Source of the DNA: Candidatus Amesbacteria bacterium GW2011_GWB1_47_19
GTDB lineage: Bacteria; Patescibacteriota; Microgenomatia; CAZETR01; Amesbacteraceae
Assembly: GCA_001002325.1 (NCBI GenBank)
Contig: LCNZ01000001.1
Coordinates: 67,773-131,772, forward strand
Direction of reading: 5' to 3'
Length of the DNA stretch: 64,000 nucleotides
Made by a program: the position numbers and the translations under genes. Positions 1 through 64,000 of the stretch are shown one piece after another. Numbering within the stretch: the stretch's first letter is position 1; each line of letters starts with the position of its first letter. The notes beneath the pieces are model-generated. The model was not told the origin of the DNA, made no database searches, and saw nothing but the letters and a program-made list of their open reading frames with translations.

Positions 1-1
1 G

Positions 2-427
2 ATGATAAATAAAGTGTTGATACTCAAGGGATTACCGGCGAGCGGGAAGACGACGTATGCGCTAGAATTGATGGCGAAATCCCCGGGAAAATATATACGG
101 GTAAGCAAGGATGAAACCAGGGAAATGATTTATGGTAAACGATGGACCAAACAGGGTGAACCGCTAGTATTGGCAATCAGGGATGAAATAATCAAATTAG
201 CTTTAAAAGAAAAGAAAGATGTAATAGTAGACGATACTAATTTAAATCCGTATCACATAAAAAGAATTAATAAGATTGTCGGAGATAAAGCAGAGATGGA
301 AATTGTGGATTTTACACAGGTGTCGGTTGAGGTATGTATTGAGAGAGATAAGCAACGTGACCGGTCGGTAGGAGAGAGAATAATTCGAGAAATGCACCTC
401 AAGTATGTAAAATCGGCTGATGATTGA
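2..427 (+). CDS. P-loop NTPase/kinase (AAA_33 / polynucleotide-kinase-like ATP-binding protein)
   Basis: N-terminal Walker A motif GLPASGKTT. The protein is small (141 aa) with the kinase-like DDTN/KR pattern. The start at position 2 is near the window edge, so an upstream extension is possible. Confidence 0.5.
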   Translation: MINKVLILKGLPASGKTTYALELMAKSPGKYIRVSKDETREMIYGKRWTKQGEPLVLAIRDEIIKLALKEKKDVIVDDTNLNPYHIKRINKIVGDKAEMEIVDFTQVSVEVCIERDKQRDRSVGERIIREMHLKYVKSADD

Positions 428-1187
428 TGTGCATTGTCATCTCACTGATGAAAAGTTTAAGGGTGAGATAGGGGAAATTATTGTTAAAGCCAGGGGGGCG
501 GGGGTGAAGGCTATGGTAAATAACGCGGGGAATTTAGAGGAAAGCCGAAGGGGCGTGGAACTGGCGGAGAAATATGAGGAAGTGTGGACGACCGTCGGGA
601 TACATCCCGACGAAATTTTCAATTTACAATTTTCAATTTACAATCAATTACTTAATTTAACAAATCACAAAAAAGTTGTGGCTGTGGGTGAGACAGGGTT
701 GGATTTCAGGAACGGAATAACGGGAGAGGAGAAGGAAAGACAAACAGAACTGTTCAGGTGGAACCTGGAACTGGCCAAGGAAGCCGGTCTACCGGTGGTG
801 GTGCATTGCAGAAATGCTTTTGCAGAAGTATTTGAGATTGTTGAAAGCGCCGGTATAACCGGACAGATGCATTGTTTTACCGGGAGTATGGATTGGATGA
901 ATAAATTTGCGGATGCGGGTTGGTATATCAGTTTCGGGGGAATTATCACTTTTAAAAAAAGCCGGGAATTAAGAGAGGTGGTCAGGGCGGTACCCGAAGA
1001 TAAGATTCTCATTGAAACGGATGCGCCTTATCTGTCTCCGGAGCCGGTAAGAGGGGAAAGGAACGAACCGGCAAATATAGTAAGAGTTGCGGAGGTGATT
1101 GCCGAAGAGAGAGGGGTGACTTTGGACGATGTGTGCCGGTTTACAGCGACAAATGCGGTAAGATTGTTTAGTAAACTAAAGTTATGA
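420..1187 (+). CDS. tatD: TatD family metal-dependent DNase/hydrolase
   Basis: Begins IDVHCHL and contains GETGLD, VVHCR and ETDAPYL, the TatD signature blocks. An AT-rich heptamer-repeat insertion (FNLQFSIYNQLLNL) sits at nt 617-670. Confidence 0.85.
   Translation: MIDVHCHLTDEKFKGEIGEIIVKARGAGVKAMVNNAGNLEESRRGVELAEKYEEVWTTVGIHPDEIFNLQFSIYNQLLNLTNHKKVVAVGETGLDFRNGITGEEKERQTELFRWNLELAKEAGLPVVVHCRNAFAEVFEIVESAGITGQMHCFTGSMDWMNKFADAGWYISFGGIITFKKSRELREVVRAVPEDKILIETDAPYLSPEPVRGERNEPANIVRVAEVIAEERGVTLDDVCRFTATNAVRLFSKLKL
617..670. repeat. AT-rich heptamer tandem repeat (TTCAATT/TACAATT)n inserted in-frame in tatD
   Basis: ttcaatttacaattttcaatttacaatcaattacttaattta read directly. It is a local AT spike in a roughly 50% GC gene. 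Confidence 0.8.
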
Positions 1188-2647
1188 CCAGAAGAAGAGT
1201 GATGGAAATCGTACCGGGATTTATTTCCTGGAATATGATTTTGTTTTTGGTGTGGGGAGGTTATTTTTTCCCGATATTTACATCTTATTTCATCCTGGCT
1301 TTCGATGTTTACTGGGTGTACAGAGGGCTATCACTAACGGTGGCGGCAGTGTTGTCTCATTTCCGGATGCGGGCAACTGAAGCTACTGATTGGATGCGGG
1401 AGGTAAGAGGTTTCGGAGACTGGGAGAAGGTACGGCATGTGGTGATGATCATGGTGGCTAATGAACCATTGGATGTGTATACGCGGACGGTCGAAGCCCT
1501 GACCGTGCAGACTTTTCCATTAAAACAGATTGCCGTGGTGCTGGCGACGGAAGGGAGATATCCGAGGGGAAATGCCGATTGCGAGATTCTGAAAAAAAGA
1601 ATGGGGGATAAATTCGGAGAATTCTTAATTACCGTACATCCGGCTGATATTGCCGGGGAGATAAAAGGCAAGTCCTCCAATGAAGCCTGGGCTTCCCGGG
1701 AGGCGAAAAGAATTCTGGTAGATGAAAAGGGATGGGATATCCAGTTTATGACGATCACTTCCAATGATGCAGATGCCATACTGCATCACCAATATTTTGC
1801 CTGTATGACATTTAAATTCCTGGATGATCCCAACCGCTACGAAAGATTTTGGCAACCGGCTATTGTTTTTTATAACAATATTTGGAGGATTCCAGCACCT
1901 ACCAGAGTAATAAATACGTTGTCCAATGTATGGCAAATAAGCCTGCTGTCACGTAAAGACAGGTTGGTAAACTTCTCCAATTACACAGCCTCGCTGGTAA
2001 TGATTGACAAGATCGGCTATTGGGATGCGGATGTCATTCCCGAAGATTACCGGGTGTTCTTTAAGGCGTTTTTCAAGTTGGAGGGCAGAGTGGAAGTGGA
2101 ACCCATCTTTTTGTCTTCCAGCGCAGACGCCGCAGAATCGATAAGTACCTGGAAAACTTTCATAAACGACTATGAACAGAAAAAGAGGTGGGCTTGGGGG
2201 GTGTCCGACCTGCCCTTGTTTGCGGAGATGTATTTCAAACAGCCCGGTGTATCGTTCCTGAATAAAACACTGAGAATGATCAGGGTGGCGGCGGATCATC
2301 TGTTGTGGCCGGTGAACTGGTTTATTATCACCGTAGGAGTCTCCATAGTGACGCTGGTAAACCCGGTGTTTAAAAGAACTGCCTTGGGGTACATGCTGCC
2401 CAGAATATCGTCCGGAATCCTGACTGTGACTCTGGTGTTTTTGGCGATATTGCTAATAGTGGAATTACGGTCACGCCCTCCCAGACCGAAGGACATACCA
2501 AAGTGGCGAGTGTGGCTGACTCCCCTGGAGTTTGTACTGATGCCGGTAGCCGGATTTTTTTTCAACGCGCTACCGGGATTGGATGCGCATACCCGGCTGA
2601 TGCTGGGCAAGTATATAGAGTATCGGGTCACCGAAAAAGTTAAATAA
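1184..2647 (+). CDS. membrane glycosyltransferase, family 2-like (cellulose-synthase-like architecture)
   Basis: N-terminal TM helices, a central cytoplasmic domain with D..D-type motifs (VMIMVANEPLDV, TSNDADAIL), and C-terminal TM helices. The start is coupled to the tatD stop (ATGA overlap). Confidence 0.5.
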   Translation: MTRRRVMEIVPGFISWNMILFLVWGGYFFPIFTSYFILAFDVYWVYRGLSLTVAAVLSHFRMRATEATDWMREVRGFGDWEKVRHVVMIMVANEPLDVYTRTVEALTVQTFPLKQIAVVLATEGRYPRGNADCEILKKRMGDKFGEFLITVHPADIAGEIKGKSSNEAWASREAKRILVDEKGWDIQFMTITSNDADAILHHQYFACMTFKFLDDPNRYERFWQPAIVFYNNIWRIPAPTRVINTLSNVWQISLLSRKDRLVNFSNYTASLVMIDKIGYWDADVIPEDYRVFFKAFFKLEGRVEVEPIFLSSSADAAESISTWKTFINDYEQKKRWAWGVSDLPLFAEMYFKQPGVSFLNKTLRMIRVAADHLLWPVNWFIITVGVSIVTLVNPVFKRTALGYMLPRISSGILTVTLVFLAILLIVELRSRPPRPKDIPKWRVWLTPLEFVLMPVAGFFFNALPGLDAHTRLMLGKYIEYRVTEKVK

Positions 2648-2690
2648 CCAGTCAGTTGATAGTTCCCGCTAATTAGTAAATAATTGATTT

Positions 2691-4157
2691 ATGGCAGGCA
2701 GCCTAGAAAAGTGGGAAAGGAAATGGGGGTGGCTGGTGCTGCTTTTAGCGGTGGTGCTGTGTCTGAGACTGCCGAGCTTATTTGAACCATACTGGTACGG
2801 AGACGAAGGAATATATCTGGCAGTCGGCAGGGCGATAAGAGCGGGAGCGCATCTGTATAGCGGAGTTCACGATAATAAGCCCCCTTTTTTGTACCTGGCG
2901 GCGGCCTTGGCCGGGGGCAGTTTATTTTGGTTTAAATTCATAACCCTCACATGGAGTCTGATGACGATTCTGGTGTTTACCAAGCTGGCGCAAAAAGTAT
3001 TTACCGAAAGGTCCGGGGTTGTTAAGACTGTGGTGTGGGTCTTTGCTCTACTGACGGCCATTCCCATCTGGGAAGGAAACATCGCCAATGCGGAGCTGTA
3101 TTTTCTGCTGCCGACGATGGGGGCAGCTTATCTTCTGTGGAATAAACATCCGGATCTTAAAAAAATATGGTGGGCTGGTGTATTACTGGGCCTGGCAGGG
3201 TTATTTAAAATGCCGGCAATTCTGGAGGCCGGAGTATGGCCGGTGGTGTGGCTAATAGGACACGAGGAAAGGCGGGGATGGTGGCGAAAGAGCCTGGTTT
3301 TGGCGGCTGGAGTGGCCGTACCGATAGGGGTAAGCATTTTGTATTACGCAGCGGCCGGGGCAGGCAAGGAGTATTTTGCGGCAGCCTGGGCTCAAAACCT
3401 GCCATACCTCTCGACGTGGAAAGCCGGCGGGGGGAGTGGTATCTACTCACTGGGCGGGAGACTGGCGGCAGGAGTGCTGTTGATGATACCCCTAGTTATA
3501 AAGTATAAGAGCCTGGGAAGAAAAGGGGGCATAATTGCCGTGTGGGGATTGATAACGCTTTTTGCCTCTCTATTATCGGGAAGACCATACCCCCATTATT
3601 TGCTGCAGATGGCAGGTGTGGTGGCCCTGGCAACTGGACTGCTGATCAGAGGAGAGAGGGCGGAAAAGGCGATAGCCGGGACTTTTGGGGTGCTGATTGC
3701 GGCGGCTTTTATCGCTTTTAAATTCTATGTTTATCCGGTTACCGGGTATTACGTTAATTATGCACAATGGGTAACCGGGGTAAAAACAAAAACAGAGTAT
3801 TTCGGGTGGTTTAACCCCCAGGTCAACAGAAATTATGAAATTGCGGCGGAAATTATGGCTGGAAGTACACCTCACGACCGGGTGTTTATCTGGGGTGATG
3901 AACCCATGATTTATCCTATGGCGAAAAGATTGCCTGCGACTAAATATATTGTGGAGTACCATATCAAGGATTTTAAAGGTTTTAGAGAGACCATCTACAG
4001 TTTGACCGAACAACCGCCGAAATATATTGTCAGTTTCGGTTCTGAGGAGGAGCTGCCGGGACTGGCGGAGCTGTTGGGAAGAAAATACAAGACTGAGAAG
4101 ATGGTGGGGAATGCAAAAATATTCCGGTTGTCGGCCGTGGTGAGCTGGGAAAGGTAA
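2691..4157 (+). CDS. GT-C fold glycosyltransferase, family 39/83 (ArnT/PMT-like)
   Basis: Polytopic membrane protein with YWYGDEGIY...HDNKPPFLY near the N-terminus, typical of ArnT/PMT-family GT-C enzymes that use polyprenyl-phosphate sugar donors. Confidence 0.6.
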   Translation: MAGSLEKWERKWGWLVLLLAVVLCLRLPSLFEPYWYGDEGIYLAVGRAIRAGAHLYSGVHDNKPPFLYLAAALAGGSLFWFKFITLTWSLMTILVFTKLAQKVFTERSGVVKTVVWVFALLTAIPIWEGNIANAELYFLLPTMGAAYLLWNKHPDLKKIWWAGVLLGLAGLFKMPAILEAGVWPVVWLIGHEERRGWWRKSLVLAAGVAVPIGVSILYYAAAGAGKEYFAAAWAQNLPYLSTWKAGGGSGIYSLGGRLAAGVLLMIPLVIKYKSLGRKGGIIAVWGLITLFASLLSGRPYPHYLLQMAGVVALATGLLIRGERAEKAIAGTFGVLIAAAFIAFKFYVYPVTGYYVNYAQWVTGVKTKTEYFGWFNPQVNRNYEIAAEIMAGSTPHDRVFIWGDEPMIYPMAKRLPATKYIVEYHIKDFKGFRETIYSLTEQPPKYIVSFGSEEELPGLAELLGRKYKTEKMVGNAKIFRLSAVVSWER

Positions 4158-4176
4158 AGGGATATATAATTGGGAA

Positions 4177-4527
4177 ATGGATAAGGGATCCTGGGAACAA
4201 GCGATGGTGAGGCTGACCGGTTGGAATTGGATGGTACTGGCAGGTGTCGTTGCGGCCGGATTGGGGATCGGGGGTTTTTTCGGAAGAGAGATTCCTCCGG
4301 AAGTCCCTTTGTGGTACAGCCGGCCGTGGGGCGGGGAGCAGCTGGCAAAACCGGTGTGGTTGATTTTACCCATACTGCTCTCGGCAGGTGTGGGGTTGGG
4401 GATTCAACTGATCGCCTGGCGACTAAAATCAGAGCCGGTGCTGGCAACTATAATTCTAGCGGGAGGTATTGTGGGACAGTTGATACTGGGGTTGGGGTTA
4501 TTGCGAATAGTACTTTTAGTAACCTGA
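4177..4527 (+). CDS. small polytopic membrane protein (possibly GtrA-like)
   Basis: 116 aa, mostly hydrophobic helices, placed between glycosyltransferase genes. Confidence 0.3.
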   Translation: MDKGSWEQAMVRLTGWNWMVLAGVVAAGLGIGGFFGREIPPEVPLWYSRPWGGEQLAKPVWLILPILLSAGVGLGIQLIAWRLKSEPVLATIILAGGIVGQLILGLGLLRIVLLVT

Positions 4528-4528
4528 T

Positions 4529-5617
4529 ATGGAAATGTGGGGAGGCGGCTTCTGGGCACCCCTAATTGTTGCAGGGGTGGTGTCGTATTTGGCAAGCAAG
4601 CTGATGGTGAAATGGGGAGACAGGCTGGGTATTGTTGATGATCCCAAGAAACATAAACTGCCCAAGGTAGTACACGAATACCCGGTACCGCGAGGAGGCG
4701 GAATTCCCATATGGGCCGCTTTGCTGGCAGGGATAGTAATCTTTTTGCCTACCAACGGCCGGGTATGGGGTTTGGCGGCGGCAGCGACGATTTTGGCGAT
4801 AACCGGTTTTTTGGATGATAAATACGAGGAAAGAATTTCGCCATTTGTACGATTGGGTGTGAATATTCTGGCGGCGTTGGTGGTCATAGGAGTGGGTATC
4901 GGGATTGCTTACATCACCAACCCATGGGGAGGGGTATTCCGCCTGGATATACCACAATGGTGCCTGGGAACGCATTGCATTTGGATTTTGGCTGATATTT
5001 TTGCCCTGGTATGGCTGGTGTGGATGCAGAATATTGTGGGGTGGAGTACCGGGGTGGACGGGCAGATGCCGGGGTTTGTGGTAATCGCTGCAGTCACGAT
5101 AGCAGTAATGGGGCAGAGGTTCTCGGGAGACTTTTCACAATGGCCAGTGGTGACGTTGGCGGGAATCACGGCCGGAGCATATCTCGGGTTTCTGCCATGG
5201 AATTTCTATCCCCAAAAAATTATGCCCGGTTACGGCGGGAAAAGTATGGCGGGATTTTTACTGGGAGTACTGGCAATTATGTCCGGCGCCAAAGTCGGTG
5301 CCATGGCCCTGGTGCTGGGTGTACCGTTTGTGGATGCTTTTTGGGTAATCATCAAGCGGTTGAGAGAAGGAAGGCTGCCAGTCTGGGGAGGACGGGAACA
5401 TCTGCACCATTATCTGTTGGGCTTAGGCTGGGGGAAGAGAAGAATTGCCTTGTTTTACTGGGCCATGTCTTTAGTATTTGCTCTGGCGGCATTGCAATTG
5501 AATAGCCGGTCCAAGTACTTTACAATGGCGGCAGCAGCTTTGGTGCTGACAGGAGCTGTTTTATGGTTGCAAAAATGGTCGACTTACTCAAAACAGCCAG
5601 ACCGCGACAGTGGGTGA
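4529..5617 (+). CDS. polyprenyl-phosphate N-acetylhexosamine-1-phosphate transferase (MraY/WecA family, GT4)
   Basis: Polytopic membrane protein with GIVDDPKKHKLPK...PRGGGIPIW...ITGFLDDKYE, the MraY/WecA conserved blocks. Confidence 0.75.
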   Translation: MEMWGGGFWAPLIVAGVVSYLASKLMVKWGDRLGIVDDPKKHKLPKVVHEYPVPRGGGIPIWAALLAGIVIFLPTNGRVWGLAAAATILAITGFLDDKYEERISPFVRLGVNILAALVVIGVGIGIAYITNPWGGVFRLDIPQWCLGTHCIWILADIFALVWLVWMQNIVGWSTGVDGQMPGFVVIAAVTIAVMGQRFSGDFSQWPVVTLAGITAGAYLGFLPWNFYPQKIMPGYGGKSMAGFLLGVLAIMSGAKVGAMALVLGVPFVDAFWVIIKRLREGRLPVWGGREHLHHYLLGLGWGKRRIALFYWAMSLVFALAALQLNSRSKYFTMAAAALVLTGAVLWLQKWSTYSKQPDRDSG

Positions 5618-6510
5618 AAAACCTGACTCTGTATGCGGCACTGGTGTTTACCGGGAATATATACTCGACCCAGGTGTGGATTAATGACTTCTGGAAAGTA
5701 ACCGGTGCAGTGGTGGCCTTTACTGTTGTAGCCAGTGCGATATATTTTCTTAACGATCTGATGGATGTCAAGGCCGACCAGGCACATCCTTTTAAACGCA
5801 GGCGACCAATTGCTTCGGGCAGAATCAGCAGGCAGACGGCGCTGGTCGTTTTCGGGATGGGGACCATAATCGGGTTGTGGTGGTCTTACCTATTGTCACC
5901 ACTGTATTTGACGATTGTCCTGGGTTACTGGGGAATGCAGGTATTGTATTCGCTGTGGCTGAAAAATCTAGAGGTGGTGGATGTATTTGTCATTGCGTTG
6001 GGCTTCTTTTTGAGAGTGTTTGCGGGTGCGATAGTGATTAATGCTCATTTATCAATCTGGTTTTTGCTGTGCGTGATTTCCACTTCGCTATTTCTGGCTG
6101 TGGGTAAAAGAAGGGCGGAAATGGCAATACTATCCCAACAGGGGGCAACTCTACACCGGAAAGTAATGGGTAAGTACTCTCCGGATATTTTGGATACATA
6201 TTTATCCATGTTCTCAACTGCAGCGTTTTTGTCCTGGGCTTTGTTTACCTTTAATTTTTACGAACAGATCAGCCCCGCTGTAACTCCCGCGAGTCTAGTC
6301 TTAATTTCCCGGACGTTGACAATTAACAAATGGCTGATGGCTACAATTCCGGTAGTGCTGTTCGGAATAATGAGATATATAAGGATAATTTATGACGGAG
6401 CCAGGGCAGAAACTCCGGAGAGAGTGATTTTGAAGGATGTGCCCTTGTTGGTGTCGGTATTAATTTGGGGGGCGATGGTGGTAGGGGTGCTGTATATGGG
6501 ACCCCGTTAA
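5563..6510 (+). CDS. UbiA-family prenyltransferase, decaprenyl-phosphate phosphoribosyltransferase-like
   Basis: ARPRQWVKNL...FLNDLMDVKADQAHPFKRRRPIASGRIS is the UbiA/DPPR-synthase motif. The 5' end overlaps the previous ORF, so the true start is probably the internal Met at about 5575. Confidence 0.65.
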   Translation: MVAKMVDLLKTARPRQWVKNLTLYAALVFTGNIYSTQVWINDFWKVTGAVVAFTVVASAIYFLNDLMDVKADQAHPFKRRRPIASGRISRQTALVVFGMGTIIGLWWSYLLSPLYLTIVLGYWGMQVLYSLWLKNLEVVDVFVIALGFFLRVFAGAIVINAHLSIWFLLCVISTSLFLAVGKRRAEMAILSQQGATLHRKVMGKYSPDILDTYLSMFSTAAFLSWALFTFNFYEQISPAVTPASLVLISRTLTINKWLMATIPVVLFGIMRYIRIIYDGARAETPERVILKDVPLLVSVLIWGAMVVGVLYMGPR

Positions 6511-6546
6511 TAAAATGTCTAATTACTAATTTCTAAACCAAGTCTT

Positions 6547-7506
6547 CTATTCAAATTTTTGGGCGTATTGGGAAGAGATCCAACCGGAAGTGGTAGATGA
6601 AAGGTCAACTTTGATCTGATACCAGTCTGACTGGACTCCCAACAATGGGAAGGCCTGGCCGGGTTTGACTTGGCCGATTTCACCGGCCAATTTGGACGGG
6701 GAGGACCGGACGCGGAGGAAACCGGTGGGGGTGGAGGCAATCAGGACATAGGGTTTGGCCAAGGTCGGGGGAGGAGAAGATTTGACACGAGGAGTGGGGG
6801 AAAGCCTGCCGGTAGGTGTGGCCGAGGGGGTAGCGGAAAGTGTGGGTGTGGGGATCAGAACCGTCTGGTCATTCAAGGCTGAGAGTTTGACGTTGATGGT
6901 GAGACGGAAACCGGCGACAGCCTTGGCTGTGGTGGTGCGCGAGGCAAAACCGGGTGCGGAAAAAACCAGCTGGTGGTCTCCAGGAGCGACTGAATCAACC
7001 GTCAGGGGAGTGAAGCCCTGGGGCTGTCCATCCAGAACTACGGAGACTGATTCCGGACCGGAGCTGATAACGGTCAGGCCGGAAGTCTTTGTGGATTGCG
7101 GCTGAAGACTAATAATTTCGCCCGCAGACTGGGCTTCCGAAGTGGCAAATTCGCGCTTGATGACAGTAAATACCTGATTGGTAAGCCGAACTTTGGTTTC
7201 GTAGGCGGATAGTGACGTAGAAACTGAGTCGGGAATGAGTTTGACGGTCACTTCACCAGGCTTGAAAGTATTTTCGAAAGGGGACTGTCCTACCTGAGCA
7301 TTGTCGATAAAGATTGTGGCTGTGGGAATGGTTTCGATTTTGAGGCCGGCGGTAGGCTTACGGCTTTTGAGAAAGACGACGGTTACGAAGGCGGCCACAG
7401 TACCCAGTCCCGCAAAAATAAAAATCATGGCGACGACCTTTTTAGGTGACATAAGGCGGATAATACCATAAAATCCACCAGTATTCATCGCTCGGTGAGT
7501 TGGCAC
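6547..7506 (-). CDS. PEGA-domain membrane-anchored protein with C-terminal SH3b-like domain
   Basis: N-terminal TM (VVAMIFIFAGLGTVAAFVTVVFL), a PEGA-like beta domain (IETIPTATIFIDNAQVGQSPF), an ST-rich linker and a C-terminal GWISSQYAQKFE SH3b-like end. The true start is probably the internal Met (MSPKK). Confidence 0.5.
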   Translation of the reverse strand: MPTHRAMNTGGFYGIIRLMSPKKVVAMIFIFAGLGTVAAFVTVVFLKSRKPTAGLKIETIPTATIFIDNAQVGQSPFENTFKPGEVTVKLIPDSVSTSLSAYETKVRLTNQVFTVIKREFATSEAQSAGEIISLQPQSTKTSGLTVISSGPESVSVVLDGQPQGFTPLTVDSVAPGDHQLVFSAPGFASRTTTAKAVAGFRLTINVKLSALNDQTVLIPTPTLSATPSATPTGRLSPTPRVKSSPPPTLAKPYVLIASTPTGFLRVRSSPSKLAGEIGQVKPGQAFPLLGVQSDWYQIKVDLSSTTSGWISSQYAQKFE

Positions 7507-8204
7507 TGATAGCTGGTATAAGTTTGGTATTTTCGCTGTAAGCGTGGGGCGGCTTCAAGTTGACGATAGAGATATGAGAGTATTTGCATCGCTTTGTGAC
7601 CAGAGTATCTAATTTGATAGGCACCATTACCAGAATTTATCTTTACCGGAAAATCTAATATTCTAATTACGTTAGCTAATTTCTGTGAAAGCTTTTCCAG
7701 AAAGATACGGCTTCCGCATGTGAATATTAAATGAATTCTTGGCTTATTTTTATTTCCATTAGAGACGTATATGCAACCATCACCGTCAAGATAGCCTCTG
7801 ACAAGAAAGGGTAAATATTCTTCCGATATTTCAGGAAATCTCATTCTTAATGATTTACGGGGGGTAACTCCCAGATTGATTAAGTCCTGAAACATCAGTT
7901 TGTTACCAATTCTGAGGTTGTATGTATCTTTGCTGAAAATTTTCTGTTCATGGAAGATGGTATATCTTGCAGGACGTTTATAAATTTGATGGGTTGAATG
8001 AAGTATTTCTTTTATATTTTCGAGATATGGTTTTTCTATGCTGGTCAGTGAGATGTAGCACGTTCTTGAAGATTTTCTGACATCTTCGATTGCACCGTCT
8101 GCCAAAATTAATCCTAAAACATAGGCCATGGAGGGCGACCACTTTTTAAAGAAATTTTCGTTTACTTGTTTACGGTTGTATCCGCTCCTACGGTCTATAA
8201 ACAT
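7485..8204 (-). CDS. free-standing LAGLIDADG homing endonuclease
   Basis: Two LAGLIDADG motifs (LGLILADGAI and VRGYLDGDGCI) are spaced about 100 aa apart. It lies in the intergenic spacer between the P-type ATPase and the PEGA gene. Confidence 0.75.
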   Translation of the reverse strand: MFIDRRSGYNRKQVNENFFKKWSPSMAYVLGLILADGAIEDVRKSSRTCYISLTSIEKPYLENIKEILHSTHQIYKRPARYTIFHEQKIFSKDTYNLRIGNKLMFQDLINLGVTPRKSLRMRFPEISEEYLPFLVRGYLDGDGCIYVSNGNKNKPRIHLIFTCGSRIFLEKLSQKLANVIRILDFPVKINSGNGAYQIRYSGHKAMQILSYLYRQLEAAPRLQRKYQTYTSYQCQLTER

Positions 8205-8355
8205 ATCTATTAAAATATGACCGAATATAATGCGAATATCAAGAAGGATTTGAGGTTGATCGTGGTAAAATCAAGCGTAATCGGCCAGATACCCAAGCAG
8301 TCTAAGGGGCTCGTCTGCAGAACGAGTATTCGCGGGTGCAAATCCCGCTCTGGCC

Positions 8356-10866
8356 TCAGGAGTTATTTGAGTGTCGGAGGAGGGCGAGCTTGGCTAGTTC
8401 GGTGGCGAAAAAGTAAATAAGGACCAGGCTGAAAATCAGAAACAGGTGGAAGGCAGACGGGGGTGTGAGACTAAAAGTACGACTGAGGGGGGTAAAGGGG
8501 AGGATGACCGCAGTAAAAGCGGCGGCAACCGTAAGATAGAGAAGGGGCCGGGAAGGAGCAATCCCTTTATAAAAAGGCCCGGAGGTGCGGATGGAGAATA
8601 GCAAGGCCAGCTCGGTCAAGGTACTGCCGATAAACCAGTTGGTGCGCAAAACCTGCGGTGAGATACCTTGAAACAAGGCGAAGAAAGCGAAATCATCCAG
8701 AGTACTAATAGAGCCTAGTATGACGGCCATCAGCATTAGACGCCGGATGTTGAAACGGACGGGGTGGTTGAGCTGGGTATCTGGAACATTGTCTGTGGCA
8801 ATAGAGATCATGGGAAAATCTGAAAGAAAATTGAGCAGCAATATCTGGATCGGAAGCAGGGGCAGATATTTGATCAACAATGAAGCCGTGGCCAGAGCGA
8901 AAAAATTACCGAAGTTGGAGGTAAGAGTGGCTACTATGTATTTACCCACGTTGGAGGTTACAGTCCGACCGATACGGATACCTTCGATAATGACATTTAG
9001 GTCCTTTTCCAGCAGGATAATATCCGCGCTTTCTCGGGCGACGTCGGCCGCTCCGGCCACGACCAGACCAATGTCCGCGCTATTGAGCGCGACAGCGTCG
9101 TTTATACCTTCACCCAAGAATCCGACGCTGTATTTTTTTTGGAGAGTGTCAATGATTTCATTTTTCTGAAGAGGGTTGACCCGGGCAAAAACCGAGAATT
9201 CAAGAACTGCCTCAGCGAGCTGGTCGGGTGATAACTTGTCCAGTTCAGTGCCGGTCAAAACCTGATCCGGCTGTGAGATCAATCCAATTTCAGCAGCGAC
9301 AGCCCCGGCTACTTCAGGACTGTCTCCGGTAAGTATTTTTATCCGGACCCCTAATTGCCCGGCGGATTTTACAGCCTGGAGGGCCGTGGACTTGAGCCGA
9401 TCAGAGAAGGCGATCAGGCCGATCAATTCGAAACCGGGTGTGGATTCTTGCCGGGACAGGGAGAGACTTGCAGTGGCTTTTTTTTGGGCAACTGCCAGCA
9501 AGCGGTAGCCCATGCGATTGGCACCGGCAGTCCACTTACGAAGGGAGGAATCCTGACCGAGCGGCAGAGCTGAGCAAAGAGGCAGAACTACCTCGGGTGC
9601 TCCCCGAAGAATAACCAAATGACGACGACCGGTACGAACGAGAGCGGAGGTACAACGGCGGACCGGGTCAAAAGGTAATATGGTAACCGGAACTAATCCG
9701 AATAAAACCTGACGCCCGCTATCCGTTAAATTTTCCCGGAGAGTGATGTCAAAGGGATCCTGTGAGGAAGCGGGAACGCCAGCCAAGGCCATAGCGGTTA
9801 CCGGTACGGAAGAGGCGGAAAAATTGTCGGATAAGGTCAGGCGGTTTTCAGTAAGAGTGCCTGTTTTGTCGGTACAGAGAATTTGAATACCACCCAAGTC
9901 CTCTATCGAGGATAATGTCTTGACCACTACTTTATTTCGGGCTAACCGGGAGGCGCCGCGGCTAAGGGAAAAAGTCATCACCACCGGAAGGGCTTCAGGG
10001 ATGACGCTTACCGCTAAAGCGATAGAAAACACCAAGAGGGAGACCGGGGAAACCGAACCACCTTTGAGAACCAGATTGGCCACAAACAAAAAAACCAGGG
10101 TGATGACGACCAGACGGAGAACGAACCGGCCGAAGCCGGATAAATCGGTTTCGAATGCGCTGATTTGACCGGAAACCATCGCCCGGGAGACTATTTGTCC
10201 AAAAGAACTGTCCAATCCGGTGGCAATGACTGCCGCCCGAGCCCGGCCTTTGATGATACTGGTGCCCGAGAAACCGATGTTTTGAGCCTGATAGAGATCA
10301 GGTGCAGGCAAGGACAAGGGGGAACTGCTTTTTACGACCGGGGCTGATTCCCCGGTGAGAACTGACTCGTCTATCACTAATTCGGTGACGGAAATAAACC
10401 TGACATCTGCGGGCAGAATGTCACCCGGTTCCAGCTCCAGAATATCCCCGGGGACCAAATCCTGAACGGGGATATTCACAATGTTACCCGAACGGATGAC
10501 CCTGGAGTGAGACTGGAGATACTTCTGCAGAGTTTTCAGAGTCCGGTCGGACCGATATTCCTGTAAAAAGCCCAAGGCTGTGTTGAGAAACACAAAAAGC
10601 ATGATTATGGAGGCGTCAAGAAGGCTTTCTAATAATCCGGAGACCACAGCTGCCAGGATAAGAAGATAGATAAAAGGGGAAGTGAACTGGCGGGAAAGGA
10701 TGTGCCACCACTCGACCTGCCGCCGGGGAATAGAATTGGGTCCGGAGGATCTGAGGCGCATGACGGCTTCAGCAGCTGTCAGACCGGAATTCCGGCTGTT
10801 TAGGTTTGTCAGTGTTTTTTGAACAGACAGTGCGGAAAATTCCGACCAGATCATACAAACTATCAT
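8356..10866 (-). CDS. cation-transporting P-type ATPase (P2/P3-like, Ca2+/Mg2+ type)
   Basis: Contains the phosphorylation motif CTDKTGTLTENR, the TGES-like actuator region, TGDSPEVA and GEGINDAVAL hinge motifs, and about 10 TM segments. Confidence 0.85.
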   Translation of the reverse strand: MIVCMIWSEFSALSVQKTLTNLNSRNSGLTAAEAVMRLRSSGPNSIPRRQVEWWHILSRQFTSPFIYLLILAAVVSGLLESLLDASIIMLFVFLNTALGFLQEYRSDRTLKTLQKYLQSHSRVIRSGNIVNIPVQDLVPGDILELEPGDILPADVRFISVTELVIDESVLTGESAPVVKSSSPLSLPAPDLYQAQNIGFSGTSIIKGRARAAVIATGLDSSFGQIVSRAMVSGQISAFETDLSGFGRFVLRLVVITLVFLFVANLVLKGGSVSPVSLLVFSIALAVSVIPEALPVVMTFSLSRGASRLARNKVVVKTLSSIEDLGGIQILCTDKTGTLTENRLTLSDNFSASSVPVTAMALAGVPASSQDPFDITLRENLTDSGRQVLFGLVPVTILPFDPVRRCTSALVRTGRRHLVILRGAPEVVLPLCSALPLGQDSSLRKWTAGANRMGYRLLAVAQKKATASLSLSRQESTPGFELIGLIAFSDRLKSTALQAVKSAGQLGVRIKILTGDSPEVAGAVAAEIGLISQPDQVLTGTELDKLSPDQLAEAVLEFSVFARVNPLQKNEIIDTLQKKYSVGFLGEGINDAVALNSADIGLVVAGAADVARESADIILLEKDLNVIIEGIRIGRTVTSNVGKYIVATLTSNFGNFFALATASLLIKYLPLLPIQILLLNFLSDFPMISIATDNVPDTQLNHPVRFNIRRLMLMAVILGSISTLDDFAFFALFQGISPQVLRTNWFIGSTLTELALLFSIRTSGPFYKGIAPSRPLLYLTVAAAFTAVILPFTPLSRTFSLTPPSAFHLFLIFSLVLIYFFATELAKLALLRHSNNS

Positions 10867-10974
10867 ACTACCCTAAAAAGTTGTAACTACTCCCCCGCCG
10901 GGAGGGTGAATAAAACCCGAAGGTGCGAACTTATAGTCTATGTTCGGGTTTGTTACGGTTTGGATTGACTTTTA

Positions 10975-11721
10975 ATGTTTTTGGAGATATACTGCAGGCA
11001 GTTCTCCCGTTATACCGGGAGATTTTTTATGGTGAACAAGAATTGGAAAATTTGGGTTTTTAGAAAAGCCGTGCCGGTTCTGAAAAAACAGGCGACTCCC
11101 CTACCAGTCAAGGAGTTGGCTTTCAGAGCCATAAGGTTTGCCGTTACCTGCGGACGCAGCCACCCGGTGAGTTTTGCTCTGAGACCGGTACTTGGACACA
11201 GGCAGCTGCGAAGTGCTTTGGGGCTGGGGATAGCTGTGGGAGCAGTGGTAATGGCGGTTTACGGCCCGTTACCGGCCGGAGCGGGAGATCTGGGAGGACC
11301 GGTGAGTCTAGCTGATATGACCGTTTCTGCGGAGGTGAGTCTGACCACCAAGACAGGAGTGAGATTGCCTCTGGATGTTTACGGGATAAGTCAAAAATAC
11401 TGGCTGCTGCACTCGGGGATAGATATGAGAGCGCCGCTAGGGGAACCGATTCATCCGATTATGTCCGGAAAAGTAATGAAGGTGGAAAAAGAGTGGTTTG
11501 GATATGGGAATATGGTGGTTATCACTCACGGGGCGGAGTACCAGAGTCTGTACGGCCATCTGTCTAAAATATTGGTCAGGGAAGGCCAGGTCGTGACGAC
11601 TGGCACGATAATCGGGGAAGTGGGGTCTACCGGCAGGTCCACCGGACCGCATCTGCACCTGGAAATACTGGAAAACGGAAGAACGGTTAATCCGGCGACG
11701 ATTCTGGGGATTAAACTCTAA
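10975..11721 (+). CDS. M23 family metallopeptidase (LytM-like)
   Basis: HSGIDM...GYGNMVVITHG...GSTGRSTGPHLHLEI..NGRTVNP are the HxGxD and HxH M23 motifs. An N-terminal hydrophobic segment is present. Confidence 0.85.
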   Translation: MFLEIYCRQFSRYTGRFFMVNKNWKIWVFRKAVPVLKKQATPLPVKELAFRAIRFAVTCGRSHPVSFALRPVLGHRQLRSALGLGIAVGAVVMAVYGPLPAGAGDLGGPVSLADMTVSAEVSLTTKTGVRLPLDVYGISQKYWLLHSGIDMRAPLGEPIHPIMSGKVMKVEKEWFGYGNMVVITHGAEYQSLYGHLSKILVREGQVVTTGTIIGEVGSTGRSTGPHLHLEILENGRTVNPATILGIKL

Positions 11722-12283
11722 ATTCTTTCCCGTGGCCGGGGATAATAAAGTCAGATAGAGATAGAGATAGAGAACGAGATTGTTTAAGTTGTTCAAAATC
11801 GGAGGCGAATTCGTCGGGAGAATTAACGTCAACTACCTGCTTCTCCCCCACTCTCCACCAGTAAACATCCCCACCAACCAGAATCCGGCCTTTGGCGGTC
11901 GATACCAAAAGAGAGGCATGATCGGGTGAATGACCGGGGGTTTTTATAATTTTAATATCTGTTTGCGGTAAAGTGTTTTCGGTTAAATCTCCTCCCAATG
12001 AGCCTTTCTGCCATTGGAGGGAATTAAAAACGGTAGCATTTTCGAAAATTCCAGCCAATGAGCAATGATCGGGGTGATAGTGGGTGAGAAAGACATAATT
12101 AATTTGGCTTGTTTTCAATCCGGCCTTGGCGAGTGAGGTGAGAAGTTTTTGGCGGTGGCAGCCGGGATCGACAATAATCTTTAATTTACCGGTATTGATT
12201 AGGGTTGTCGTGGAGGTGGCATCCCAAGTGCTGTCGGGATTAACCCGAGCGTAGCCTTCAACCAGAACTTTAATATTATTCAT
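11711..12283 (-). CDS. MBL-fold metallo-hydrolase
   Basis: THYHPDHCSLAGIF (the HxHxDH motif) with a beta-lactamase-like layout. The C-terminal LSLSLS is encoded by a (GATAGA)3 repeat. Confidence 0.7.
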   Translation of the reverse strand: MNNIKVLVEGYARVNPDSTWDATSTTTLINTGKLKIIVDPGCHRQKLLTSLAKAGLKTSQINYVFLTHYHPDHCSLAGIFENATVFNSLQWQKGSLGGDLTENTLPQTDIKIIKTPGHSPDHASLLVSTAKGRILVGGDVYWWRVGEKQVVDVNSPDEFASDFEQLKQSRSLSLSLSDFIIPGHGKEFRV

Positions 12284-12567
12284 TTACCAGGCTGTAAATC
12301 GGAGCGGACGGCGCGGTCGAGGTAAATTTTGATGAGAGATTGATAAGGCACGTCCCGGCGATTGGCAGCCATTTTAATATTATCCAGGAGATGCTGGGGA
12401 AGGCGAAGTGAGATGGTTTGGGTTGAAAATTTGAGATTGGGAAAACTTACATGCCTGGCTTTAGACCAGTCAAAATACAATGAGGAGTCTGCCCTATTCC
12501 AAAAGTCCCGTTCTTCATCCTCGTTTTTAAATTTGGGGATGGGTAAAAGTTTATTTGATTTTTTCAT
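12280..12567 (-). CDS. brnA: BrnA-like antitoxin (CopG/RHH type II TA)
   Basis: Small protein immediately downstream of, and overlapping, the BrnT-like ORF. Its C-terminal LRLPQHLLDNIKMAANRRDVPYQSLIKIYLDRAV is typical of BrnA. Confidence 0.6.
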   Translation of the reverse strand: MKKSNKLLPIPKFKNEDEERDFWNRADSSLYFDWSKARHVSFPNLKFSTQTISLRLPQHLLDNIKMAANRRDVPYQSLIKIYLDRAVRSDLQPGK

Positions 12568-12850
12568 ATAAATTGCGCTCTTTTTGATTGGCGCTTCTGG
12601 CAGAAATGATTCTAATTTTGTGGTTTCGGATGGTGAAAATGATATTTAATAACTTGTTTGATTCGGAATTTCCTATTAATTGGAATCTTTTTTCGGATTG
12701 CGAGTGGCTTGGGTCGAGTGCCAACACACTGGCAGGATCTTTGAAAGTCGACTCGCTATCTTTTTGGCTAACTTGGTGTTTTAACCAACTTTTTTCAATG
12801 TTCCCTGCGTCCCAGTCAAATTCCAAGGCAGCGTCGAATTGACCGGGCAT
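12551..12850 (-). CDS. brnT: BrnT-like ribonuclease toxin (DUF497)
   Basis: FDWDAGNIEKSWLKHQV...FTIRNHKIRIISAR matches the BrnT FEWDxxK..KHGV pattern. Confidence 0.6.
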   Translation of the reverse strand: MPGQFDAALEFDWDAGNIEKSWLKHQVSQKDSESTFKDPASVLALDPSHSQSEKRFQLIGNSESNKLLNIIFTIRNHKIRIISARSANQKERNLYEKIK

Positions 12851-12924
12851 ATCATTTGTATATTGCTATAATATACATGTTGAGACTATTTTGTCAAGAA
12901 GTGGAGAATAATAAATTTCATGGC

Positions 12925-13536
12925 TTAGTGGTGGATTTCCCTAGAATTATTGTTGGTTTCAATAATTCGTTTAGCAGCTTCCAAGCCATGCCAGATAAAG
13001 CTTTGTATTCCTAGCTCTCGAGCTATTTGGATATTTTTTTCAGAATCATCGAAATAGACTGTTTGTCCAGGGGCTATGTGCTGTTCATTGAGAAGTGCTT
13101 TAAAAGCCTCCGGGGAAGGTTTGACATGTCCTGTCTCCCAAGAGAAATATGCCCTATCAATGTTTGAAAAAATTTCAGAAAATTGTTCACGATAGTAGGT
13201 AGTCCGCTCCTTAAAGTTGTTTGAAAGGATAAACACCTTTGTCCCCTGCTCCCTAAGTTGCCGGGTATATTCCACCAGTTCAGGAACTAAATGCTCTCCG
13301 GAAAACCAAAAGTTGAAAAATCCCGTTTCGTTCAAACCTACATTCCATTTTTTCAGATGTGATTCCCAGAGAGAAAAAGCGGGGGGAGCATCGGGCAGAC
13401 GAACTTGATCCATGATTCCTTTCATTACCTGAAAAAATTCCTTATTGGGAACTCCGTAAGTTTCTTCAAACCGATCGCTTAAGTATCGGCTTTCAAGAAA
13501 AACACCATTAAGATCAAATATTACAGCCTTGTACAC
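12925..13536 (-). CDS. HAD-superfamily hydrolase (subfamily IA)
   Basis: Motif I AVIFDLNGVF, plus the C-terminal YFDDSEKNIQIARELGIQS motif IV. Confidence 0.75.
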   Translation of the reverse strand: MYKAVIFDLNGVFLESRYLSDRFEETYGVPNKEFFQVMKGIMDQVRLPDAPPAFSLWESHLKKWNVGLNETGFFNFWFSGEHLVPELVEYTRQLREQGTKVFILSNNFKERTTYYREQFSEIFSNIDRAYFSWETGHVKPSPEAFKALLNEQHIAPGQTVYFDDSEKNIQIARELGIQSFIWHGLEAAKRIIETNNNSREIHH

Positions 13537-13565
13537 TGTGATATTTTATCTGAAGATCAGGGGGT

Positions 13566-14306
13566 TTAGTAGTCTTCCATTCCGCTTAGGCTAGCGGGGA
13601 CTGGCTTGGCTTGAACCCAAATTTGGTTAAAAAAATCTGACATTATTTTACCAAAGGGAGGATAAACAAAGCGGACACCAAGAGCTTCATCCTTGTTGGT
13701 GGGATTATAGGAGGTTACAAAAACGATGCAGGAGTCGATAATAATAATTCGGGAATTAACAGAGGGGTAAAATTTAACCTTCAGGCCATTTTTTATCCAA
13801 TTATGGATCATTTTCAGGTTGTCTTTGTCTATCCGCTGAACTATCAACCGAATACTTACTCCCCGTTTTATTGCTCGAGTGTTTTCTAACACCAGCTCTG
13901 CGGGAATTTCGTCTCCTGAGACTACAAGACAGACTTTCTTACGTGAGCCTCTCTGGTCAACGATGCTGGTATCCAAAAGCTCATTTCGATTATTAAGAAA
14001 GGTGATACCAGGCTGTTCAAGTATGATGTTTTCTTTTTGAGAGAAAGTGCTTAAGAACCAGTCTTTTTGAGGTGCGAGAAAAAGATTTACTGCTTGCTGG
14101 GGGGCGATTGCTTTAAAGGTCGCCGGCTGGTTTCTGTTTTTTATCACACAGCCCAAATTAATAAGAGGCTTGAGGGCGCGATAGACGGAATGTGGCCAGA
14201 TGTGAAGACTTCGTCCAATGTCTGTGGCAGTCATCTCTCCTCCATCAAGAAGAACTTGATAGATCTGAGTGGCCTGTGGGGGAATTTGAGCCGATAGGCC
14301 TTTCAC
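13566..14306 (-). CDS. TrmB-like transcriptional regulator (wHTH + C-terminal domain)
   Basis: N-terminal winged HTH (ATQIYQVLLDGGEMTATDIGRSLHIWPHSVYRALKPL) followed by a longer C-terminal domain. Confidence 0.5.
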   Translation of the reverse strand: MKGLSAQIPPQATQIYQVLLDGGEMTATDIGRSLHIWPHSVYRALKPLINLGCVIKNRNQPATFKAIAPQQAVNLFLAPQKDWFLSTFSQKENIILEQPGITFLNNRNELLDTSIVDQRGSRKKVCLVVSGDEIPAELVLENTRAIKRGVSIRLIVQRIDKDNLKMIHNWIKNGLKVKFYPSVNSRIIIIDSCIVFVTSYNPTNKDEALGVRFVYPPFGKIMSDFFNQIWVQAKPVPASLSGMEDY

Positions 14307-14364
14307 TAAAGAACGATTTTAGCGCTTTTTGGTTAATTTGCTAGAGAGGTTTATATTATGAGTC

Positions 14365-14637
14365 ATGATTAAGGATATATTGATTAGGGGAAGGGAGGCA
14401 GCGGCAAAAAGGGTATGTAATTTGAATGTAAGCCCCAAGCTGGCGGAGACGATTACCAGTAAAAGACAACAGGAAGAAATTGATGCAGTACTGAGAGGTA
14501 TTTGGGCAGATCCGGCAACAGGGCCCGGGTCAGAAGCTGAAAGAGAACACTGGAGAGTACATGGGCACGATTACATGTCCACTGTTATCCAAAGGGTGAG
14601 GAAACAAGTAATTGGGGGGGCTAAGGGTAAAAAATAA
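14365..14637 (+). CDS. hypothetical protein
   Basis: 90-aa ORF with a plausible RBS and no recognisable motif. Confidence 0.3.
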   Translation: MIKDILIRGREAAAKRVCNLNVSPKLAETITSKRQQEEIDAVLRGIWADPATGPGSEAEREHWRVHGHDYMSTVIQRVRKQVIGGAKGKK

Positions 14638-14646
14638 CCAGAACCA

Positions 14647-16610
<1,964 letters not shown>

Positions 16611-16685
16611 GCTTAAAAAATTCTAGCAGATTATCCGCTAGACTGCCAGTGTTTATACCAAAGAGTGGATTCAGATGTCAAGAGG

Positions 16686-17012
16686 CTAATTACAGGGAGT
16701 GATCGTTACCGTTGTTCTCCTATTGTTATTCCAATCTACATCCAGTGAAATGTTTACATCTAAACCATATTTCCTTAAATTTCTCCGAATAGAGATTGCG
16801 GTTTTTTCAGCCTCTATATTCGGAGGAGTCAAGCCCGTATAACCCTCAAATACAAGGGTAGCGCCATCGCTTCGATGGATTATCTCTGCCACTTGGTTCG
16901 CCAATTCTTCATATGGACTTTCTCTGTGTCTCGTGGCATGACTTTTGGCGCGTTTATTTGTGGTTTCAATTTCACGTCTGTTGGCAGCTCTTATTTCAGT
17001 GAGAGGAGACAT
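16686..17012 (-). CDS. hypothetical protein
   Basis: 108-aa ORF with no recognised motif. Confidence 0.3.
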   Translation of the reverse strand: MSPLTEIRAANRREIETTNKRAKSHATRHRESPYEELANQVAEIIHRSDGATLVFEGYTGLTPPNIEAEKTAISIRRNLRKYGLDVNISLDVDWNNNRRTTVTITPCN

Positions 17013-17067
17013 GAGAAGAAAATACCTTTACCTTGATTGGTTGTCAATAGGCTCGCTATCTATATAT

Positions 17068-18087
17068 TTAACTGAGGCGGGAGAGGTCGGAGTGGACCAT
17101 CATGGACACTAATTGTTTGAACGAAGTTTTGGGTTTCCAGCCCAGAATCCGTTTTATTTTTGAAGCATCGGCGACAAGCGGCCCTGTTTCGGTCGGCCGG
17201 TTCCATTCGGGGTTGATGACGACATGATCCTGCCAGTTTAATCCGACTTCGGAAAAGGCGGCTTCACAGAACTGGCGGACGGTGTGAACCTGACCGGTAC
17301 CAACCACCCAGTCATCCGGCCGGTCATGATGCAATATAAGCCACATAGCCTCCACATAATCCCCGGCAAATCCCCAGTCGCGCTGGGCGTCAAGATTGCC
17401 CAATTCGAGTTTACCCAGGGCATTAATCACCGGACGTCCTCCCTGGGCGATGGGGAGGCGTCCGCCTTTTAAGCCCAGTTTTATGGCTACTGCCCCCAGG
17501 CTGATTTTGCGAGTGACAAAATCAGGACTGCGCCGGGGACTTTCATGATTGAACAGAATCCCGGTGGAGATAAACAGCTTGAAAGATTCGCGATAAATTT
17601 GAGCATCGAAATGAGCCAAAGCCTTAGCCGCGGCATAGGGATTGGCAGGATGGATGGGAGTGTCCTCGTTTTGAGGGATAATTTTAGTTTTTCCAAAAAG
17701 TTCGCTAGTACTGGCCTGATAAAGACGAGACCTCGGAGTAACATTGCGCACGGCTTCGTAAATTCTGAGGGCTCCAAGGCCGGTCTGGTCGGCGGTTGCC
17801 AGCGGCTGGAGCCAGGACTCGTGGACATGTGACAGGGCTCCCAGGTTGTAAATTTCATCGGGCTGAATTTTTGCCAGATACATAGACAAACAAGCGGGGT
17901 CTGCCAGGTCACCGAAAGAAAATTCAATTTCATGCCGCAGGTGGGCCACGTTACCATAACTAGGATTACTGTTCCGGCGTAACAAACCGTGAACTTTATA
18001 GTTTTTCTCCAGCAGGAATTCGGCCAGGTAGGAACCGTCCTGACCGGTAATACCGGTGATAAATGCTATTTTTCGTTTATCGGGCAC
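17068..18087 (-). CDS. gmd: GDP-mannose 4,6-dehydratase
   Basis: KIAFITGITGQDGSYLAEFLLEKNYKVHG Rossmann N-terminus and the full-length GMD pattern. Confidence 0.9.
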   Translation of the reverse strand: MPDKRKIAFITGITGQDGSYLAEFLLEKNYKVHGLLRRNSNPSYGNVAHLRHEIEFSFGDLADPACLSMYLAKIQPDEIYNLGALSHVHESWLQPLATADQTGLGALRIYEAVRNVTPRSRLYQASTSELFGKTKIIPQNEDTPIHPANPYAAAKALAHFDAQIYRESFKLFISTGILFNHESPRRSPDFVTRKISLGAVAIKLGLKGGRLPIAQGGRPVINALGKLELGNLDAQRDWGFAGDYVEAMWLILHHDRPDDWVVGTGQVHTVRQFCEAAFSEVGLNWQDHVVINPEWNRPTETGPLVADASKIKRILGWKPKTSFKQLVSMMVHSDLSRLS

Positions 18088-18120
18088 AGCGTGATTATAC
18101 AGGGGATCATTCGATTGTGC

Positions 18121-18984
18121 TCAAGATGGATTCCTTTGGGAATTCGGGTGAAAAAAAGCAAAACCCAAACCGATGTGTTCGGAGGTCATTTTAGGTTTCA
18201 TATATAAATACTGAAGAAGGAAGAAGAAAAGATTAAGAGGGTAAAGGAGCCAAGTCAAATTTTCAATTTTTAATTTACAATTTTCAATCAAATTCGATTT
18301 TCCAAATTTTTTAAGGCTTTCTTGATAAGCCACGGGTAAGTATTCACTAGCCCAGGGGTTGGCGGCAAGAAATTGGTGGTGGATGGAGGATTTATCAAAA
18401 AGCGGGCGGGCCTGGAGAATTTCGTGGGCGGTATAGAGATTTTGGGGCCGGATATTAAGATGGCCGTAATCCAGATATAGGTTGTCGCAGATTTTATCGC
18501 GGACGCGGGGGGATGAATGCTCCGGCAGGCGGGGAGGGCGACGATAAGACTTGGGTGAGAGATAGAGATAAAGGATAAAACGGGTGATCCACAGAGTGTG
18601 GGGTATGGTAATAACCATGATATCGATGTCGTCGTTTTCGGGGCAGTTATTCATGGCCAGAGCTCCGGTGATAAAAACCGCCCGAATAGTGGGGAAACGC
18701 CGGAGTGACTCCCCTACCCTGCGGGCGATAAGCCATTTTTTCCGGCTGTATATTTCACGCTGCCTGCGAATCGGGATTAATTTTTGTCGATGGGGAAGAA
18801 AACAGTAATTTTCAATTTTAAATTTATAGTTTTTAATCAATCTATTAATTTCCAATTTTGAAAAATGCGTGCGGATCTGCCAAAACCAAAGTTCTTCAAG
18901 GGTGAGAGGATAATCGAACCGATCTGAATAGCGAAGTGCCGAAAGAAGAAGACTACTGCTCCGGCAAGGCTGTGGAGATGCCAT
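18121..18984 (-). CDS. nucleotidyltransferase-domain protein (minimal NTase-like), hypothetical
   Basis: GALAMNNCPENDDIDIMVI resembles the Pol-beta-type NTase GS...DxD motif. Heptamer-repeat insertions sit near both ends, and the C-terminal approximately 30 aa are probably repeat-derived. Confidence 0.4.
   Translation of the reverse strand: MASPQPCRSSSLLLSALRYSDRFDYPLTLEELWFWQIRTHFSKLEINRLIKNYKFKIENYCFLPHRQKLIPIRRQREIYSRKKWLIARRVGESLRRFPTIRAVFITGALAMNNCPENDDIDIMVITIPHTLWITRFILYLYLSPKSYRRPPRLPEHSSPRVRDKICDNLYLDYGHLNIRPQNLYTAHEILQARPLFDKSSIHHQFLAANPWASEYLPVAYQESLKKFGKSNLIENCKLKIENLTWLLYPLNLFFFLLQYLYMKPKMTSEHIGLGFAFFHPNSQRNPS
18256..18310. repeat. AT-rich heptamer repeat at 3' end of NTase-like gene
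   Basis: caaattttcaatttttaatttacaattttcaatcaaattcgattttccaaatttttt. Confidence 0.75.
18806..18860. repeat. AT-rich heptamer repeat near 5' end of NTase-like gene
   Basis: aattttcaattttaaatttatagtttttaatcaatctattaatttccaattttg. Confidence 0.75.
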
Positions 18985-20566
18985 AACCGGATAATATCTG
19001 GTTTATCTCTGTTGTTAAAGAATTAACATCCAATTCACCAAGTAAGGCTTTGGAAAATGCTTCTGATAAACGGGAGTTTATTCCCGATTGACCATCGTGG
19101 GTAAATGAAGCCAGGTACCAGGATTTGGCCAGGGGGGCTTGGGAAATAAAGGGGCCGATGAACGGATCACTGACAGCCTGACCTGATAATTCCATGCGGC
19201 TGAAAGGCTCGCCGAAGTCCCGGCCGCTGCTGACAGCCTGATCGTAAAACTTATTGAGAGAATCGGATGAGCTTAAAAATTTGACCAGTTCCCAAGCCAT
19301 TTGGGTATTCGGACTTTTGGCGTTTACAGATTCTACCCAATATGCAGCCCAAGTCACGGGTTGTTCTCCCCGAGAGGGGTCTACCGGCAGTTGGGGAATA
19401 GGGTAAACGGAAAAATTGAGATTGGGGTTTAAAGTCTTGATATCAAATACCCGCCATGAGGGACCGAAATAAAAGCCAGCCTTACCCGAGGCAAATTGAG
19501 TGGTGGAATTGGGAAGAGAGGAGTCCCAGATATGGTAAAGGGAAGAAAATCCTTTAAAGTAGTCAAGAACATCCGTGGCTGCAGAGGCATTGGCGGCAGG
19601 GTTGCCGGGATTGACGTTGTTCTGATACATGAGGACCGAAAGTATGTCCTGCCAATGATCAACGTTTTCAGTGTTACCTAAGGCTGCGCCTGAGATCAGG
19701 ATCCTGCCTTCGCCGGTACATTTACCATCCTCCGAGTCACAGCGGGACATGGCCAGGGCGGCTGCACGCAGGTCATCCCAATTTTGAGGAACACTGAGAC
19801 CGGCTTGCTGAAGCAGATCGTTGTTGACGAAAAGGCCCAGGCCATCAATTTCCAGGGGGATAGCATAGTAATCGCTGCCTACGCGCAGATCGGATTTGAC
19901 CGCAGGATAAAACAAAGTTTCCATGTCCGACGCAGTGTAGATATTTTCAGGAACAGGACTCAGGCTGGATCGCAGCATAGGTATCCAAGTGTTGTGAATA
20001 CGGAAAATGTCTGGCCCACGTCCCTGACTGAGAGCTGACTGCAGACGTTCGCGGTACTCCGGGGGAGATTGCATTTGGTATTCGACTTTGACATTGGGGT
20101 GAACCGTTTGAAATTCGTCCAGGAGAGGCCTAATAACCTCCTCCGGTTCCCAAAGCCCCCAGTAAGTCAAAGTTACCGGCCCGGTACGGATGGGGAATTT
20201 AAAGAAACGGGAAACGGCAAAACCCACGCCGCCTATAATGGCCAATCCCAGGATAAGAAATAATATAAGGCGAAGCGGGAAAAACCGGCGGCGGGGAGGC
20301 GGAGGAGGAGCGGTAACGGGAGGAGCTACCGCGGCAGACGAAAAAGGAGGCGGGGGTGGAGGAGGAGGCGGGGGAAGCGGTTCCGGTGCCGCAGGCGGAG
20401 GAGGAGGTGGTGGAGGTGGTTCAGAAGCCTGAAAAACCGATCCGCCAAATGTCGGAGGTGACTGAGGAAGTGTCTGGTCCATATCCAAAAAGTATACAAC
20501 AAGCCGGCCGGTCTTGGATATATAATATGACGATGCTAATTCGCAAAAGCAAATCGCTGGTGACAT
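18953..20566 (-). CDS. extracellular solute-binding protein (ABC transporter, family 1-like) with Pro-rich N-terminal region
   Basis: A poly-Pro stretch and a TM anchor are followed by an SBP-like domain. The true start is probably an internal Met. Confidence 0.55.
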   Translation of the reverse strand: MSPAICFCELASSYYISKTGRLVVYFLDMDQTLPQSPPTFGGSVFQASEPPPPPPPPPAAPEPLPPPPPPPPPPFSSAAVAPPVTAPPPPPRRRFFPLRLILFLILGLAIIGGVGFAVSRFFKFPIRTGPVTLTYWGLWEPEEVIRPLLDEFQTVHPNVKVEYQMQSPPEYRERLQSALSQGRGPDIFRIHNTWIPMLRSSLSPVPENIYTASDMETLFYPAVKSDLRVGSDYYAIPLEIDGLGLFVNNDLLQQAGLSVPQNWDDLRAAALAMSRCDSEDGKCTGEGRILISGAALGNTENVDHWQDILSVLMYQNNVNPGNPAANASAATDVLDYFKGFSSLYHIWDSSLPNSTTQFASGKAGFYFGPSWRVFDIKTLNPNLNFSVYPIPQLPVDPSRGEQPVTWAAYWVESVNAKSPNTQMAWELVKFLSSSDSLNKFYDQAVSSGRDFGEPFSRMELSGQAVSDPFIGPFISQAPLAKSWYLASFTHDGQSGINSRLSEAFSKALLGELDVNSLTTEINQILSGYGISTALPEQ

Positions 20567-22284
20567 TGATCGGTTTGGCGATGGCCGGGGTGCTGATATG
20601 TGCGGCTTTATTTGAAGTTAAGTACCAGGAAAAGGCATTTCCGGGAGTGAAAGTTGCAGGGAAGGAAGTCGAAGGAATGAACAAGGCAGAAATACAGATA
20701 TTGTTAAAAACTGAGTCGGAGAAAATGTCAGGTCTGTGGCTGGGGTGGGGAATAAATAAATGGGTGGTAAGCCCCGATGAGATCGGTCTAACCTATGATG
20801 TGCAGCAAACCGCTGATATAGCGCTGAAAGTGGGAAGGGACGGAAAGCCAATCCAAAACTGGAGAATGCGACTGCAAATATTCAGACAAGGCAGGGAAAT
20901 CGGTCCGGTGGCGGTCTGGGATACCAAGAAGACGGATATTGCCATAGCAGAAATTGCCGGTCAAATTGACCTACCAGCAAGGGAACCGGAAATAATGATT
21001 GTAAGGGCAAACAATGTAGTAGTGGTGACATCCGGAGAAAACGGTTATGAAGTTGACCGGTTAGCCTTAATTAAAGATTTGGAAAGGGCGGCCGAACGGC
21101 TGGACAACAACCGGATTGACATTCCGATAGTGCAATTGCGTCCGAGATTGTCCGACGAACAAGTAGCCAGACTGACCGGAAGAGGGCAAAAATTAATCGG
21201 GAAAAACCTGATACTGACTTTGGCGGAGATAGATCAAAAGTGGGAAGTGGGGGATGAACAACTTATCACCTGGTTGGACGGAGCGTCCGACGGATGGAAG
21301 AGATACAAAGTCTCAGAGTGGGTAAAACAGCTGGCCCAGGCGATAGACAGACCGGCTGAAGACGCGACTTTTAAGTTTGTCGAACCCGGTAAGGTTGAGG
21401 AATTTAAACCGGCAAAGGAAGGGCTAAAAGTCAAACAAGAGGAGCTGACTGATGAGATTGTCCGGGCAGTAGAAAAAGTCGAGCTGGAAGGGAACAATGG
21501 ACAACTAGCTATTTTGACCGAGAAAACCTGGCCGGAAATCGGAACCGGTGAAGTGAATAATTTCGGAATTAATGAGCGAATTGGGATGGGAGAGTCTTGG
21601 TTTTCGGGCTCTATTACCAATAGAATATTTAATCTGAAAAAAGCGGCGGAAAAATTGAACGGGACATTAATTCCCCCAGAAGAGGTGTTTTCGTTTAACG
21701 AGCACGTCGGGGAAGTGTCAGCGGACACCGGTTATAAACAGGCGTATATCATCAAGGAAGGAAAAACCATATTGGGTGACGGGGGAGGGGTATGTCAGGT
21801 ATCCACCACGCTGTTTAGGGCGGTCCTGAATGCGGGATTGCCGGTGGAAGAAAGAACTGCTCATGCATACCGGGTGAGTTATTATGAAGAAAAATATCAG
21901 GTGGGCTTTGATGCGACCGTATTTCAGCCCAGTCCGGATTTTAAATTCCGTAATGATACTCCGGCGTACGTGCTGATCCAGACGGAATTTAACGAAAAAG
22001 AAAAGCATCTGGTTTTCAGATTGTACGGGACGAGTGACGGACGACTGGTGACGTTGTCTAAGTCCAGGATCTGGGAAGTGACAGCTCCTCCGCCGGACTT
22101 GTATATTGACGACCCGACTTTACCCGCCGGCACTGTGAAGCAAACCGAGCACGCCGCCAAAGGATCGAAAGTGGCTTTTGACTGGAAAGTCACCCGAGGT
22201 GAAGAAATTCTCCAGGAGAGAACTTTTTACTCCAATTACCGGCCATGGCAGGCAGTGTATTTGAGGGGAACCAAAACCAATTGA
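20356..22284 (+). CDS. VanW-domain protein
   Basis: N-terminal TM, then GGGVCQVSTTLFRAVLNAGLPVEERTAHAY, the VanW core motif. The true start is probably MTMLIRK at about 20527. Confidence 0.7.
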   Translation: MEEEAGEAVPVPQAEEEVVEVVQKPEKPIRQMSEVTEEVSGPYPKSIQQAGRSWIYNMTMLIRKSKSLVTLIGLAMAGVLICAALFEVKYQEKAFPGVKVAGKEVEGMNKAEIQILLKTESEKMSGLWLGWGINKWVVSPDEIGLTYDVQQTADIALKVGRDGKPIQNWRMRLQIFRQGREIGPVAVWDTKKTDIAIAEIAGQIDLPAREPEIMIVRANNVVVVTSGENGYEVDRLALIKDLERAAERLDNNRIDIPIVQLRPRLSDEQVARLTGRGQKLIGKNLILTLAEIDQKWEVGDEQLITWLDGASDGWKRYKVSEWVKQLAQAIDRPAEDATFKFVEPGKVEEFKPAKEGLKVKQEELTDEIVRAVEKVELEGNNGQLAILTEKTWPEIGTGEVNNFGINERIGMGESWFSGSITNRIFNLKKAAEKLNGTLIPPEEVFSFNEHVGEVSADTGYKQAYIIKEGKTILGDGGGVCQVSTTLFRAVLNAGLPVEERTAHAYRVSYYEEKYQVGFDATVFQPSPDFKFRNDTPAYVLIQTEFNEKEKHLVFRLYGTSDGRLVTLSKSRIWEVTAPPPDLYIDDPTLPAGTVKQTEHAAKGSKVAFDWKVTRGEEILQERTFYSNYRPWQAVYLRGTKTN

Positions 22285-22285
22285 C

Positions 22286-22675
22286 CTAATAGGCGGCGCC
22301 TTCGAAATCCGGGCAGTTGGTTTGGGCCCACTGGAGAAACTCCTGTGTGCACTGCGGATTTTTTGCTCCCGGCCCAGGCATACAGTTTATCCAAGAAGTA
22401 GCAGGACAAACCCGGGTGTTTTTGCGGGGAAACCAGGGCAATTTAATTTTGGGCTTGTTGACCACACTGACACACCTGCCTGAAGCGTCAGGATAATCAC
22501 CTTCCATTTGGCATGTATAGCCAAGCGGACACTGGATATTGGCAATACCTCCGCACATGACAGGGGTTTTGCCGGTATCAGAAGGCAGCAAGTCCGTGAC
22601 ACGGGGTAACAGTAAAAATGCGAAGAACAGCAAAAACAGGGAGACGATGATGATCAGGGGGTAACGGGACTGCAT
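22286..22675 (-). CDS. small secreted cysteine-rich protein
   Basis: Signal-peptide-like N-terminus and 10 Cys in 129 aa. Confidence 0.4.
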   Translation of the reverse strand: MQSRYPLIIIVSLFLLFFAFLLLPRVTDLLPSDTGKTPVMCGGIANIQCPLGYTCQMEGDYPDASGRCVSVVNKPKIKLPWFPRKNTRVCPATSWINCMPGPGAKNPQCTQEFLQWAQTNCPDFEGAAY

Positions 22676-22702
22676 CGGGCTTAGTTTTGTTATATCATAC
22701 GC

Positions 22703-23839
22703 ATGATGAAAACACTAAAAGCTAACGACTCCGAGATCGTCGAAACCGCCGTAAAGGTACTAAAAAACGGGGGTTTAGTGATTTTTCCGACGGAAACGAT
22801 GTACGGAATCGGGGCAGATGCAACGAATGAAAAGGCTATAAACAAATTAAATAATTACAAAAAAAGACCTTTGGGGAAGCCTTATTCGATAGCAGTTACC
22901 GGTCAGGCTATGTCTGAGGAATATGCACAACTGAATAAAACAGCCAGGCAACTGTATAAGAGTTTTTTACCGGGACCGGTCACGATAATTTCAAAAATCA
23001 AAATTCAAGATTCAAATCAAATTCAAAAATCAAAATTCAAATTAGCTTCAGGTATCGGGAGTGAGTTGGGAACGATAGGAATTAGAATCCCGGATTATCC
23101 GCTGGTTTTGGATATTATTGAAAAATTAGGCAGGCCAATTACGGCGACTTCGGCAAATGCGAGTTACAAGAAAAGACCGTACAAAATATCAGATATTTTC
23201 GACAATATTTCGGATAAGCAAAAATCGTTGATCGACCTGGTGATAGATGCCGGAGAACTACCGCATAACGAACCATCGACGGTAATCGACACGACACTAG
23301 ATGACCCTGTCGTCCTTCGCCAAGGAGAAGTAGTTATTGGTTCATCGCCTAAAGTTATAAGCAGGTCGGAGGAGGATACCAAGAATACAGCAAAGGAGCT
23401 GTGGCAAAGTTATGAAAAACATGCGGGGCAGAGGGCGATTGTGTTTGCGCTGGAAGGACCGATGGGGGCAGGGAAGACAGTATTTACCAAGGGGCTTGCT
23501 AAAGCTATGGGGATTGGGGATGAAATACTATCCCCAACTTACAATCTACATCACAATTACCAATTTTTAATTTACAATTTACAAACAAATTCCAATAATC
23601 AAATTCCAAATATCAAAACATTAAGTCATATTGATGCGTGGAGGATGAGCGGACCGAAGGAGCTGGAAGCGCTGGGGATGAGGGGGTTGATTCATGACAA
23701 ATCCGTGCTGGCGATAGAATGGGCGGAAAGAGTGGGTGATACGATACGCAATTATAATGAGGAGGCGATAATTATTTGGGTAAAAATAAAATACGGAAAA
23801 AAAGAAAAAGAGAGGGAAATTAGTTGGGGAGCTATTTAA
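22703..23839 (+). CDS. fused L-threonylcarbamoyladenylate synthase TsaC (YrdC/Sua5 domain) and t6A ATPase TsaE (YjeE)
   Basis: The N-terminal half has the YrdC motif (VIFPTETMYGIGADATNEKAINKL..KKRPLGKPYSIAV). The C-terminal half has the TsaE P-loop (GPMGAGKTVFTKGLAKAMGI...SPTYNL...HIDAWRM). Two AT-rich repeat insertions are in-frame. Confidence 0.7.
   Translation: MMKTLKANDSEIVETAVKVLKNGGLVIFPTETMYGIGADATNEKAINKLNNYKKRPLGKPYSIAVTGQAMSEEYAQLNKTARQLYKSFLPGPVTIISKIKIQDSNQIQKSKFKLASGIGSELGTIGIRIPDYPLVLDIIEKLGRPITATSANASYKKRPYKISDIFDNISDKQKSLIDLVIDAGELPHNEPSTVIDTTLDDPVVLRQGEVVIGSSPKVISRSEEDTKNTAKELWQSYEKHAGQRAIVFALEGPMGAGKTVFTKGLAKAMGIGDEILSPTYNLHHNYQFLIYNLQTNSNNQIPNIKTLSHIDAWRMSGPKELEALGMRGLIHDKSVLAIEWAERVGDTIRNYNEEAIIIWVKIKYGKKEKEREISWGAI
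22988..23045. repeat. AT-rich heptamer tandem repeat (TCAAAAA/TCAAAAT/TCAAGAT)n in tsaC-tsaE
   Basis: tcaaaaatcaaaattcaagattcaaatcaaattcaaaaatcaaaattcaaattag. Confidence 0.8.
23541..23620. repeat. AT-rich heptamer repeat block in tsaE portion
   Basis: acaatctacatcacaattaccaatttttaatttacaatttacaaacaaattccaataatcaaattccaaatatcaaaac. Confidence 0.75.
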
Positions 23840-23900
23840 TTTACAATTTACAATTTACAATCAAATTTCAATGAGCAAATCAAAAATTCCAAACATTTTA
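23837..23900. repeat. AT-rich heptamer repeat (AATTTAC)n spanning tsaCE stop and tsaD start
   Basis: taatttacaatttacaatttacaatcaaatttcaatgagcaaatcaaaaattccaaac. Confidence 0.8.
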
Positions 23901-25049
23901 GCAATTGATACATCGCGCGACCCCACTACACCTACGGCTTCGTTAGGGGCAAGTGAGACGGCTCCACTAATTTTAGCTATAGACACTTCTTGTGATGAGA
24001 CTGCAGTTGCTGTAACTCAAGGTGCGACTATATTGTCGAATGTCATCTGGAGCCAGGCGAGTGAACATGCAAAGTTCGGAGGAGTAATGCCCAGTTTAGC
24101 ACAAAGAATGCATGAGGAAAGAATTGATTGGGTGGTTAAGAAGGCGATTCAAGATTCAAGATACAAGATACAAGATATTGAGGCGGTGGCGGTAACGGCG
24201 GGACCGGGACTGGCGATTGCGCTGGAAGTAGGAATCAGAAAAGCCAAGGAAATGGCAAAAGAATTAAAAATACCGTTAATACCAGTGAATCATGTTGAAG
24301 GACATCTTCTGAGCCCATTAGCTTTTCCCCGTACCACCCCCCACCCCCCTCCTATTTTAGGAGGGGGAATTAAAGAGGGTGGTATTTCATTTCCGGCTTT
24401 CGGATTGGTAGTTTCGGGCGGGCATACGGAATTGATTTTGATTAAAAAAATCGGGAAATATGAAATTTTAGCGCAAACAACGGATGATGCTTTGGGAGAA
24501 GCGTTGGATAAAGCAGCGAGAATGCTGGGATTGGGATATCCGGGTGGGGCAATCTTAGAAAAAATGGCCCGATCCGGCAAACCGAAATCCTATTCCCTTC
24601 CCCTGCCGATGGCCCGCCATCAGGACAAAAGCGCCTTCTCTTATTCAGGACTAAAAACGGCATTCTACCGCCTGATAAGTGCTCAGGGTCCAGTGCTCAG
24701 TGCTCAACAAGTCTATGATCTGGCGGCGAGTTTTCAGGACCGGGCGTTTGAGCATCTGGTCAGAGTTTGCAGTCGGACGATTCACGATTCACAATTTACG
24801 ATTCACGATTTACTGCTGGGGGGTGGGGTGGGGGCAAATACGGAATTGAGAAAAAGACTGCGAAAAATGTGCAGGGAGTTGGGATTAAATTTGCGAGTCC
24901 CCTACTCTGCAAAACTTTACGGTGATAATGCGGGGATGATTGGGGTCGCGGCAGGATTTAAGATCCTAGGTGCTAGATATCAGATGCCAGATCTGAAAAA
25001 GATTGACCGGGTACCGAGGTGGAAAATAAATGAAATTTATGATTTATGA
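23871..25049 (+). CDS. tsaD: tRNA N6-adenosine threonylcarbamoyltransferase TsaD (Kae1/YgjD)
   Basis: ILAIDTSCDETAVAV, NHVEGHL and VVSGGHTELI motifs. The N-terminal extension duplicates the ILAIDTS segment, and internal repeat/hairpin insertions are present. Confidence 0.85.
   Translation: MSKSKIPNILAIDTSRDPTTPTASLGASETAPLILAIDTSCDETAVAVTQGATILSNVIWSQASEHAKFGGVMPSLAQRMHEERIDWVVKKAIQDSRYKIQDIEAVAVTAGPGLAIALEVGIRKAKEMAKELKIPLIPVNHVEGHLLSPLAFPRTTPHPPPILGGGIKEGGISFPAFGLVVSGGHTELILIKKIGKYEILAQTTDDALGEALDKAARMLGLGYPGGAILEKMARSGKPKSYSLPLPMARHQDKSAFSYSGLKTAFYRLISAQGPVLSAQQVYDLAASFQDRAFEHLVRVCSRTIHDSQFTIHDLLLGGGVGANTELRKRLRKMCRELGLNLRVPYSAKLYGDNAGMIGVAAGFKILGARYQMPDLKKIDRVPRWKINEIYDL
24144..24178. 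repeat. heptamer tandem repeat (ATTCAAG/ATACAAG)x5 in tsaD
   Basis: gattcaagattcaagatacaagatacaagatattg encodes IQDSRYKIQDI. Confidence 0.85.
24345..24367 (+). other. perfect 9-bp stem / 5-nt loop hairpin inside tsaD coding sequence
   Basis: cccccTCCT-atttt-AGGAggggg read directly. It encodes the non-conserved insertion PHPPPILGGGI between conserved TsaD blocks. Confidence 0.7.
24777..24814. repeat. heptamer tandem repeat (GATTCAC/AATTTAC)x5 in tsaD
   Basis: cgattcacgattcacaatttacgattcacgatttactg encodes IHDSQFTIHDLL. Confidence 0.85.
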
Positions 25050-25066
25050 TTCATGATTCAAGAATT
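25033..25066. repeat. heptamer tandem repeat (AATTTAT/GATTTAT/GATTCAT)n at tsaD 3' end
   Basis: aaatttatgatttatgattcatgattcaagaattg spans the tsaD stop codon. Confidence 0.85.
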
Positions 25067-25082
25067 GGGGTAAAATACGGGC

Positions 25083-27317
25083 ATGGATAAAGCATATGAT
25101 CATAAGAAGCATGAGAGGGAGATTTATAAGAAATGGGAGGGAAGTGGGGCCTTTAAACCCGGAAAGGAAGGGAAACAATTTACCGTATTGATGCCACCAC
25201 CAAATGCTAACGCATCACTCCATGCCGGACATGCTATGTATACCATTGACGACATTGTGGTTCGTTGGAAACGTATGCAGGGTTTTTCCACTGTGTGGAT
25301 ACCGGGTACGGATCATGCAGGATTTGAAACTCAATATGTATATGAAAAAGAACTGGCTAAACAAGGCAAATCCAGAATGGATTTTGACAGAAAAACACTT
25401 TACGAAAATATTTATAAATTCGTAAAAGATAATTCAGGATTAATTTATAAACAATTTAAGCAGTTAGGCTTTTCGGCAGATTGGGAAAGAAGTGTCTTTA
25501 CCCTTGATGAAAAAGTTTTAAACCGGGTTTGGAAAACCTTTATGCAGATGGAAAAAGAAGGCAAAGTTTACCGGGATGAATATATCGTGAATTACTGCAC
25601 TCATTGCGGAACAAGTTTAGCCGAACTGGAAGTGGTACATGAAGAGCGCACTGATCCACTGTACTATATAAAATATGGTCCATTTGAGCTGGCTACGGTC
25701 CGGCCGGAAACTAAATTCGGAGATACGGGGGTGGCGGTACATCCGAAAGACAAGCGGTATACAAAATTTGTAGGCCAGGAAATTGAAGTTGAAGGGTTAC
25801 TGGGAAAATTTAAGGTAAGGGTGATTGCGGACGAAATGGTAGACCCGGATTTCGGGACGGGGGTAGTTAAAGTTACCCCGGCACACGATCCCAACGATTT
25901 TGAAATGGGTAAAAGGCACGGGCTGTCTGTTAAACAAGTTATTGGAATAGACGGAAGGCTGAATGAGTTAACCGGAAGATTTCAAGGCTTAAAAGTGGCA
26001 GAGGCCAAAAAACAAGTAGTAGAAGAACTACAGAAAGCGGGATTGATGATAGAAATAGACGAAAACTACAAACATTCCGTGGCTTTATGCTACAAATGCC
26101 GACGGGTACTGGAGCCGATGGTGATGCCAAATTGGTTTATCAGGGTAGATGAACTGAAAAAGCCTGTCATAAAAGTAGTTGAAAACGAGGAAGTAAAGTT
26201 TTTTCCAAAGAGGTTTAAAAAGCAGATGCTGCAATGGTTGAAGATAATGCATGATTGGCCAATTAGCAGGCAAATAGCATGGGGGGTAAAGATTCCGGTA
26301 TGGTACGAAATAGAACCAGAAAACGATAATATTTATGTTTGGTGGCTGGATAAAAACAGTCAGTTACAACAAGGAGTGGCCAGTGAAATATTAAAAAGAG
26401 GCACTCCCCTATCTGAAATCGAGGAGGGATTGCAGCGAGTAAAGGCTAAGACCGGGGAGGCGGCTCCTAAATATAAAGTAGCTTTGGACAAGCCAGGCGA
26501 AAATTACTTACCAGAAACTGACACATTCGATACCTGGTTTTCTTCCGGGCAGTGGCCGCTAGTTACTTTAAGTGAAGAAGAATATGCTGCCCGTTTACCA
26601 ACGGATTTTATGGGCACACTGGAAGACATTCTCAAATTCTGGATATCCAGGATGATCATGTTTTCGTTGTATTTGCAGAAGGTAATTCCCTATCGGGATG
26701 TATATCTGTGGTCGATGGTAGCTGATGCCAAAGGAGTTAAAATGAGTAAAAGTAAAGGTAATGTAGTAAATCCAATCGAATTGGTAGATAAATTCGGGGC
26801 TGACGCGCTCAGAATGGCAATGATTTTTGGAGTAGCTCCAGGGAGCAAGATTCCACTGTCTGACGAAAAAGTTAAAGGGATGCGCAATTTCGCAAACAAA
26901 ATATGGAATATGGGGAGGTTTATAGAATTGATGTTCGAAGCTTACGGAAAAGAAGTAGAATTCTATAAAGAGGAGTTATTCAGACCGCGACTAGCTCTTG
27001 AAGACATGGAAATCATCAAAAAGCTAACGAAGACTGTTGATGTCGTAAATCGGGGGTTGGAAAAATACAGATTTGCAGATGCAGCAGAGGCGATTTATGA
27101 ATTTTTATGGCATCAACTGGCGGATGTCTATATCGAAAAAGTGAAGAAAAGAGAAGACAAAGAAGTTGCTTTGTCTGTGGTAAGACATGTTTACCTGACA
27201 GCGTTAAAATTATTGCACCCGTTTATGCCGTTTGTGACGGAAGCCGTTTGGAGTGAAATTAAGGATTTAAGAAAATATCCTGACCAAATGCTAATAACGA
27301 GTCGCTGGCCAGTTTAA
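25083..27317 (+). CDS. valS: valine--tRNA ligase (short form lacking C-terminal coiled coil)
   Basis: PPPNANASLHAGHA (HIGH region, ValRS-like P-PN-TG-LH-GHA) and KMSKSKGNVV (KMSKS). Confidence 0.8.
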   Translation: MDKAYDHKKHEREIYKKWEGSGAFKPGKEGKQFTVLMPPPNANASLHAGHAMYTIDDIVVRWKRMQGFSTVWIPGTDHAGFETQYVYEKELAKQGKSRMDFDRKTLYENIYKFVKDNSGLIYKQFKQLGFSADWERSVFTLDEKVLNRVWKTFMQMEKEGKVYRDEYIVNYCTHCGTSLAELEVVHEERTDPLYYIKYGPFELATVRPETKFGDTGVAVHPKDKRYTKFVGQEIEVEGLLGKFKVRVIADEMVDPDFGTGVVKVTPAHDPNDFEMGKRHGLSVKQVIGIDGRLNELTGRFQGLKVAEAKKQVVEELQKAGLMIEIDENYKHSVALCYKCRRVLEPMVMPNWFIRVDELKKPVIKVVENEEVKFFPKRFKKQMLQWLKIMHDWPISRQIAWGVKIPVWYEIEPENDNIYVWWLDKNSQLQQGVASEILKRGTPLSEIEEGLQRVKAKTGEAAPKYKVALDKPGENYLPETDTFDTWFSSGQWPLVTLSEEEYAARLPTDFMGTLEDILKFWISRMIMFSLYLQKVIPYRDVYLWSMVADAKGVKMSKSKGNVVNPIELVDKFGADALRMAMIFGVAPGSKIPLSDEKVKGMRNFANKIWNMGRFIELMFEAYGKEVEFYKEELFRPRLALEDMEIIKKLTKTVDVVNRGLEKYRFADAAEAIYEFLWHQLADVYIEKVKKREDKEVALSVVRHVYLTALKLLHPFMPFVTEAVWSEIKDLRKYPDQMLITSRWPV

Positions 27318-27688
27318 GATTTGGCGATGACGGGGGAAGATTTGGTTTTGAGGTCGACTTCGATGGGTCTGAGAAGCAGGACGCCAAGCGAGGCAATTCT
27401 GTAACCACCACCGGCAACAAAACCCATGAGCAACAGATGTAGTGTCAGGTTGGAAATGTCGTTTAAAGCCGACGCGGAAATTAGTTCAACCGGAGGATTT
27501 TCCGTACCGGTGTTGGGAAGAACCTGGGGACCCAGTAGCTGATTTAAGTTTAAGGTGATACCAGTTTGATTAAATACCCGGGCAGGTTTAGTTTTGGCAG
27601 TAAATACCAAATAGACACTGAGAACGGCTGCGAGGATAAGCAATAAACCAAGCGAGAGCAAACTGTAACCTATGATTTTTTCCGACAC
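27314..27688 (-). CDS. small membrane protein, hypothetical
   Basis: 124 aa with two hydrophobic helices. Confidence 0.3.
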   Translation of the reverse strand: MSEKIIGYSLLSLGLLLILAAVLSVYLVFTAKTKPARVFNQTGITLNLNQLLGPQVLPNTGTENPPVELISASALNDISNLTLHLLLMGFVAGGGYRIASLGVLLLRPIEVDLKTKSSPVIAKS

Positions 27689-27700
27689 ACAGCCAGTATA

Positions 27701-28402
27701 CTACTGGGCAGGTTTCTCTTCAGCAGTCGGAGCCGGGGCGGCTTCACCCTCCTTCGCTTCCGTTTCGGCGGGCAATCCCTCGGCCGGGGCGGCTTCACCT
27801 TCGGGAGTCTCGACAAGTACCGGAGCTTCTTCTTTCTCCTCTGCGGCAAGGGGCTCTATTTTGACAATAATAGTTTCAGGGTCGGTGATAACTTTATATT
27901 TAGGTGAGGATTTGATATCCGAAATTGAGAGAGATGAACCGACCTCGGTGAGTGAGGAAACGTCCAGAGTAATGTTTTCCGGCATGTCTGTCGGGAGAGC
28001 CTCTACCTCTACATCGTTTGTCTGCTGAACCAGGATACCCAGTTTTTCTTTTTCCGCCGGAGCATCGCCTTCCAGAAGAACGCGAACCGGTGCAGTAACT
28101 TTTTCTTTAAGATCCACCTGATGGAAAACTACATGTAAAATCCGGCCGGTAACCGGATGTACTACCGCATCGCGCACAAACACCGGCCTGTCCAATTTTT
28201 CACCTTTGACGGTGAGATAAACCAAAGTGGACTCCCCTGCTTCTTTGTAAACAGTGTGGAAATCTTTGGTGTTGATCTGAATACTGACTGAGGATATATT
28301 TTTGCCGAAGATATTTGCGGGAATGAGACCAGAAGTACGCAACTGTTTAACTTTGCGGCCTAAAACTTCGCGCTTTTCGGCTGATAATGTGTGTTTGGTC
28401 AT
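27701..28402 (-). CDS. rplY: 50S ribosomal protein L25 (Ctc form) with acidic/PA-rich C-terminal tail
   Basis: N-terminal L25 fold sequence (LSAEKREVLGRKVKQLRTSGLIPANIFGK) followed by a low-complexity EAPA tail. Confidence 0.8.
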   Translation of the reverse strand: MTKHTLSAEKREVLGRKVKQLRTSGLIPANIFGKNISSVSIQINTKDFHTVYKEAGESTLVYLTVKGEKLDRPVFVRDAVVHPVTGRILHVVFHQVDLKEKVTAPVRVLLEGDAPAEKEKLGILVQQTNDVEVEALPTDMPENITLDVSSLTEVGSSLSISDIKSSPKYKVITDPETIIVKIEPLAAEEKEEAPVLVETPEGEAAPAEGLPAETEAKEGEAAPAPTAEEKPAQ

Positions 28403-28409
28403 ATGGGGA

Positions 28410-30728
28410 TCAGGGGGCCGGAGAAAAATCGATATCGACTTTCACAGGGCCTGACACCGGGGTATTATAGCGAAGATGTCCGGTGGAAGCAACGGAGGGA
28501 GTTGTATAGGAAGTGGCAAACCAATCCGGGGGGTATGAAATCCCAAGCTCAAGATCTGATGCATCAAGACCGGGTTGGTTCAGTAGATCCATTTGATAAT
28601 GAAAACGGCCATCAGGGACCGGTGGTTGAGTGGTGACGACTTCAAATTCAGAATCATCACCGGGTCGCGGATCAATTTTGATCTCGATAAAATTTTTACG
28701 GTCTGTAGTTTTACGCCAGTAATTTGACGGAGAGAAAGCGGTGCCGTTGACCATGATTGAACTTACACCTGCATCAGAAGCCAGATAAAGTCTGAAATAA
28801 ACCGGAGATTTAAGGTGAAGCCGCATGGCGAAAGTGGTGAGCACCTGGGCGGGAGTAATGTCGAACTTAATATTCTGCCGTATGTCCAGCGGTTCGGTCA
28901 GAGGCGTTGAATCCAAATGGGTAACAACGGGGTAGAAAAATGTATGAAAACAAGTCAGATTTCCGCGGCATTCGGGTAGAGTTAATCCCCCACTCCAGCC
29001 TGATTGAGACAATCCCGGAACCGAAAACGTAAGAGGTGCTATGAAGATTTCCCTGTTTTCCAATGATTGAGCAAGAGAGAACATAATCCGGGTTTGCTGA
29101 GATGGAGTAAGAGAACGCATTTGTTTTTCCAGGGCCAGGATAACGGTGGTTAAAAAATTGTCCGGGGCGGATTGGCCAACACGGGATGAAAAATCAGCCG
29201 AGGTTAAAACCTGTGATAAATCTGAAGCCTCAAGTTGTCCAACGTCAGATATCAGACGAGCCAAGGTGCGGGTGTTTAAGGCTATGACCACATTTATATC
29301 CAATGACAATTCTTTATTGACAAACCAGGCAATTTTGGCGGCGGCGGCCGGAAAGTCAGGGTCCCAATTGGCGTCCTGTAAAAGCCAACGATTACGACCT
29401 GTCGCCCTGGCAAAATCCGAAGGAGGTTCAGCCAATCCCCTGAATTGACCATCCGCGACATCAGCTGGAAGTGCCTGGAAATTGATAATGCGACCGTTCT
29501 GGGCTGTAATTATGGCTAAAGTATCAATTAAACCGCCGGAGGGTTTGGGCCGTGATGCGTCCTGAATGATCAGTAGATACTGAGTACGACCAGATCTGGA
29601 AAAGATACGCAGCATATCGGGGGCCAATAGTTGGAACCGGGACAAAAACTGTCTAGCGGAGGAAATTTGGACAGCGGCGGTAGTTAAGCGGGGTGAAGGT
29701 TTGGGAGATGACAAGTACATGTTTTTGAGGTCGGAGTTGAGGTAGGACAGGGATTCCGAAAGAGCGGAAAACTGGATTAGATACTCACCAGGATCAAGCC
29801 ACTGCCCCGGGGTGATGGAGTTTACGAAATATGCAAATAACTGATTGGCTTTCGCGGCGGACTTTTCCAACAGAACCAGACTGTCGGTGAGGTGGGTTAA
29901 AGTGTCTACTGATTCATGGAGAGGAAAGTTGAGACGATAGAACATATACGTTGAACCGGGCAGAAAGCGAGTCTGAGCGAGTATTGCCCGAGAGACAGCG
30001 GTTGCGCGGGCGGTGCAGATCGATGCCCGGGATATCCGTCCTTGAGGCAGGTGTTTTAGTGCGCAACCGGTAAAACCCCAGACCAACAGGAATTGGATCA
30101 GTATGACCAGATATGGAATCACCAAGACTCCGAACAGAACAAACCACGGAAAGTGCAAGTGAAAACGGTGTAATCGGAACCGTCGAAATTTTTTTCGGAG
30201 GGGAACAACCGGTGTTATTCGTGGCGATTGATATGCGTATCCATATTTAAAATGACGAATTATTTGTTGAGCAACGGCCGTTCTGTCTGAGTCGGGGTTT
30301 ACCTCTATAATGTGTGAGCGCAGACGGTGTGACTGGGAAAATTGAAGAAATAGAGTATGGGCCGTAGATTTCAGATGTGAGATGGAATCAGGAAGTATGA
30401 GTATAAAGCGAGATGAGTATCGGGAAGCAATCTGAAGTAAGTCATAAAGTTCGGTGGTGCAGGACAAAGTCTCGTTAAGTGAAGGGGAGCCTAACCCGGC
30501 GAGGTGAATGATAACGTCCGGGCGGCTAAACGGACCGGATGAGCCGGGATGAAAGTTTTCAATTTTGAAATTTCCCAGAGAAGTAAGTTGCATTGTTAAT
30601 TCACGGGCTAATGAATGCTGATGATGAGTCAGAAGGACAGAATTCCCGGAGGGTATAGTTTCTGAAATTAATTTTATTTTGGGCATTCTTTTTATTCTAA
30701 AGTAATTATCGTAAATAGACACTATCAA
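28410..30728 (-). CDS. large membrane protein, hypothetical (N-terminal cytoplasmic domain, TM, large extracytoplasmic domain)
   Basis: 772-aa ORF with a central TM helix (WFVLFGVLVIPYLVILIQFLLVWGF) and no recognised catalytic motif. Confidence 0.4.
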   Translation of the reverse strand: MIVSIYDNYFRIKRMPKIKLISETIPSGNSVLLTHHQHSLARELTMQLTSLGNFKIENFHPGSSGPFSRPDVIIHLAGLGSPSLNETLSCTTELYDLLQIASRYSSRFILILPDSISHLKSTAHTLFLQFSQSHRLRSHIIEVNPDSDRTAVAQQIIRHFKYGYAYQSPRITPVVPLRKKFRRFRLHRFHLHFPWFVLFGVLVIPYLVILIQFLLVWGFTGCALKHLPQGRISRASICTARATAVSRAILAQTRFLPGSTYMFYRLNFPLHESVDTLTHLTDSLVLLEKSAAKANQLFAYFVNSITPGQWLDPGEYLIQFSALSESLSYLNSDLKNMYLSSPKPSPRLTTAAVQISSARQFLSRFQLLAPDMLRIFSRSGRTQYLLIIQDASRPKPSGGLIDTLAIITAQNGRIINFQALPADVADGQFRGLAEPPSDFARATGRNRWLLQDANWDPDFPAAAAKIAWFVNKELSLDINVVIALNTRTLARLISDVGQLEASDLSQVLTSADFSSRVGQSAPDNFLTTVILALEKQMRSLTPSQQTRIMFSLAQSLENREIFIAPLTFSVPGLSQSGWSGGLTLPECRGNLTCFHTFFYPVVTHLDSTPLTEPLDIRQNIKFDITPAQVLTTFAMRLHLKSPVYFRLYLASDAGVSSIMVNGTAFSPSNYWRKTTDRKNFIEIKIDPRPGDDSEFEVVTTQPPVPDGRFHYQMDLLNQPGLDASDLELGISYPPDWFATSYTTPSVASTGHLRYNTPVSGPVKVDIDFSPAP

Positions 30729-30779
30729 TCATTACACTTTTTTTGTGGCTAGTTTTGACTATTTTTCGTGCCTGCTTAT

Positions 30780-30812
30780 TTCATGTTTTTGTCAATACAT
30801 CAAAAACATGAA
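30780..30812. promoter_or_regulatory. perfect 12-bp inverted repeat (TTCATGTTTTTG-N9-CAAAAACATGAA) in intergenic region
   Basis: Read directly. It sits between the rnhA 3' end and the start of the 772-aa membrane-protein gene, with no flanking T-run, so it looks more like an operator than a terminator. Confidence 0.5.
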
Positions 30813-30870
30813 AATCCCCGCATAATATAGGATGCTATTTCTGCCCTATTTACTGAGGTTATTTTAAAGA

Positions 30871-31302
30871 TTAATGGAGATTATCGAGGGTTATGTTGAC
30901 CAACCGATCCGCCTGATAATTTTGTAGCCGGGGAATGTATGAGTAATTTATATCGATGGATAGTTTGTCTGCTAGTTGTTTGGCAGTTAAAAATTTAATT
31001 CTTAACTGAGGTTCCTTAACTTTGAAATTACCGGAAAGCTGGTTGACTAGAAGTTGAGTGTCTAAGAAATAGTGGATAGCGATTAGGTTGTATGTTTTAG
31101 TAAATCGAATTTCAAGTAACCAGGAAAGAGAATCGATTACAGCCTGATACTCGGCCTGATTGTTGGTGGCATGGCCCAGGAATCTTCCTGATTGATGCAA
31201 GATACGGCCTGAGGGATCTTTGACTACAAAGGCTGCTGCGGCAGGGCCCGGATTACCCCGGGCTCCTCCATCACAGTAGATGTTTAAATATTTGGTGCTC
31301 AT
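30871..31302 (-). CDS. rnhA: ribonuclease HI
   Basis: IYCDGGARGNPGPAAAAFV...NNQAEYQAVIDSL, the RNase H DEDD-site context. Confidence 0.85.
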   Translation of the reverse strand: MSTKYLNIYCDGGARGNPGPAAAAFVVKDPSGRILHQSGRFLGHATNNQAEYQAVIDSLSWLLEIRFTKTYNLIAIHYFLDTQLLVNQLSGNFKVKEPQLRIKFLTAKQLADKLSIDINYSYIPRLQNYQADRLVNITLDNLH

Positions 31303-31305
31303 TGC

Positions 31306-32493
31306 TCAGTGCTCAGTCCCCATATTTAATATTAGCAGAGAAAACAGGATTACCAGGAGAAGGCTGTTTTGATGAGCGGTAAGCCAATAATGATCTGACA
31401 TCCCGGAAATTAATACTACAGCAACCGGAAGCAGTAATGAGCGGCCCTTGAGACGCGTCATAAAATAACACATTATTAAGAAAGCTGGGATGCCAAGTTC
31501 GGAAATGAGAAGAAGAAACACATTGTGTACGGGCTGAAGAGTGAGGTTATAGGGAACAGTGGTTAGGTTATAGTATGGTTGGGCGGATGGAACATATGCC
31601 CCCAACCCCACTCCCAGTAAAAGATGATCCTTGATGACCGATAAGGAAACCCCATATTGAGACAAACGCTCGGGGATGGAGGAGGGGTTACCGGGCATGA
31701 GAGCAGGAGAGTAGAAGAGTAGAAGAGAAGAAAAGAGTAAAAGACTAATTTTTAATTTTAAATTTTTAACTTTCAGTAAGACCAAAAACACTAAGAATAT
31801 CGCTTCAATAATAATAGCTGTTCTGGAGAAGGTTACCGGAATGGTTATGATAGATGCCAGGATAGCGATTTTAGATATTAGAGATTTTGGATAGAGATAA
31901 TAGATAAGCAGGCCGGCGACTAACAGAAAACCGGCGAGAGCGTTGGGGTGAGGAAAAGTGGCATACGGCCTGAGTGTAAGTCCCAGGTTCCAAGTCTCAA
32001 ATTCCAAGTCTATTTTGGATATTCCGGGAGTAGACAAATTAAAAGTGCGTTCTCCCAACCAGTACCAGAGTCCACCAACTGAGGACTGTTTTAAAAACTG
32101 GATCCAAGTCAAAAACGAAACCCAGATTAAAGACAATTCTAATGACCAATTTAATATTTTTGGTAATTTTAAATCAAATTTAATAGTCAAATAACCAAAT
32201 AACCAAAAATATTCCAGAATCCGAATCCATCTAATGATAGTGACCATGGGGGAAAATGAAAAAAATGTATTCAGGGTTATGAAAATCAGAATCGGGAGCT
32301 GGATATGGGTACGAAATCCGGATATAAGAAAAAGAGACAGTATTAGGAGGTCTGTGAAATATAGAGTGGGAGAGAGGTAATCAAGAGGTAGGCCAGAAAC
32401 AAAGCTGAATGAGGGCCAGAAATGTAAGCCTAACTGGGAAGGAAGTGTTAATAGGAGAAGAATAAAAATATATTTTTCCAGACGACCCGACAC
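31306..32493 (-). CDS. O-antigen ligase (Wzy_C) family membrane protein
   Basis: About 10 TM helices plus HNVFLLLISELGIPAF, the Wzy_C H-N...E-G signature. It contains three in-frame short-repeat insertions. Confidence 0.55.
   Translation of the reverse strand: MSGRLEKYIFILLLLTLPSQLGLHFWPSFSFVSGLPLDYLSPTLYFTDLLILSLFLISGFRTHIQLPILIFITLNTFFSFSPMVTIIRWIRILEYFWLFGYLTIKFDLKLPKILNWSLELSLIWVSFLTWIQFLKQSSVGGLWYWLGERTFNLSTPGISKIDLEFETWNLGLTLRPYATFPHPNALAGFLLVAGLLIYYLYPKSLISKIAILASIITIPVTFSRTAIIIEAIFLVFLVLLKVKNLKLKISLLLFSSLLLFYSPALMPGNPSSIPERLSQYGVSLSVIKDHLLLGVGLGAYVPSAQPYYNLTTVPYNLTLQPVHNVFLLLISELGIPAFLIMCYFMTRLKGRSLLLPVAVVLISGMSDHYWLTAHQNSLLLVILFSLLILNMGTEH
31690..31775. repeat. composite purine-rich (GAGTAGAAG)n plus AT-rich repeat inserted in O-antigen-ligase-like gene
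   Basis: gagtagaagagtagaagagaagaaaagagtaaaagactaatttttaattttaaatttttaac. On the minus strand it encodes KVKNLKLKISLLLFSSLLLFYS. Confidence 0.75.
32150..32215. repeat. AT-rich octamer repeat (AAATAACC)2 and flanking AT repeats in O-antigen-ligase-like gene
   Basis: caatttaatatttttggtaattttaaatcaaatttaatagtcaaataaccaaataaccaaaaata. Confidence 0.7.
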
Positions 32494-32501
32494 GGATCAA
32501 A

Positions 32502-32966
32502 TTATACGGCCCGGGGGGAGATGATGACACTACGGTTGCGTCCGAGACCTTCGGAGGATGTGGTGACCTGGGGATGATCGGACAGATACATGTGGACTAT
32601 TCGGCGTTCTCCGGCGGGCATAGGCGGAAGAGAGTGGGGCTGTCCGGTGGCAATTACCCTGGTAACTGCTGAGTCGGCGAGAGAGTGAAGTGCGGACTCT
32701 CGACGTTCCCGATAATCATTGACGTTTATCGAGAGATTGAACCAGCGATCGAAACGGGAGTGCAGGTGCTGACCCAGAACCAACTGGAGAGCAGAGAGGT
32801 TTTCACCATGATATCCGATGATCAGTCCGGGTTCTGCCGTTTTCAGAAATACCTGCAGGGAATCAGGGTCAGTACCGGCTTCCACAGAGACTCCAGTAGG
32901 TGCGGGGAATTCGAACCGGTCAAGGAAGTCGTTGATGAGGGTAATGATTTGGCGGTTGGTATCCAT
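32502..32966 (-). CDS. Jag/KhpB-like RNA-binding protein (KH + R3H)
   Basis: KH-like region (IIGYHGENLSALQLVLG) and an R3H-like C-terminus, located downstream of yidC as in jag. Confidence 0.7.
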   Translation of the reverse strand: MDTNRQIITLINDFLDRFEFPAPTGVSVEAGTDPDSLQVFLKTAEPGLIIGYHGENLSALQLVLGQHLHSRFDRWFNLSINVNDYRERRESALHSLADSAVTRVIATGQPHSLPPMPAGERRIVHMYLSDHPQVTTSSEGLGRNRSVIISPRAV

Positions 32967-33772
32967 CAGCGGTGTATTTTTTTCAACCAGGGGGTCAGAC
33001 CTCCCCAGCCGGTAGCGTAATATTGCTGGATTATACTGACGGCAGAGAAAATAAACCAGTAAATAACCAGTCCCGATGGAAACTGGAAACCTATAACCAG
33101 CGTCATTAAGGGGAAAAGATATAACATTTGCTGTTGGGCGTCCACCATGGCATCATCCGAAGCCTGAGGTGTCTTTTGGGCCAGTTTCTTTTCGCGATTC
33201 ACTACAGGCAGCATCATTTTTGAACTGATCAGCTGAACGAATGCCGAGAGTAGTAAAAAAATACCAGGAATGGGGATAGGGATGGAGGGGACACGGGAAA
33301 CATCCGGCTTTGTAAGGTCTAAATACAGAAATTTTGTAGACAAATGAAAATCCGAATCAAGACGGTTGAAGGAATAAAGCAGGGGATTAAGATGTTCTAC
33401 TAAACCGGCGCCATTTGGCTTGAGGACCGAATTGAGGGCGCTGAAGAGGGCAATAAGCACTACCAGCTGGATTATCTGAGGCAGGCATCCGGCGGCGGGG
33501 TTGGCTCCGTGTTGTTTGTAAAGCTCAGCCTGGGCAAGCGCCAGTCCCTGTTTATTCCCGGTGAATTTTTCTTTTAGTTTGGCCAGCTCAGGTGCCAACT
33601 CCTGCATTTTTTTACCCAACTTAAGGGACGGCAGAATCAGGGGGGTCATGGCTAAACGGAGGATAACAGTAAGAATAATAATCGCCCAACCTAAATTTCC
33701 AGTTACTTTATACAGAGCAATAAGCGAGTTTATCAGAGGATGAAAAAGCAATAGATTCCAAAGTTCGCGCAT
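32966..33772 (-). CDS. yidC: membrane protein insertase YidC (short form)
   Basis: LYKQHGANPAAGCLPQIIQLVVLIALF, the conserved YidC TM2-3 region. Confidence 0.85.
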   Translation of the reverse strand: MRELWNLLLFHPLINSLIALYKVTGNLGWAIIILTVILRLAMTPLILPSLKLGKKMQELAPELAKLKEKFTGNKQGLALAQAELYKQHGANPAAGCLPQIIQLVVLIALFSALNSVLKPNGAGLVEHLNPLLYSFNRLDSDFHLSTKFLYLDLTKPDVSRVPSIPIPIPGIFLLLSAFVQLISSKMMLPVVNREKKLAQKTPQASDDAMVDAQQQMLYLFPLMTLVIGFQFPSGLVIYWFIFSAVSIIQQYYATGWGGLTPWLKKIHR

Positions 33773-33789
33773 ATATTAGATATGAGTAA

Positions 33790-34023
33790 TTAAGGAACGG
33801 GGTCGAAACCACCGGAGCGTCCGGGGTGGCAGCGCAAGATACGCTTTAATCCAAGTACACTGCCGTGTAGAATACCATATTTAACTATGGCTTGGTAGGT
33901 ATACTCTGAGCAGCGGGGAGTGTAGCGGCAGGCGGATCCGGGAAAAAGAAGGTGCATAAAGCCGGTATCAAATGAGAGGTATTTTTGATAAAACCGTATC
34001 AAGTAGAGCAGCAATTTCCGCAT
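33790..34023 (-). CDS. yidD: membrane protein insertion efficiency factor YidD
   Basis: YQKYLS...[19 protein letters not shown] is the YidD signature. Confidence 0.85.
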
Positions 34024-34306
34024 CCGTTAAGTTTAGCATTGTACGGGAGGGGTGAAGAATGATGTCATTGCGAAGAGCTAATGGCGATGTATTCAGGAGA
34101 TTGTAGATTTTGCGGCGAAAGCGGTTTCTGACAACTGCCCGCTTGTGAAATTTAGAAGATGTGACGATGGCAAAACGAGCTGGTTGTTCGTTGTTCGTTA
34201 TTCGTTGATAGTAAATTAGAGAAAGATTGGGGGTGCGAATTTTGCGGCCGAGTTTTTGGACAGCTAAAAAATCAGTACGATGCAATCGGCGGGATTTGGA
34301 TATCAC
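33968..34306 (-). CDS. rnpA: ribonuclease P protein component
   Basis: The RNR motif region ([14 protein letters not shown]), the protein size, and the position between rpmH and yidD. Confidence 0.8.
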
Positions 34307-34352
34307 TTGAATTAAATTCTAAATCCCAAAGCTCTAAAAACAAAACTATATA

Positions 34353-34493
34353 TTAAGAAACCGCAAGGCGGCGGCGGTCGGCGAGACGGCGACGGGCAAG
34401 TAAATTGCGTCCTGTGCGGGTAGACATACGGGAACGGAATCCATGTTTTCTGAGACGCTTGAGTTTCTTCGGCTGCCAGGTACGTTTGGGCAT
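34353..34493 (-). CDS. rpmH: 50S ribosomal protein L34
   Basis: I translated this by eye from the minus strand as [46 protein letters not shown]. It is absent from the ORF track because it is under 60 aa, and it overlaps a spurious 95-aa ORF in another frame. Confidence 0.85.
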
Positions 34494-34553
34494 GGGTAAG
34501 AGTATAAGCGGAGGCAGGCAGAAGAGCAAGAGTAAATATACCTCTTGACTGAG

Positions 34554-34600
34554 TGTGGATAACTAGTATATGTTGCTTCTTGCCGGAAGAGTTATCCACA
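34554..34600. promoter_or_regulatory. two perfect DnaA boxes (TGTGGATAA at 34554-34562, TTATCCACA at 34592-34600) in the dnaA promoter/leader
   Basis: Both are exact 9-mers read directly from the sequence, in inverted orientation just upstream of the dnaA RBS (AAGGAG) and ATG at 34613. Confidence 0.8.
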
Positions 34601-34612
34601 ACTATAAAGGAG

Positions 34613-35965
34613 ATGATAGATAAAGAAAAAGTTTGGAAAGCAGTATTGGAAGCTTTGAGACTGGCAGTGTCTCCGGGTACTTACGGCACCTACTTAAAAC
34701 AGACGGAGTTGGCTGATGTCAGAGAAAAAGACGGCCGGCTATTGTGCGAGGTGGGTTGCGCTTCTTCTTTTGCCAAAAACACCCTAGAGCAAAGGTATTG
34801 GGGTCAAATCACGGAGGAATTGGAAAGGGTGACAGGTAATAAGTGTGAAATAATTTTGATAGTAAAAAGCAGAAAAGCAGATGAACAGGATAGTATAAGT
34901 GGTCCATTATTCGAGAGTAAAGAAGTCATTAAGGGAGGTTGGAAAAAAGCAAACCTGCGGGAAACTTTTACTTTTGACAACTATGCAGTAGCCGGCAGTA
35001 ACCAAATGGCGTTTGCGGCATCCCAGGCGGTAGCCCGCAAGCCGGGAGAGGCATATAATCCCTTGTTTATTTACGGCGGAGTAGGGGTGGGCAAGACGCA
35101 TTTAATGCAGGCGATCGGTCATGAGGTATTGAATAACGACAGAGGTTCAGTGTTGTTTTGTTCCGGAGAAGAATTTACCAATGATCTGGTGGAAGCCATC
35201 AGGTTTAAATCCACGGATAAAATCAGGCTTAGGTACCGGAAAGTTAAACTACTGATGATAGACGATGTGCAATTTATCGCGGGTAAACCAACCGTCCAGG
35301 AAGAGTTTTTCCATACTTTTAACGCCATCCAAAAGGAAGGCGGTCAAATCGTAATGACTTCCGACCGGCCACCGGCGGAAATTTCCAAACTTGAGGAAAG
35401 ATTGAGAAGCCGTTTCGGAGCGGGATTGATTGTGGACATCGGTCCGGCCGATTTTGAATTGAGAACCGCGATTCTGCTCATTAAATCCAGGCAAAGAAAA
35501 ATTGACCTGCCTATGGAAGCAGCCCAGGTAATTGCGAATAAAATTGAGGGGGTAAGAGAGCTTGAGGGTTTTTTGGTCCGGTTGATTTCCGAAGCGGAAA
35601 TGAAACAACAAGAAATTACTAAAGAGTGGGTGGAAGAAGTCCTGGAAATCGCCAAACCCGGTAACGGACGAGCTAAGATAATCACTTCTACGGAAGTGTT
35701 TTCTGTGGTGGGCAATTATTACAGGCTTGGTATACAACAATTGAAAGGGGAGAGAAGAACTAAAATGATAGCCTGGCCGAGACAAATATTAATGTATTTG
35801 CTGCGATATGAGTTGAAACTACCGCTGACAGAAGTGGGCAGAATGGTGGGAGACAGGGACCATACAACAGTAATGCACGGATCAAATAAAGTGAAACTGG
35901 GGATGGAGACAGACCAAAGAATAAAAACAGAGGTTGAAGACATTAAGAAAAAGTTGTTTACATGA
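34613..35965 (+). CDS. dnaA: chromosomal replication initiator DnaA
   Basis: AAA+ Walker A GGVGVGKTHL, sensor motifs and a C-terminal HTH (DHTTVMH). I moved the start to the ATG at 34613 because the ORF-track start (34553) would run through the DnaA boxes. Confidence 0.95.
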   Translation: MIDKEKVWKAVLEALRLAVSPGTYGTYLKQTELADVREKDGRLLCEVGCASSFAKNTLEQRYWGQITEELERVTGNKCEIILIVKSRKADEQDSISGPLFESKEVIKGGWKKANLRETFTFDNYAVAGSNQMAFAASQAVARKPGEAYNPLFIYGGVGVGKTHLMQAIGHEVLNNDRGSVLFCSGEEFTNDLVEAIRFKSTDKIRLRYRKVKLLMIDDVQFIAGKPTVQEEFFHTFNAIQKEGGQIVMTSDRPPAEISKLEERLRSRFGAGLIVDIGPADFELRTAILLIKSRQRKIDLPMEAAQVIANKIEGVRELEGFLVRLISEAEMKQQEITKEWVEEVLEIAKPGNGRAKIITSTEVFSVVGNYYRLGIQQLKGERRTKMIAWPRQILMYLLRYELKLPLTEVGRMVGDRDHTTVMHGSNKVKLGMETDQRIKTEVEDIKKKLFT

Positions 35966-36185
35966 GAGGGGGATAGTTTGGGGAGATGTTGTATTTAAAT
36001 CGGGATGGGTGTATACAACTGACAGACAGATAACAACAATAAAAAAATTGTCAACAATCAACTACCAAGTTATCCACAATTCGGCAGGCTCATTGTTAAC
36101 AGAAAACAAACCCGAAAATTAAATTCCAGTTTTATAATTTATTAACTTATCCACAAGACCTACTACTGGTACGACTAAATTATAA
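35966..36185. promoter_or_regulatory. candidate oriC (dnaA-dnaN intergenic) with DnaA boxes and AT-rich unwinding region
   Basis: Perfect TTATCCACA boxes at 36070-36078 and 36147-36155, degenerate boxes (TGTATACAA, GATAACAA), and AT-rich runs (AATAAAAAAATTG, TTTTATAATTTATTAAC). Confidence 0.65.
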
Positions 36186-37313
36186 ATGAAAGCTATAATA
36201 TTACAGGAGAACCTGAGTAAAAGCCTAGGTTTAGTGGGGAGGGTGGTGTCCAGTCGGGGTCAGATGCCGGTATTGGGAAACGTGTTAATAGAAGCCACAA
36301 AAGTGGGGCTGGTGCTGTCAGCAACCAATCTGGAAATGGGTTTGAGAGTGGAAGCGGGGGGTAAAGTAACGGAGGAGGGGGGGATAACGGTGCCGGCGAA
36401 GAATTTGGCGGAATATGCGGGATCTTTGGAATCGGGGAACGTGGAATTGACGGGGGAGGGTGAAAAGCTGAAAGTAAAAGGGGGAAAATCTGAGGCAACT
36501 TTTGCCGGGATTGCAGCAACCGAATTTCCGGTTATTCCCAGGCTGAACGAGAAAACTGCCAAGTCCGACAGGTACAAAATCAGCAGGAAGATCGTACTGG
36601 AAATCGCCCAACAAGTGGCATTTGCGGCCGCAGGAGATGAAAGCAGGCCGGTGCTGACCGGAATCAAACTGATGAAAACGGAAACAGGATTGACGGCCGT
36701 GGCCACTGACGGATTCAGGTTGAGCCGGAAAAGGATTGATAAAGCGGGATTGGGTGGGGGAGGAATTGGAGAGGCGGGATTGATTTTGCCGGCAAGAACA
36801 ATCTTAGAGCTGGCCAGATTGGCATCAGAAAGTAAAGGCGGGGAAATAATTATGGAAAAGGCAGAGGAAAATAACCAGGTGATTTTCGGATGCGACGGGA
36901 TTCAGCTGGTGTCAAGGATACTGGAAGGAAATTTTCCGGATGTGGAAAAAATAATTCCGGTTGAGAAAAAAACATCACTGACAGCAGACAGAGAAAACCT
37001 GTTGAGGGCGGTAAGATCGGCGTCAATTTTTGCCCGAGACAATTCTAATATCATCAGATTTAAAATGGATGCTTCCGGTTTTAAAATAACAGCTTCAGCT
37101 CAGCAGACCGGGGAAAGCGAGATTGAGTTGGAGGCGGAAAAAGAGGGTGAAGATGTGGAAATCGCTTTCAATTACCGCTATGTAATAGACTTTTTGGGAA
37201 GTACCGACATAGAAAGGGTGAGGCTGGTTTTGAACGGTAACCTGGCGCCGGGAGTGTGGTCATGGGAGGGGGACGAGAGTTTAATTCACCTGATCATGCC
37301 GGTGAGGGTTTAG
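36186..37313 (+). CDS. dnaN: DNA polymerase III beta sliding clamp
   Basis: MKAIILQENLSKSLGLVGRVVSSRG... with three-domain length, immediately downstream of dnaA. Confidence 0.9.
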   Translation: MKAIILQENLSKSLGLVGRVVSSRGQMPVLGNVLIEATKVGLVLSATNLEMGLRVEAGGKVTEEGGITVPAKNLAEYAGSLESGNVELTGEGEKLKVKGGKSEATFAGIAATEFPVIPRLNEKTAKSDRYKISRKIVLEIAQQVAFAAAGDESRPVLTGIKLMKTETGLTAVATDGFRLSRKRIDKAGLGGGGIGEAGLILPARTILELARLASESKGGEIIMEKAEENNQVIFGCDGIQLVSRILEGNFPDVEKIIPVEKKTSLTADRENLLRAVRSASIFARDNSNIIRFKMDASGFKITASAQQTGESEIELEAEKEGEDVEIAFNYRYVIDFLGSTDIERVRLVLNGNLAPGVWSWEGDESLIHLIMPVRV

Positions 37314-37903
37314 AGTTTTTGAACTTTCTCCGTTTGCTCTTCTATACCGCCAGATGAACCCTCCGGAACCGGTAAAGGCTGAAAGCGATGATATATGGGT
37401 TCCTGAAAAACCCCATAAACGGAAATAACATATTCAGTATTGTAGGTCCAGGAAGGTTTGGGGGCTACGTAGAGGGTTCTTTTATCCTGGCTGACCTGGG
37501 CGTTTACCGGCTGAAAAGGGGAAACAAAGACACGAATCGAGGTAAGGTTGATTTCCTGATCAAAAGTAAAAGCCAAAGCCATTTCGGGAAAAGCAAGCTT
37601 GGGTTGAGCGTCGGGGGGATAAATTTGCACCAATTTGGGGTCGGGAGTTGGATATTGGGTGGTGTTGGGTTGGATTATGACCGGAGGCGGGGGCGGGGGA
37701 GTAGGGGAGGAGATTTGCAGATAGAGATAAACGAGTGAAATAAGGGACAAAACGCACAATCCCAGAAGAATTTTTTTAGATTTAGGAGAAAAGCGCGAAA
37801 ACATGAATTTAATTACAGAAATAATTTTCCGGTTTGACCCAAATACCTCCAATAGATACCTCCATATGTAAATGGGTAAAGCCCATAGGATAAAGAGTAG
37901 CAA
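37310..37903 (-). CDS. membrane-anchored Pro-rich protein, hypothetical
   Basis: TM (ILLGLCVLSLISLVYLYL), a poly-Pro run and a beta-rich C-terminus. The start probably lies at an internal Met because the ORF overlaps its upstream neighbour. Confidence 0.35.
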   Translation of the reverse strand: MLLFILWALPIYIWRYLLEVFGSNRKIISVIKFMFSRFSPKSKKILLGLCVLSLISLVYLYLQISSPTPPPPPPVIIQPNTTQYPTPDPKLVQIYPPDAQPKLAFPEMALAFTFDQEINLTSIRVFVSPFQPVNAQVSQDKRTLYVAPKPSWTYNTEYVISVYGVFQEPIYHRFQPLPVPEGSSGGIEEQTEKVQKL

Positions 37904-40900
37904 TAATAGTTCCAGAGGGAAGATTGGTGCCAGTAGAGTATGAACCCGAGATGTGAGTTAACACTATTCTTACATTACCAGAAACATAATGTGCCCTGTA
38001 ACCAGAGCCAGCAGGATTGGCCTTACCCCAAGAAAAATTCCAGCGGACGGATTGACCATTGAGAAGGGGAAGTTTGACGTCAGCAACCCCACCACTTGGT
38101 GCTTTGACATCCATAGCATATCCGTAATAAGGACAACGGCTGGCAACGCCGGAGCAGACACTGGGGACACCTATGCTTGGACCGTAGCAGCCTGGCGCGT
38201 CTTGAGGGAGGGCCCATTTACAGGGCGTCCAACCTTGCCAGTAGGGGGTACTACCATGCCCAGTATCGTTAGAAGAGTTGTAAGAATAGTAAGTTATTAT
38301 TCCATCGTCTATGGGACAACTCGAGGGATCCCCCCAACCACCCCCCCCCCCCCCCCCCCCCCCACCGACACCACTATCGTCACCGGCAAAGAAGAAGGAA
38401 AGCGGGGTGGCGGGGATGACATAAGCGCCGGAGTTGATGATGAAGACAACAAAAGTAACAATGATCGGGATTACCAGGACGGTGATGACTATGGGTAAAA
38501 CACTAACGCCGGCTATGACTGTGACCACACCTGTAATTATTGAACCGCCGGTAGAAGCAATTTGCTGAAGAGATTGGACTCCCGGACCGGTGCCGGTAAA
38601 GAATGACTGGAAGGCGGAGCCAACAAAACCGCCGACACCAGTGGCTGCCAAGGAGCCGGTAATAGAAAGTCCGGCAAGCTGGGCACCAATAAGGCCGATG
38701 ATGGCACCAATAATCATGGGAGCGTTTTCTTTGATTTTTTTGGCGAGTTTTTTAATGACCCCCCAAGTGACATCTAATACTAGACCAACGACAAACGCGG
38801 CAACGTTTCCGATAACAGGAACTGTCGATCCGACAGCCTGAAGAGCTAAATGAAAGCCGAGCTTTATGGCGATTTTTTTAGCAATGGAAGTGACAGTCTT
38901 ACCAATTACAGTCTTGGCTAATTTTCCCCAAGCGGCTTTGGCGATACTTTTTACGGGGGAGAGGACCCTGTTGCCGATAATGGTGTAGCGGTGACCGGCA
39001 AGCCAGGAAGATCCTGTGGCACTTCGAACAGCGCCAGTAATGCCCGACTTAGTGAGAGAGAGGGAAATCTGTTTGCCAATTGTCGAGGAGAAGAACTGGC
39101 GACCGAGGGGGGAGGCGGAGAAACGCTCCAAAACCTCCAACACCCGGGGGTGGAGCAGGTCGCGGGGTTTTTGGCTGACGAATTTAAGCAGGTCGGAGAA
39201 TGGTCCGGGCAAATTGAGAGACCCCAAATGGGATTGGAGATGGAATGCCTGGGGAGGACCGAACTGGCGGAACAGGTTGGAAAACAATACTTGGGGATTC
39301 AGGTTCTGCAGATTGAGTCCAGAGGTTTGGGAGGGCTGTTTTGAGCGAAGAAGTTCTACGGACAAGGGAAACAATTGCTGAAAGGCTTGATTTTGGACAG
39401 AGAAAAGTTTGTCCGCGGGAGTGGAAGGGGCGCCGGCAAATCCAGCAAGAAAATAACCGGCCTTTACGAATGGGACCGACTGTTTGGACAGAATCTTGGC
39501 GATGGGTGAAGGCAGGCCGCCCATACGGAGCTGGTGATACAGATATTGAGCAGCCGCAGCATCGTCTTTGAGTTTGTAATTGAACATGGTGAAGTGTTCC
39601 CCGAGGTCCCTGAGAAGTATTTCCGGAGAACTTACTTTGTTGGCTTCCAATTTTGGAAGGAAGGTGAGCTGAAGATAGCGGGAGACTTCCTGGGGAGTGG
39701 CATCGGGACGGTAGAGTTTGAAGAGAAGAAGGTGGTCGGACAGTTCCGCGGCAAGCTGGGGGGTGACATTGGCCCGAGTTAATCTGGTGGAGACAACTAA
39801 ATGGAAAGAGGCCAGTTCAGGGTGGAGGGAGAGAAGTGCCGGAATAGCTGGAGACAGAACAGAAAAAGCTTGCGCCAGAGACATCCTGCCGCCTGAGGAG
39901 GAGAGGATTAGGTCAACAGCCGCGGGAATGGTGGTAGCAGGAGAAGCCGCCAGGTGGGTGGTCAGGAGAGGTTGTAAGGCAAACAGGATTCTGGATTCCG
40001 GATAATGGCTCGGAAGAGTAGAAAAAGAGGAAGATAAAGAGGATTTGATAGCCAGGAGATTCTCCGGAGATCCGGGAATATCGGAGAGATTGAGAGCCGA
40101 GGTCGAATGTAAATACTGAACAAGAGGCGAGCGCAGGTCCCGTAGAACCGGCGGGGCATGGGGATCAAAAATTTGTGCGATCTGGGAAATTGATTCAACG
40201 TACTCACTTGGAATGTAAGTGGAGGCGGAGGCGGAAAAAATTCTAGTAATATGGTCGGGTAACGAGGCGGGATTTGTGCCGAGAAGGGGAAATAGCTGAT
40301 TGAGAATTTGAGAGGCCTCATTCGGCGCCAGGGGGGCTGTAGACAGGATTTGGGAGGCAGCTGCAAGAAAATGTACCGGAGCGTAGGTTTGACTGAAAGT
40401 TTGGTGGGATGAGGAGGCGAGTACGGAGGCAATCTGTGGGGAAAAACCGGAAGATTTAAAGGCGTTTTCCAGCTCAACTAGGGTGGCAGTGGGGTGCGAT
40501 GTAAGGGTGGAATGGAGAGTAATGTGGGCAGAGACAATTTGTTCCGGAGTCAGCTTGAGTTTAGGTGAGAGGGAGAGAAGGGTGGATTGGGCAGCGGACA
40601 AGGAGGAGGATAATATTTCTGTGGCTTGGGGAGGGAGATTGGCGGCAGAGGTATATGCTGCAAAGATATGACTGGATAGGAACTCTGATTTTTGCGCAGA
40701 AATACCCGCGGTACGGAGCCTGGCGGTGATAATCTGGGGGGTTAAGATAGAGAGGGGGGTATCGGATAACAGATCGCGCAGCGCGGATGAAGCCTGGGTG
40801 GTTTGAGATGGCGAAAGATTAAGTTGGGATGAGAAGGAATGAATTACATCCAATGCTGAAGTTTGAGCAATTGAGACAGCCGGCGGGGCAATGAGGGCAG

Positions 40901-41249
40901 ACTGATACGCCTGTGAAAGGCCGGTAGAAAGGGCGGAAATCTGGGGGGAGGTAAGACGCGCAGTGGAGGGAAGCTTCTCAATAAGAGAACGGACGGCCTC
41001 GGGGGAAGATTGGGACGCCAGAGCAGGAAAAACCGATTGAAAAACGGCTTGGGTCTGGGCGGAAGAAAGTTTGAGAGACACAGAAAGTTCTGATAACGTG
41101 TCATTGGCGGCTACAAGTGCAAACGGAGATACGGAAATTCCGGCAGGGGTCAGGATGACGGCGGGAGCAATTAAGGCCGAACGGAAAGAAGAGTGGGAGG
41201 ATTTGGCAACGACGGCAGCCTGGGAAGAAGACAGACCGGCCCGGGCCAC
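37809..41249 (-). CDS. giant low-complexity surface/membrane protein with C-terminal M23/LytM-like (possibly degenerate) peptidoglycan hydrolase domain; T4SS-associated
   Basis: About 800 aa of S/A/L/Q-rich low-complexity sequence, then a cluster of TM helices, a Gly run encoded by a 23-nt homopolymer, and a Cys-rich region. The C-terminus (GYRAHYVSGNVRIVLTH...GFTHLHMEVSIGGIWVKPENY) aligns with the M23 peptidase at 10975 (GYGNMVVITH...GPHLHLEILENGRTVNP). YAMD stands in for HxGxD. Confidence 0.5.
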   Translation of the reverse strand: MARAGLSSSQAAVVAKSSHSSFRSALIAPAVILTPAGISVSPFALVAANDTLSELSVSLKLSSAQTQAVFQSVFPALASQSSPEAVRSLIEKLPSTARLTSPQISALSTGLSQAYQSALIAPPAVSIAQTSALDVIHSFSSQLNLSPSQTTQASSALRDLLSDTPLSILTPQIITARLRTAGISAQKSEFLSSHIFAAYTSAANLPPQATEILSSSLSAAQSTLLSLSPKLKLTPEQIVSAHITLHSTLTSHPTATLVELENAFKSSGFSPQIASVLASSSHQTFSQTYAPVHFLAAASQILSTAPLAPNEASQILNQLFPLLGTNPASLPDHITRIFSASASTYIPSEYVESISQIAQIFDPHAPPVLRDLRSPLVQYLHSTSALNLSDIPGSPENLLAIKSSLSSSFSTLPSHYPESRILFALQPLLTTHLAASPATTIPAAVDLILSSSGGRMSLAQAFSVLSPAIPALLSLHPELASFHLVVSTRLTRANVTPQLAAELSDHLLLFKLYRPDATPQEVSRYLQLTFLPKLEANKVSSPEILLRDLGEHFTMFNYKLKDDAAAAQYLYHQLRMGGLPSPIAKILSKQSVPFVKAGYFLAGFAGAPSTPADKLFSVQNQAFQQLFPLSVELLRSKQPSQTSGLNLQNLNPQVLFSNLFRQFGPPQAFHLQSHLGSLNLPGPFSDLLKFVSQKPRDLLHPRVLEVLERFSASPLGRQFFSSTIGKQISLSLTKSGITGAVRSATGSSWLAGHRYTIIGNRVLSPVKSIAKAAWGKLAKTVIGKTVTSIAKKIAIKLGFHLALQAVGSTVPVIGNVAAFVVGLVLDVTWGVIKKLAKKIKENAPMIIGAIIGLIGAQLAGLSITGSLAATGVGGFVGSAFQSFFTGTGPGVQSLQQIASTGGSIITGVVTVIAGVSVLPIVITVLVIPIIVTFVVFIINSGAYVIPATPLSFFFAGDDSGVGGGGGGGGGGWGDPSSCPIDDGIITYYSYNSSNDTGHGSTPYWQGWTPCKWALPQDAPGCYGPSIGVPSVCSGVASRCPYYGYAMDVKAPSGGVADVKLPLLNGQSVRWNFSWGKANPAGSGYRAHYVSGNVRIVLTHISGSYSTGTNLPSGTIIATLYPMGFTHLHMEVSIGGIWVKPENYFCN
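38341..38363. repeat. homopolymeric C23 (G23 on the coding strand) tract inside the giant surface-protein gene
   Basis: Counted directly: 23 consecutive C. On the minus strand it encodes the Gly run in ...DDSGVGGGGGGGGGGWGDP. Confidence 0.85.
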
Positions 41250-41588
41250 CAGATGTCGGGCTGGGAGGCAAAAGTGCGGGAGACAGTATCGCGGACAGAA
41301 GAGACGATGTTTTCAGGCAGCTTGAGGGAGTCGGAGGAAGCCAGAACGGCACCCTGGGCAGCGGCGGCGGCGACGGAGACCCGGGCGGGAGCAGCGGAGA
41401 GAGACTTCTCAAGGCGGGGAACAAGAGTCCTGACGGAATCGGCGGAAAGGCCGGCGGAACTTAAGGCCGAGGAAAGATCGGAGGCGGAAAGCTGAGGTCC
41501 CTGGGCAGCAATGACCTTATCGACCGCAGCAGCAACGGCAGCGGTATCTTTGGCAGACAAACCCAGATCGGAGAGAGCGGCAGGCAAG

Positions 41589-42500
41589 TCAGACCTGAGA
41601 ACGGCGGCGACAACGGCGGGAGCAGCGGCGGCAACCGGGGGAAGGATGACGGCGGGAGCAATTAACGGAAGCTAAATTTTGAGATAAACTAGATACAGCA
41701 GCAGTGGCAGCTTGAGTATCATCTGAAGGCAAATTAATCTGAGGTATAAGGGTAGTGAGACGGGAATAAAATTGGTCAGGGGTAGCTTGAGGGTGAATAA
41801 GTTTCTCCACAAAGAGGACATTTGCGAGATTGTCTGAAGCTGAATCAGTGAGATGGATAGGTGAAACCACCGATGAGCGGATTGATTGACGCAACTCTTT
41901 GAGATTGGGATAAATAAAAGTGAGAGTATCGGCAAGGGGGGCAATAAGATTGGTTATTGACTGGGAGGGCAACACAAATTCCAAAGTTCTGGCCAAATCG
42001 GGCAGAGGAACGCTTTCAGGATTGGTAGCCACCCGGCGGTAAATAGTGGGCTCGACTACATCATTGAAAAATTCTGCCGCGACTTTGCCCTGAGGGCTAC
42101 GTTGAGCGACCGACCGACTGATCATTTCCAACTGGGATAGCATTTTGTCGTGGACCGTGGGGTTTTTGTGCCGGATTTTCTCCGCTTCCTGTTCCCGGAG
42201 CCTGAGGTGATTTTCATAATCATCAACTAAAGTCTTGAGAATGCCGTACATGGAGTCGATTTTTTCCTGAGAGAGTTCAAGCAGCGCCAGATTCAAAGCC
42301 AGCAGGGGTTCTTCATCTTTTTTAATTAATTTGAGTCTTTCAAAGGGGAGAATTTGTTCAACGACAGACCAGATTTTTATTTCCACGGAAGCAGGTGTTT
42401 CTCCTGGGGGAATTTCAGGAGGAATAAGAGATAGGCTGTAAATTAATTTCTGAAGACGGACCAGTTGCTGAGTCTTGGTTGAGGTATAGACGTCAGGCAT
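41589..42500 (-). CDS. T4SS-cluster protein, hypothetical (coiled-coil/low-complexity), translationally coupled to VirB4
   Basis: Its start overlaps the VirB4 stop by 8 nt. The last approximately 25 aa (CSRRHPSPGCRRCSRRCRRRSQV) look out of frame. The coding appears to continue in the 41171..41587 ORF and then into 37809..41249. Confidence 0.35.
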   Translation of the reverse strand: MPDVYTSTKTQQLVRLQKLIYSLSLIPPEIPPGETPASVEIKIWSVVEQILPFERLKLIKKDEEPLLALNLALLELSQEKIDSMYGILKTLVDDYENHLRLREQEAEKIRHKNPTVHDKMLSQLEMISRSVAQRSPQGKVAAEFFNDVVEPTIYRRVATNPESVPLPDLARTLEFVLPSQSITNLIAPLADTLTFIYPNLKELRQSIRSSVVSPIHLTDSASDNLANVLFVEKLIHPQATPDQFYSRLTTLIPQINLPSDDTQAATAAVSSLSQNLASVNCSRRHPSPGCRRCSRRCRRRSQV

Positions 42501-44331
42501 GAGGTTTCTCCTGGTCGGTAATTAACCGCATGGCGGCTGCTTTCTGGGCTAATAACTCCGAGGGTTTGGTAGTGACAAGCTGGTGTTCGTCGGGGGAGGC
42601 GACAAAGCGGACGGCAACATGGTTATTGCCGGCAAAAAACAGGCCTTCACCGACGTTGGCGGAGAGCAGAAGATGTTTTTCCCCCTCGGAAAGATAAAAA
42701 ACCTGGGCGATTCGATCAACAGCCGCGGGAGACTGCTTCATGAGGATCTGGATGGATGAATTGGTGACGATGGCTTTGCCAAAATCAGTATTTAAGAAAT
42801 CTTCCACATCCTGAGTAATGGTGGTTAATCCGAGGAAGTATTTACGGGCGCGTTTGGCAATTCCGTAGAGGAAATTGGCCGAATCGGGATAGCGCATGAG
42901 ATACCAGGCTTCGTCAACCACCAGGATCCTTTTTTTGAGATCGCGGCGCATCTTGGTCCAGATATAATCGAGAATAATAAAAATGGCAATAGGTTTGAGT
43001 GAATCTTCAAGGTCACGAACAGAAAAAACAGTGAAAGGATTTTTGAGAGCGACGTTACTGGGCTGATCAATAATGCCTGTAAAACTACCTTTGACGAATT
43101 TTTCCAGACGATCCGCCAGTGAAGCAGCCTGGGGTTCTTCCATACCTATGAAAGCCTTGTATAGATCCTCCATGAGGGGGGGGACTTTTCTCTGAGTGAC
43201 CGGATCGGTGGTGATGCCTTTCATACGGTAAGACAGATTTAATGCCCGGTCCAAAAGAGCTTCCTCAGTGGGGTTGAGGGCACCCATGATGACCTTGAAA
43301 AGCGAATGCAGTGACTGAATCTTGAGGTTGAGTTCATTTTCTTCGGAGGTGTCGGTGAGGGCAGATAAATCGAAGGGATTAATGCGGTTTTGGGAGTTGT
43401 AAGCAAAATTTATATAATCCCCACCAACCACGTCACACAGAGGCTTGTATTCGTTTTCGGGGTCGATAACAATTACTTCCGTGCCGAACATGAGAGAACG
43501 AAGAATTTCCAGTTTGATGGCGTAAGACTTGCCTGCCCCGGCCTTGGCAAAAACGACGGTGTTGGCGTTTTCCAATGTGAACCGGTCGAAAATAATCAGG
43601 CTGCCGTTGTGTTCATTAATTCCATAGAGAACCCCTTCGTTTGAGGTAAGCTCGGAAGAAGTAAACGGGAAAGTAGTGGCCAGAGAGGTGGTATCCATAT
43701 TGCGGGTGACCATAAGGTGGTCAATACAGGTCGGGAGGGTGGTTTTGAAACCCTCGCCCTGTTCCAGGACGGTGGGAATTGAAGAAAGCAGAAGTGAAGA
43801 CAGAGTACTGCTGACCTGCTTGCTGGTGGTTTCCAATTCCGATGCCGATTCGGCGGGGATGGTGACATAAAGCGAAAACTGAAAAAAGCGTTCGATACCT
43901 TTGACCAGCTGATCCTGGAGAGACAGGGCGTCTTCGAGCTTTGCCTGGGTACCGGGATCGACAACCCGACCACGCTGCATGTCAGTGCTGAGTTCGGCTT
44001 CCATTTCAGCGATTTTGCGGCGGAGGTCATCCAGGGTAGATTTGCTTTCCACGGGATAGACGAACATGGAAATATTAAGAGAATGATCAAAATTGATTAG
44101 CTGAGAGAGCCAGTTGGCATCCACAAACCGGCGGTTGATGGTGGTGAAAAAGGAACGGTAGTAATACTCATTTATTTTGAGAAGATTAAAATCTATCGAA
44201 ATTTGCTGGGGGGCGATAATGTCCTGAACTGTTTTGGCCAGGGACAGAGTTTTGGTAACAGGTCCGGAGGAAGGAGTGGGGGCAGGGTGGGTTACGGTAT
44301 CAGATGATGGTCTTTTTTTGAAAAGCGGCAT
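42493..44331 (-). CDS. type IV secretion system VirB4/TrbE/CagE-family ATPase, ATPase portion
   Basis: Walker A VVFAKAGAGKSYAIK, a Walker B-like ILVVDEAWYL, and the AAA-like/DUF87 layout typical of monoderm VirB4 proteins (PrgJ/TcpF-like). Confidence 0.8.
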   Translation of the reverse strand: MPLFKKRPSSDTVTHPAPTPSSGPVTKTLSLAKTVQDIIAPQQISIDFNLLKINEYYYRSFFTTINRRFVDANWLSQLINFDHSLNISMFVYPVESKSTLDDLRRKIAEMEAELSTDMQRGRVVDPGTQAKLEDALSLQDQLVKGIERFFQFSLYVTIPAESASELETTSKQVSSTLSSLLLSSIPTVLEQGEGFKTTLPTCIDHLMVTRNMDTTSLATTFPFTSSELTSNEGVLYGINEHNGSLIIFDRFTLENANTVVFAKAGAGKSYAIKLEILRSLMFGTEVIVIDPENEYKPLCDVVGGDYINFAYNSQNRINPFDLSALTDTSEENELNLKIQSLHSLFKVIMGALNPTEEALLDRALNLSYRMKGITTDPVTQRKVPPLMEDLYKAFIGMEEPQAASLADRLEKFVKGSFTGIIDQPSNVALKNPFTVFSVRDLEDSLKPIAIFIILDYIWTKMRRDLKKRILVVDEAWYLMRYPDSANFLYGIAKRARKYFLGLTTITQDVEDFLNTDFGKAIVTNSSIQILMKQSPAAVDRIAQVFYLSEGEKHLLLSANVGEGLFFAGNNHVAVRFVASPDEHQLVTTKPSELLAQKAAAMRLITDQEKPHA

Positions 44332-44332
44332 G

Positions 44333-44965
44333 TCAGGTTTCAGTGGGTTTTGGCAAAATAACTCTACTACCTAAAAGATCGGGATTGTAGTAGTCGAAAA
44401 ACAGCTGAAGAAGTTCCTGGGAATTGAGCTGGCGGGCCCGCAAGCCGATACGAGCCAGAAGACGGAGAAGATGATCGCGTTTTGGAGCCAGATTGGTGGC
44501 TGCGCGATCGAAAATGTCCGCTTTGGCCAGGGGCAAACCTTTTTTCCGGGGGCCGAGGGCGCCCATGGCGGAACTAAAACCCAATTCCATTGAGCTGAAA
44601 GGAATGGAAATAAAGAATTTTTTGTCCAATACATTACCCTGACGGACAATGGCTTTGATGAAATCCCGGTATTTGGTGAGCTGCGTACGGATTTTGGGGG
44701 CAGAAGTTTTGGCCAGACGCTCTTCCAGTTTCTGCAGGTAATCGGATATATCCTTACGTTTGGAAGAAATAACTATCTGGATGGAAAAAGTCAGAGAATT
44801 TAAAAGTTGGGCGTAGGCATACATGGTGGCTTCCTGCTCTTTTTCGGAAAAAAGCCCGAAGTTGATGGCGCCGACCTCGAGAATCAGGCAGGCGGAACCG
44901 TCTTTTAATAAGACCAGATCGTTCTGAATATCTTCAATGTCCAGATGATCACGGGTAAGGTTCAT
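44333..44965 (-). CDS. VirB4-like N-terminal domain (separate ORF)
   Basis: LVLLKDGSACLILEVGAINFGLFSEKEQEATMYAYAQLLNSL resembles the VirB4/TrbE N-terminal region. It ends 2 nt before the ATPase ORF begins, in a different frame. Confidence 0.55.
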   Translation of the reverse strand: MNLTRDHLDIEDIQNDLVLLKDGSACLILEVGAINFGLFSEKEQEATMYAYAQLLNSLTFSIQIVISSKRKDISDYLQKLEERLAKTSAPKIRTQLTKYRDFIKAIVRQGNVLDKKFFISIPFSSMELGFSSAMGALGPRKKGLPLAKADIFDRAATNLAPKRDHLLRLLARIGLRARQLNSQELLQLFFDYYNPDLLGSRVILPKPTET

Positions 44966-44983
44966 AGTTAGAGTATAAGGTTG

Positions 44984-46039
44984 TCAGGCATTTTGGGGTT
45001 GGGCAGTGATAACGATGGGTGGGATAAGGGAATTGGCGACTTTGATGGAAACAGGGGGAAAATTGAAACCGTCTTTTTCGGAATTGATGACGTATGAGCC
45101 GGAGGGGAGGGGAATGGCAATCTGGAATTGGCCGAGACGATTGGTACGCAGAGCCCGGGCAGGGATGCCCGTCTGAGAATCGAGAATTTCCAGGGTGACA
45201 CCGGACATGGGTGAACCGGCGGAATCGTTGATCTGGCCGGAAAGAATATTCGGTTGGGTGGGAGCAGTGACAGCGGAAGTGAGTGTGGCCTGAGGTGCGG
45301 GGGGAGGGGGAGTGATAGTAGGCCGGGGGCCGGGTCCGGTCAGGGGAATATTGGGAAGAGGAGGCAGGGGCGAAACCACGGAGGAGGCGGAAGGGGCAGC
45401 TTTGGCTGGAAGAGGGGAGATAACCGGTTCCGGGACAGCAGCTTCGGCCGGGGCAGTGACCGGTGAGATTTGGGGCGGAGGGGTAAATGCGTGATATGCG
45501 GTTTGGGTGGGGGAATCCGGGGTGGCGGGACTTTGAACCCGGGCGGTACCGGGGAAGGTGGACGGAAGAGTGACCGGAGTCGGGGCAGTCGGGAACGGAG
45601 ATTCGGCGGGAGGGGGAGAAATAACGGGGGATGGTTCGGGCGCTGGTTCGGGGGCGAGGGAGGTGACAAATGAAGTGAAACTAGTAGCGGGAGATAGTGG
45701 GGCAGCAGGTGGAGGGGCGGCCGGAATTCGGGGAACAGTTTTAGTTGAAGGGGGGGAAGGGGCCCAGACAAATTCCGTGGGTGAATAAATAGCTTTCATA
45801 AAAGCGGAAATCCATTTGGCGAAAGGCCGGCCATTGATGGGAAGAAAGGCCATCGCAGCACCCATGACGGCGCAAATAAAGACAGCGGGGTATTTGATGA
45901 TGACCGGCAAGGGGGTGCGGAAGATCAGAAAGGCCATGACCAGGCCACCAGCCAAGTAGAGAAACTGCTTAAGGGTCATGTCCCCGACCAGGCGGAATTC
46001 GTAAGAAGAAATGTTTTGCGGGACAGGATGTTGTTCCAT
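44984..46039 (-). CDS. VirB3-like two-TM protein with Pro/Ala-rich linker and C-terminal Ig-like (CarboxypepD_reg-like) domain
   Basis: N-terminus has two adjacent hydrophobic helices (LYLAGGLVMAFLIF / AVFICAVMGAAMAFLPI) and sits directly upstream of VirB4, as in monoderm T4SS. C-terminus SGQINDSAGSPMSGVTLEILD...GSYVINSEKDGF. Confidence 0.45.
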   Translation of the reverse strand: MEQHPVPQNISSYEFRLVGDMTLKQFLYLAGGLVMAFLIFRTPLPVIIKYPAVFICAVMGAAMAFLPINGRPFAKWISAFMKAIYSPTEFVWAPSPPSTKTVPRIPAAPPPAAPLSPATSFTSFVTSLAPEPAPEPSPVISPPPAESPFPTAPTPVTLPSTFPGTARVQSPATPDSPTQTAYHAFTPPPQISPVTAPAEAAVPEPVISPLPAKAAPSASSVVSPLPPLPNIPLTGPGPRPTITPPPPAPQATLTSAVTAPTQPNILSGQINDSAGSPMSGVTLEILDSQTGIPARALRTNRLGQFQIAIPLPSGSYVINSEKDGFNFPPVSIKVANSLIPPIVITAQPQNA

Positions 46040-46214
46040 AAGGACTTAGGGTTGATTGATTATATCTGAAATATCTATTGCGACAGATTCGGTTCTATTA
46101 TCACTCTAACCTGTGAAGGCTTGAATGCAAGCTATTTTTTTCACAGACCGATATATTGACATATCCTATAGTTGCTAAATCATGATAGAATACGGTGTTA
46201 TATACTAGAGATAT

Positions 46215-48623
46215 ATGAGTGACGATATGAGCCAAGAAATACCAAAAGGGATTGTGCCCGGGGGGCAGGTAAAGAGTGAAAAAAAGGATATCGTCGGCAA
46301 ACCCGAATCAGGGAGGTCATTGAGGGATGAACTCAAGGGACAAGATGCAAACGCAATAGTTCGAGAGAGTACAGGTCCGCTTGGAAGTAGAGAGACACCT
46401 CTTGGAGAAAATCGGGGCAGCTGGCGTGAACAGGAACAAAAGAAAAGGGGACCAGGTGTGTTGTTGACAGAAAAACTTAAAGAAGAGCCAAAGGAGGCTG
46501 AGCCAGAAGATACCAGCTTGGGAAGAAGGCTGGAAAATGTGCTGGTGGGGATGCTTGCAACGGCTCAAGCGTTTGATGAGGCAGGGGAGTTGGTGAGAGC
46601 AATAACAAGGAAACGAGAAAGCGGAGAGCCTGTAACCCATGCAGACCAAATTAGACCTGAACTGGCAAAATTATATAAAAAGTTAGCCGGATCAAGAGGG
46701 GCCAGGCAACATGCCGATATGGAGACTGAGGATTTGGTTAGGAATGAATTGCTGAGCGGGGTGCGGCCATTTCAGGAGATTCAAGACGACATTAGAGAGG
46801 CGTTTAAAATATCAGACCCACAGGAAAGGGAAAAACGGATTAAAGAGTTGCGTAAGGAAAGGGCTCCACTGGAGATGATTGCAGAAGGTATAGGGCTATT
46901 TGATGATGTGCGAAACGATACAAAAACAGAGCAAGACTGGCGGTTTTTTGAAAATGCCGGAGGGAATCTTCAGGACCATTCGGAGATTGCGCCAGAAAAC
47001 GATAAACTCTCTCGCAGCTTTCTGAATAATAGAATCACGGAAGTGAGAGGATTGCACGGTTACGATCCCAAAATGGACGGAATGATAGAGGAATACCGGG
47101 AGGTGGCGAAGGAGAATTGGGCTTGGGCGATGAGAGCTGCAAGGGGGGAAGCAACTATTGATGCCGATACTAGGAAAAGAGTTGAGGCGAGGGGGTGGGG
47201 GACGATTCCCCAAACAAGCCTGGTGGAAGAGGCGAGAGGGTGGTTAGAGAAGGTGAGGGGAGTTAACGAGAGGCAGGCGAGGGAGCAGCAAATGGAACAC
47301 GAGCGTCTATTAGCCGAAAAGATGGGGCAAGGTGCGGGGGGAGGGGGGGGAGCAGAAGTTGAAGTTAGAGAGGTTAATGCCAGCGGGGACAGGTGGAGCG
47401 CCAGGTTTATGGAAAAACTGGGACTACCTGTGAATTTTGTGATACCACCACAAGGGCCCAGGGCTCCGGAAATCAGGGTGGAAACGGCTTCTGCACTGGA
47501 GAATGCCTATGATACAAATGGAGTTCCCGTATTTATAAACCCGAATACTGTTGAAGGACAGTATTTCATAATGTCCTGTTCAAGCCAGGAGAAGGCTAGG
47601 CTGTTTTATTGGGGAGTGTTGCCGTGGATAAGATTAATAACTTTGGGCAGGCACGACGGGAAATTTTCAACTTTGTATGATCCGAAAACCGGGAGTGGTT
47701 TGATAGGAGAGCTAGGATTGTCCTTAAGGGGTTTGGCAACTGCTTTTGAAAATGATGAGGAGGCAAAGAGATGCCTGGCGATTATTCTACAAATGAATGA
47801 GCAGGAATATCCTGGCGGAGGAGGGAGAAGAGTACTTGATGGCCGCAGAACCATGAATACTGATGATGTGCATTTTGCGGAGAGTAAAGCTCCGGAATAC
47901 ATGCGGTTGCTTAGGAGCGACCCCTTAAGGGAAGAATACGGACATACGGCGGTGAGAAACGAAATAAGAGATTTGGCGGCAGAAGTAGCGAAGTACGTGG
48001 GATGTGACAACGGTACCGCGGAAATAATGATGGAAGTAGCAACATTGATCAATGGGGGGCCGAAAATGGTTGAATACAGGAATATCCTGAAAAATCACGG
48101 AGAACTTTTGAGTGCCTATGCTGGTGAAAGAGCAGCTTTACCTCTATTGGCGAAGCTATTTATGGGAAAAAATGCCGGAGGGGATTCGGTTTATCTGGCG
48201 GATTATTTCAATAATCAGGGAGTCGACGGAATGTTTCAACAAATGAAGGGAATGTATGAAGACCGATGGCACAAAGCAATCGGCGGGATGGTGACAATTA
48301 AGTCGGTGATAGATTCGATACAGAAGATGTTGAGATGGGATGGTGATGCCAAGGAAATGGCTTCAAAATACGTGGTAAAATGTGAAATAGTTAAATTGCT
48401 AGCGAGTTTGAGAAAACTGGAATTTCCTTTAATCGAAAGGGGTACTGAGGCTGAGATTATTGGGCGGGCTAATGATATGCCTGATAAAATCGGCGAGGTG
48501 GTAAAGGAGTCATCACCTCCTGCCGAACAAGTGGCTAATGAGGTGGGCTGGGGATTATTGAATTCATTAACATTCGGAGGTGCCGGACTGCTTAGGTCAA
48601 TCAGGAGAAAAAGGGGAAGTTAG
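46215..48623 (+). CDS. large soluble hypothetical protein inside the T4SS locus (candidate substrate/effector)
   Basis: 802 aa with no TM and no recognised catalytic motif, a charged N-terminal region, and a C-terminus ending LLRSIRRKRGS (Arg-rich). Confidence 0.4.
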   Translation: MSDDMSQEIPKGIVPGGQVKSEKKDIVGKPESGRSLRDELKGQDANAIVRESTGPLGSRETPLGENRGSWREQEQKKRGPGVLLTEKLKEEPKEAEPEDTSLGRRLENVLVGMLATAQAFDEAGELVRAITRKRESGEPVTHADQIRPELAKLYKKLAGSRGARQHADMETEDLVRNELLSGVRPFQEIQDDIREAFKISDPQEREKRIKELRKERAPLEMIAEGIGLFDDVRNDTKTEQDWRFFENAGGNLQDHSEIAPENDKLSRSFLNNRITEVRGLHGYDPKMDGMIEEYREVAKENWAWAMRAARGEATIDADTRKRVEARGWGTIPQTSLVEEARGWLEKVRGVNERQAREQQMEHERLLAEKMGQGAGGGGGAEVEVREVNASGDRWSARFMEKLGLPVNFVIPPQGPRAPEIRVETASALENAYDTNGVPVFINPNTVEGQYFIMSCSSQEKARLFYWGVLPWIRLITLGRHDGKFSTLYDPKTGSGLIGELGLSLRGLATAFENDEEAKRCLAIILQMNEQEYPGGGGRRVLDGRRTMNTDDVHFAESKAPEYMRLLRSDPLREEYGHTAVRNEIRDLAAEVAKYVGCDNGTAEIMMEVATLINGGPKMVEYRNILKNHGELLSAYAGERAALPLLAKLFMGKNAGGDSVYLADYFNNQGVDGMFQQMKGMYEDRWHKAIGGMVTIKSVIDSIQKMLRWDGDAKEMASKYVVKCEIVKLLASLRKLEFPLIERGTEAEIIGRANDMPDKIGEVVKESSPPAEQVANEVGWGLLNSLTFGGAGLLRSIRRKRGS

Positions 48624-48632
48624 AATTTAGTT

Positions 48633-50258
48633 TCACGAGCCGGCTTTTTTACCCCAACCGGAGATTGTATTAGAGAAGCTTCTCGCGGCTTTGGCAGCCG
48701 ATTCCAGGGAGGACGCGGCTTGTTTGTCAGCCGGTAAACCTCCTGCTCCAATTTGACCCGCGGCATACTCAAGCGATGAGGCACCTAAACCAACACCTTT
48801 AGAGGGAAGGAGAAAGGCGGGGCCGAGGGCTTGGCCAATGGCTGTGCCGTATTTGAATTGCGGAGCTTTGAGGGCGTCGCGGACCATTTCAGCCGCTTTG
48901 GGAATAAGAGCAAGAATGGCGTAACCCATGACGAAAGAAAAAAGGAAACCGACTGTACCGACAAAAGGCAGAGAAGGCCAGCCCGAAGTAGTCAGGCCGG
49001 TATTTACGGTACAGCCGAGTGGGGTGAGGCGCCATGTTGTACCGGAAAAAGCGGCGAGAATAGCATCGATAATTGTCCGAATGGGAGCAGGAAACGGAAT
49101 TAGGGAACAAAGAGGTTGCCAAAAAAGCATATTCAGAAGCAGCATGAGGGGGACGACAACAAAGACAGCGGCATTGGCAATTAAATTTCTGAACCAGGCG
49201 CCGAATCCCTGGTTGCCGGGAAGAAGCCCGAGCATAATCTGCCAGGGACCGACAATAATAAGAAACATCAAGGTGAGGTAAGTCTTAAGAAGCATCCAGA
49301 AGACGCGCAACAGCAGCCAACTGATGAGGACGATGAGGACGATGCTGATGAGCGTAAGAACGGGAAGGATAAAGTTTAGGAGAGGAATGAAGATGGAAAA
49401 GCCGCCTGCTGCACTAACGAGGATAAATGGAAGCATATAGTATGCAAGGACAACTGCGAAGCCACCGGTGGCAAAAAAGCGGATAGAACTACCCATAAAG
49501 GCTGCCCCAAAAACTCCACTGTAGCTTAAAGCCCCCAACACCAGGGTGATGATCACAAAAATGGAATCCAGGACCAGACCGGCAATTGCGTAGGAGAAAG
49601 TGACTAAAAGCAAAGTAATAATAATTTTGGGTATCATGAGCTGAACGGAGATGGCAGTCTGGGGATTGATCTTGACCCGGAACATGATCATGAATGCGGC
49701 GGCGACAAGGATGACAATCATGAGCAGATAGACGATATTCCTGGAGGTAGCCCAGAGCCGATTGATAGCTGATAGGCTGGTGAAACCATATCCCTGGGCG
49801 TGGGCAGGGGAAGCTATGGAGAATTTGGCCAGGCTATTGCTGATATCTTCAATGCCGGAAGCGGGAAGATTGGTATAAATTCCTGATATTCCAGCCATAG
49901 CCAAACCCGGTATGCCAAGAGCGGCATAATTTTGTAGGGAGGGGGATTCCTGAGATAAAAGTTGCCGGAGAAAATCAATGATTTCACTTGACTCGTCCAG
50001 TCCGGCCGTAGGGTTGAGGATGAGATATAGACTGTCCAGGATCCAGACCACCTGGGCATAGGTGTAACGTTCTCCAAAAATGGCGTCCTGTGGATCCGCG
50101 GTAACTTTCTGGCCGAACTCTTCGGGGGAGGGGTTATACCAGGGAGTGGCAGCGGCGGCGTGCGGAGTGAACGTTGAGAGTAATAGCGTAAAAGAATACA
50201 AGAGGACTAGAAATGTGAAAGATGCCTTTTTTATGAAAGAGGACATGTGGTTATACAT
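48633..50258 (-). CDS. VirB6/TrbL-like polytopic membrane protein
   Basis: Signal-peptide-like N-terminus, an approximately 150-aa periplasmic-like region, at least 6 TM helices and a Gly/Ala-rich C-terminal tail. It sits in the T4SS cluster. Confidence 0.5.
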   Translation of the reverse strand: MYNHMSSFIKKASFTFLVLLYSFTLLLSTFTPHAAAATPWYNPSPEEFGQKVTADPQDAIFGERYTYAQVVWILDSLYLILNPTAGLDESSEIIDFLRQLLSQESPSLQNYAALGIPGLAMAGISGIYTNLPASGIEDISNSLAKFSIASPAHAQGYGFTSLSAINRLWATSRNIVYLLMIVILVAAAFMIMFRVKINPQTAISVQLMIPKIIITLLLVTFSYAIAGLVLDSIFVIITLVLGALSYSGVFGAAFMGSSIRFFATGGFAVVLAYYMLPFILVSAAGGFSIFIPLLNFILPVLTLISIVLIVLISWLLLRVFWMLLKTYLTLMFLIIVGPWQIMLGLLPGNQGFGAWFRNLIANAAVFVVVPLMLLLNMLFWQPLCSLIPFPAPIRTIIDAILAAFSGTTWRLTPLGCTVNTGLTTSGWPSLPFVGTVGFLFSFVMGYAILALIPKAAEMVRDALKAPQFKYGTAIGQALGPAFLLPSKGVGLGASSLEYAAGQIGAGGLPADKQAASSLESAAKAARSFSNTISGWGKKAGS

Positions 50259-50285
50259 TAAATGATTGTATATAGTTTGGCAAGG

Positions 50286-53180
50286 TCAGGGGGCGGGGAA
50301 AGGGCAGCTGCTAATATAATCCCAGGTTGTATTGGTAATATTTTGGGCATACTCATCGGTATCTGCCGTGGGAATACATTTATTTAAGTTTGTATTGTAA
50401 CTAAATTTTGCAGCAAAGACACGAGCCCAGCCGTATTGAATAATTTCAGCGGAACAGGTGGACTTGATTTGTTTAACGAAGTTGATAAAGGCGGTGATCT
50501 GGGCAAGCCAGTTATTATGAGGATAAAAGACCATGCCAAAATCGGAGACGTTTCCGATTTTTAAATAGTTACTGGTATCGCTTTCATTCATCCAAATTAA
50601 TAAAACCAGGGCGGGATTGACTCCGGCCTGATTGGACAGAAAGACTGCATCATTGAAACACTCTTCGGCATAGGGGTACCCTTGGGTGGGAAGGCCGTAC
50701 CAGCGGCGGGCAACGTCGATATAATTTGCGCGGTTGACACAGGCGACAGCTTGAAGAGGGCGGGACTTGTTGCAGTTGATGCCCTTGGTACCGATGGGCG
50801 GGGAGTAGGCGTCGATGATGTCCAATGGACGCCAAAGACGTTGGAAGTTAAGATTTTCGTAAGAAACGGCTCCTCCGAGAAAATGATCAGCCAGACTGCC
50901 GAGGCGGTCAAAGTAAATATCTGCCGGGGCACCACCGGAACCGGAATCCACACGGGGATTGTTGAGATTTGAGGTGCTGCCCGAGTATTGGGCAGTATCC
51001 TGTCCGGGGACGGTAGTTTCGATATCGTGTTCTCCGGTCAGGTAATCGGCACCGGGCCCCAAAATATCCGGTTTCTTGGGTAGGAAACGGCGAAGAAGGG
51101 AATCGGCACCAACAACCAGGGAGTCATAAAGGCGTTCGACCAGAGGCGTTTTAATAAAAACTGAAATGCGGGTATTTGAATTCAACTCCCGACGCGGCCA
51201 GGCTTCACACTTGCCGGGCTCTTCGTCCTGCCATTCGCAAAGGCCGGCTCCGGGGTAAGGGTAATTTTCACAAGCGGATTTGCCGAAAGTCTTGCAGATG
51301 GGGTAGGGACCATAACAGCCCCCCGGCTGATAACCCTGGCATTCACCCCAGCAGCAGATGCGATCCGGGGTGCAACCAGCATTTTCCACGGCGCAGGGCA
51401 GGGGAAAGTCTACCAAATGCTCGGGAGTATATTGGAATACCTGGTGGTAGGTGAGCGTGCTGCCGATGGATGACCCAACCAGATTGTCGCCGGGGCTGGA
51501 CCGGGCATCAGAAAGTTCGCAGGAGGGGGGATCCGGTCTGAACAATGGATTGGGAGCAAGAGCACCGGGGATGACCTCGGTGTTGCGGGTCGGCAGGCCG
51601 CTTTTGAGGTAGTCCGGACGCTGGACGACTGTGGAATCATCGATGCCCTGATGCTCGGAAATGCGTTGGGAAACAAAATCACGGCTGGAGGTATCCGGCA
51701 CACGGGTTGGAGTAGGGGGGAGGGGGAGATAAAAACTTCGACTGATTTCCGTCAGGGCATTACTGGACTTGAGCCCAGGGAAGTAGAGTCGGGAATCGGA
51801 AAGTTCACCGGCATTATCGATTATCAGGGAGGGATTGCGTCCGGGACAACTATTGATCAGGTAACCATCGGAATCAGGTTGGAAAGAAACATCCGGAATG
51901 AAACTAATGGTGCTCTCGCCGGTAACATCTTCACGAGAGGAGTAGGGAACCTGGTACATCATGGCGGAATTAAGGCTAACGCCGTTCAAGCGGACAACCT
52001 TGGCTCCCGGTCCGCCACAATTGACTACTTCATCTAGAATTAAAGCCGAGAGGCAGGTGCGGAGGTTTTGAATGGGCTGGAAGCCAATTTTTAGAAAATC
52101 CTGAACAAATTGGCCATCATTACCGAGGACTGTTAATCCTTCGCGGATGAGGGCTGCCGCAAGGGAGGCAGGTGAGGCGAAATCGGCTTGGGTAATGTGG
52201 GGTATAGCCTGAATAACCTGAATCAGATCCTGGGCTACCATACGGGCGGCAAGGTAGGCTAAACGGGGAAGGGTGAGCAGATTGGAGGCTGCGGCTTTGA
52301 GACAAGTGAGAACGGCGTTGACTATTTGGGCTACGGTGCGGCTTTCGCGGCAGCCGACGATGTAATTGTGATATTGTTTTTCAACGGGGCCGTTTAAAAG
52401 AGCAGTGCGCAGATCCAGCTGCGAGTCCCTGGGTAGAAGCTTATTGACCGGGCCGGAATAAGTATTAAGGCGGACCATTTCGTTCGGGTTATCAGGATTT
52501 AAGGGAATGTGCTCCGAACTTTGGACAGTGCCGCTCAGATACCAGTCGAGGAAGAGGTTGACCTGGACTTCATCGTCCAGATCCTCCTGAGTATTGCTGA
52601 TGATGGGGAACTTGGAGTTTTCCAGACCGACGTTAGTATGCCAGGTGACGGGATGGACCAGACAAACTTGGCCACCACAGAGATAATAATTTTGATAAGC
52701 GAAGGTATCACCGTTGGAATTTTCCAGGTCGGCCGTACAGGGATTGAAAGACTGGCCGATTAGATTTCTGGGAACGACATCAAGGACGGTATAGGAACCG
52801 TGGGTGTTGAGGCTGTTGGCACAGGAAAAAGTGAGGTATTTGTTATCGGCGGCGGCAGGAGCCTCGGGAGTTTTGCGGGGGATGAGAGGATCGCAGGGAG
52901 ATGCGGGATAGGGGCGAAGGGGGTGGAATTCCGGAGAGACGGTCTGGGGGCAATTGGTGATGTTGGTGATATATTTGAGGGGGGTGAAACCAAAGGTGAC
53001 GGGGTCACGGGGAACGGAAAATGTGGGTGTTTGGGCGTGGATAGGAGAGTTAAAGAGCAGAAGAGCGGAAGAGAACAAGAGTGTAAGATTTATTAATATC
53101 CGACGAACCATAAGCATATTATACATATGAAGTGTCCAGCGTCCGAAGTTTGGGGGAATTAGCAGCCGGAGATGATACAA
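50286..53180 (-). CDS. large secreted Cys-rich protein, possible C-terminal cell-wall hydrolase (SLT-like ES motif)
   Basis: Signal peptide (LTLLFSSALLLFNSPIHAQ), a Cys-rich module (CCWGECQGYQPGGCYGPYPICK...), and a C-terminal region with LLIWMNESDTSNY, a possible lytic-transglycosylase E-S motif. The true start is probably an internal Met. Confidence 0.4.
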   Translation of the reverse strand: MYHLRLLIPPNFGRWTLHMYNMLMVRRILINLTLLFSSALLLFNSPIHAQTPTFSVPRDPVTFGFTPLKYITNITNCPQTVSPEFHPLRPYPASPCDPLIPRKTPEAPAAADNKYLTFSCANSLNTHGSYTVLDVVPRNLIGQSFNPCTADLENSNGDTFAYQNYYLCGGQVCLVHPVTWHTNVGLENSKFPIISNTQEDLDDEVQVNLFLDWYLSGTVQSSEHIPLNPDNPNEMVRLNTYSGPVNKLLPRDSQLDLRTALLNGPVEKQYHNYIVGCRESRTVAQIVNAVLTCLKAAASNLLTLPRLAYLAARMVAQDLIQVIQAIPHITQADFASPASLAAALIREGLTVLGNDGQFVQDFLKIGFQPIQNLRTCLSALILDEVVNCGGPGAKVVRLNGVSLNSAMMYQVPYSSREDVTGESTISFIPDVSFQPDSDGYLINSCPGRNPSLIIDNAGELSDSRLYFPGLKSSNALTEISRSFYLPLPPTPTRVPDTSSRDFVSQRISEHQGIDDSTVVQRPDYLKSGLPTRNTEVIPGALAPNPLFRPDPPSCELSDARSSPGDNLVGSSIGSTLTYHQVFQYTPEHLVDFPLPCAVENAGCTPDRICCWGECQGYQPGGCYGPYPICKTFGKSACENYPYPGAGLCEWQDEEPGKCEAWPRRELNSNTRISVFIKTPLVERLYDSLVVGADSLLRRFLPKKPDILGPGADYLTGEHDIETTVPGQDTAQYSGSTSNLNNPRVDSGSGGAPADIYFDRLGSLADHFLGGAVSYENLNFQRLWRPLDIIDAYSPPIGTKGINCNKSRPLQAVACVNRANYIDVARRWYGLPTQGYPYAEECFNDAVFLSNQAGVNPALVLLIWMNESDTSNYLKIGNVSDFGMVFYPHNNWLAQITAFINFVKQIKSTCSAEIIQYGWARVFAAKFSYNTNLNKCIPTADTDEYAQNITNTTWDYISSCPFPAP

Positions 53181-53530
53181 ATGGAAAAATTTGTAAAATT
53201 AACGCCCAGAAATTTTCCGGCGAGGCTAAGGATTATCCAGGCGGAAAGCGATACCATCAAACCCAACACGGAATAAGTGATGGTGGATTGGGCACGGGCA
53301 GCGGATTCCTTGTTAGCTCCAGCCGATAGAAACTGGAAACCGCCGATGATCAACATGATCAGGGAGGCGGTTGCGACAAGAGTGAGAAGGGAAGCGAGGA
53401 CCCGACTGAAAACCGTTTCCAGTCCGGTGATTCGGGCGGGAGGGGCAGGGGTAGCGGCGGAAACCTGAGGCACATAGAGTATAAGAGTGGAAGAGTAGAA
53501 GAGTAGAAGTTTTAATTTGGCTTTGGACAT
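53159..53530 (-). CDS. T4SS pilin-like protein (VirB2/TrbC topology), paralog 1
   Basis: Signal peptide, hydrophobic helix 1, a short polar loop (SAGANKESAARAQ) and hydrophobic helix 2. It is a paralog of the eight downstream genes. Confidence 0.55.
   Translation of the reverse strand: MSKAKLKLLLFYSSTLILYVPQVSAATPAPPARITGLETVFSRVLASLLTLVATASLIMLIIGGFQFLSAGANKESAARAQSTITYSVLGLMVSLSAWIILSLAGKFLGVNFTNFSICIISGC
53470..53515. repeat. purine-rich 8-mer repeat (AGTAGAAG)n encoding the pilin paralog 1 signal peptide
   Basis: tataagagtggaagagtagaagagtagaagttttaatttggc. The reverse complement encodes MSKAKLKLLLFYSSTLIL. Confidence 0.75.
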
Positions 53531-53594
53531 ACGAATATATTAGCACAAAAATCACCCCCGGAATCCGGGGGTGATTTCGCCTAACGCCAGGCTT

Positions 53595-53978
53595 TTAGAT
53601 GTTGTTCAGGTTGAGACTGATAACATCGACGTTAAAGAGGACGCGGATGATGTAAAGAAGGGCGTAGGCCGAGAAAACCACAGCCAAGCCGATAAGGGCG
53701 TTGGTGATTTTTTTCCTGGCCTTTTCCGTACCTTCCTTGTCACCTCCGGCGAGAATCCACTGAATACCTCCCCACAAAAGGAAGATAAATGCGGCAATAC
53801 CGGCTGCGCCCAAGAGAATATTGATGGCTGCCGTGACGTACCTGGTAGGAGTGATATTGGCGATATACGGGTACTTGGTTGAGTTGATGGAGACGTTTTC
53901 TCCGGTGACGGCCAATACACGGCCAGGAAGAGCGGCAGCTCCGGTCAGTACGAGAGCTACTTTTTGTGTTTTACTCAT
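53595..53978 (-). CDS. T4SS pilin-like protein, paralog 2
   Basis: LLGAAGIAAFIFLLWGGIQWILAGGDKEGTEKARKKITNALIGLAVVFSAYALLYII is a two-helix hairpin with the conserved AGGDK loop. Confidence 0.6.
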   Translation of the reverse strand: MSKTQKVALVLTGAAALPGRVLAVTGENVSINSTKYPYIANITPTRYVTAAINILLGAAGIAAFIFLLWGGIQWILAGGDKEGTEKARKKITNALIGLAVVFSAYALLYIIRVLFNVDVISLNLNNI

Positions 53979-54047
53979 GCATTACGTCACCACCTTTCGA
54001 GTTGTGGGTTGAGTTTACCATATCTGACGGTTTGAGGAAATCCGAAT

Positions 54048-54437
54048 TCAAATGGTGTTAAGGTTGACGTAGAAGGAGTTTATGTTGAATAAAATCCGAA
54101 CAATGGTGATAAGTGCGTAGGAAGAAAGGACAATGGACAAGCCTACCAAAGCGTGGAGGATGCGTTTGCGGGCCCGCTCAATGCCTTCTTTATCTCCCCC
54201 GGACATGATCCACTGAATACCTCCAACAAGAAGGTAGATAAAGGCAATGATACCGGCGGCACCAAGAAACAGATTAATCCCTGAGGTAACCAGACGCCGG
54301 GGAGTAATGGTGTAGAGTTTGTTGTAGGGAGAGGCGGGATCAATGAGATTGACGTCGGCAGCGGAAGCATGAGAGGAGAAGAGTGTAAGACTAGATGAGT
54401 ATAAGAGAATTAGCGTGTGGAGGAATCTTTTCTTCAT
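54048..54437 (-). CDS. T4SS pilin-like protein, paralog 3
   Basis: LGAAGIIAFIYLLVGGIQWIMSGGDKEGIERARKRILHALVGLSIVLSSYALITIV is about 70% identical to paralog 2 over the core. Confidence 0.6.
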   Translation of the reverse strand: MKKRFLHTLILLYSSSLTLFSSHASAADVNLIDPASPYNKLYTITPRRLVTSGINLFLGAAGIIAFIYLLVGGIQWIMSGGDKEGIERARKRILHALVGLSIVLSSYALITIVRILFNINSFYVNLNTI

Positions 54438-54438
54438 A

Positions 54439-54792
54439 TCAGGGGGCGGGAATGTTAAACTTGCGGATATCGACTCCGAATAGCACTTCTACTACGTAGA
54501 GAAAAGCAAAGGCGGAAAATACGATAATAATTCCAATAAAGGCGTTGGTAAGGCGTTTTTGGGCTTTCTGAACAGCCTCTTTATCACCTCCGGCATTTAT
54601 GTATTCATAACCACCACGCAGGAGCATGATAAAAAAGTAAACACCGGCGAAACCAAAGGCGACATTGATCAGATTCCTGAGCATAAGTGAAAGAGCAGCG
54701 CGGCTATTTAAGGTGGTTGAATTGCCTAATTTTCCGTTAAGGGGGGGGTTGTAGAGGCTCTGTGCGAGTAGGGAGAGGACAGGCATAATCAT
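54439..54792 (-). CDS. T4SS pilin-like protein, paralog 4
   Basis: FGFAGVYFFIMLLRGGYEYINAGGDKEAVQKAQKRLTNAFIGIIIVFSAF. Confidence 0.6.
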   Translation of the reverse strand: MIMPVLSLLAQSLYNPPLNGKLGNSTTLNSRAALSLMLRNLINVAFGFAGVYFFIMLLRGGYEYINAGGDKEAVQKAQKRLTNAFIGIIIVFSAFAFLYVVEVLFGVDIRKFNIPAP

Positions 54793-55226
54793 GGTCTTAA
54801 ACCCAGAAGTAAAAAGCCGAATCTGAGGATGGGTATACCCAGGAAATACCCGATTACCCCGGTAATGGTAAAAGCCATTACAACGACGAGTAAACCCATA
54901 AAGGCGTTTGTAAGTCGTTTTTGGGCGTCCTGTACTGCCTGTTTGTCGCCTCCGGCATTAATCCACTTATAGCCAGCCATAAAAATCTGAAACAGGAAGT
55001 ATACTCCGGCAATTACTGTCATGAGACCAATGATGTTGGATATAAAATTTGTAAGCTGAGTGGCAGTCTGGGAGGAGGGGGTATTGGGATTGCCCAAAGG
55101 ACCAATGCCGTTGATGGTCCCCAAGTTGATACTGGAAGCAAGTAGTTTGGTGTAAAGGGTGGTCATTTCAAGGGCCCCAGATTCTGGGACGGAACAGAAT
55201 ATAAGCGTTGGTAGGACCGAAGACAA
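54789..55226 (-). CDS. T4SS pilin-like protein, paralog 5
   Basis: VIAGVYFLFQIFMAGYKWINAGGDKQAVQDAQKRLTNAFMGLLVVVMAF. The true start is probably the internal Met at about 55166, 2 nt from the end of paralog 6. Confidence 0.55.
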   Translation of the reverse strand: MSSVLPTLIFCSVPESGALEMTTLYTKLLASSINLGTINGIGPLGNPNTPSSQTATQLTNFISNIIGLMTVIAGVYFLFQIFMAGYKWINAGGDKQAVQDAQKRLTNAFMGLLVVVMAFTITGVIGYFLGIPILRFGFLLLGLRP

Positions 55227-55518
55227 TATATCCTATAGCCCAAGCTATGAGGAATGAAGCGGCAATGATAACCAATCCGAGAACCGACTGCCAGATTTTT
55301 TCCCAAGCCCTGGCGATATTTTTGGGTTCGCTGCCGGCGGTTAAAAAACCCCAGCCGGCCATGATGATATTGAAAAAAGCATAGACGCCTGCAAGGACAA
55401 TCATAAGCTTGACGAGATTGCTGACAAGAACAATAAGCCCCTGGCCTTGGGCGCCGGTATATCTTCCGGGCGAAAGAACTGAAAAAGGGCTGTTAATGCT
55501 GCCAAAGATGCCAAACAT
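55168..55518 (-). CDS. T4SS pilin-like protein, paralog 6
   Basis: LAGVYAFFNIIMAGWGFLTAGSEPKNIARAWEKIWQSVLGLVIIAASFLIAW is a divergent copy. Confidence 0.5.
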   Translation of the reverse strand: MFGIFGSINSPFSVLSPGRYTGAQGQGLIVLVSNLVKLMIVLAGVYAFFNIIMAGWGFLTAGSEPKNIARAWEKIWQSVLGLVIIAASFLIAWAIGYIVFGPTNAYILFRPRIWGP

Positions 55519-55522
55519 ATGA

Positions 55523-55882
55523 TCAGGTGACGGGTGGATTCATGAAATTAATTCCGGTAACTACTGTCAGTATCTGAAGTATAAAATATGAGGCGATGAC
55601 TAGCAAGAAGCCGAATAGAGCCGAGTTCAAAATACCGCGTTTTTTTGCCAATTCACGGGCATCATCCGGACTACCTCTCTGGAAACGGCCGGACATGACA
55701 ATCATGTTGAAGCCATAATAGATGATAATCAGGAAAAAGATGACAGCGGCGATGACCATGATATTGGGGAGGAGAGTGGAGATTAATGAACCGGGGGTAG
55801 CGGCGACATTTTTTGCTCCGGGGTGAGGTCCGAAAAATGTTCCCGGGATATTGACAACAGCAATGGGGGGAGAAGTGTTCAT
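55523..55882 (-). CDS. T4SS pilin-like protein, paralog 7
   Basis: VIAAVIFFLIIIYYGFNMIVMSG...ARELAKKRGILNSALFGFLLVIASYFIL is a divergent copy with the same two-helix layout. Confidence 0.5.
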   Translation of the reverse strand: MNTSPPIAVVNIPGTFFGPHPGAKNVAATPGSLISTLLPNIMVIAAVIFFLIIIYYGFNMIVMSGRFQRGSPDDARELAKKRGILNSALFGFLLVIASYFILQILTVVTGINFMNPPVT

Positions 55883-56184
55883 AGAAATAGAATACCAAAT
55901 ACGAAACGGATAACTTGGCCGAGGAAATAAGCACTTAATACAAGCAGCAGGCCGATTAAGGCGTTGAGCATGGTTTTTTGGGAGGCCTGGACCTTGCCGG
56001 GATCACCCAGTGCAGTGAGTGAAGTAAAGGCGGCAATTATAAAGCGGATCAGAAAATAGAAACCGGCGATAGCGATGGCATATAACAGGATGCGGGAAGT
56101 GAGTGTACCCACGAAAGTTACAGAGCTACGGAAGATGGTGGAAGGGCCGGGGATGCCGGAAATCTGGGCAATGGGAGGCTGCAT
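55879..56184 (-). CDS. T4SS pilin-like protein, paralog 8
   Basis: AIAGFYFLIRFIIAAFTSLTALGDPGKVQASQKTMLNALIGLLLVLSAYFL. Confidence 0.55.
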   Translation of the reverse strand: MQPPIAQISGIPGPSTIFRSSVTFVGTLTSRILLYAIAIAGFYFLIRFIIAAFTSLTALGDPGKVQASQKTMLNALIGLLLVLSAYFLGQVIRFVFGILFL

Positions 56185-56190
56185 ATTTGA

Positions 56191-56715
56191 TTAAGGATTA
56201 AAGCCTAATCCTCCAAGGCCGAGGATCTGGACGCCGATAAAATTTAGGATAACAACAGCCATGACGATCAGGGCCAGGGCACCCAGTACATTGACGATTA
56301 TTTCCTGACCAGCCTTGATGCGTTTGGGGTCACCGGCGGCAGTGGCCATAAGAAAACCAGCGTAGACAATGAAAATGAAGGCAATACCACCTCCAACGCC
56401 TACTGCCCAGCGGATGATCTGGTCAATCAGAAGTTTCGGATTTGAAGTTTGGAGACAACCGAGGGCGGTTTTGATGCCTGAATTAGAGTTGGTGGGATTA
56501 CAAAAGCGCGGGTCATTTATGGGGGAGGACCCACTATTTTTGCAACATTTCCACAAAGCAGGACATGTTCCGGCAAGGCTGCCATACCAGCACCTCATAC
56601 CTATTAGTGCGCAGTGACCCCCAGCTTCTTCACAGGTGGCTGCACGGGAGAGGGAGGGAAGGAAGAGAGAAATAAAAATTAAAGAGGCGAGAGAAAGGAT
56701 GAGTTTAGCGGACAT
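56191..56715 (-). CDS. T4SS pilin-like protein with N-terminal Cys-rich extension, paralog 9 (first gene of array)
   Basis: Signal peptide, a Cys-rich segment (CEEAGGHCALIGMRCWYGSLAGTCPALWKCC), then the pilin-like core GGIAFIFIVYAGFLMATAAGDPKRIKAGQEIIVNVLGALALIVMAV. Confidence 0.5.
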   Translation of the reverse strand: MSAKLILSLASLIFISLFLPSLSRAATCEEAGGHCALIGMRCWYGSLAGTCPALWKCCKNSGSSPINDPRFCNPTNSNSGIKTALGCLQTSNPKLLIDQIIRWAVGVGGGIAFIFIVYAGFLMATAAGDPKRIKAGQEIIVNVLGALALIVMAVVILNFIGVQILGLGGLGFNP

Positions 56716-56769
56716 GGATCAAATTGAGTTTAGCATAGAGTGGAATACATTTGTTAGAATTTTAAAGCG

Positions 56770-58539
56770 ATGAGAAATAAAATATTCTGGCTGGGACTGG
56801 CGGTCCTGGTACTTTGGGGAAGTACGAAAGTTAAAGCGGAGGAATGCGATAACCCCGGGAGTCTGACGGATCCGGTGGTGATAGCCCAATGCATAGGTAA
56901 ATACAACGGGATACTGGATGCAATAGCCAAAGCGAATTCGACGAACAGGCAGGCTTTACAGGCAGTGCAGGCACAGATAGGGAGACTGCAGGCACAAATA
57001 AAGCTGCTGGAAATCCAGGTGGACAAGTTGGGGAAGGATGTTTTTGAGCGGGAGGTAACTGTGGGAGTGAAGGAGGAATTACTGGCGGCCAAAGTCCGGA
57101 CAGATTACGTGCGAAAGAAAGACCAGGGAGTACTGCTGATGTTTTTTTCCGAAAACAGAGCGGGTGTGTTTTTCCGAGATCTGGCTTACAGAGAAAAACT
57201 TGCCCGGATGGACCAGGAAACAATTATCGCTGTGGGAAAGGAAATTAGTGACCTCAAGTCGCAAGCCGCAAGGCTCAAATCACAAAAGGACAGCCTGGGG
57301 AGTTTGAAAGTAAAGGTGGACAAGCAGGCAGCTTTTCTGGCGGCGGAAGTGGAGAAGGCGAGCAAGTATGAGGTGGATCTGGGAGGGAAAATATCGGCGC
57401 TGACAGCGCGACAACAGCAGCTGTTGGCTGAAAAAACCGGAACTTATGCGACTTCGGTGGGAGATGTACCGCTGGCGGATGATCCGGCAGCCAGGCCCGA
57501 TTACAATCCGGGTTTTTCACCGGCTTTTGCGGTATTTTCATTCGGCGCGCCGCATTTTAAAGGAATGAGCCAGTACGGAGCGTTCGGAAGAGCCAAGAAC
57601 GGACAGAATTACAGGCAGATACTGGAAGCGTATTACGGCCAGGTGGAGATAAGGAAAGTTAATGTGCCGGGAACAATCAGAACATCAGCGGGGAATATGG
57701 CGTTTGAAGGCAGATATTTGCGGGGAATCGCGGAAATGCCGACGGTGTGGGCGGACCAGGGGGGATATGAAGCGTTGAAAGCCCAGGCAGTAGCGGCCAG
57801 AAGTTACGCACTGGCTTATACCGGGTGGCGGATGGGAAGCCAAAACGCCTCCGGCAGTATTTGCGTGACCGAGGCCTGCCAGGTTTTTCGAAGCAGTAAA
57901 GCGGATAACCCGGGGCGATGGGGGGATGCAGTGAGAGAAACAGACAGTGAGATAGTGGTGAGTAAAACATCCGGTGAAATAGTGAATACCTGGTATGCCA
58001 GCACATCAGGAGGTTACCAGAAAGGCTATTCCGGACTGGGACACACAACACCGGGATTTTGGGATACGACATCCGATTGGACAAGGTGGGCGGAGGGAGC
58101 GTGGGAAGTAAAAGGCGGGTCTCCATGGTTTTATAAGGGATGGTATAAATCCCGAAGCGGAAAAACCTGCGGCAGAAATCATCCGTGGCTGACAACAGCC
58201 GAGTTTGCGGATATCACGAACGCGGCGATTGTGGTGGCCAACGGGGGAGATACCAGCGGAATATTTCCGGAAGATGTACGCAGCTGCTGGGGGGACGGGG
58301 ATAATCCCTGGTCCAAGTCCAGACTGGCTGAGGAAGCCGGCAAACACGGAGGAGCGGTAAACCAAGTATCCGGAATAAGAGTAGAGCATGCCAGTTCCGG
58401 GGGAACCGATAAAGTAATCCTCTCTACAAACAGGGGGGAAGTGGTTATTTCCGGAGCGAATTTTTACCGGGCGTTTAATCTACGGGCTCCCGGAGCTTTA
58501 GCTTTGAAATCGTACCTGTTTAATGTTGAGAAGAAGTGA
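56770..58539 (+). CDS. SpoIID/LytB-domain protein with N-terminal signal peptide and coiled-coil region (peptidoglycan remodelling)
   Basis: A long coiled coil (QAVQAQIGRLQAQIKLLEIQVDKL...) is followed by GRYLRGIAEMPTVWADQGGYEALKAQAVAARSYAL, which matches the SpoIID/LytB block (EMP..W..EALKAQAVAARTYA). Confidence 0.7.
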   Translation: MRNKIFWLGLAVLVLWGSTKVKAEECDNPGSLTDPVVIAQCIGKYNGILDAIAKANSTNRQALQAVQAQIGRLQAQIKLLEIQVDKLGKDVFEREVTVGVKEELLAAKVRTDYVRKKDQGVLLMFFSENRAGVFFRDLAYREKLARMDQETIIAVGKEISDLKSQAARLKSQKDSLGSLKVKVDKQAAFLAAEVEKASKYEVDLGGKISALTARQQQLLAEKTGTYATSVGDVPLADDPAARPDYNPGFSPAFAVFSFGAPHFKGMSQYGAFGRAKNGQNYRQILEAYYGQVEIRKVNVPGTIRTSAGNMAFEGRYLRGIAEMPTVWADQGGYEALKAQAVAARSYALAYTGWRMGSQNASGSICVTEACQVFRSSKADNPGRWGDAVRETDSEIVVSKTSGEIVNTWYASTSGGYQKGYSGLGHTTPGFWDTTSDWTRWAEGAWEVKGGSPWFYKGWYKSRSGKTCGRNHPWLTTAEFADITNAAIVVANGGDTSGIFPEDVRSCWGDGDNPWSKSRLAEEAGKHGGAVNQVSGIRVEHASSGGTDKVILSTNRGEVVISGANFYRAFNLRAPGALALKSYLFNVEKK

Positions 58540-58599
58540 TTGTTATTAGTTATTAGTTGTTCGTTGATCGTAAGAATCGGGTGGGGATGGTAAAATTCA

Positions 58600-59334
58600 G
58601 TGATGCCGGATGTGTATACGGCCAGAAAAACCGGAGAGCCGGAACCACCAATACCAACAGTACCCTTGCCGGTAAGGGAAGAAGCTATAGGAAAGGTGCT
58701 GGAGCCATTGTCCGAGGAAAGAAGCCCTGATTACTGGAGGAAGATTACAGACCGAGTGTTACGGGAGGCGGGGGAGTCTCCCCGCAGAGTGGTGTATGGG
58801 GCGTATCACGTGAGGCCGCGCGAGAGGTTTATTATGCAGCAACAGGATGAGGAGATAGTGCTCCTGCTGCGGGCACACCCGATTACCAATGCAGGATGGA
58901 TGGTAATGGTATTGGTGATGCTTATAATCCCTTCACTGCTATCGGTAATCGGGATATTCGGCGGGGTAGACTGGAGATTTGTATTTATGGGGAAAATGGC
59001 CTGGTACCTGGTGATTACAGCCGTGGCTTTTGAGAAGTTTCTGTACTGGTACTACACCTTGTTTTTGGTGACCAATGAACGGCTGGTGGATATTGATTTT
59101 AATAATCTGCTGCAGAGAGTTATGACGTATGCCAATCTGAACCATATTGAGGAGCCGACGATGATGACCGGGGGATTTATCCGGTCCCTTTTTCAGTACG
59201 GGGATGTGCATATTACCACGGCGTCAGAAGCGCCGACTATCGAGGCGCTGGCTGTACCCTGGCCGCATAAAGTGATTGATATTATCAGTCGGTTATCCGA
59301 GGAGCTGGAAAAAAGAAGGGAGAGGGGGGAGTAG
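58600..59334 (+). CDS. bPH_2 (YdbT/DUF304-like) membrane protein
   Basis: Two TM helices followed by a PH-like YLVITAVAFEKFLYWYYTLFLVTNERLVDIDF. Its N-terminus MMPDVYTARKT resembles MPDVYTSTKT of ORF 41589..42500. Confidence 0.45.
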   Translation: MMPDVYTARKTGEPEPPIPTVPLPVREEAIGKVLEPLSEERSPDYWRKITDRVLREAGESPRRVVYGAYHVRPRERFIMQQQDEEIVLLLRAHPITNAGWMVMVLVMLIIPSLLSVIGIFGGVDWRFVFMGKMAWYLVITAVAFEKFLYWYYTLFLVTNERLVDIDFNNLLQRVMTYANLNHIEEPTMMTGGFIRSLFQYGDVHITTASEAPTIEALAVPWPHKVIDIISRLSEELEKRRERGE

Positions 59335-59336
59335 GA

Positions 59337-59570
59337 ATGGATCAGGTAATTTTATCCCTGGCGAAAGGATTTAATCCGGAAAAAATCGTAAAGGGGTTTT
59401 TTGTGGCGGGACTTTTGATGTATTGTGCTTTTGCCCTGATAATAGTACGTCAGACCGGAGTGATGAGCGAGACCATTGAGGCCAAATATAACGGAGTTTT
59501 AAGAGCTTTTGCCTGGATACATTTACTGATGGCGGTGGGGTTGGTGGCGGTGGCAGTGGTGATTTTGTAA
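59337..59570 (+). CDS. small two-TM membrane protein, hypothetical
   Basis: 77 aa with two hydrophobic helices, start-coupled to the preceding gene. Confidence 0.3.
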   Translation: MDQVILSLAKGFNPEKIVKGFFVAGLLMYCAFALIIVRQTGVMSETIEAKYNGVLRAFAWIHLLMAVGLVAVAVVIL

Positions 59571-59608
59571 AAAACAGATAGTGGGAATGTGGTATTCTTG
59601 AAGCTGGA

Positions 59609-61462
59609 ATGCAGGTCAGAGTCGGGAAAATCGTCGGACGGCTGGGGGGTAGGTGGTGGGGCCAGGTGCATGACTATACGCCGGTGACAGAAGAAGGAAG
59701 CGGCGGGACTGAAAAAGGTCGGCTGGTGGCTGTGCTGGGTTTTGAGAGAGGAGTGGATGAAGGACAGGTGGGATTGGCAGAAGCGGGGCGGGAAATTCTG
59801 GCCAGGGTGCATGAGATGTATTACGGAGGAGAAGAGTCCGGACTGGCGGGAGTGCGCCGGGCAGTGAATGAAGTGGCCGGGGAATTTTCGGGAGCGGAAG
59901 TCGGGTGCATTGTACTGAAGGATGGAGTGATTTATGCAGCGGCGGGTCCGGGGGTGGGAATATGGGTGAGAAACAAAGATAAAGAGGGATGGCTCATAAG
60001 AGCAGGTGAACCAGAAAGCGGGAGAGTGGAAGTGATGGGGTATAGCGGGAAGATGACCGGGGATATGACGGTGGTGATGGGGAACAGCAGATTCTGGCAG
60101 AGCGTGCCGGAGGGAATGCTGAGAGCTGTGGTGACAAATTTGAACGGGGAAATGCAGTCGGCTGTGGAAACGCTGGCAGCGGTGGAACACGGGAGCGATA
60201 AAGGAGGAGGAGAAGTAGGAACAATAATAAAGATATCGGGAATGGGAGAGGAGAAAGGAGAAAGGAGAGATGAGAAAGAGTTGAAAAGGCCGGATTTTAG
60301 AAACCGGGCGGGCAGACTGTGGGGCAGGCTGCGGGAAAAATGGCCCCGGTCGGGAGTAGTGTATGTGGGGTACCAAGATAAAACCAAAGCGAGGAAAAGG
60401 ACCGCTTATGCGGGTTTGGGATTTATGGCCGTAGTGCTGGTGCTTGTGGGAGGGGGAAGAATCGCCAGTCAGAAAAAAGCCAGGGAAATGGGAATGGAGA
60501 GAGAGGCAGTAGCCCAGGTGACGGAAAAATTCCAACAGGCGAAAGTGCTGGTGGATATGAATCCGGTGAGGAGCCGGGAACTGTTGGCCGAAGTGGGAGA
60601 AGCGGTGAAACAACTGGAGAGCCAAAATGTAAAAAACGAAGATTTGGAGAGAATAAAAGAGGAGATAGGTGAGGTGCTGGGCGCGGCGTCCGGAGTAAAG
60701 CAGGCGGAGGCCAGGGAAGTGGTAAATCTGAACCTGGTGCGGGAGGGAATGGTCGGGAAGCAGCTGACAGGCAGCGGAGAAAAATTGTTGGTGCTGGATG
60801 ATGAGGGCAGCAGACTGACGGAGATAAATCCGAGGACCGGAGCGGCAAAGGTGATAGCGGGGCCGGAAAGTCTGGGACAAGCCAGACTGGTAGCACTGGA
60901 GGAGGAAAAAGTTGCGGTATTTGCGGATAAGGGAGTGGTAGTGTGCGCGATAAGGGGGTGGAAATGTGCGACAGAGATCGGGAAGGATGACGAATGGGGG
61001 GAAATTAAACACATAGGTATATTCGGAGGCGGTGTATATCTTTTGGACAGCGGTAAGGGAAAAATCTGGAAGTATCCTGCGACGGAGAACGGATTTGGAA
61101 AGAAAAAGGAATGGACAGGCGGAGTAGAGGGGGGTACGAGTATGGCAATAGACGGCAGTATCTGGCTAATGTCCGGTACGGAGTTGAGGAAATATACTTC
61201 GGGAGAGAGGGAGACTTTTGAGGTAACCGGACCGGATAAGAACTGGGGAGGACGCGCGCAGGCGTATACCGCATGGGGGTTGGAAAATCTGTATATTCTG
61301 GATGGGGAAAACAAGCGGGTGGTAATATTGAAAAAGAACGGAGAATATATAGGACAGATGGTGAGCGATAAATTGGAACATGCCACAAGTATGGTAGCCG
61401 ACGAGGCAGGAAAGAAAATATTCTGGGTGGCTAGGAGCCAAGTGTGGGAGGCAGGGATGTGA
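59609..61462 (+). CDS. hypothetical protein (N-terminal globular domain, central TM, C-terminal repeat/beta-rich domain)
   Basis: 617-aa ORF with Gly/Glu-rich composition and a TM at about residues 265-285 (AGLGFMAVVLVLVGG). I prefer it over the antisense 520-aa His/Pro-rich ORF. Confidence 0.4.
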   Translation: MQVRVGKIVGRLGGRWWGQVHDYTPVTEEGSGGTEKGRLVAVLGFERGVDEGQVGLAEAGREILARVHEMYYGGEESGLAGVRRAVNEVAGEFSGAEVGCIVLKDGVIYAAAGPGVGIWVRNKDKEGWLIRAGEPESGRVEVMGYSGKMTGDMTVVMGNSRFWQSVPEGMLRAVVTNLNGEMQSAVETLAAVEHGSDKGGGEVGTIIKISGMGEEKGERRDEKELKRPDFRNRAGRLWGRLREKWPRSGVVYVGYQDKTKARKRTAYAGLGFMAVVLVLVGGGRIASQKKAREMGMEREAVAQVTEKFQQAKVLVDMNPVRSRELLAEVGEAVKQLESQNVKNEDLERIKEEIGEVLGAASGVKQAEAREVVNLNLVREGMVGKQLTGSGEKLLVLDDEGSRLTEINPRTGAAKVIAGPESLGQARLVALEEEKVAVFADKGVVVCAIRGWKCATEIGKDDEWGEIKHIGIFGGGVYLLDSGKGKIWKYPATENGFGKKKEWTGGVEGGTSMAIDGSIWLMSGTELRKYTSGERETFEVTGPDKNWGGRAQAYTAWGLENLYILDGENKRVVILKKNGEYIGQMVSDKLEHATSMVADEAGKKIFWVARSQVWEAGM

Positions 61463-61463
61463 G

Positions 61464-61898
61464 ATGAAGGTAAATAATAGAAAGGCCAGGTTTAACTACG
61501 AAATCGGGGAAAAGTGCGAAGCGGGGATTGAGCTGAAGGGGCCGGAAGTTAAATCGGCCAAGCTGGGCCAGGCGGATCTAGGAAACGCCTTTATTAAAAT
61601 TTTGGCTTCTAAATTCAAAAATCAAAAAGAGGCTTGGGTGTATAACCTGCATATCTTCCCGTATAAATATGCGGATAATACGAATTACGACCCGGCGCGG
61701 CCCAGAAAACTACTGCTGCACCAGAAGGAAATAGTTCAGCTGTTGTCTAAAATGAAACAAAGCAGGCGGTTATTGGTACCCACGGCAATGTACACAAAAA
61801 GCGGTCTAGTAAAAGTTGAAGTAGCGCTGGCGAGAGGCAAGAAAAAATACGAGAAGAGGGAAGCGATAAAGAAGAGGGATGAGCAGAGGGGAGGATAA
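61464..61898 (+). CDS. smpB: SsrA-binding protein SmpB
   Basis: NRKARFNYEI...GIELKGPEVKS...AWVYNLHI...LLLHQKEI and a basic C-terminal tail. It carries a short AT-rich repeat insertion (ASKFKNQKE). Confidence 0.9.
   Translation: MKVNNRKARFNYEIGEKCEAGIELKGPEVKSAKLGQADLGNAFIKILASKFKNQKEAWVYNLHIFPYKYADNTNYDPARPRKLLLHQKEIVQLLSKMKQSRRLLVPTAMYTKSGLVKVEVALARGKKKYEKREAIKKRDEQRGG
61607..61631. repeat. AT-rich heptamer repeat (AAATTCA/AAAATCA) inserted in smpB
   Basis: ttctaaattcaaaaatcaaaaagag encodes SKFKNQKE inside the otherwise conserved SmpB. Confidence 0.75.
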
Positions 61899-63093
61899 AG
61901 TGAGCAGAAAATGGAAGTGGGTAATGGTGGGAGGATACTGGCTGGTGATGTGCCTGATAGCAACGGAGTGGGTACTTAAATTGGGGGGACTGCGAAATTT
62001 TGTAGTGGGTACTGATTTTAGAAGTTTTTATGCGGGTGGAAAGCTGGTGGTGTACGGGGATCGGGAAAAACTATTTACCACCGGGGAACAGTGGAAATGG
62101 CAGGAGAATGAATGGCCGGGGCTAAAAGAGGGGGGAGTGTTGCATTTTGCCAATCCACCCTGGGTGGCGGCGATCATGGGGTGGCTGACTTTCCGACCGA
62201 TGGAACAAGCATATCTGATATGGGCAGTATTTAATCTGGCGGTATGGGTGTGGGTGGTGTATTCGCTGTGCAGTGAAGTAAGGGGTGAAGGGGAAAGAAG
62301 ATGGTGGTGGGTGGCCGCATTGTCAGTCTTTCCGCCGGCTGTAATAGCGTGGTTTCACGGACAGTTTTCAATTATTTTGGTGGCGGTGATTTTGGCGGCC
62401 GGCAGAAGGTTTAAAGATAACAGGGATATGGCTGGGGGAATCACACTTTCATTGCTATCTATTAAACCCCAATTACTGATACTGCCGGTTTTGGTGCTGG
62501 CGGTGCAAAGGAGATGGAAAGCATTGGGTGGGCTGGCTGCAGGTTTGGGAGGGTTGGGTGTTATATCCCTGAGGATAGTCGGCAGCGAAGGGTTGATCCG
62601 CTATGGAGAGTTATTGACCAGATTTTGGGGATGGAGAGAAAAATACGGGGTTAATCCGGCCAGAATGCACAACTGGAGAGGGGAAACATATTTGTGGCTG
62701 GGGGACAGCCGGGCGGGAATGATTTTGTGGCTGGCGGGGATTGCCGCAGCGGCAGTGTGGCTGGTGTGGGTGTGGAGAAAGAGAGAAACCGGGAAGAGAT
62801 TTTACGGCCAATTTACCCTGCTGGTTTTGAGCATGATATGGATAGGGCCGTATACGAATTACCATGACCTGGCGGTATTAGCCATACCAGCAGTATGGGG
62901 TTATGTGTTTGTATCCGATACAGCAAAAAATAAAAAGGGAGTAATGTTGAAGATTTTAGTGGCAGGGTTTTTTCTGGTGTCGAATATCAGTCCGGTATTG
63001 GGAGTGTTTTTCCCGATTCAGTTAAGTGTATTGGCAGTGGGGGGGTATCTGGTGTGGCTTTCCTGGATTTACAGAGGAGCGAAAGCCGCATGA
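61879..63093 (+). CDS. GT87/DUF2029-family polytopic membrane glycosyltransferase-like protein
   Basis: About 10 TM helices with DFRSFYAGGKLVVYGD...FANPPWVA, the DUF2029 D-F..FY.AG motif region. Confidence 0.5.
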   Translation: MSRGEDKVSRKWKWVMVGGYWLVMCLIATEWVLKLGGLRNFVVGTDFRSFYAGGKLVVYGDREKLFTTGEQWKWQENEWPGLKEGGVLHFANPPWVAAIMGWLTFRPMEQAYLIWAVFNLAVWVWVVYSLCSEVRGEGERRWWWVAALSVFPPAVIAWFHGQFSIILVAVILAAGRRFKDNRDMAGGITLSLLSIKPQLLILPVLVLAVQRRWKALGGLAAGLGGLGVISLRIVGSEGLIRYGELLTRFWGWREKYGVNPARMHNWRGETYLWLGDSRAGMILWLAGIAAAAVWLVWVWRKRETGKRFYGQFTLLVLSMIWIGPYTNYHDLAVLAIPAVWGYVFVSDTAKNKKGVMLKILVAGFFLVSNISPVLGVFFPIQLSVLAVGGYLVWLSWIYRGAKAA

Positions 63094-63412
63094 ATAAAGT
63101 GAACAGCAGGCAGCGGTGGATGGGAGTGATAGCGGTCCAGAAGTTTTATAAATCGGAAGAACAGTTGGCATGGCAGGGGGTGGGCATAATTAATGTTACT
63201 ACCGGGCAAAAGGGGGAGAGCTGTGGTATAACTGGTGGCTGGTCGGAGCGGGAGCGGTTCTGGTGACGGCGATATTAATTTGGAGGAAATGAGTGGGAAT
63301 TGGGTGGCAATACTGGTGCCGATTCAACTGAGTGTGATATGGATGGCGGGGATGTTGGGGATGGCTTTTTGGAGAGAAACGAGGCGGTCGGGGTCAGGTT
63401 AGGCATTTAACG

Positions 63413-63785
63413 TGGTGGAGATGGGGGGAGTTGAACCCCCGTCTGAAATGGTCTGAAAATCCGGTTGTACAAGCTTTTTGTCCGATGAAGGACGGTTTGC
63501 AGTTAGTGGTCTTGGCTGAAGCGAGTCTAACTACAGTACTGCTGCAGCGCACCCCGATTGGTTTTCGCCTTGATAATGCAGTCGGGGAAGCAAAATTAAG
63601 ACGCTCTTCGTTCCAGCTTAAGCGAATGCGTACGCAGAACGAGAGATGAAAGGATTGATCTTGGCGACCAATTCTCCCACACGTGCTTTTAAGTCAGCAC
63701 TTTAGGTTGAACCTGATTTACGAGTAGTGTTCGAACTCGGCTTGCCGAATTTAAAGGTGCCAATTCATCGATGCCCGGCATCCCC
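63413..63785 (-). ncRNA. ssrA: tmRNA (ssrA)
   Basis: The minus-strand 5' end GGGGAUG pairs with the 3' CAUCUCC-ACCA end, giving a 7-bp acceptor stem with G3:U70. The T-arm is GGGGGUUCAACUCCCCCC. An internal ORF-like frame GCC AAG AUC ... GCA UUC GCU UAA gives a tag ending AYAFA*. Found by eye, not by a tmRNA scanner. Confidence 0.7.
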
Positions 63786-63847
63786 AAGATGACCATATTG
63801 TACCACAATATAGCCTTGAGTGGAAGAGCGGGAGAGTAGAAGAGTAT

Positions 63848-64000
63848 AAGTGAAGTATGGACTGGATGGATTTGGTTTTTCCTAAGAAATGTGTGGGTTG
63901 CGGACATTGGGGAAAATATGTGTGCGATAGTTGTGAAGTAGGCCTGTGGGAGGAGGAACAAATATGCCCGATTTGCGCGCGGGCATCGCGGTACGGATTG
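63848..64000 (+). CDS. ComF-family protein (double zinc-ribbon N-terminus), partial at window end
   Basis: MDWMDLVFPKKCVGCGHWGKYVCDSCEVGLWEEEQICPICARAS shows the CxxC...CxxC...CPxC pattern typical of ComFC-family N-termini. The ORF runs off the window. Confidence 0.5.

Follow-up and report, generated by a model that had tools for sequence, protein, structure and literature searches.

The window analyzed here is a 64-kb stretch of DNA from Candidatus Amesbacteria (Microgenomates, CPR), in which period-7 arrays were sought with Tandem Repeats Finder and with our own lag-7 scan. The gene names assigned in a preliminary description, i.e., TatD, Sua5/TsaC-TsaE fusion, TsaD, SmpB, and Wzy_C, hold; the gene described as "NTase-like" shows a weak match to Polbeta, although its orthologue in locus L019 (E = 4e-49) is clearly a nucleotidyltransferase. 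The lag-7 scan revealed 19 period-7 runs in the window, compared to 0.6 after local shuffling, and 1 to 6 runs for each of the periods from 1 to 15 other than 7 and its harmonic 14. Furthermore, 37 period-7 arrays were found in CPR loci (1 in shuffles) and 2 in non-CPR control loci (1 in shuffles).

Tandem Repeats Finder and the lag-7 scan called period-7 arrays at 614-644, 18258-18288, 18807-18825, 22991-23041, 23838-23861, 24146-24177, 24777-24810, and 25035-25060, as well as at 23562-23584, where the array continues in a period-14 tail to 23617. All of these had been reported as heptamer blocks; of two others so reported, the one at 31985-32015 is really a period-14 repeat of two copies, and the one at 61607-61631 is weak, with only about three poor units. 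The AT-richness attributed to the blocks was borne out, since the arrays at the reported loci have 5 to 35% G+C compared to 41 to 53% in the 2-kb bins of the window. The view that they are a DNA-level phenomenon, read through in frame within conserved genes and located at helix ends and loops, stood as well. Conversely, the blocks in coding sequences had been said to have lengths divisible by 3, whereas the lengths are 54, 55, 55, 58, 80, 35, 38, 31, and 25 nt, of which only the first is divisible; that they contain no stop codons is correct but trivial, an open frame being what intact conserved genes display. Further heptamer arrays, some of which are not AT rich, had been omitted from the reported list.

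Five blocks, starting at 614, 18258, 18807, 23555, and 23831 on the plus strand, present a common layout of four AATTTWC units and an AATCAAA or AAACAAA tail. The first (614..670, left-arm type, nhmmer E = 1.4e-6) is in sense orientation in TatD (420-1187, +), where the units AATTTTC AATTTAC AATTTTC AATTTAC AATCAAT and the following degenerate tail encode FNLQFSIYNQLLNLTNHK with no net change in length. Two copies are antisense in the nucleotidyltransferase-like gene (18121-18984, -). In particular, the copy at 18258..18310 (E = 3e-8) reads ATTGAAA ATTGTAA ATTAAAA ATTGAAA on the coding strand and encodes LIENCKLKIEN, with a TGT variant that avoids an in-frame TGA, and at this site the L019 orthologue has an array of CATTCTA units; the copy at 18807..18861 (E = 9.5e-6) encodes LIKNYKFKIEN in a region that is an insertion with respect to that orthologue. 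The copy at 23555..23620 (E = 1.6e-7), in sense orientation in the TsaE domain, consists of nine heptamers over 63 nt (AATTACC AATTTTT AATTTAC AATTTAC AAACAAA TTCCAAT AATCAAA TTCCAAA TATCAAA) and encodes NYQFLIYNLQTNSNNQIPNIKT, the domain being 14 to 18 residues longer than in orthologues. Finally, the copy at 23831..23893 (E = 1.8e-8) covers both the stop codon of TsaC-TsaE and the start of TsaD. Three clear AATTTAC units are followed here by AATCAAA TTTCAAT GAGCAAA TCAAAAA TTCCAAA, and the ATG of TsaD (23871) as well as its first eight codons (MSKSKIPN) come from the tail.

The preliminary description had considered the blocks not to be copies of one element, which fails for these five, as they share one architecture, which is also present in at least 120 metagenome contigs from many studies. 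The contigs were sampled by their match to a 23-nt junction pattern, regardless of gene. On the basis of sequence comparison, the five blocks can be regarded as copies of a single CPR-wide non-coding repeat family (class A), of which we found no earlier description in CPR bacteria in the literature. A profile built from the five window blocks detects an insertion in TsaD of locus L049 (E = 2.8e-5), whose nine-unit layout is identical to that of the TsaE-domain copy. The CPR origin of the metagenome contigs is suggested by the TsaD sequences of two of them, which match best to named CPR loci, and by the named loci that bear arrays. Among 2.9 million viral contigs, the junction pattern gave 3 matches, and the one examined was a chance match in DNA with 24% G+C.

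A single arm of the element covers about 55 to 63 nt, with four AATTTWC units, AATCAAA or AAACAAA, and then a few degenerate heptamers rich in A, T, and C. In the consensus of the matches listed, the 5' edge is sharp, with two more units upstream of the pattern and then random sequence, and the nonrepeat tail is conserved across copies. An inverted partner occurs 20 to 100 nt downstream in 62 of the 121 copies among these matches and upstream in 1 of 121. The full form is an imperfect palindrome of 100 to 125 nt made of two facing arms, located between genes or in 23S rRNA genes; none was found within the 64-kb window, where all five copies are solo arms. In the full elements among the matches listed, the arms are complementary at 81.7% of positions, compared to 23 to 55% when the pairing is slid, and in the flanks of 43 of them no clear target duplication was seen by eye, nor was another signature of mobility found. 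The RNA fold of the palindrome has an energy of -25 kcal/mol (z = -4.4). A structured RNA element kept as a selected hairpin is not supported, since RNAalifold gives no consensus structure, a double change is found in only 1 of 31 pairs, and shuffles have the same paired fraction; no significant Rfam match was obtained for the element.

One strand of the arm is stop-free in every frame, and the opposite strand presents TGA in every frame within three units. Defining long open reading frames (ORFs) as those of at least 150 aa, and scoring the inverted partner by a pattern stricter than that behind the 62/121 count, we found 48 of 53 partnered copies outside long ORFs and 5 within, among the matches listed; the solo arms among the same matches comprise 34 in sense orientation in ORFs, 2 antisense, and 31 without a long ORF. 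The TGA codons of the opposite strand explain the near absence of full palindromes from the sampled ORFs, the rarity of antisense copies, and the fact that the two antisense copies of the window are altered exactly at the would-be stops. A sense copy with a length divisible by three is simply translated, because one strand of the arm is stop-free; predicted peptides from sense copies include NFQFSIFNFQSN, KFSIFNFQFSNKS, and IFNFQFSIFNQI. Moreover, the coding arrays whose units are stop-free in all rotations number 27 of 46 on the sense strand compared to 15 on the antisense strand, and 18 of 81 unit deviations fall at would-be in-frame stops, which account for 4% of positions. These figures point to selection against stops in the coding arrays.

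Among the matches listed, intra-ORF copies occur in all three frames and in 39 ORFs of the metagenome sample, the 20 annotated ones representing 14 Pfam-defined families, with two having no Pfam match. The Pfam hosts include RrnaAD (KsgA-type), formyltransferase, Pth, IPP transferase, LeuRS, ArgRS, SecA, RecG, CarD/TRCF-domain helicase, Mur ligase, Wzy_C, GT4, and TsaD, and one copy is contained in a 23S rRNA gene; in the window, the hosts are TatD, TsaE, and the nucleotidyltransferase-like gene.

The remaining arrays (class B) have about four to five heptamer units that are locus specific, and other CPR lineages have arrays of different units at the same TsaD codon positions. They are grouped with the element family only because both are built of about four 7-nt units, and, with a unit that differs per locus, they are not explained by that family. 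TsaD displays three of them within the gene. At site 1 (24146..24177, +), the units GATTCAA GATTCAA GATACAA GATACAA GATA encode IQDSRYKIQDI without changing the length, in a codon register common to arrays of other units in L007, L017, L009, L019, L002, and L036; in the structural model, this segment is predicted to form the end of helix 74-96 and the next turn (pLDDT above 90). An AGTGCTC array (24678..24706, +) encodes ISAQGPVLSAQ at a helix-loop-helix junction, and its unit is found again at 31296..31317 (+) as a GTGCTCA array, at the junction where Wzy_C stops and RNase H starts, two genes of the minus strand. Site 3 (24777..24810, +; 4.9 units of ACGATTC, encoding TIHDSQFTIHD) is also length-neutral, and the same columns in L005 and L006 are occupied by five CATAATT units. 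In addition, an ATTTATG/ATTCATG array (25035..25060, +) at the 3' end of TsaD holds the TGA stop (25047-25049) and extends into the spacer before LeuRS. In the CPR loci, TsaD is a hot spot, with 18 of 37 arrays in 6% of the DNA, and no arrays were found in three other ORF families covering 86 kb; in the gene-blind metagenome sample, TsaD represents 2 of the 20 annotated element-bearing ORFs among the matches listed.

Elsewhere in the window, in the TsaC-TsaE fusion (22703-23839), the TsaC domain contains an A-rich heptamer block of the tail type (TCAAAAW / AATTCAA / AATCAAA; 22988..23045, +). Wzy_C (31306-32493, -) contains four TAATTTT units in antisense (31746..31773, +), which encode KVKNLKLKI and in which one unit variant avoids an in-frame stop. 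RnpA (33968-34306, -) contains 3.6 units of GTTGTTC (34183..34207, +), with no net length change compared to the Pfam profile. A GTTATTA/GTTGTTC array (58542..58571, +) lies in the intergenic stretch that separates the SpoIID-domain gene from ORF 58600-59334, an AGGAGAA array is found at 60246-60278, and the weak A-rich block of SmpB (61607..61631, + strand; gene 61464-61898) encodes SKFKNQKE.

The preliminary description had regarded the blocks as lineage-specific insertions that create extra loops. Alignment with orthologues and structures bears this out for TsaC, where the 11 extra residues are absent from 20 Microgenomates orthologues, for the TsaE domain, and for SmpB, where the block overlaps an insertion of 5 to 6 residues with respect to solved structures. 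The L049 TsaD copy and the 18807 copy also lie in insertion regions. In contrast, the blocks of TatD and TsaD overlay segments of unchanged length and had wrongly been described as inserted. The TatD block aligns without gaps to PDB 2gzx and to non-CPR TatD, and other Microgenomates TatD proteins carry element-like peptides (NNFQFS, NLQLSI, LKSQIPNPNE) at the same place, which contradicts a lineage-specific insertion; the two listed TsaD blocks and the AGTGCTC array equal CPR orthologues in length, and these two blocks also equal non-CPR orthologues. Simple insertion does not predict a length-neutral copy such as that of TatD, which requires either that codons next to it were deleted afterwards or that conversion replaced the segment. 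As for class B, the occurrence of different units at the same TsaD codon positions in different lineages points to homogenization in place, i.e., concerted evolution within the array, rather than fresh insertion.

Replication slippage with a preferred 7-nt step, which would make and expand the arrays independently at each locus, with selection keeping the in-frame and stop-free outcomes in tolerant loops, accounts for several of these observations. Only period 7 is over-represented among the periods that are not multiples of three, most class B loci differ in their unit, and the TsaE insertion is 42 nt, i.e., six units, longer than L007-type orthologues. According to PMC4679880 and PMC4692102, which cite Mrazek et al. 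2007, heptanucleotides outnumber all other classes of long simple repeats in many bacteria, and an explanation based on polymerase contacts has been proposed. However, for the AATTTWC class, to which the preliminary description had also applied slippage, the number of units is fixed: of the 118 distinct copies in the matches listed, four clear units were counted in 86 and three units in 3, the second unit is variable in 29, and no copy reaches five. The class also has the sharp 5' edge and conserved nonrepeat tail described above. All arrays pooled also peak at four units (13 of 383 have six or more), a mode that is partly a detection effect, since three-unit arrays were scored only if nearly perfect. 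Several arrays are length-neutral, and within the 21.2- to 28.8-kb stretch every array has the same length in three independent assemblies of this population. In GT4 orthologues (n = 7, among the matches listed), two units not required by the search are 96% identical, compared to 64 to 70% for the flanking coding DNA. Finally, since each gain or loss of 7 nt shifts the frame, stepwise growth by single units is impossible for arrays in essential genes. Taken as the origin of the arrays in general, slippage seems unlikely.

The invariance among assemblies also bears on two other explanations. Contingency loci, in which repeat gain or loss switches genes off and on, are exemplified by neuO of E. 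coli K1 and the hmw promoters of Haemophilus. In neuO, carried by prophage CUS-3, AAGACTC units are translated into heptads of the sequence RLKTQDS, and a unit number divisible by three is needed for the gene to be "on" (PMC3046976), so that phase variation by a translated heptanucleotide repeat has a precedent; as in the CPR arrays, the 7-nt repeat is read in all three frames and three units give one 7-residue peptide repeat. Nevertheless, neuO has 2 to 93 perfect units acting as a slippage switch in a single surface-modifying gene (PMC3046976), whereas the CPR arrays are short (three to five units, about four as a rule), imperfect, and identical in the three assemblies, and they are hosted by many core genes (TsaD, TatD, SmpB, RnpA) rather than by surface or virulence genes. 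The only split TsaD allele (L054) is due to a 124-nt deletion elsewhere in the gene, and phase variation is very improbable. Assembly or sequencing artefacts might be suspected, as the window derives from a metagenome assembly and low-complexity sequence is error-prone; independent assemblies, however, carry the arrays base for base, several deposited Amesbacteria genomes encode identical proteins, the reading frames of conserved genes are open through every array, and the contigs with the element number more than 100 and come from many studies, which leaves this explanation practically negligible.

The fixed number of four units and the fixed geometry of the inverted pair among the matches listed would also be consistent with functional cis-elements, i.e., binding sites of a protein that recognizes 7-bp or 7-nt units in tandem, the intragenic copies being kept for their function. 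The omega repressor of plasmid pSM19035 is a ribbon-helix-helix protein that binds arrays of 7-bp heptads. By analogy, candidate readers might be an omega-like ribbon-helix-helix protein or a single-strand binder of the cold-shock type, and binding of cold-shock proteins to heptamer repeats has been discussed (PMC4679880). Furthermore, the arms are conserved without compensatory changes, which fits sequence recognition better than RNA-hairpin selection. A 33-nt array is identical in L007 and L017, neither of which is among the listed TsaD gene pairs with at least 68% identity. In the GT4 orthologues among the matches listed, conservation of the element is far above that of the flanks, in a set found by a pattern that requires 23 conserved bases and leaves out decayed copies. 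On the other hand, the units vary widely between loci, and between lineages at one site, so that one sequence-specific reader cannot fit all arrays; copies in any reading frame of unrelated genes suggest tolerated insertion rather than placement, and no candidate protein for the reader role was found. We therefore regard a cis-regulatory function as improbable.

The best joint explanation, to which we assign a probability of roughly 0.6, combines the element family with locus-specific short arrays homogenized in place. It draws on the architecture, distribution, strand and frame filter, length neutrality, and TsaD hot spot observed here. It is possible to hypothesize that element copies spread by copying similar to that of MITEs or REPINs, or by gene conversion, and that some process keeps the units within an array alike. 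A solo arm that enters an ORF in the sense direction and whose length is a multiple of three would be translated, and such copies would survive where the protein tolerates them, at helix ends and in loops. A bolder and quite doubtful extension is that a CPR-wide active process writes or maintains modules of four 7-nt units, overlaying parts of essential genes whose length stays the same, with TsaD and TsaC-TsaE (t6A synthesis) as preferred or best-tolerated targets. Such a process might involve a protein that recognizes tandem heptads and copies or converts them, and the preference could arise if t6A loss loosens reading-frame maintenance and thereby buffers frame-shifted intermediates. If so, it would represent a new way to remodel proteins in minimal genomes, beyond tolerated junk.

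The closest analogues are the "selfish" Rickettsia palindromic elements (RPE) and REP/REPIN sequences. According to PMC10969869, which covers Ogata et al. 2000, RPE form a multi-copy, non-autonomous palindromic family of about 100 to 150 nt that does not consist of heptamer arrays. The same source indicates that RPE, like the CPR element, are found in small genomes, with in-frame copies in unrelated housekeeping ORFs that are translated as an extra peptide at sites where the protein tolerates them, and also in RNA genes; the arm of the CPR element differs in being built of four tandem heptamers over its shorter length. The CPR copies inside ORFs are half elements only, and some overlay native sequence, adding no length. 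The host clade is different too, and the likeness concerns structure and placement, a sequence relationship not being expected. REP/REPIN (BIME) sequences of proteobacteria are extragenic and GC rich, with a hairpin and GTAG, and are associated with RAYT transposases. They share with the CPR element a short conserved unit, found either alone or as two inverted copies that are separated by a short spacer and can form a hairpin, and this unit is highly multi-copy and homogeneous within the family; different from them, the CPR element is AT rich, heptamer built, and common inside ORFs.

Other bacterial heptanucleotide repeats include the STRR of Calothrix and Nostoc and GGGAATC of Xanthomonas and Nostoc (PMC4692102), TAACTGA of Beggiatoaceae and cyanobacteria (PMC4679880), and the Geobacter metallireducens elements with four GGACCGG units within and between genes (PMC2700814). 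All of them, like the CPR arrays, are dispersed, multi-copy, lineage-specific tandem repeats of 7-nt units, and the Geobacter family also shares with the CPR element the number of units and the location within and between genes. However, these families are mostly intergenic, GC rich or stop rich, and variable in copy number, whereas the CPR units are AT rich, stop-free on one strand, and fixed in number, and the CPR element features a conserved tail, an inverted partner, and copies translated inside core genes.

The window belongs to a groundwater population of Candidatus Amesbacteria (Microgenomates, CPR/Patescibacteria), and its TatD, TsaC-TsaE, NTase-like and SmpB proteins have exact matches in Amesbacteria genomes already deposited, among them GW2011_GWB1_47_19 and GWA1_44_24. 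Its TsaD protein (P0121) shares a 90% cluster with protein P0001, and two independent metagenome contigs from the same population, L001 and L054, are 99.9% and 99.2 to 99.97% (two aligned pieces) identical to the window, respectively. CPR genomes measure about 1 Mb and contain almost no spare DNA; a simple longest-ORF model assigns about 95% of the window to coding sequence, and the RNA genes of the window are one tRNA and the tmRNA. All 2-kb bins from 1 to 64000 show a positive GC skew (0.04 to 0.45), with genes about equally on both strands, and a similar strand disparity has been described for another Microgenomates genome (PMC7143001).

The preliminary description had listed eleven loci with AT-rich heptamer repeats, and the core of this claim was confirmed by Tandem Repeats Finder, which reported period 7 at nine of them, the signal being weak at 31985 and 61607. 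A lag-7 self-match scan of the window gave 19 runs against 0.6 in local shuffles, and other periods gave 1 to 6 runs each, apart from the harmonic 14. The gene assignments were borne out, as was the base composition, with 5 to 35% G+C in the arrays at these loci against 41 to 53% in 2-kb bins; in contrast, the rule that block length is always divisible by three already fails for the blocks as originally delimited. Furthermore, about seven heptamer arrays had been missed, some of them not AT rich (AGTGCTC twice, GTTGTTC, GTTATTA and AGGAGAA). In a clade comparison of 52 loci around TsaD from species-representative genomes, the 31 CPR loci (534 kb) held 37 period-7 arrays against 1 in shuffles, with 1 to 6 arrays for other periods not divisible by three, whereas period 7 in the 20 non-CPR loci (285 kb) gave 2 arrays, level with neighbouring periods. 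Period-7 arrays are a clade-wide trait of the CPR, where nearly all of them lie within long ORFs. Among 383 arrays in 1.38 Mb of mostly CPR DNA the mode is four units, the contrast between three and four units being partly a detection effect, and six or more units occur in only 13.

The blocks had been regarded as not being copies of one element, a view that proved wrong for five of them (614, 18258, 18807, 23555 and 23831), which share one layout: four AATTTWC units are followed by AATCAAW or AAACAAA and, after that, by degenerate heptamers rich in A, T and C. A profile built from these five blocks finds the insertion in the TsaD gene of L049, a distant member of the Patescibacteria, with E = 2.8e-5, and the match extends into the tail. 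Moreover, AATTTWCAATTTWCAAWCAAATY, a 23-nt pattern for the junction, matched at least 120 metagenome contigs in a scan; in the 118 distinct copies among the matches listed, two more AATTTTC-type units stand upstream of the pattern, followed by random sequence. Four clear units were counted in 86 of these 118 listed copies, a variable second unit in 29 and three units in 3, and none had five or more. Plain slippage, the origin favoured in the preliminary description, is a rival reading which these unit counts do not fit for the AATTTWC class, being unlike those of a slipping microsatellite.

Among the matches listed, 62 of 121 copies have an inverted copy, (GAAAATT)n, 20 to 100 nt downstream, and one has it upstream. 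The full element is an imperfect palindrome of 100 to 125 nt, with 81.7% complementarity between its arms against 23 to 55% in slid controls. Compensatory changes between the arms were not found, nor did RNAalifold return a consensus structure; it follows that the arms are conserved as sequences and not as a selected hairpin. A selected RNA hairpin was accordingly rejected, with no covariation and no Rfam family. Carriage by phages was likewise set aside, AATTTWCAATTTWCAAWCAAATY having given 3 matches in 2.9 million viral contigs, of which the one examined was a chance match in DNA of 24% G+C. A promoter or terminator role of the AATTTAC arrays was also discarded, since TTTACA-N17-TACAAT needs at least 4.5 units and three clear ones are present in the intergenic copy at 23838; direct reading of the sequence by this copy revealed no -10 hexamer at the right spacing. 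All 23 AATTTWC-dimer matches in the window, at about 10 loci, are on the + strand. A replication-linked orientation was rejected, orientation being unrelated to local GC skew (43 versus 46 across 89 metagenome loci), and the strand bias in the window may be due to chance, because only five copies are solid.

All five window copies are solo arms, without an inverted partner. Under a stricter partner pattern and among the matches listed, 48 of 53 partnered copies lie outside long ORFs and 5 inside the ORFs sampled. Solo arms in ORFs of at least 150 aa, again among the matches listed, comprise 34 in the sense and 2 in the antisense direction, with all three frames used. AATTTTC is open in every frame and its complement runs into TGA in each of them within three units, which accounts for both the sense bias of solo arms and the rarity of full palindromes in the sampled ORFs. 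Among the Pfam families of the hosts are RrnaAD (KsgA-type), formyltransferase, Pth, IPP transferase, LeuRS, ArgRS, class I tRNA synthetase, SecA, RecG, CarD/TRCF-domain helicase, Mur ligase, Wzy_C, GT4, DUF2298 and TsaD, and two TsaD hosts from the metagenome best match named CPR loci (70% and 49% identity to L049). A full palindromic element is also present inside a 23S rRNA gene (contig L092, 2487 to 2618). This copy resembles an intervening sequence or expansion segment, with similar flanks in contigs L071, L083 and L147.

In seven GT4 orthologues the element sits at the same codon, and the two units outside the search requirement are 96% identical, against 64 to 70% for the flanking coding DNA, in a set ascertained through the search pattern, so that decayed copies are unsampled. 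The most serious rival reading is that the element functions as a protein-binding site, because its four-unit design is fixed and it is conserved at the nucleotide level. Our best reading is instead that a CPR-wide element of the RPE/REPIN kind, with an arm of four heptamers that is open in all frames on one strand, is present in the five blocks as copies, and that the other blocks are short arrays, about 4 to 5 units long and with their own unit sequences, which, at least in TsaD, would be internally uniform and maintained in place. The modes of copy spread and of the likeness among units within an array are both what we infer.

The arrays in coding sequence behave as translated DNA passed through a stop-codon filter. 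Sense-strand units are open in every rotation in 27 of 46 cases, against 20.5 predicted by composition-matched shuffles, and antisense-strand units lack a stop in every rotation in 15 of 46. Idealised coding arrays would give 17 in-frame stops, each of which is removed by a unit variant, and the would-be stop positions, 4% of all, account for 18 of the 81 departures from the consensus unit. Examples are the replacement of ATTAACA by ATTCACA in the second unit of L007, L009 and L017, of ATGCTAA by ATGTCAA in L019, and of ATTGAAA by ATTGTAA in the NTase-like gene of the window.

The idea that the blocks form extra loops holds for TsaC, TsaE and SmpB, which have net extra residues, but not for TatD and TsaD, where the blocks leave the length unchanged. 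In TsaC, 11 window residues are missing from all 20 Microgenomates orthologues; the window TsaE is 14 to 18 residues longer than the same orthologues, and SmpB has 5 to 6 residues more than solved structures. The TatD block aligns without gaps to PDB 2gzx and non-CPR TatD. The two listed TsaD blocks and the AGTGCTC array span the same segment length as in CPR orthologues, and for the two listed blocks non-CPR orthologues also have the same length. In an AlphaFold model of TsaD (mean pLDDT 81.6) the arrays occupy the C termini of long helices and the following turns, with a confidence mostly about 90 (87 to 96 by ten-residue block), as ordinary parts of the fold and not extra loops. The predicted junction peptides are HPDEIFNLQFSIYNQLLNLTNHK in TatD, AIQDSRYKIQDIEAV in TsaD and NYQFLIYNLQTNSNNQIPNIK in TsaE. 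Phase variation and artefact are further rival readings, on which the comparison within the population bears: the length polymorphism that had been proposed as a check was not seen, L001 and L054 being identical at all arrays of the 21.2 to 28.8 kb stretch, and the only broken TsaD allele, in L054, carries a 124-nt deletion starting at a GC-rich hairpin and not at a heptamer.

That hairpin (24331 to 24385; CCACCC..CCCCTCC-TATTTTA-GGAGGGG..GGGTGG; -32.8 kcal/mol, z = -4.2), at which the deletion splitting TsaD begins exactly, is translated in frame and corresponds in the model to a disordered loop (aa 155 to 172, pLDDT 41 to 69), which in orthologues holds heptamer arrays or peptides of the 'SPLLNxGEG' type; the hairpin seems to belong to a second class of repeats that are read in frame. 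The window TsaD also has a 31-residue N-terminal extension (23871 to 23990) absent from all relatives, with residues 1 to 28 disordered in the model. Its start codon lies within the tail of the heptamer element, and the ILAIDTS motif is encoded twice, flanking a GC-rich insert of about 49 nt.

Arrays are concentrated in TsaD, which is a hot spot for them. Counted outside the window, the gene holds 18 of the 37 arrays in 32 kb sampled (6% of the total), compared with 4 arrays in 23 kb of TsaC-TsaE, 2 in 46 kb of LeuRS, immediately downstream, and 0 in 86 kb belonging to three further ORF families with good sampling; within the window, the stretch from 22.7 to 25.1 kb alone contains 10 of the 19 arrays. 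The order TsaC(Sua5)-TsaE fusion, TsaD and, in most cases, LeuRS (22703 to 27317 in the window) is conserved across the Microgenomates loci sampled (L002 to L020, L046 and L047). At one TsaD site (24146 to 24177), the same 18-codon segment holds arrays in the window and in L007, L017, L009, L019, L002 and L036, and weaker ones in L011 and L047. Across lineages these arrays have equal length and one register but different units (GATWCAA, AATTAAC, AATTAAA, AATGCTA, AATGTYC and CTAAATA). An identical 33-nt array occurs there in L007 and L017, neither of which is among the listed TsaD pairs at least 68% identical. Arrays also occur in several lineages in the NTase-like gene, RNase H, Wzy_C and DUF4012, at a matching site between lineages in RNase H (L002 and L003) and in the NTase-like gene. 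Conversion of the short arrays with their own units by genome-wide unit families was ruled out, since units differ within one genome. Feedback through ANN codons on t6A genes is speculation; a hand count gave 3 to 5 ANN codons out of 11 in the TsaD arrays, a level judged by rough estimate not clearly above that of an ordinary CPR protein, and it was dropped as evidence. An 11-unit GATACAA-type array, with the unit of this TsaD site, was observed in a 430-aa ORF of contig L142 (3068 to 3144), so that longer arrays of this type exist in other CPR contigs.

Heptamer families are known as STRR in Calothrix and as GGGAATC in Xanthomonas and Nostoc (PMC4692102), as TAACTGA in Beggiatoaceae and cyanobacteria (PMC4679880), and, in Geobacter metallireducens, as genic and intergenic elements with four units of GGACCGG (PMC2700814); neuO contains a translated heptanucleotide repeat (PMC3046976), and in-frame insertion of repeats into ORFs has its model case in the palindromic elements of Rickettsia (PMC10969869). 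A full-text literature search found no description of heptamer repeats or in-frame repeat elements in CPR/Patescibacteria. The CPR element, with its fixed four-unit design, resembles the heptamer families of Geobacter, cyanobacteria, Xanthomonas and Beggiatoaceae, and a mechanism found in the CPR might also explain these. The repeat family seems to have spread into core CPR genes for translation, tRNA modification and the envelope, and into 23S rRNA as well, and would be an independent and much more widespread case of "selfish DNA inside protein-coding genes", of which Rickettsia has hitherto been the clearest. It accounts for many odd low-complexity segments of CPR proteins, e.g., NFQFSIFNFQ and KLKIEN, and it could be masked by annotators and structure predictors and used as a marker to trace CPR lineages.

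Octamer arrays of AGAGTAGA, with about 4 to 5 units on the same strand, are present at three window loci, within the Wzy_C coding sequence (31700 to 31748), in the N-terminal region of a T4SS-pilin-like ORF (53476 to 53509) and just upstream of the tmRNA gene (63818 to 63850), and make up a further repeat family whose unit is shared by several loci. The tmRNA gene (63413 to 63785) and SmpB (61464 to 61898), which has a weak heptamer block, lie on opposite strands with 1.5 kb between them. Finally, about 24 consecutive C residues (read as G on the coding strand) at 38338 to 38363, inside a 1146-aa ORF with no Pfam match (37809 to 41249), possibly form a slippage-prone homopolymer tract.

Follow-up and report, generated by a model that had tools for sequence, protein, structure and literature searches.

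The window, a stretch of 64,000 nucleotides from a Candidatus Amesbacteria genome (a small groundwater bacterium of the CPR), carries short tandem arrays of an 8-nt unit. On balance, we lean towards reading these as lineage-specific, microsatellite-like octanucleotide arrays that were taken up as signal-peptide and helix cores in a repeat-prone genome. They look like a by-product of such a genome put to use, not a mobile cassette, and in this genome they are not demonstrably an unstable phase-variation switch. The unit reads TTCTACTC on the minus strand (core CTCTT plus three variable bases), and four to six copies lie head to tail at each of five sites. An earlier note on this DNA had reported closely related sequence at five loci; it is present at all five in one 8-nt register, and the peptides quoted there are correct. 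The arrays and their host or neighbouring genes are as follows (x/32, matches to the consensus).

31306..32493, minus strand: Wzy_C / O-antigen-ligase-like membrane protein, host of array A (Pfam PF04932, E=2.8e-12)
31701..31742, minus strand: array A, within a variable transmembrane helix of the Wzy_C gene (29/32)
34867..34898, minus strand: marginal array (22/32), whose purine strand codes the DnaA domain-II linker KSRKADEQDSIS
50178..50209, minus strand: sixth array, strongly decayed, in the leader of a 541-aa polytopic protein (23/32)
50286..53111, minus strand: large secreted protein, longest ORF 964 aa, no Pfam match
53039..53086, minus strand: array B, six decayed units, in the leader h-region of the large secreted protein (25/32)
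53159..53530, minus strand: VirB2-like T4SS_pilin paralogue 1 (PF18895, 29.1 bits, cut-off 26.6)
53477..53508, minus strand: array C, in the leader h-region of pilin paralogue 1 (30/32)
54048..54437, minus strand: VirB2-like T4SS_pilin paralogue 3 (PF18895, 28.3 bits)
54373..54412, minus strand: array D, five decayed units, in the leader h-region of pilin paralogue 3 (26/32)
63413..63785, minus strand: tmRNA (ssrA), neighbour of array E (Rfam RF00023, 85.6 bits; 5' end at 63785)
63818..63849, minus strand: array E, non-coding, 33-64 nt upstream of the tmRNA 5' end (27/32)

Synonymous-codon resampling shows that the 8-nt periodicity is a feature of the DNA. With each locus's peptide held fixed and the codon usage of minus-strand genes applied, P was <=4e-4 at each of the coding loci A-D. 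The five loci are more than compositionally alike: identity at a lag of 8 nt was 0.60-0.76 at loci A-D against 0.33-0.38 expected (sd 0.07), with 0.76 against 0.38 for array A and lag-8 tests of P=4e-4, 5e-5, and 3e-4 for arrays B, C, and D. Given the peptide LLLFYSST, the observed codon string has a probability of 7.6e-6. The pattern AGTAGAAGAGTAGAAG, with <=3 mismatches, matches 12 times against 0.54 expected, on the plus strand only and at the five loci only, and CTCTYNNNCTCTYNNNCTC matches 9 times against 0.05. TRF gives period-8 arrays at 31700-31748, 53053-53081, 53476-53509, and 63818-63850, and a scan with a 32-nt consensus (cut-off >=21/32) yields eight clusters, all of them on the minus strand, including the sixth locus at 50178-50209.

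Perfect units, at most two per array in the window, are central, and variant units lie at the array edges; TTATACTC, TTCCACTC, and TCCYGCTC recur. On the minus strand, array A consists of TTTTACTC..TTCTTCTC TTCTACTC TTCTACTC TCCTGCTC (plus strand GAGCAGGA GAGTAGAA GAGTAGAA GAGAAGAA (AA) GAGTAAAA; peptide SLLLFSSLLLFYSPAL), array B of TTACACTC TTGTTCTC TTCCGCTC TTCTGCTC TTTAACTC, array C of TTCTACTC TTCTACTC TTCCACTC TTATACTC, array D of TAATTCTC TTATACTC ATCTAGTC TTACACTC TTCTCCTC, and array E of TTATACTC TTCTACTC TCCCGCTC TTCCACTC; the sixth array has TAGTCCTC TTGTATTC TTTTACGC TATTACTC. Array E does lie, as the earlier note had it, in the non-coding DNA between ssrA and comF (63785 to 63857). 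It ends 7 nt before the ATG of comF (63857), a gene on the opposite strand. Its position is not conserved: the comF-tmRNA spacer of the related locus L212 is without an array, and the array of L212 overlaps the smpB 3' end.

Such an array can be translated in all three frames of its pyrimidine strand. The unit length of 8 nt is 2 mod 3, so that three units encode FYSSTLLL from every frame, without a stop codon, and this peptide of an almost pure pyrimidine unit is uncharged and mostly hydrophobic. The opposite strand carries TAG, and a perfect array therefore codes in this orientation only. Three to five units give 8-13 residues, which is close to the size of the h-region in a Sec signal peptide, and would therefore have been taken up as hydrophobic leader cores. 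All three phases are in use (phases 1, 0, and 2 in 9, 4, and 4 of 17 predicted signal peptides), with leader arrays of 3-5 units starting at codon 6-18 of predicted Sec-type leaders, where the prediction is based on n-h-c architecture, AxA sites, and homologue conservation beginning past the predicted cleavage. The enrichment in leaders comes from ~81 kb of the source genome, with every array falling in a 32-kb part close to dnaA and the T4SS cluster, and is not a whole-genome statistic.

Cleavage is predicted between MVRRILINLTLLFSSALLLFNSPIHA and QTP in the large secreted protein, MSKAKLKLLLFYSSTLILYVPQVSA and ATPAPP in pilin 1, MKKRFLHTLILLYSSSLTLFSSHASA and AD in pilin 3, and …FTFLVLLYSFTLLLSTFTPHAAA and A in the 541-aa protein. 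The large secreted protein likely starts at M24, where TATAAT-N6-ATG is found, giving 941 aa (gene callers give 946, 941, or 930 aa); in all of its homologues an n-h-c leader precedes a conserved EFHPLRPYP region. Pilin 3, whose protein cluster has two members of 129 aa each, has pilin 2 as its closest paralogue (58% identity), with an unrelated leader. No 5-mer of the cyclic peptide occurs in 149 representatives of the pilin homologues, and none of the NCBIfam leader-domain models matches; judged by these comparisons, the array leader is not family-conserved among pilins.

The host genome is generally prone to 7-8-nt tandem repeats: period-7/8 arrays number 14 against 0-1 in shuffles, some of them in frame within TsaC/TsaE and TsaD. 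The neighbourhood is that of a T4SS, with a VirB4-like ATPase, PrgI/VirB3, and at least eight tandem T4SS_pilin paralogues, adjoining dnaA, dnaN, rnpA, and yidC. In about 15 of 49 genes, including those of pilin 1, the 941-aa protein, and the 541-aa protein, TANNNT lies exactly 6 nt 5' of the start codon without a Shine-Dalgarno sequence, which suggests leaderless mRNAs.

Relatives carry the same arrays, at metagenome loci that were ascertained with a 20-mer drawn from the arrays themselves. There, arrays occur in leaders (L131, L133, L161, L162, L164, L173, L186, L193, L196, L203, L223, L243), in transmembrane helices (Wzy; PMT_2 in L137 and L205), in linkers (PrgI, DnaA), in protein tails (SmpB, L20), in 5' UTRs, and antisense to genes. 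The pyrimidine strand is the C-rich strand in 14 of 16 loci from relatives; for the window the corresponding split is 8 to 0. The earlier note's restriction to T4SS-cluster proteins was too narrow.

Orthologues show how such leaders may turn over. The syntenic pilin-1 orthologue in L243 has three perfect units plus TTCCACTC where the window has two. In the L243 orthologue of a 119-aa protein, a 36-nt array-containing stretch directly after the ATG makes a leader, and the window's protein is without one. SpoIID-like orthologues in L131 and L164 likewise begin with an array leader, which is missing from the window gene; these two share 47% amino-acid identity and use the same codon at only 44% of their conserved residues, yet their array is 100% identical over 29 nt with synonymous changes on either side. 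This identity could also reflect nucleic-acid selection, not homogenisation. Arrays that are decayed in the window are better preserved at orthologous sites: L133 has (TTCTACTC)3, encoding FILLLLFYSSTLLLSPALVSA, at the place of the sixth array in the 541-aa ORF, and L186 (homologue P0129) has TTACACTC TTCTACTC TTCTACTC TCCTGCTC for array B. The DnaA linker has clearer arrays at the orthologous site in L134 and L126, and neighbouring units resemble each other more within one species than across species (GAGCGGGA twice; GAGCAGGA/GGGCAGGA; AAAGCAGA twice), a species-specific homogenisation. The earlier note had also placed the module in an internal segment of the O-antigen-ligase-like protein. 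Array A is indeed there, but the segment is a transmembrane helix that is ancestral and has kept its length, and an insertion is rejected; homologues of this protein come from Candidatus Amesbacteria, synteny with rnpA-yidC-jag-dnaA is conserved, and the L126 orthologue has an octamer array at the same position (24/30 nt identical).

The arrays would arise, and be kept uniform, through slipped-strand or unequal exchange inside individual arrays, with some array-to-array copying inside one genome, and they persist where the protein tolerates low-complexity sequence, as their distribution shows. Uptake would have supplied leaders of pilins and other secreted T4SS-cluster proteins and some transmembrane helices, and gain, loss, and decay may then lead to leader turnover between orthologues. 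The earlier note's suggestion of simple-sequence-driven signal peptides is supported by the DNA-level periodicity, the three phases, and presence or absence among orthologues. With only 2-4 copies of an 8-nt unit, slippage should be infrequent, and no copy-number variant was seen among the assemblies compared. The same unit and a few variant units recur at non-homologous loci in several genomes (TCCYGCTC in 10 of 10 loci with TCC), which independent slippage alone does not explain.

That hydrophobic leaders in pyrimidine-rich minus-strand codons are alike by chance has next to no probability. The whole plus strand of the window is G-rich, and minus-strand genes are C/T-rich on their coding strands and favour CTC, CTT, TCC, and ACC, as this reading would have it, but it is refuted by the common register, the pattern counts, and the resampling, and it sits badly with a non-coding array E and with the same arrays in relatives. 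Contingency loci of the Neisseria opa type, in which a shift of one unit changes the leader frame and switches pilins or other secreted T4SS proteins on or off, would mean a variable surface for a host-attached bacterium, and we regard them as quite unlikely here. Unit length and position in leaders of surface or pilus proteins fit, as do the opa pentamer CTCTT and an L/F/S-rich peptide in all frames (PMC3960869), relatives with 3-5 perfect units, orthologues one perfect unit apart, and a pilin array tandemly amplified like variable systems (PMC12102498). Against this, the window's arrays have at most two perfect units, and no array copy-number variant was found in more than 20 assemblies: pilin 1 (26 contigs, exact protein), pilin 3 (22 contigs), and six array-bearing proteins of relatives had no length or frame variants, nor did the large secreted protein besides differing start calls, and the loci examined included no out-of-frame 'off' allele. 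Variation is visible in the same kind of data, in which a poly-G/Gly tract (38341-38363) differs among 9 of 10 assemblies. Some arrays lie in dnaA, Wzy, and PMT_2, genes for which an on/off switch is implausible.

It is doubtful, too, that ectopic gene conversion, or illegitimate recombination between arrays, spread copies of a portable module of ~25-40 nt from locus to locus, a process that would swap or install leaders on unrelated proteins and may mediate tandem pilin duplication or deletion. Identical strings of 26-29 nt (ACTTATACTCTTCTACTCTCCCGCTCT) at non-homologous loci (array E, a PMT_2 helix, an smpB tail, antisense to a HEPN gene, and two leaders) speak for it, as do two L134 arrays 8 kb apart, which differ by one unit and share an exact 22 nt (TACTCTCCTGCCCTCCTGCTCT), an ATTAC flank, and the variant TCCTGCCC, absent from the other arrays examined. 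In addition, pilin 3 has a leader similar to that of pilin 1 and unlike that of pilin 2, its closest paralogue, the entire leader has been exchanged in the SpoIID-like orthologues, and the window's arrays are all direct repeats, so that recombination would fuse one leader to the next gene. However, between-genome identities are 20-mer-ascertained and largely expected from a small unit repertoire, array boundaries and unit order vary by locus as in mosaics, the arrays in Wzy and DnaA are ancestral and keep their position, and a scan of 20 cluster proteins turned up no recombinase. The start+signal-peptide cassette proposed in the earlier note fails on the flanks: start codons, promoters, and flanking sequence have nothing in common upstream of the arrays, and start contexts are gene-specific. 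Its AT-rich partner AAATTAAAA is not significant, with 5 copies where 2.3 are expected, a number reached in 9% of shuffles. This partner accompanies only two of the five arrays, and in the Wzy_C protein encodes a K-L-K conserved in orthologues. Rather unlikely as well is a nucleic-acid element, in which the CU-rich array keeps the 5' mRNA unstructured or binds a factor, enhancing translation or membrane targeting, with the peptide secondary. The 29 nt conserved between L131 and L164, the narrow distance of arrays from the start codon, the suggested leaderless mRNAs, and weak folding of the first 90 nt (-2.6 to -8.5 kcal/mol against -26 and -21 for array-less leaders) would agree with it. But low structure follows from composition (z-scores not significant), a CT-rich array-less leader (174-aa pilin) is equally unstructured, arrays also lie deep in genes, at 3' ends, antisense, and in either orientation to the neighbouring gene, and decay of arrays B, D, and that of the 541-aa protein argues against strong sequence constraint.

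Among known systems, the gene context matches the chromosomal T4SS of Patescibacteria, with VirB2-like pilin arrays near dnaA (PMC12102498); that paper describes the cluster, not repeat-encoded leaders, and 'signal peptide' occurs in it 0 times. Rickettsia palindromic elements, also short repeated DNA within genes translated at permissive sites of the host protein, are palindromic insertions of roughly 100-150 bp. The arrays here differ from them in form, being 24-48-nt tandem octamers without inverted termini, which in Wzy and DnaA replace sequence with length unchanged. Mycoplasma vsp and vsa genes have near-identical signal-peptide-region DNA across one genome's surface-protein genes with differing mature parts, and recombination within the leader region reassorts expression. 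Those leaders are long, conserved, non-repetitive blocks including promoter and start codon, served by site-specific invertases on inverted sites, whereas here only an 8-nt-periodic core is common and all copies are direct. Contingency loci of Haemophilus, Campylobacter, and Neisseria are likewise short non-triplet tandem repeats, located within genes for surface structures or upstream of them (an octanucleotide example lies upstream of hmwA, PMC3309571), but their tracts are long, perfect, and isolate-variable, and those here are short, partly decayed, and invariant across assemblies; in the window it is the poly-G tract that is hypervariable. Of the known systems, the Neisseria opa leader repeat, CTCTT, comes closest; its host is a pathogen and not a CPR bacterium, and opa switches at ~1e-3 per generation. 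Its arrays are several-fold longer than the 2-5 perfect copies found here, its unit is 5 nt instead of 8, and arrays here, unlike opa, also lie outside leaders and outside genes. In opa, (CTCTT)n forms a 'coding repeat' in the leader-peptide coding region (PMC3960869). Both systems thus have a pyrimidine-rich unit that contains CTCTT and is indivisible by 3, in the signal-peptide coding region of surface proteins, and both, as computed here, yield an L/F/S-rich hydrophobic core whichever frame is read.

The window derives from a Candidatus Amesbacteria bacterium (CPR, Microgenomates) and contains rpmH-rnpA-yidC-jag, dnaA, dnaN, and a chromosomal Patescibacteria T4SS-like cluster with a VirB4-like ATPase, PrgI, and at least eight tandem T4SS_pilin paralogues. 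In CPR organisms, the chromosomal T4SS with its pilin arrays is believed to be indispensable to host-attached life. The arrangement of this Patescibacteria cluster has already been described (PMC12102498). Elsewhere in the window, a free-standing minus-strand ORF (7485-8204) next to tRNA-Cys (8283-8357), flanked by a PEGA/SH3 protein and a P-type ATPase, has faint recorded matches to LAGLIDADG homing endonucleases.

An earlier note had described five related loci, and we verified all five at their coordinates. Aligned on the minus strand, they share a single 8-nt register with the consensus TTCTACTC, in which CTCTT is near-invariant and three positions are variable. A scan of both strands of the window with a 32-nt consensus returned eight clusters, all of them on the minus strand; two are marginal and near dnaA, and the others are as follows:

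31701-31742, minus strand: array A, within a transmembrane helix of a Wzy_C protein
53039-53086, minus strand: array B, in the leader of the large secreted protein (964-aa ORF)
53477-53508, minus strand: array C, in the leader of the VirB2-like pilin 1
54373-54412, minus strand: array D, in the leader of the VirB2-like pilin 3
63818-63849, minus strand: array E, intergenic, between the 5' end of the tmRNA gene and the start of comF
50178-50209, minus strand: sixth, decayed array, in the leader of a 541-aa ORF

Within the window, AGTAGAAGAGTAGAAG with up to three mismatches has 12 matches against 0.54 expected, all on the plus strand and all within A-E, and the looser pattern CTCTYNNNCTCTYNNNCTC has 9 against 0.05 expected. 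The earlier note had named a likeness in composition only as a result that would refute it. Besides the common register, when each peptide was kept and its synonymous codons were redrawn at the frequencies of minus-strand genes, lag-8 nucleotide identity was 0.33-0.38 (sd 0.07) compared with 0.60-0.76 observed (P ≤ 4e-4 at each of A-D), which rules out amino-acid or codon composition as the cause of the likeness at these four arrays. Given the peptide LLLFYSST, the probability of the codon string is 7.6e-6 under the same codon usage. An assembly artefact is also ruled out, as independent NCBI, JGI, and ENA assemblies are identical across the arrays. No more arrays were found in an additional 17.3 kb of the same genome flanking the window on both sides.

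The window is rich in short-period repeats more generally, with 14 non-overlapping tandem arrays of period 7 or 8 against 0-1 in shuffles (among them 614-644, 18258-18288, 22990-23041, 23535-23617, 23838-23861, 24146-24177, 24678-24706, 24777-24810, 25035-25058, 31295-31317, 34183-34207, and 60249-60278). Ten of these are period-7, a strong 7-nt excess. In-frame period-7 repeats occur in housekeeping genes: in TsaD, four copies of GATTCAA/GATACAA encode IQDSRYKIQDI, and a TsaC-TsaE fusion also contains in-frame tandem arrays. AATTTAC-type arrays lie in intergenic DNA of the window, and similar AATTTCC arrays occur in a relative (L182). Throughout the window and ~17 kb of flanks (L250, L251), G and purines prevail on the plus strand (GC skew +0.04 to +0.45), and the skew does not change sign at dnaA/dnaN (34.5-37.3 kb); either the replication origin is not beside dnaA or the skew has another cause. 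Codon usage is strand-dependent, with Leu CTG at 0.41 in plus-strand vs. 0.23 in minus-strand genes, and CTC at 0.03 vs. 0.23. In 14 of 16 relatives' loci among the matches listed, the C-rich strand carries the pyrimidine side of the array. Given the period-7/8 excess and the strand skew, we regard the octamer family as one product of a repeat-prone, strongly skewed genome.

Because 8 equals 2 modulo 3, three units (24 nt, 8 codons) give the same cyclic peptide in every frame: (TTCTACTC)3 encodes cyclic F-Y-S-S-T-L-L-L, stop-free in all three frames, and the reverse strand of the unit contains TAG. Four arrays are predicted to be h-regions of Sec-type leaders: B in the 941/964-aa protein, C in pilin 1, D in pilin 3, and the sixth array in the 541-aa protein. 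For both pilins and the 964-aa protein, this is in line with the earlier note. These calls rest on n-h-c layout, on AxA sites, and on homologue conservation starting just past the cleavage site, with signal peptidase I criteria of a basic n-region, an h-region of ~7-15 hydrophobic residues, and small residues at -3 and -1. Cleavage is predicted (heuristic scan and inspection) at VSA↓A in pilin 1, ASA↓A in pilin 3, IHA↓Q in the 941-aa protein, and AAA↓A in the 541-aa protein. The pilin-1 h-region is moderately hydrophobic, its best 9-residue Kyte-Doolittle mean of 1.7 falling under the heuristic cut-off of 1.9, so pilin 1 was called by inspection and homology, not by the heuristic. Across 17 array-bearing leaders (four from the window and 13 from relatives, among the matches listed), the 8-nt units fall at about codons 8-26; the array starts at codons 6-18, is 3-5 units long, and uses phases 1, 0, and 2 in nine, four, and four leaders, respectively. 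With this range of starts, this length, and all three phases in use, the array behaves as a phase-independent h-region.

The array peptide does not resemble a family-conserved leader motif of the YSIRK kind: none of its 5-mers occurs in any of 149 pilin-family representatives, NCBIfam models gave no curated leader-domain match to the N-termini, and the array codons are fixed, unlike the synonymously variable codons of such a motif. The peptide motif is young and lineage-restricted, not a family signature.

Arrays are also found well beyond the window. Scanning metagenomes with an array-derived 20-mer returned at least 120 stretches, where we roughly estimate ~7 by chance; because relatives' loci were chosen by this 20-mer, a comparison of array similarity within and between genomes is uninformative. 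Some of the matches listed are unrelated long microsatellites or one conserved gut gene, and at least about twenty are strongly strand-skewed loci of Amesbacteria type. A looser scan of genome contigs with CTCTTNNNCTCTYNNNCTCTYNNNCTC gave, among the matches listed, mostly unrelated genomes, the informative loci being L021, L064, and L122. In relatives, arrays lie in:

leaders, for example in L133 (orthologue of the 541-aa protein), L186 and L193 (964-aa homologues), L173 and L243 (pilins), L131 and L164 (SpoIID-like proteins), and L161 and L203 (unrelated secreted proteins)
transmembrane helices: PMT_2 glycosyltransferases (L137, L205)
linkers and tails: PrgI; also, with the purine strand coding, domain II of DnaA and the tails of SmpB and L20
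non-coding DNA: 5' UTRs and intergenic DNA

Since leaders, helices, linkers, tails, and UTRs all host them, arrays associate with sequence that tolerates low complexity, leaders being the commonest such site among the matches listed. The earlier note's focus on signal peptides of T4SS-cluster proteins is narrower than this distribution. Within the window, the earlier note had likewise placed the module inside an O-antigen-ligase-like protein and in non-coding DNA between ssrA and comF, and this agrees with the positions of A and E. The purine strand encodes charged segments in relatives (L212 6771-6800; L122 6882-6920; L159 4950-4985; L021 6288-6319), among them the SmpB C-terminal tail (AERESRRV, then stop), the end of ribosomal protein L20, and segments of a HEPN-domain protein (ERESGRVEEYKY) and TrmD (ESLRVEEFKSKSK), so that one DNA repeat yields a hydrophobic peptide from one strand and a charged one from the other. 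For array E, a search for orthologues via the neighbouring GT87 protein gave few homologues, and the only one fetched (L248) was not syntenic; tmRNA searches in L159, L171, L134, and L182 were negative, and one relative (L212) has a comF-tmRNA spacer with no array. A promoter scan around E gave no sigma-70-type match, and TATAAG-N6-ATG upstream of comF is merely a near match to the TANNNT pattern.

That pattern, a TANNNT hexamer (often TATAAT, TACAAT, or TAAAAT) exactly 6 nt before the start, occurs in ~15 of 49 genes, including pilin 1 (53531-53546), the 941-aa protein (53112-53127), the 541-aa protein (50259-50274), and genes 17068-18087 and 18121-18984. Shine-Dalgarno motifs are rare (5/49 genes). 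This suggests that leaderless mRNAs may be widespread in this Amesbacterium, and TATAAT-N6-ATG suggests M24 as the probable true start of the 964-aa ORF.

Comparison of orthologues shows how arrays change. Array A is no insertion: the helix has equal length in all Wzy_C homologues and is preceded by K-x-L-K-L-K-I. At this site an orthologue of 53% identity carries octamer units, 24/30 nt being identical, and a closer one (62%) has no array. The DnaA-linker array occupies an orthologous site in three species, again with no insertion, and its adjacent units are more alike within than between species, amounting to concerted evolution without length change. The pilin-1 orthologue in syntenic L243 has three perfect units plus TTCCACTC, and the window copy two plus TTCCACTC and TTATACTC. 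Presence and absence differ in a 119-aa pilin-like protein, leaderless in the window (55523-55882; MNTSPPIAVVNIPG...), whose L243 orthologue (10627-11010, minus-strand orientation of the stored locus) has a 36-nt array-bearing stretch right after the ATG, giving the leader MKKIITYTLLLFHSSTLSTFA followed by VNIPS.... Other window pilin paralogues (117, 145, 116, and 101 aa) likewise have no leaders. In the window, the SpoIID-like gene lies on the G-rich strand and has a leader of the usual kind; in its orthologues L131 and L164, an array-type leader stands in place of the whole leader. No window array holds more than two perfect units, against 3-5 in relatives (among the matches listed). For B, D, and the sixth array, relatives have the perfect form of which the window copy is a decayed version. 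Pilin 2 (53595-53978) and pilin 3 (54048-54437) are 58% identical and correspond to one gene in syntenic L243; this is a lineage-specific tandem duplication, with an array-type leader in one copy only.

Although L131 and L164 share just 47% identity, and codons agree at 44% of their conserved residues, their arrays have 29 nt in common, with synonymous changes to either side. Unrelated loci and genomes also share recurrent variant units (TCCYGCTC in 10/10 loci with TCC, among the matches listed), and in L134 two arrays 8 kb apart, one unit different, share a 22-nt exact stretch, carrying a variant unit absent from the other arrays examined, plus an ATTAC flank. The L131/L164 identity and the recurrent variants go beyond simple slippage; we read them as probable homogenisation within and between arrays, and selection on the nucleic acid may be another explanation.

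The earlier note had offered two readings, a portable start+signal-peptide cassette and simple-sequence-driven signal peptides, and our results support the latter but not the former. Nothing upstream is common to the arrays, unit order varies by locus, and the proposed AT-rich partner AAATTAAAA is not significant. In the register-aligned loci, we found nothing common outside the arrays, neither mobile-element ends nor shared flanks. The pilin 1, 941-aa, and 541-aa genes each have their own TANNNT-N6-ATG context, and pilin 3 is translationally coupled to its upstream gene. A weak form of portability survives as a rival, as array sequence may be copied between loci. Site-specific inversion or a shufflon is rejected: all eight window copies are direct and on one strand, and no recombinase domain was found in 20 cluster proteins. 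DNA uptake sequences, Chi, and KOPS-like polar motifs fit neither the density (6-8 in 81 kb, clustered) nor the tandem form, and integration at the tmRNA gene was set aside because array E flanks ssrA at its 5' and not its 3' end. As to an RNA-level role, mRNAs with arrays are almost unstructured over their first 90 nt (-2.6 to -8.5 kcal/mol, vs. -26 and -21 with array-less leaders), which would suit leaderless translation; however, the low structure is compositional, with z-scores that are not significant, and arrays also lie at a distance from 5' ends and in both orientations to genes.

The array design matches the CTCTT coding repeat of opa, but phase variation of the octamers is unsupported here. 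Window arrays have no more than two perfect units, B, C, and D are identical in four independent assemblies, and 90% clusters on 21-26 contigs (consensus assemblies) show no length or frame variants of pilin 1 (26 contigs), pilin 3, or the large secreted protein. Such variants were likewise absent from six array-bearing proteins of relatives (6/10 present in the collection). The same assembly data do reveal an unstable poly-G tract: as a positive control, the G23 run at 38341-38363 (minus strand), inside a 1146-aa T4SS-cluster ORF (37809-41249), differs in 9/10 assemblies. This tract is flanked by GGT/GGG (poly-Gly) repeats, with C-runs of 8, 11, 20, and 23 among assemblies and some Ns, and the called protein length is 1094-1579 aa across otherwise near-identical public assemblies; the locus may encode a genuinely hypervariable or phase-variable surface protein, or else it is simply hard to assemble. 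We consider it rather improbable that a sequence-specific process in Amesbacteria (perhaps also in other Microgenomates) both writes and re-homogenises identical octamer arrays at numerous loci, by ectopic templated copying or phase variation, so that T4SS pilins and secreted proteins have their export signals created, swapped, or switched.

If the simple-sequence-driven reading holds, it offers a concrete way, at the level of sequence, for export signals to be acquired, lost, and renewed, since a non-triplet repeat hydrophobic in every frame could be inserted or expanded behind a start codon regardless of phase. Coding repeats in leader peptides have to our knowledge hitherto been characteristic of pathogens, Neisseria among them; the reading would extend them to the Candidate Phyla Radiation, and would give a testable candidate for surface variation in CPR organisms, which as far as we know are not yet genetically manipulable. 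Were ectopic copying or phase variation true, these ultra-small episymbionts would have a repeat-based generator of secretion signals. For annotation, leaders in these genomes can be repeat-derived, and start-codon calls readily go wrong.

The closest known system is opa of Neisseria, with its CTCTT coding repeat in the leader peptide (PMC3960869). Unlike opa, the octamer arrays show no copy-number variation and no in-frame/out-of-frame alleles in consensus assemblies, and no perfect runs long enough for frequent slippage. Because instability and long perfect runs, two features that define opa, were tested for and not seen, we do not file the arrays as a contingency locus. In coding logic they are opa-like: in both, a tandem unit not divisible by 3 lies in the leader-peptide coding region and encodes a hydrophobic, stop-free peptide in all three frames.

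Follow-up and report, generated by a model that had tools for sequence, protein, structure and literature searches.

A block of genes at positions 37310..59334 of the 64-kb window, the whole stretch of contig LCNZ01000001.1 analysed here, probably encodes a chromosomal, pilus-gene-rich T4SS of the Patescibacteria clade, non-conjugative and belonging to an Amesbacteria-like Microgenomatia bacterium. It is equally probable that the machinery descends from a monoderm (MPF_FATA, CTn2/CD1110-type) conjugation apparatus whose use in conjugation has been lost. The identities of the components, their order, their conservation and their location in the chromosomal core are established by direct analysis. 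A preliminary description of this DNA had proposed a T4SS-like block with VirB4, VirB3-like and VirB6-like proteins, wall hydrolases and nine pilins; all were located by Pfam, NCBIfam, PDB-profile and fold comparisons, and the named T4SS components lie where that description had placed them, with statistics far beyond chance. The block is biologically important, and its type has already been published between 2023 and 2026 (Wang 2023; Quinonero-Coronel 2025; a 2025 review; a 2026 preprint). What is new relative to that literature is incremental only, namely that comparison at the fold level gives names to the VirB6-like protein and to hydrolase domains which had escaped sequence profiles in Microgenomatia.

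The VirB4-family ATPase (42493..44331, minus strand; 612 residues) comprises the C-terminal motor part together with the linker, and has the Walker A motif GAGKS. Its family assignment is confirmed by Pfam matches to P-loop_TraG (2.2e-31), AAA_10 and DUF87, by the NCBIfam profile conju_CD1110, which scores 367 bits against a cutoff of 325 over profile positions 185-734 only, and by a match to the VirB4 structure in PDB entry 4ag5 at 2.5e-52. Membership of the monoderm CD1110 (MPF_FATA) family also upholds the proposed monoderm type of the T4SS. More than 500 Microgenomatia relatives have a VirB4 that is 59-84% identical to it. The N-terminal domain of VirB4 is detached and forms a TrsD-like protein of 210 residues (44333..44965, minus strand), recognised by the NCBIfam profiles VirB4_plasma (positions 113-213, 5e-8), TrsD (4.3e-6) and CD1110 (positions 27-95, 1e-3); a protein identical to this product carries a precomputed TraC-like Pfam match. 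In the Amesbacteria-like locus L081 this domain forms one protein with VirB4 (794 aa), and it has its own gene in the Amesbacteria-like locus L082 and the Woesebacteria locus L083, and the gene is kept in all 44 relatives with enough flanking sequence.

Next in order is a PrgI/VirB3-like protein (44984..46039, minus strand) with two predicted transmembrane helices, a Pro-rich linker and an extracellular β-sandwich domain resembling CarboxypepD_reg (Pfam PrgI 4.8e-9, 37.1 bits against a cutoff of 27; CarboxypepD_reg 3.6e-7). All 44 relatives with enough flanking sequence have it, always on the VirB4 strand and upstream of that gene. The earlier claim of a VirB3-like protein with two transmembrane helices directly upstream of VirB4 thus holds for the identity and fails for the adjacency, the TrsD-like gene intervening.

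Identification of the polytopic membrane protein (48633..50258, minus strand; 541 residues, with a signal/anchor helix and about seven transmembrane helices) depends on fold and position. Pfam and NCBIfam give it no match, its sequence matches neither TrbL nor VirB6 nor CD1112, and its 849 homologues include none that is annotated. When its AF2 model (pLDDT 76.7 overall, 85-97 in the transmembrane core) was compared with the PDB by Foldseek, the best five matches were all to TrwI/VirB6 of R388, headed by 7o3v_F (probability 0.99, E 0.12, TM-score 0.50 on the target). The gene also occupies the virB6 slot of the CTn2-type order VirB6-PrgI-VirB4-hydrolase, and is kept in 31 of the 44 relatives with enough flank. 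VirB6 is therefore the best match for this protein, and the VirB6/TrbL-like label given to it earlier survives in fold and gene position, but not in sequence. Between this gene and prgI, on the opposite strand, lies a gene for a charged protein of 802 residues (46215..48623, plus strand) with no predicted transmembrane helix, no match in Pfam, NCBIfam or PDB, and no conserved C-terminal tail. The same slot is filled by an opposite-strand gene of 569-954 codons in L001, L081, L082 and L083; as the proteins share only 18-22% identity, the position is kept and the sequence poorly so.

The VirB1-analogue wall-hydrolase gene (37809..42500, minus strand) follows virB4 and, as frame analysis and comparison with relatives show, is split here into three minus-strand ORFs of 303 (41589-42500), 138 (41171-41587) and 1146 residues (37809-41249). 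The reading frame shifts from 2 to 0 and back to 2, and the peptide LIAPAVIL is repeated. Assembly GCA_003488165.1, from the same organism, has a single ORF of 1424 residues that overlaps the virB4 stop, relative to which the window is short of 8 nt at ∼41664 and 25 nt at ∼41251; the hydrolase of L001 is likewise a single ORF, of 1449 residues. The product has a long, S/A/L-rich N-terminal part that lacks a signal peptide, four predicted transmembrane helices clustered at ∼38436-38843, a run of Gly residues and, outside the cell, a diverged M23/LytM-like domain (37812-38297, minus strand) recognised by profile comparison. In its C-terminal half the profile of this domain matches the M23 peptidases 6muk (9e-4), 8s3m, 3slu and 9gy1, SpoIIQ and ShyA in the PDB, and hhalign aligns the domain with another M23 protein of the window at 82% probability. 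The 1146-residue surface protein with an M23/LytM-like C-terminus, as first described, therefore keeps its domain but is the 3′ part of a gene of ∼1,424 codons. Because the domain has no canonical HxxxD first motif, its catalytic competence is putative only. Orthologues show weak Pfam M23 matches, with additional VanY or NAGPA domains or with CHAP in place of M23, and the slot after virB4 is filled in every relative, with sequence and domains that vary.

Two further proteins are associated with wall remodelling. One is rich in Cys, about 940-964 residues long and either secreted or anchored (50286..53180, minus strand); its start probably lies later than that of the 964-residue ORF, other assemblies calling 930-946 residues. 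By profile and fold comparisons its C-terminal domain (50289-50810, minus strand) folds like a peptidoglycan glycosidase of the lysozyme kind; it has a Glu that is invariant and, after it, a Ser that is nearly so, in agreement with the SLT-like E-S motif noticed beforehand. Neither this domain nor the M23-like C-terminus is matched on the window proteins by Pfam or NCBIfam. The other is a SpoIID/LytB-domain protein with a coiled-coil N-terminal part (56770..58539, plus strand), its identity secured by Pfam SpoIID (2.4e-12) and by NCBIfam TIGR02669 (94.9 bits against a cutoff of 83.3). Its gene is transcribed divergently from the pilin array, as in L082 and L083, and it may be a mere housekeeping neighbour. 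Directly downstream is a membrane protein of 244 residues (58600..59334, plus strand; bPH_2 3.9e-3, under cutoff), whose part in the apparatus is uncertain. SpoIID in L083 is followed by a gene of 232 codons, a possible counterpart by its position.

The nine pilin-like genes of the preliminary description, all on the minus strand at 53159-56715, match PF18895 (T4SS_pilin); six of them clear the gathering score and three fall short of it. In their alignment all share a pair of hydrophobic helices and a loop of conserved AGGDKE type. Identity within the array averages 25%, with a maximum of 49%. Pilins 1 (53159..53530; 1.1e-6, 29.1 bits, over cutoff, with two hydrophobic helices), 2 (53595..53978; 4.6e-10), 3 (54048..54437; 1.8e-6), 4 (54439..54792; 3.5e-9) and 5 (54789..55226; 2.9e-8) are followed by three that fall under the cutoff and align with the other pilins, namely 6 (55168..55518; 3.5e-4), 7 (55523..55882; 0.01) and 8 (55879..56184; 3.1e-5, just under). 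Pilins 2 and 3 also have weak TrbC matches and are 49% identical. The listed TTG start of pilin 5 overlaps pilin 6; translation probably begins instead at an ATG near 55166. Pilin 9 (56191..56715; 6e-9), the first gene of the array, carries a signal peptide and is lengthened at its N-terminus by a Cys-rich stretch; the array likewise opens with a lengthened pilin gene in L081 (283 aa) and in L082 (176 aa).

We infer that these components assemble into one machine that forms a pilus. The VirB4 motor, in two pieces (the TrsD-like N-terminal domain and the 612-residue ATPase), would dock at the membrane through PrgI/VirB3 and the strongly diverged VirB6-like channel protein. The membrane-anchored M23-like endopeptidase encoded right after virB4 would open the wall locally, joined by the lysozyme-like glycosidase domain of the Cys-rich secreted protein and possibly by SpoIID, and VirB4 would then power extraction and polymerisation of the VirB2-like pilins into a tube or pilus that touches the host cell. 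With no dedicated coupling protein or relaxase, the system would most likely serve parasitic growth on the host, either as a conduit for uptake of host material, with nucleic acids the leading candidate, or in T4CP-independent delivery of factors. The cultured Microgenomatia parasite OT8 forms host-penetrating tubes, possibly T4SS pili, and takes up host RNA (bioRxiv 10.64898/2026.06.21.733656). Such a role suits the epibiotic lifestyle of CPR bacteria, as was proposed at the outset, and agrees with published work (PMC10633639; PMC12102498). Several points count against this reading: the missing HxxxD motif and the frameshifts in the hydrolase gene, the VirB6 call by fold and position at a Foldseek E of 0.12, the failure to find a VirB8-like component, the possible housekeeping role of SpoIID, and the OT8 tubes, whose identity with T4SS pili is a suggestion.

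The present data appear compatible with transport in either direction, and there is a smaller but appreciable chance that the system is devoted to T4CP-independent protein export, secreting effectors or toxins or injecting them into the host, with no uptake conduit. Characterised non-conjugative T4SSs mostly export proteins, and Bordetella Ptl and Brucella VirB work without a T4CP (PMC12102498; PMC12857230); export is also one option put forward by Wang et al. (PMC10633639), and the block encodes large secreted Cys-rich and hydrolase proteins. However, no protein was identified as a likely effector by a recognisable signal, the 802-residue protein lacks a conserved C-terminal tail, and the organism chiefly needs to import building blocks, with the OT8 work favouring acquisition of host RNA.

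It is rather unlikely that the block encodes an adhesion organelle alone, in which the VirB4/VirB6/PrgI core builds variable VirB2-like fibres with no passage of substrate. VirB4 alone is the pilus-assembly ATPase of Gram-negative VirB/D4 systems, and the lack of a T4CP would fit such an organelle, as would the divergence of the nine pilins, which suggests surface variation or host adaptation (PMC12102498). Yet adhesion in Patescibacteria is already provided by type IV pili (PMC10633639; PMC12857230), and the VirB6-like channel protein is well conserved and the hydrolase slot never empty.

The surroundings of the block bear on its mobility. On the plus strand dnaA (34553-35965) and dnaN (36186-37313) converge on it, with rnpA, yidC and jag on the other strand just upstream of these two. 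The last block gene, converging on dnaN, encodes a small membrane protein of ∼164 residues in the gene calls of sibling assemblies (37310..37804, minus strand). It has a transmembrane segment, a linker rich in Pro and a domain of Ig-like type that resembles Big_5 (1.3e-4; its 23.1 bits fall slightly short of the 23.6 cutoff); homologues occupy the same position in L001, L003 and L005, a 164-aa gene is called in this slot in L085-L087, and L083 has a 195-aa gene there, a possible counterpart by its position. Among 58 relatives with enough flank, 55 (about 95%) have dnaN and dnaA downstream of virB4. Gene order is common to Amesbacteria, Woesebacteria and Shapirobacteria; L083 retains the entire order from SpoIID and the pilin array to dnaN, and L081 and L082, whose far ends were not recovered, retain most of it. 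The conserved order and the adjacency to dnaN-dnaA place the block in the core chromosome and not in a mobile or accessory element. In line with the earlier claim, Pfam finds no T4CP (VirD4), relaxase or VirB8-11 family in the long ORFs of the window judged to be genes (a few antisense to annotated genes being left out). No T4CP or relaxase was found in the related loci L081-L083 and L085-L087, and no integrase or tRNA boundary in the window. In GC content the block roughly resembles its surroundings in the window, and the strand bias runs on across it.

A conjugative or mobilising T4SS with its coupling protein and relaxase encoded elsewhere, or a decayed integrative conjugative element, is thus very improbable: although VirB4 belongs to the conjugation family CD1110 in a CTn2-type gene order, VirD4-like genes lie far from virB4 in many Patescibacteria according to published surveys, a point that also tells against the non-conjugative reading, and one block gene is frameshifted, the position beside dnaN and dnaA is fixed in 55 of 58 relatives, the order is conserved across several candidate phylum-level Microgenomatia lineages, no integrase, relaxase, T4CP or tRNA boundary was found in the window, relaxases are present in only 103 of the surveyed Patescibacteria genomes (PMC12102498), and the frameshift is absent from GCA_003488165.1. 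Core synteny, the lack of T4CP and relaxase in the window and the literature together support the original view that a host-contact or secretion apparatus is likelier than a conjugative element.

Comparison with known systems places this non-conjugative T4SS among its relatives. Like Agrobacterium VirB and R388 Trw, it has VirB2-like pilins with two hydrophobic helices and weak TrbC/VirB2 Pfam matches, and the VirB6-like model finds its closest structures in TrwI of R388; in contrast to them it has a monoderm envelope, lacks VirB5, VirB7-11 and an outer-membrane core complex, has nine pilin paralogues in place of one, and draws its hydrolases from other families. Helicobacter ComB and crenarchaeal Ced combine a VirB4-type ATPase with the absence of relaxase and T4CP and move nucleic acid inward. 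The window shares the first two features, and inward transport may apply to it too. ComB7-10 or CedA-like components were not found by Pfam or NCBIfam, and its VirB4 matches CedB weakly (NCBIfam, 4.7e-10), at 38.7 bits against a cutoff of 700, and so is not a CedB member.

Nearer are the conjugative CTn2-type MPF_FATA T4SSs of Firmicutes (VirB4 CD1110, VirB6 CD1112 and VirD4 CD1115), given the CD1110 score. VirB4 is 30% identical to that of the C. botulinum plasmid pCDC3875, and both arrange their genes as VirB6 - PrgI - (x) - VirB4 - large TM-anchored wall hydrolase. Unlike these, the window has no VirD4 (CD1115), relaxase or plasmid/ICE context, its VirB4 is split, and its VirB6-like protein is twice as long, with no sequence similarity to CD1112; monoderm conjugative systems, moreover, lack the VirB2-like pilin array, of which the window has nine members (PMC12102498; PMC10633639; PMC12857230).

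The closest likeness is to the T4SS of Southlakia epibionticum (SEML1_0006-0019) and of Quinonero-Coronel 2025, with an MPF_FATA-related VirB4, an adjacent TrsD-like protein, PrgI/VirB3 and a VirB6-like protein, tandem divergent VirB2-like pilins (PF18895), wall hydrolases beside virB4, neither relaxase nor T4CP among the clustered genes, and a chromosomal site near dnaA and dnaN. Southlakia cannot grow epibiotically without the homologous locus, pilins included, in which neither a T4CP nor a relaxase can be recognised (PMC10633639), and a phylum-wide survey found the same architecture and dnaA proximity, with arrays of 2-11 pilins of mean identity 25% (PMC12102498). The window differs from this group in its conserved antisense gene and in hydrolase domains from divergent families unseen by Pfam. 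Whereas the survey describes VirB6 as ‘scarce’ in Microgenomatia and PrgI as mostly unlinked to virB4, lineage-specific queries and the fold model place both beside virB4 here.

The T4SS-like block forms an unbroken run of minus-strand genes from 37.3 to 56.7 kb of the window. The nine small T4SS_pilin genes (56715 down to 53159) are transcribed first and are followed by the genes for a 964-aa Cys-rich protein (50286–53180), a 541-aa polytopic protein (48633–50258) and, beyond an oppositely oriented 802-aa gene, a 351-aa PrgI protein (44984–46039); then come a 210-aa TrsD-like protein (44333–44965), the 612-aa VirB4 ATPase (42493–44331), three ORFs of 303, 138 and 1146 aa (37809–42500) and, last of the run, a small membrane protein. 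At its terminus the run meets dnaN and dnaA (34553–37313) head-on, with 0.5 kb separating the end of dnaN from the block and rnpA-yidC-jag lying beyond dnaA; at the other end, a SpoIID gene and then the gene for a 244-aa membrane protein are divergent from the first small gene. Pfam identifies housekeeping neighbours: TatD, glycosyltransferases, P-type ATPase, GroEL, LeuRS, TsaC/D/E, L25, YidC, RnpA, DnaA, DnaN and SmpB.

The 612-aa protein, in which the Walker A motif GAGKS is readable, is the VirB4-family ATPase that the preliminary description took it to be. It matches Pfam P-loop_TraG (2e-31) and also AAA_10 and DUF87, aligns with the VirB4 structure 4ag5 in the PDB (2.5e-52), and has as its best curated family the monoderm NCBIfam model conju_CD1110 (367 bits, cutoff 325); its identity to plasmid VirB4s is 30–37%. 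The CD1110 alignment begins only at profile position 185, and the upstream 210-aa protein matches NCBIfam TrsD (4.3e-6) together with the N-terminal regions of VirB4 models. VirB4 is thus split, its N-terminal part being supplied by the TrsD-like gene, like the split VirB4 described for Patescibacteria; in one relative, the Amesbacteria-like locus L081, the two parts are fused in a protein of 794 aa. The 351-aa protein matches Pfam PrgI (37.1 bits, cutoff 27) and has two TM helices and an extra β-sandwich domain. A VirB3-like two-TM protein is therefore present, as had been proposed, but as the second gene upstream of virB4, the first being the TrsD-like gene.

Identification of the 541-aa protein is less direct. 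Pfam and NCBIfam scans (to E ≤ 10) gave no useful match, and every one of the 849 homologues in its family is unannotated. Its AlphaFold2 model (59 sequences) has a pLDDT of 76.7 overall and 85–97 in the membrane core, and the best five Foldseek matches of this model in the PDB are all TrwI/VirB6 chains of R388 (probability up to 0.99, E 0.12, TM 0.50 on the target). The gene also occupies the virB6 slot of a CTn2-type transfer region, and the topology of the protein fits too. Sequence methods add little: hhalign found zero similarity between this family and the bona fide CD1112 VirB6 of a CTn2-type region, the family profile gave chance matches only against the PDB, and 31 orthologues scanned singly gave one weak TrbL match (0.013) and nothing in NCBIfam. 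The VirB6/TrbL-like identity suggested earlier thus agrees with fold, topology and position, but Pfam TrbL, NCBIfam CD1112 and hhalign do not pick the protein up; we regard it as probably VirB6-like, an assignment that is supported, not proven.

All nine small genes match PF18895 (T4SS_pilin), six above the Pfam cutoff and three below it, and their products align as two hydrophobic helices flanking a conserved loop, which bears out the nine pilin-like genes first noticed. The first pilin gene (56191–56715) carries a Cys-rich N-terminal extension, with 8 Cys in ∼45 residues, and N-terminally extended first pilins are also seen in the Amesbacteria-like loci L081 (1492–2343) and L082 (1712–2242). 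The extended protein could be a specialised tip or minor pilin.

Three putative wall hydrolases had been proposed for the block. The SpoIID gene scores 94.9 bits against TIGR02669 (cutoff 83.3). The C-terminus of the 1146-aa ORF constitutes a conserved domain in which one Asp and four His residues are invariant; two of these His belong to an HxH-E motif. The motif (HLH-E) and the catalytic His before it do not vary and can be aligned with M23 structures; at the canonical HxxxD position the sequence is G-Y-A-x-D, and an invariant His lies 45 residues upstream of it. Matches of the domain profile in the PDB are nearly all M23 peptidases (best E 9e-4) and involve the C-terminal half only, and hhalign pairs the domain at 82% probability with the canonical M23 peptidase of the window, which lies 26 kb from the block (10975–11721, plus strand; Pfam 6e-33). 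Pfam has no match to the domain in the window protein; orthologues show weak Pfam M23 matches, with additional VanY or NAGPA domains, or with a CHAP domain in their stead. We conclude that this C-terminus is probably a LytM-type domain of a divergent kind, carried by a modular wall hydrolase that is anchored in the membrane. Its gene sits in the slot after virB4 that the hydrolase occupies in monoderm systems. Among related loci of other genomes the terminal modules are exchanged (L001, 14946–16178; L006, 14769–15938; L058, 12119–13387; L051, 13900–14487; the Woesebacteria locus L083, 18004–20877), the C-terminus being VanY, NAGPA or CHAP, and the Woesebacteria orthologue has a DnaJ match.

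The C-terminal domain of the 964-aa Cys-rich protein has a lysozyme-like α fold with a catalytic Glu at a helix end, as in the lysozyme-like superfamily (GH23 lytic transglycosylases, GH73 glucosaminidases). Homologues of this domain number 0 by lone sequence, 6 by profile and 400 in an exhaustive search of representative genomes, and profiles of the domain and of the full Cys-rich family gave chance matches only against the PDB. Pfam and NCBIfam, even at E ≤ 10, returned nothing useful for the 964-, 1146-, 802- and 303-aa proteins or their sub-domains. Two unannotated domain families of the block are thus putative wall hydrolases; the trio stands for SpoIID, above its cutoff, and for the lysozyme-like fold, and the M23-like member is carried by its profile and HxH-E motif, but not by a canonical HxxxD.

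The ORFs of 303, 138 and 1146 aa belong to a single gene; we reject a reading as three separate genes on the strength of three further assemblies of this organism, each with an identical VirB4. Across the three ORFs the frame moves from 2 to 0 to 2, and the peptide LIAPAVIL is repeated. GCA_003488165.1 has the gene as one uninterrupted ORF of 1424 aa that overlaps the virB4 stop; compared with this assembly the window is missing 25 nt at ∼41251 and 8 nt at ∼41664 (196 nt relative to two of the assemblies), losses that break the gene into three ORFs. The 1146-aa surface protein of the preliminary description hence keeps its domain, but is part of a larger protein that is intact elsewhere. The gene is repeat-rich, with a 23-nt direct repeat, TTAATTGCTCCCGCCGTCATCCT, at ∼41662 and ∼41172, and a poly-G tract encoding a Gly run at ∼38355 varies in length between assemblies. 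The differences in the window are either assembly errors or strain variation.

A large, charged gene product is encoded antisense between the VirB6-like gene and prgI (46215–48623, plus strand). The same slot is filled in L001 (6542–8251), L081 (11623–14184), L082 (11843–14707) and L083 (11600–13861), always by a protein with no predicted TM helix, of which the sequence is conserved at 18–22% only; profile searches of the PDB with the 802-aa family gave chance matches only and homology was not detectable. The idea that this protein, by way of a charged tail at its C-terminus, is a substrate of the T4SS was dropped, as the orthologues have no such tail in common.

The Pfam scan of the window took in all ORFs of at least 300 aa that were taken as genes, and most of the smaller ones. 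None matches a VirD4/TcpA-type ATPase, relaxase, integrase or VirB8–11 family, in agreement with the absence of VirD4, relaxase and VirB8/9/10/11 noted at the outset, and the annotated genes of L081–L083 and of the sibling assemblies L085–L087 likewise lack relaxase Pfam families and a coupling ATPase. Published surveys show that many Patescibacteria have VirD4-like genes at a distance from virB4 (PMC12102498), and a distant coupling protein may be encoded in this genome too. A VirB8-like (NTF2-fold) component found no Pfam or NCBIfam match among the block proteins, two of which were covered by the structure check; a small bitopic protein (37310–37804) resembles an Ig-like (Big_5) domain, not VirB8. 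The sole tRNA of the window, tRNA-Cys (8283–8357), is 29 kb from the block. Next to this tRNA gene lies an ORF (7485–8204, minus strand) that stands alone and resembles a LAGLIDADG homing endonuclease.

The analysis shows what the components are, in which order their genes lie and how they are conserved; their assembly, the formation of a pilus and the cargo we infer as follows. The split VirB4 motor would rest on a membrane platform of PrgI and the VirB6-like protein, dedicated hydrolases would open the wall locally, and VirB4 would power the assembly of a VirB2-like tube from the variable pilins; the tube would serve parasitic host interaction, not conjugation. As to direction, three points incline us towards uptake of host macromolecules: what the organism needs, the absence of a receptor for substrates, and what was observed in the OT8 preprint (bioRxiv 10.64898/2026.06.21.733656); T4CP-independent export, in which the cargo would leave the cell, is a serious rival to this uptake reading.

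A more far-reaching possibility, which we think improbable, is that the Microgenomatia T4SS is a distinct sub-architecture, with lineage-specific unannotated core parts, that builds an inward-working, wall-piercing tube. Its parts, taken together, would be a VirB6-like protein of 520–610 aa; a secreted, Cys-rich protein of 940–1300 aa that ends in a lysozyme-like domain and whose gene lies between the pilin array and virB6; a cytoplasmic protein conserved in antisense position; and a first pilin with a Cys-rich head. At the base or tip of the pilus, the Cys-rich secreted protein would possibly take the place of VirB1 or VirB5. If true, this would be a tube on a monoderm cell that imports host RNA/DNA and other material without a coupling protein.

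Comparisons with other genomes bear on the status of the block. A VirB4 search of species-representative genomes gave more than 500 relatives, the best 80 at 59–84% identity, and the credibly named records among those 80 are Amesbacteria, Woesebacteria, Shapirobacteria or Microgenomates. Many public MAG records with close relatives of this VirB4 (L001, L003, L007, L012 and others) bear the title 'uncultured Gammaproteobacteria', 'Pseudomonadales', 'Bathyarchaeia' or 'Methanoperedens'; evidently either the records are mislabelled or the contigs mis-binned. Where the flank sufficed, all 44 loci have TrsD and PrgI upstream of VirB4, and 31 of these 44 also have the VirB6-like gene there; downstream, dnaN and dnaA follow in 55 of 58, nearly always on the opposite strand. 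In wider views of L081 and L082, both Amesbacteria-like, and of the Woesebacteria locus L083 the order is essentially unchanged (SpoIID, pilin array, large protein in the Cys-rich slot, VirB6-like, antisense large gene, PrgI, TrsD, VirB4, large hydrolase, small protein, dnaN), spanned end to end by L083 only. Toxin-antitoxin genes and other small insertions, seen inside the block of L081, L082 and L083 and not in the window, comprise AAA_14/DUF4143 genes, HEPN or HepT plus nucleotidyltransferase pairs and 23S_rRNA_IVP genes. The constant order and position across Microgenomatia indicate that the block is conserved chromosomal core, not a mobile element. We reject an ICE or plasmid origin, given that synteny with dnaN and dnaA is conserved and that mobility genes are missing from the window. 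The core location, the lack of mobility genes in the window and the literature also support the earlier view of a surface-contact or secretion apparatus rather than a conjugative element.

Throughout the window (1–64000) the third positions of four-fold degenerate codons are very strongly biased towards purines on the plus strand, irrespective of gene strand (GC4 skew +0.43 and +0.46, AT4 skew +0.26 and +0.38 for genes on either strand). The skew shows no sign change at the rnpA-yidC-jag/dnaA-dnaN junction, the expected oriC site, an observation relevant to the published proposal that the T4SS is placed close to the origin for reasons of gene dosage.

This T4SS is regarded as central to the life of ultrasmall CPR bacteria on other cells. 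In the only species among them that is open to genetics it is essential, and it may be what forms the tubes observed between a cultured parasite from the Microgenomatia and the host cell. The window holds a clean, complete Microgenomatia example with a 20-kb order fixed beside dnaN, and its annotations could help in the design of genetics or cryo-ET on cultured Microgenomatia.

The block is a Patescibacteria T4SS of a type already described, and no new kind of system; the interpretive points made at the outset are all in print. Wang 2023 (PMC10633639) showed that Southlakia cannot grow as an epibiont without the homologous cluster, its pilin array included, and noted that the composition is Gram-positive-like and that coupling protein and relaxase are lacking. 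The phylum survey of Quinonero-Coronel 2025 (PMC12102498) recognised a monophyletic Patescibacteria clade of VirB4, sister to MPF_FATA, with TrsD beside VirB4, and with PrgI and VirB6, found relaxases to be rare and T4SS to lie near dnaA, dnaN and rnpA, and described arrays of PF18895/PF04956 pilins of 2–11 genes, especially in Microgenomatia and Saccharimonadia. A 2025 review (PMC12857230) speculates that the pilus is a conduit for uptake or exchange, and the June 2026 preprint (bioRxiv 10.64898/2026.06.21.733656) reports, for the first cultured Microgenomatia, host-penetrating tubes that are possibly T4SS pili, and acquisition of host RNA. The fit with an epibiotic CPR lifestyle, suggested earlier, is in line with the Southlakia essentiality and with these tubes. 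Pairwise identity in the window's pilin array (mean 25%, maximum 49%) is comparable with the 25% (mean) and 54% of the survey. The same survey describes VirB6 as 'scarce' in Microgenomatia and PrgI as mostly unlinked to virB4, whereas in the window both adjoin virB4; we suggest that they were missed because they are too diverged for the profiles used. Our addition to the known system is a small one, namely the VirB6-like and PrgI genes beside virB4 and the identification of two hydrolase domain families.
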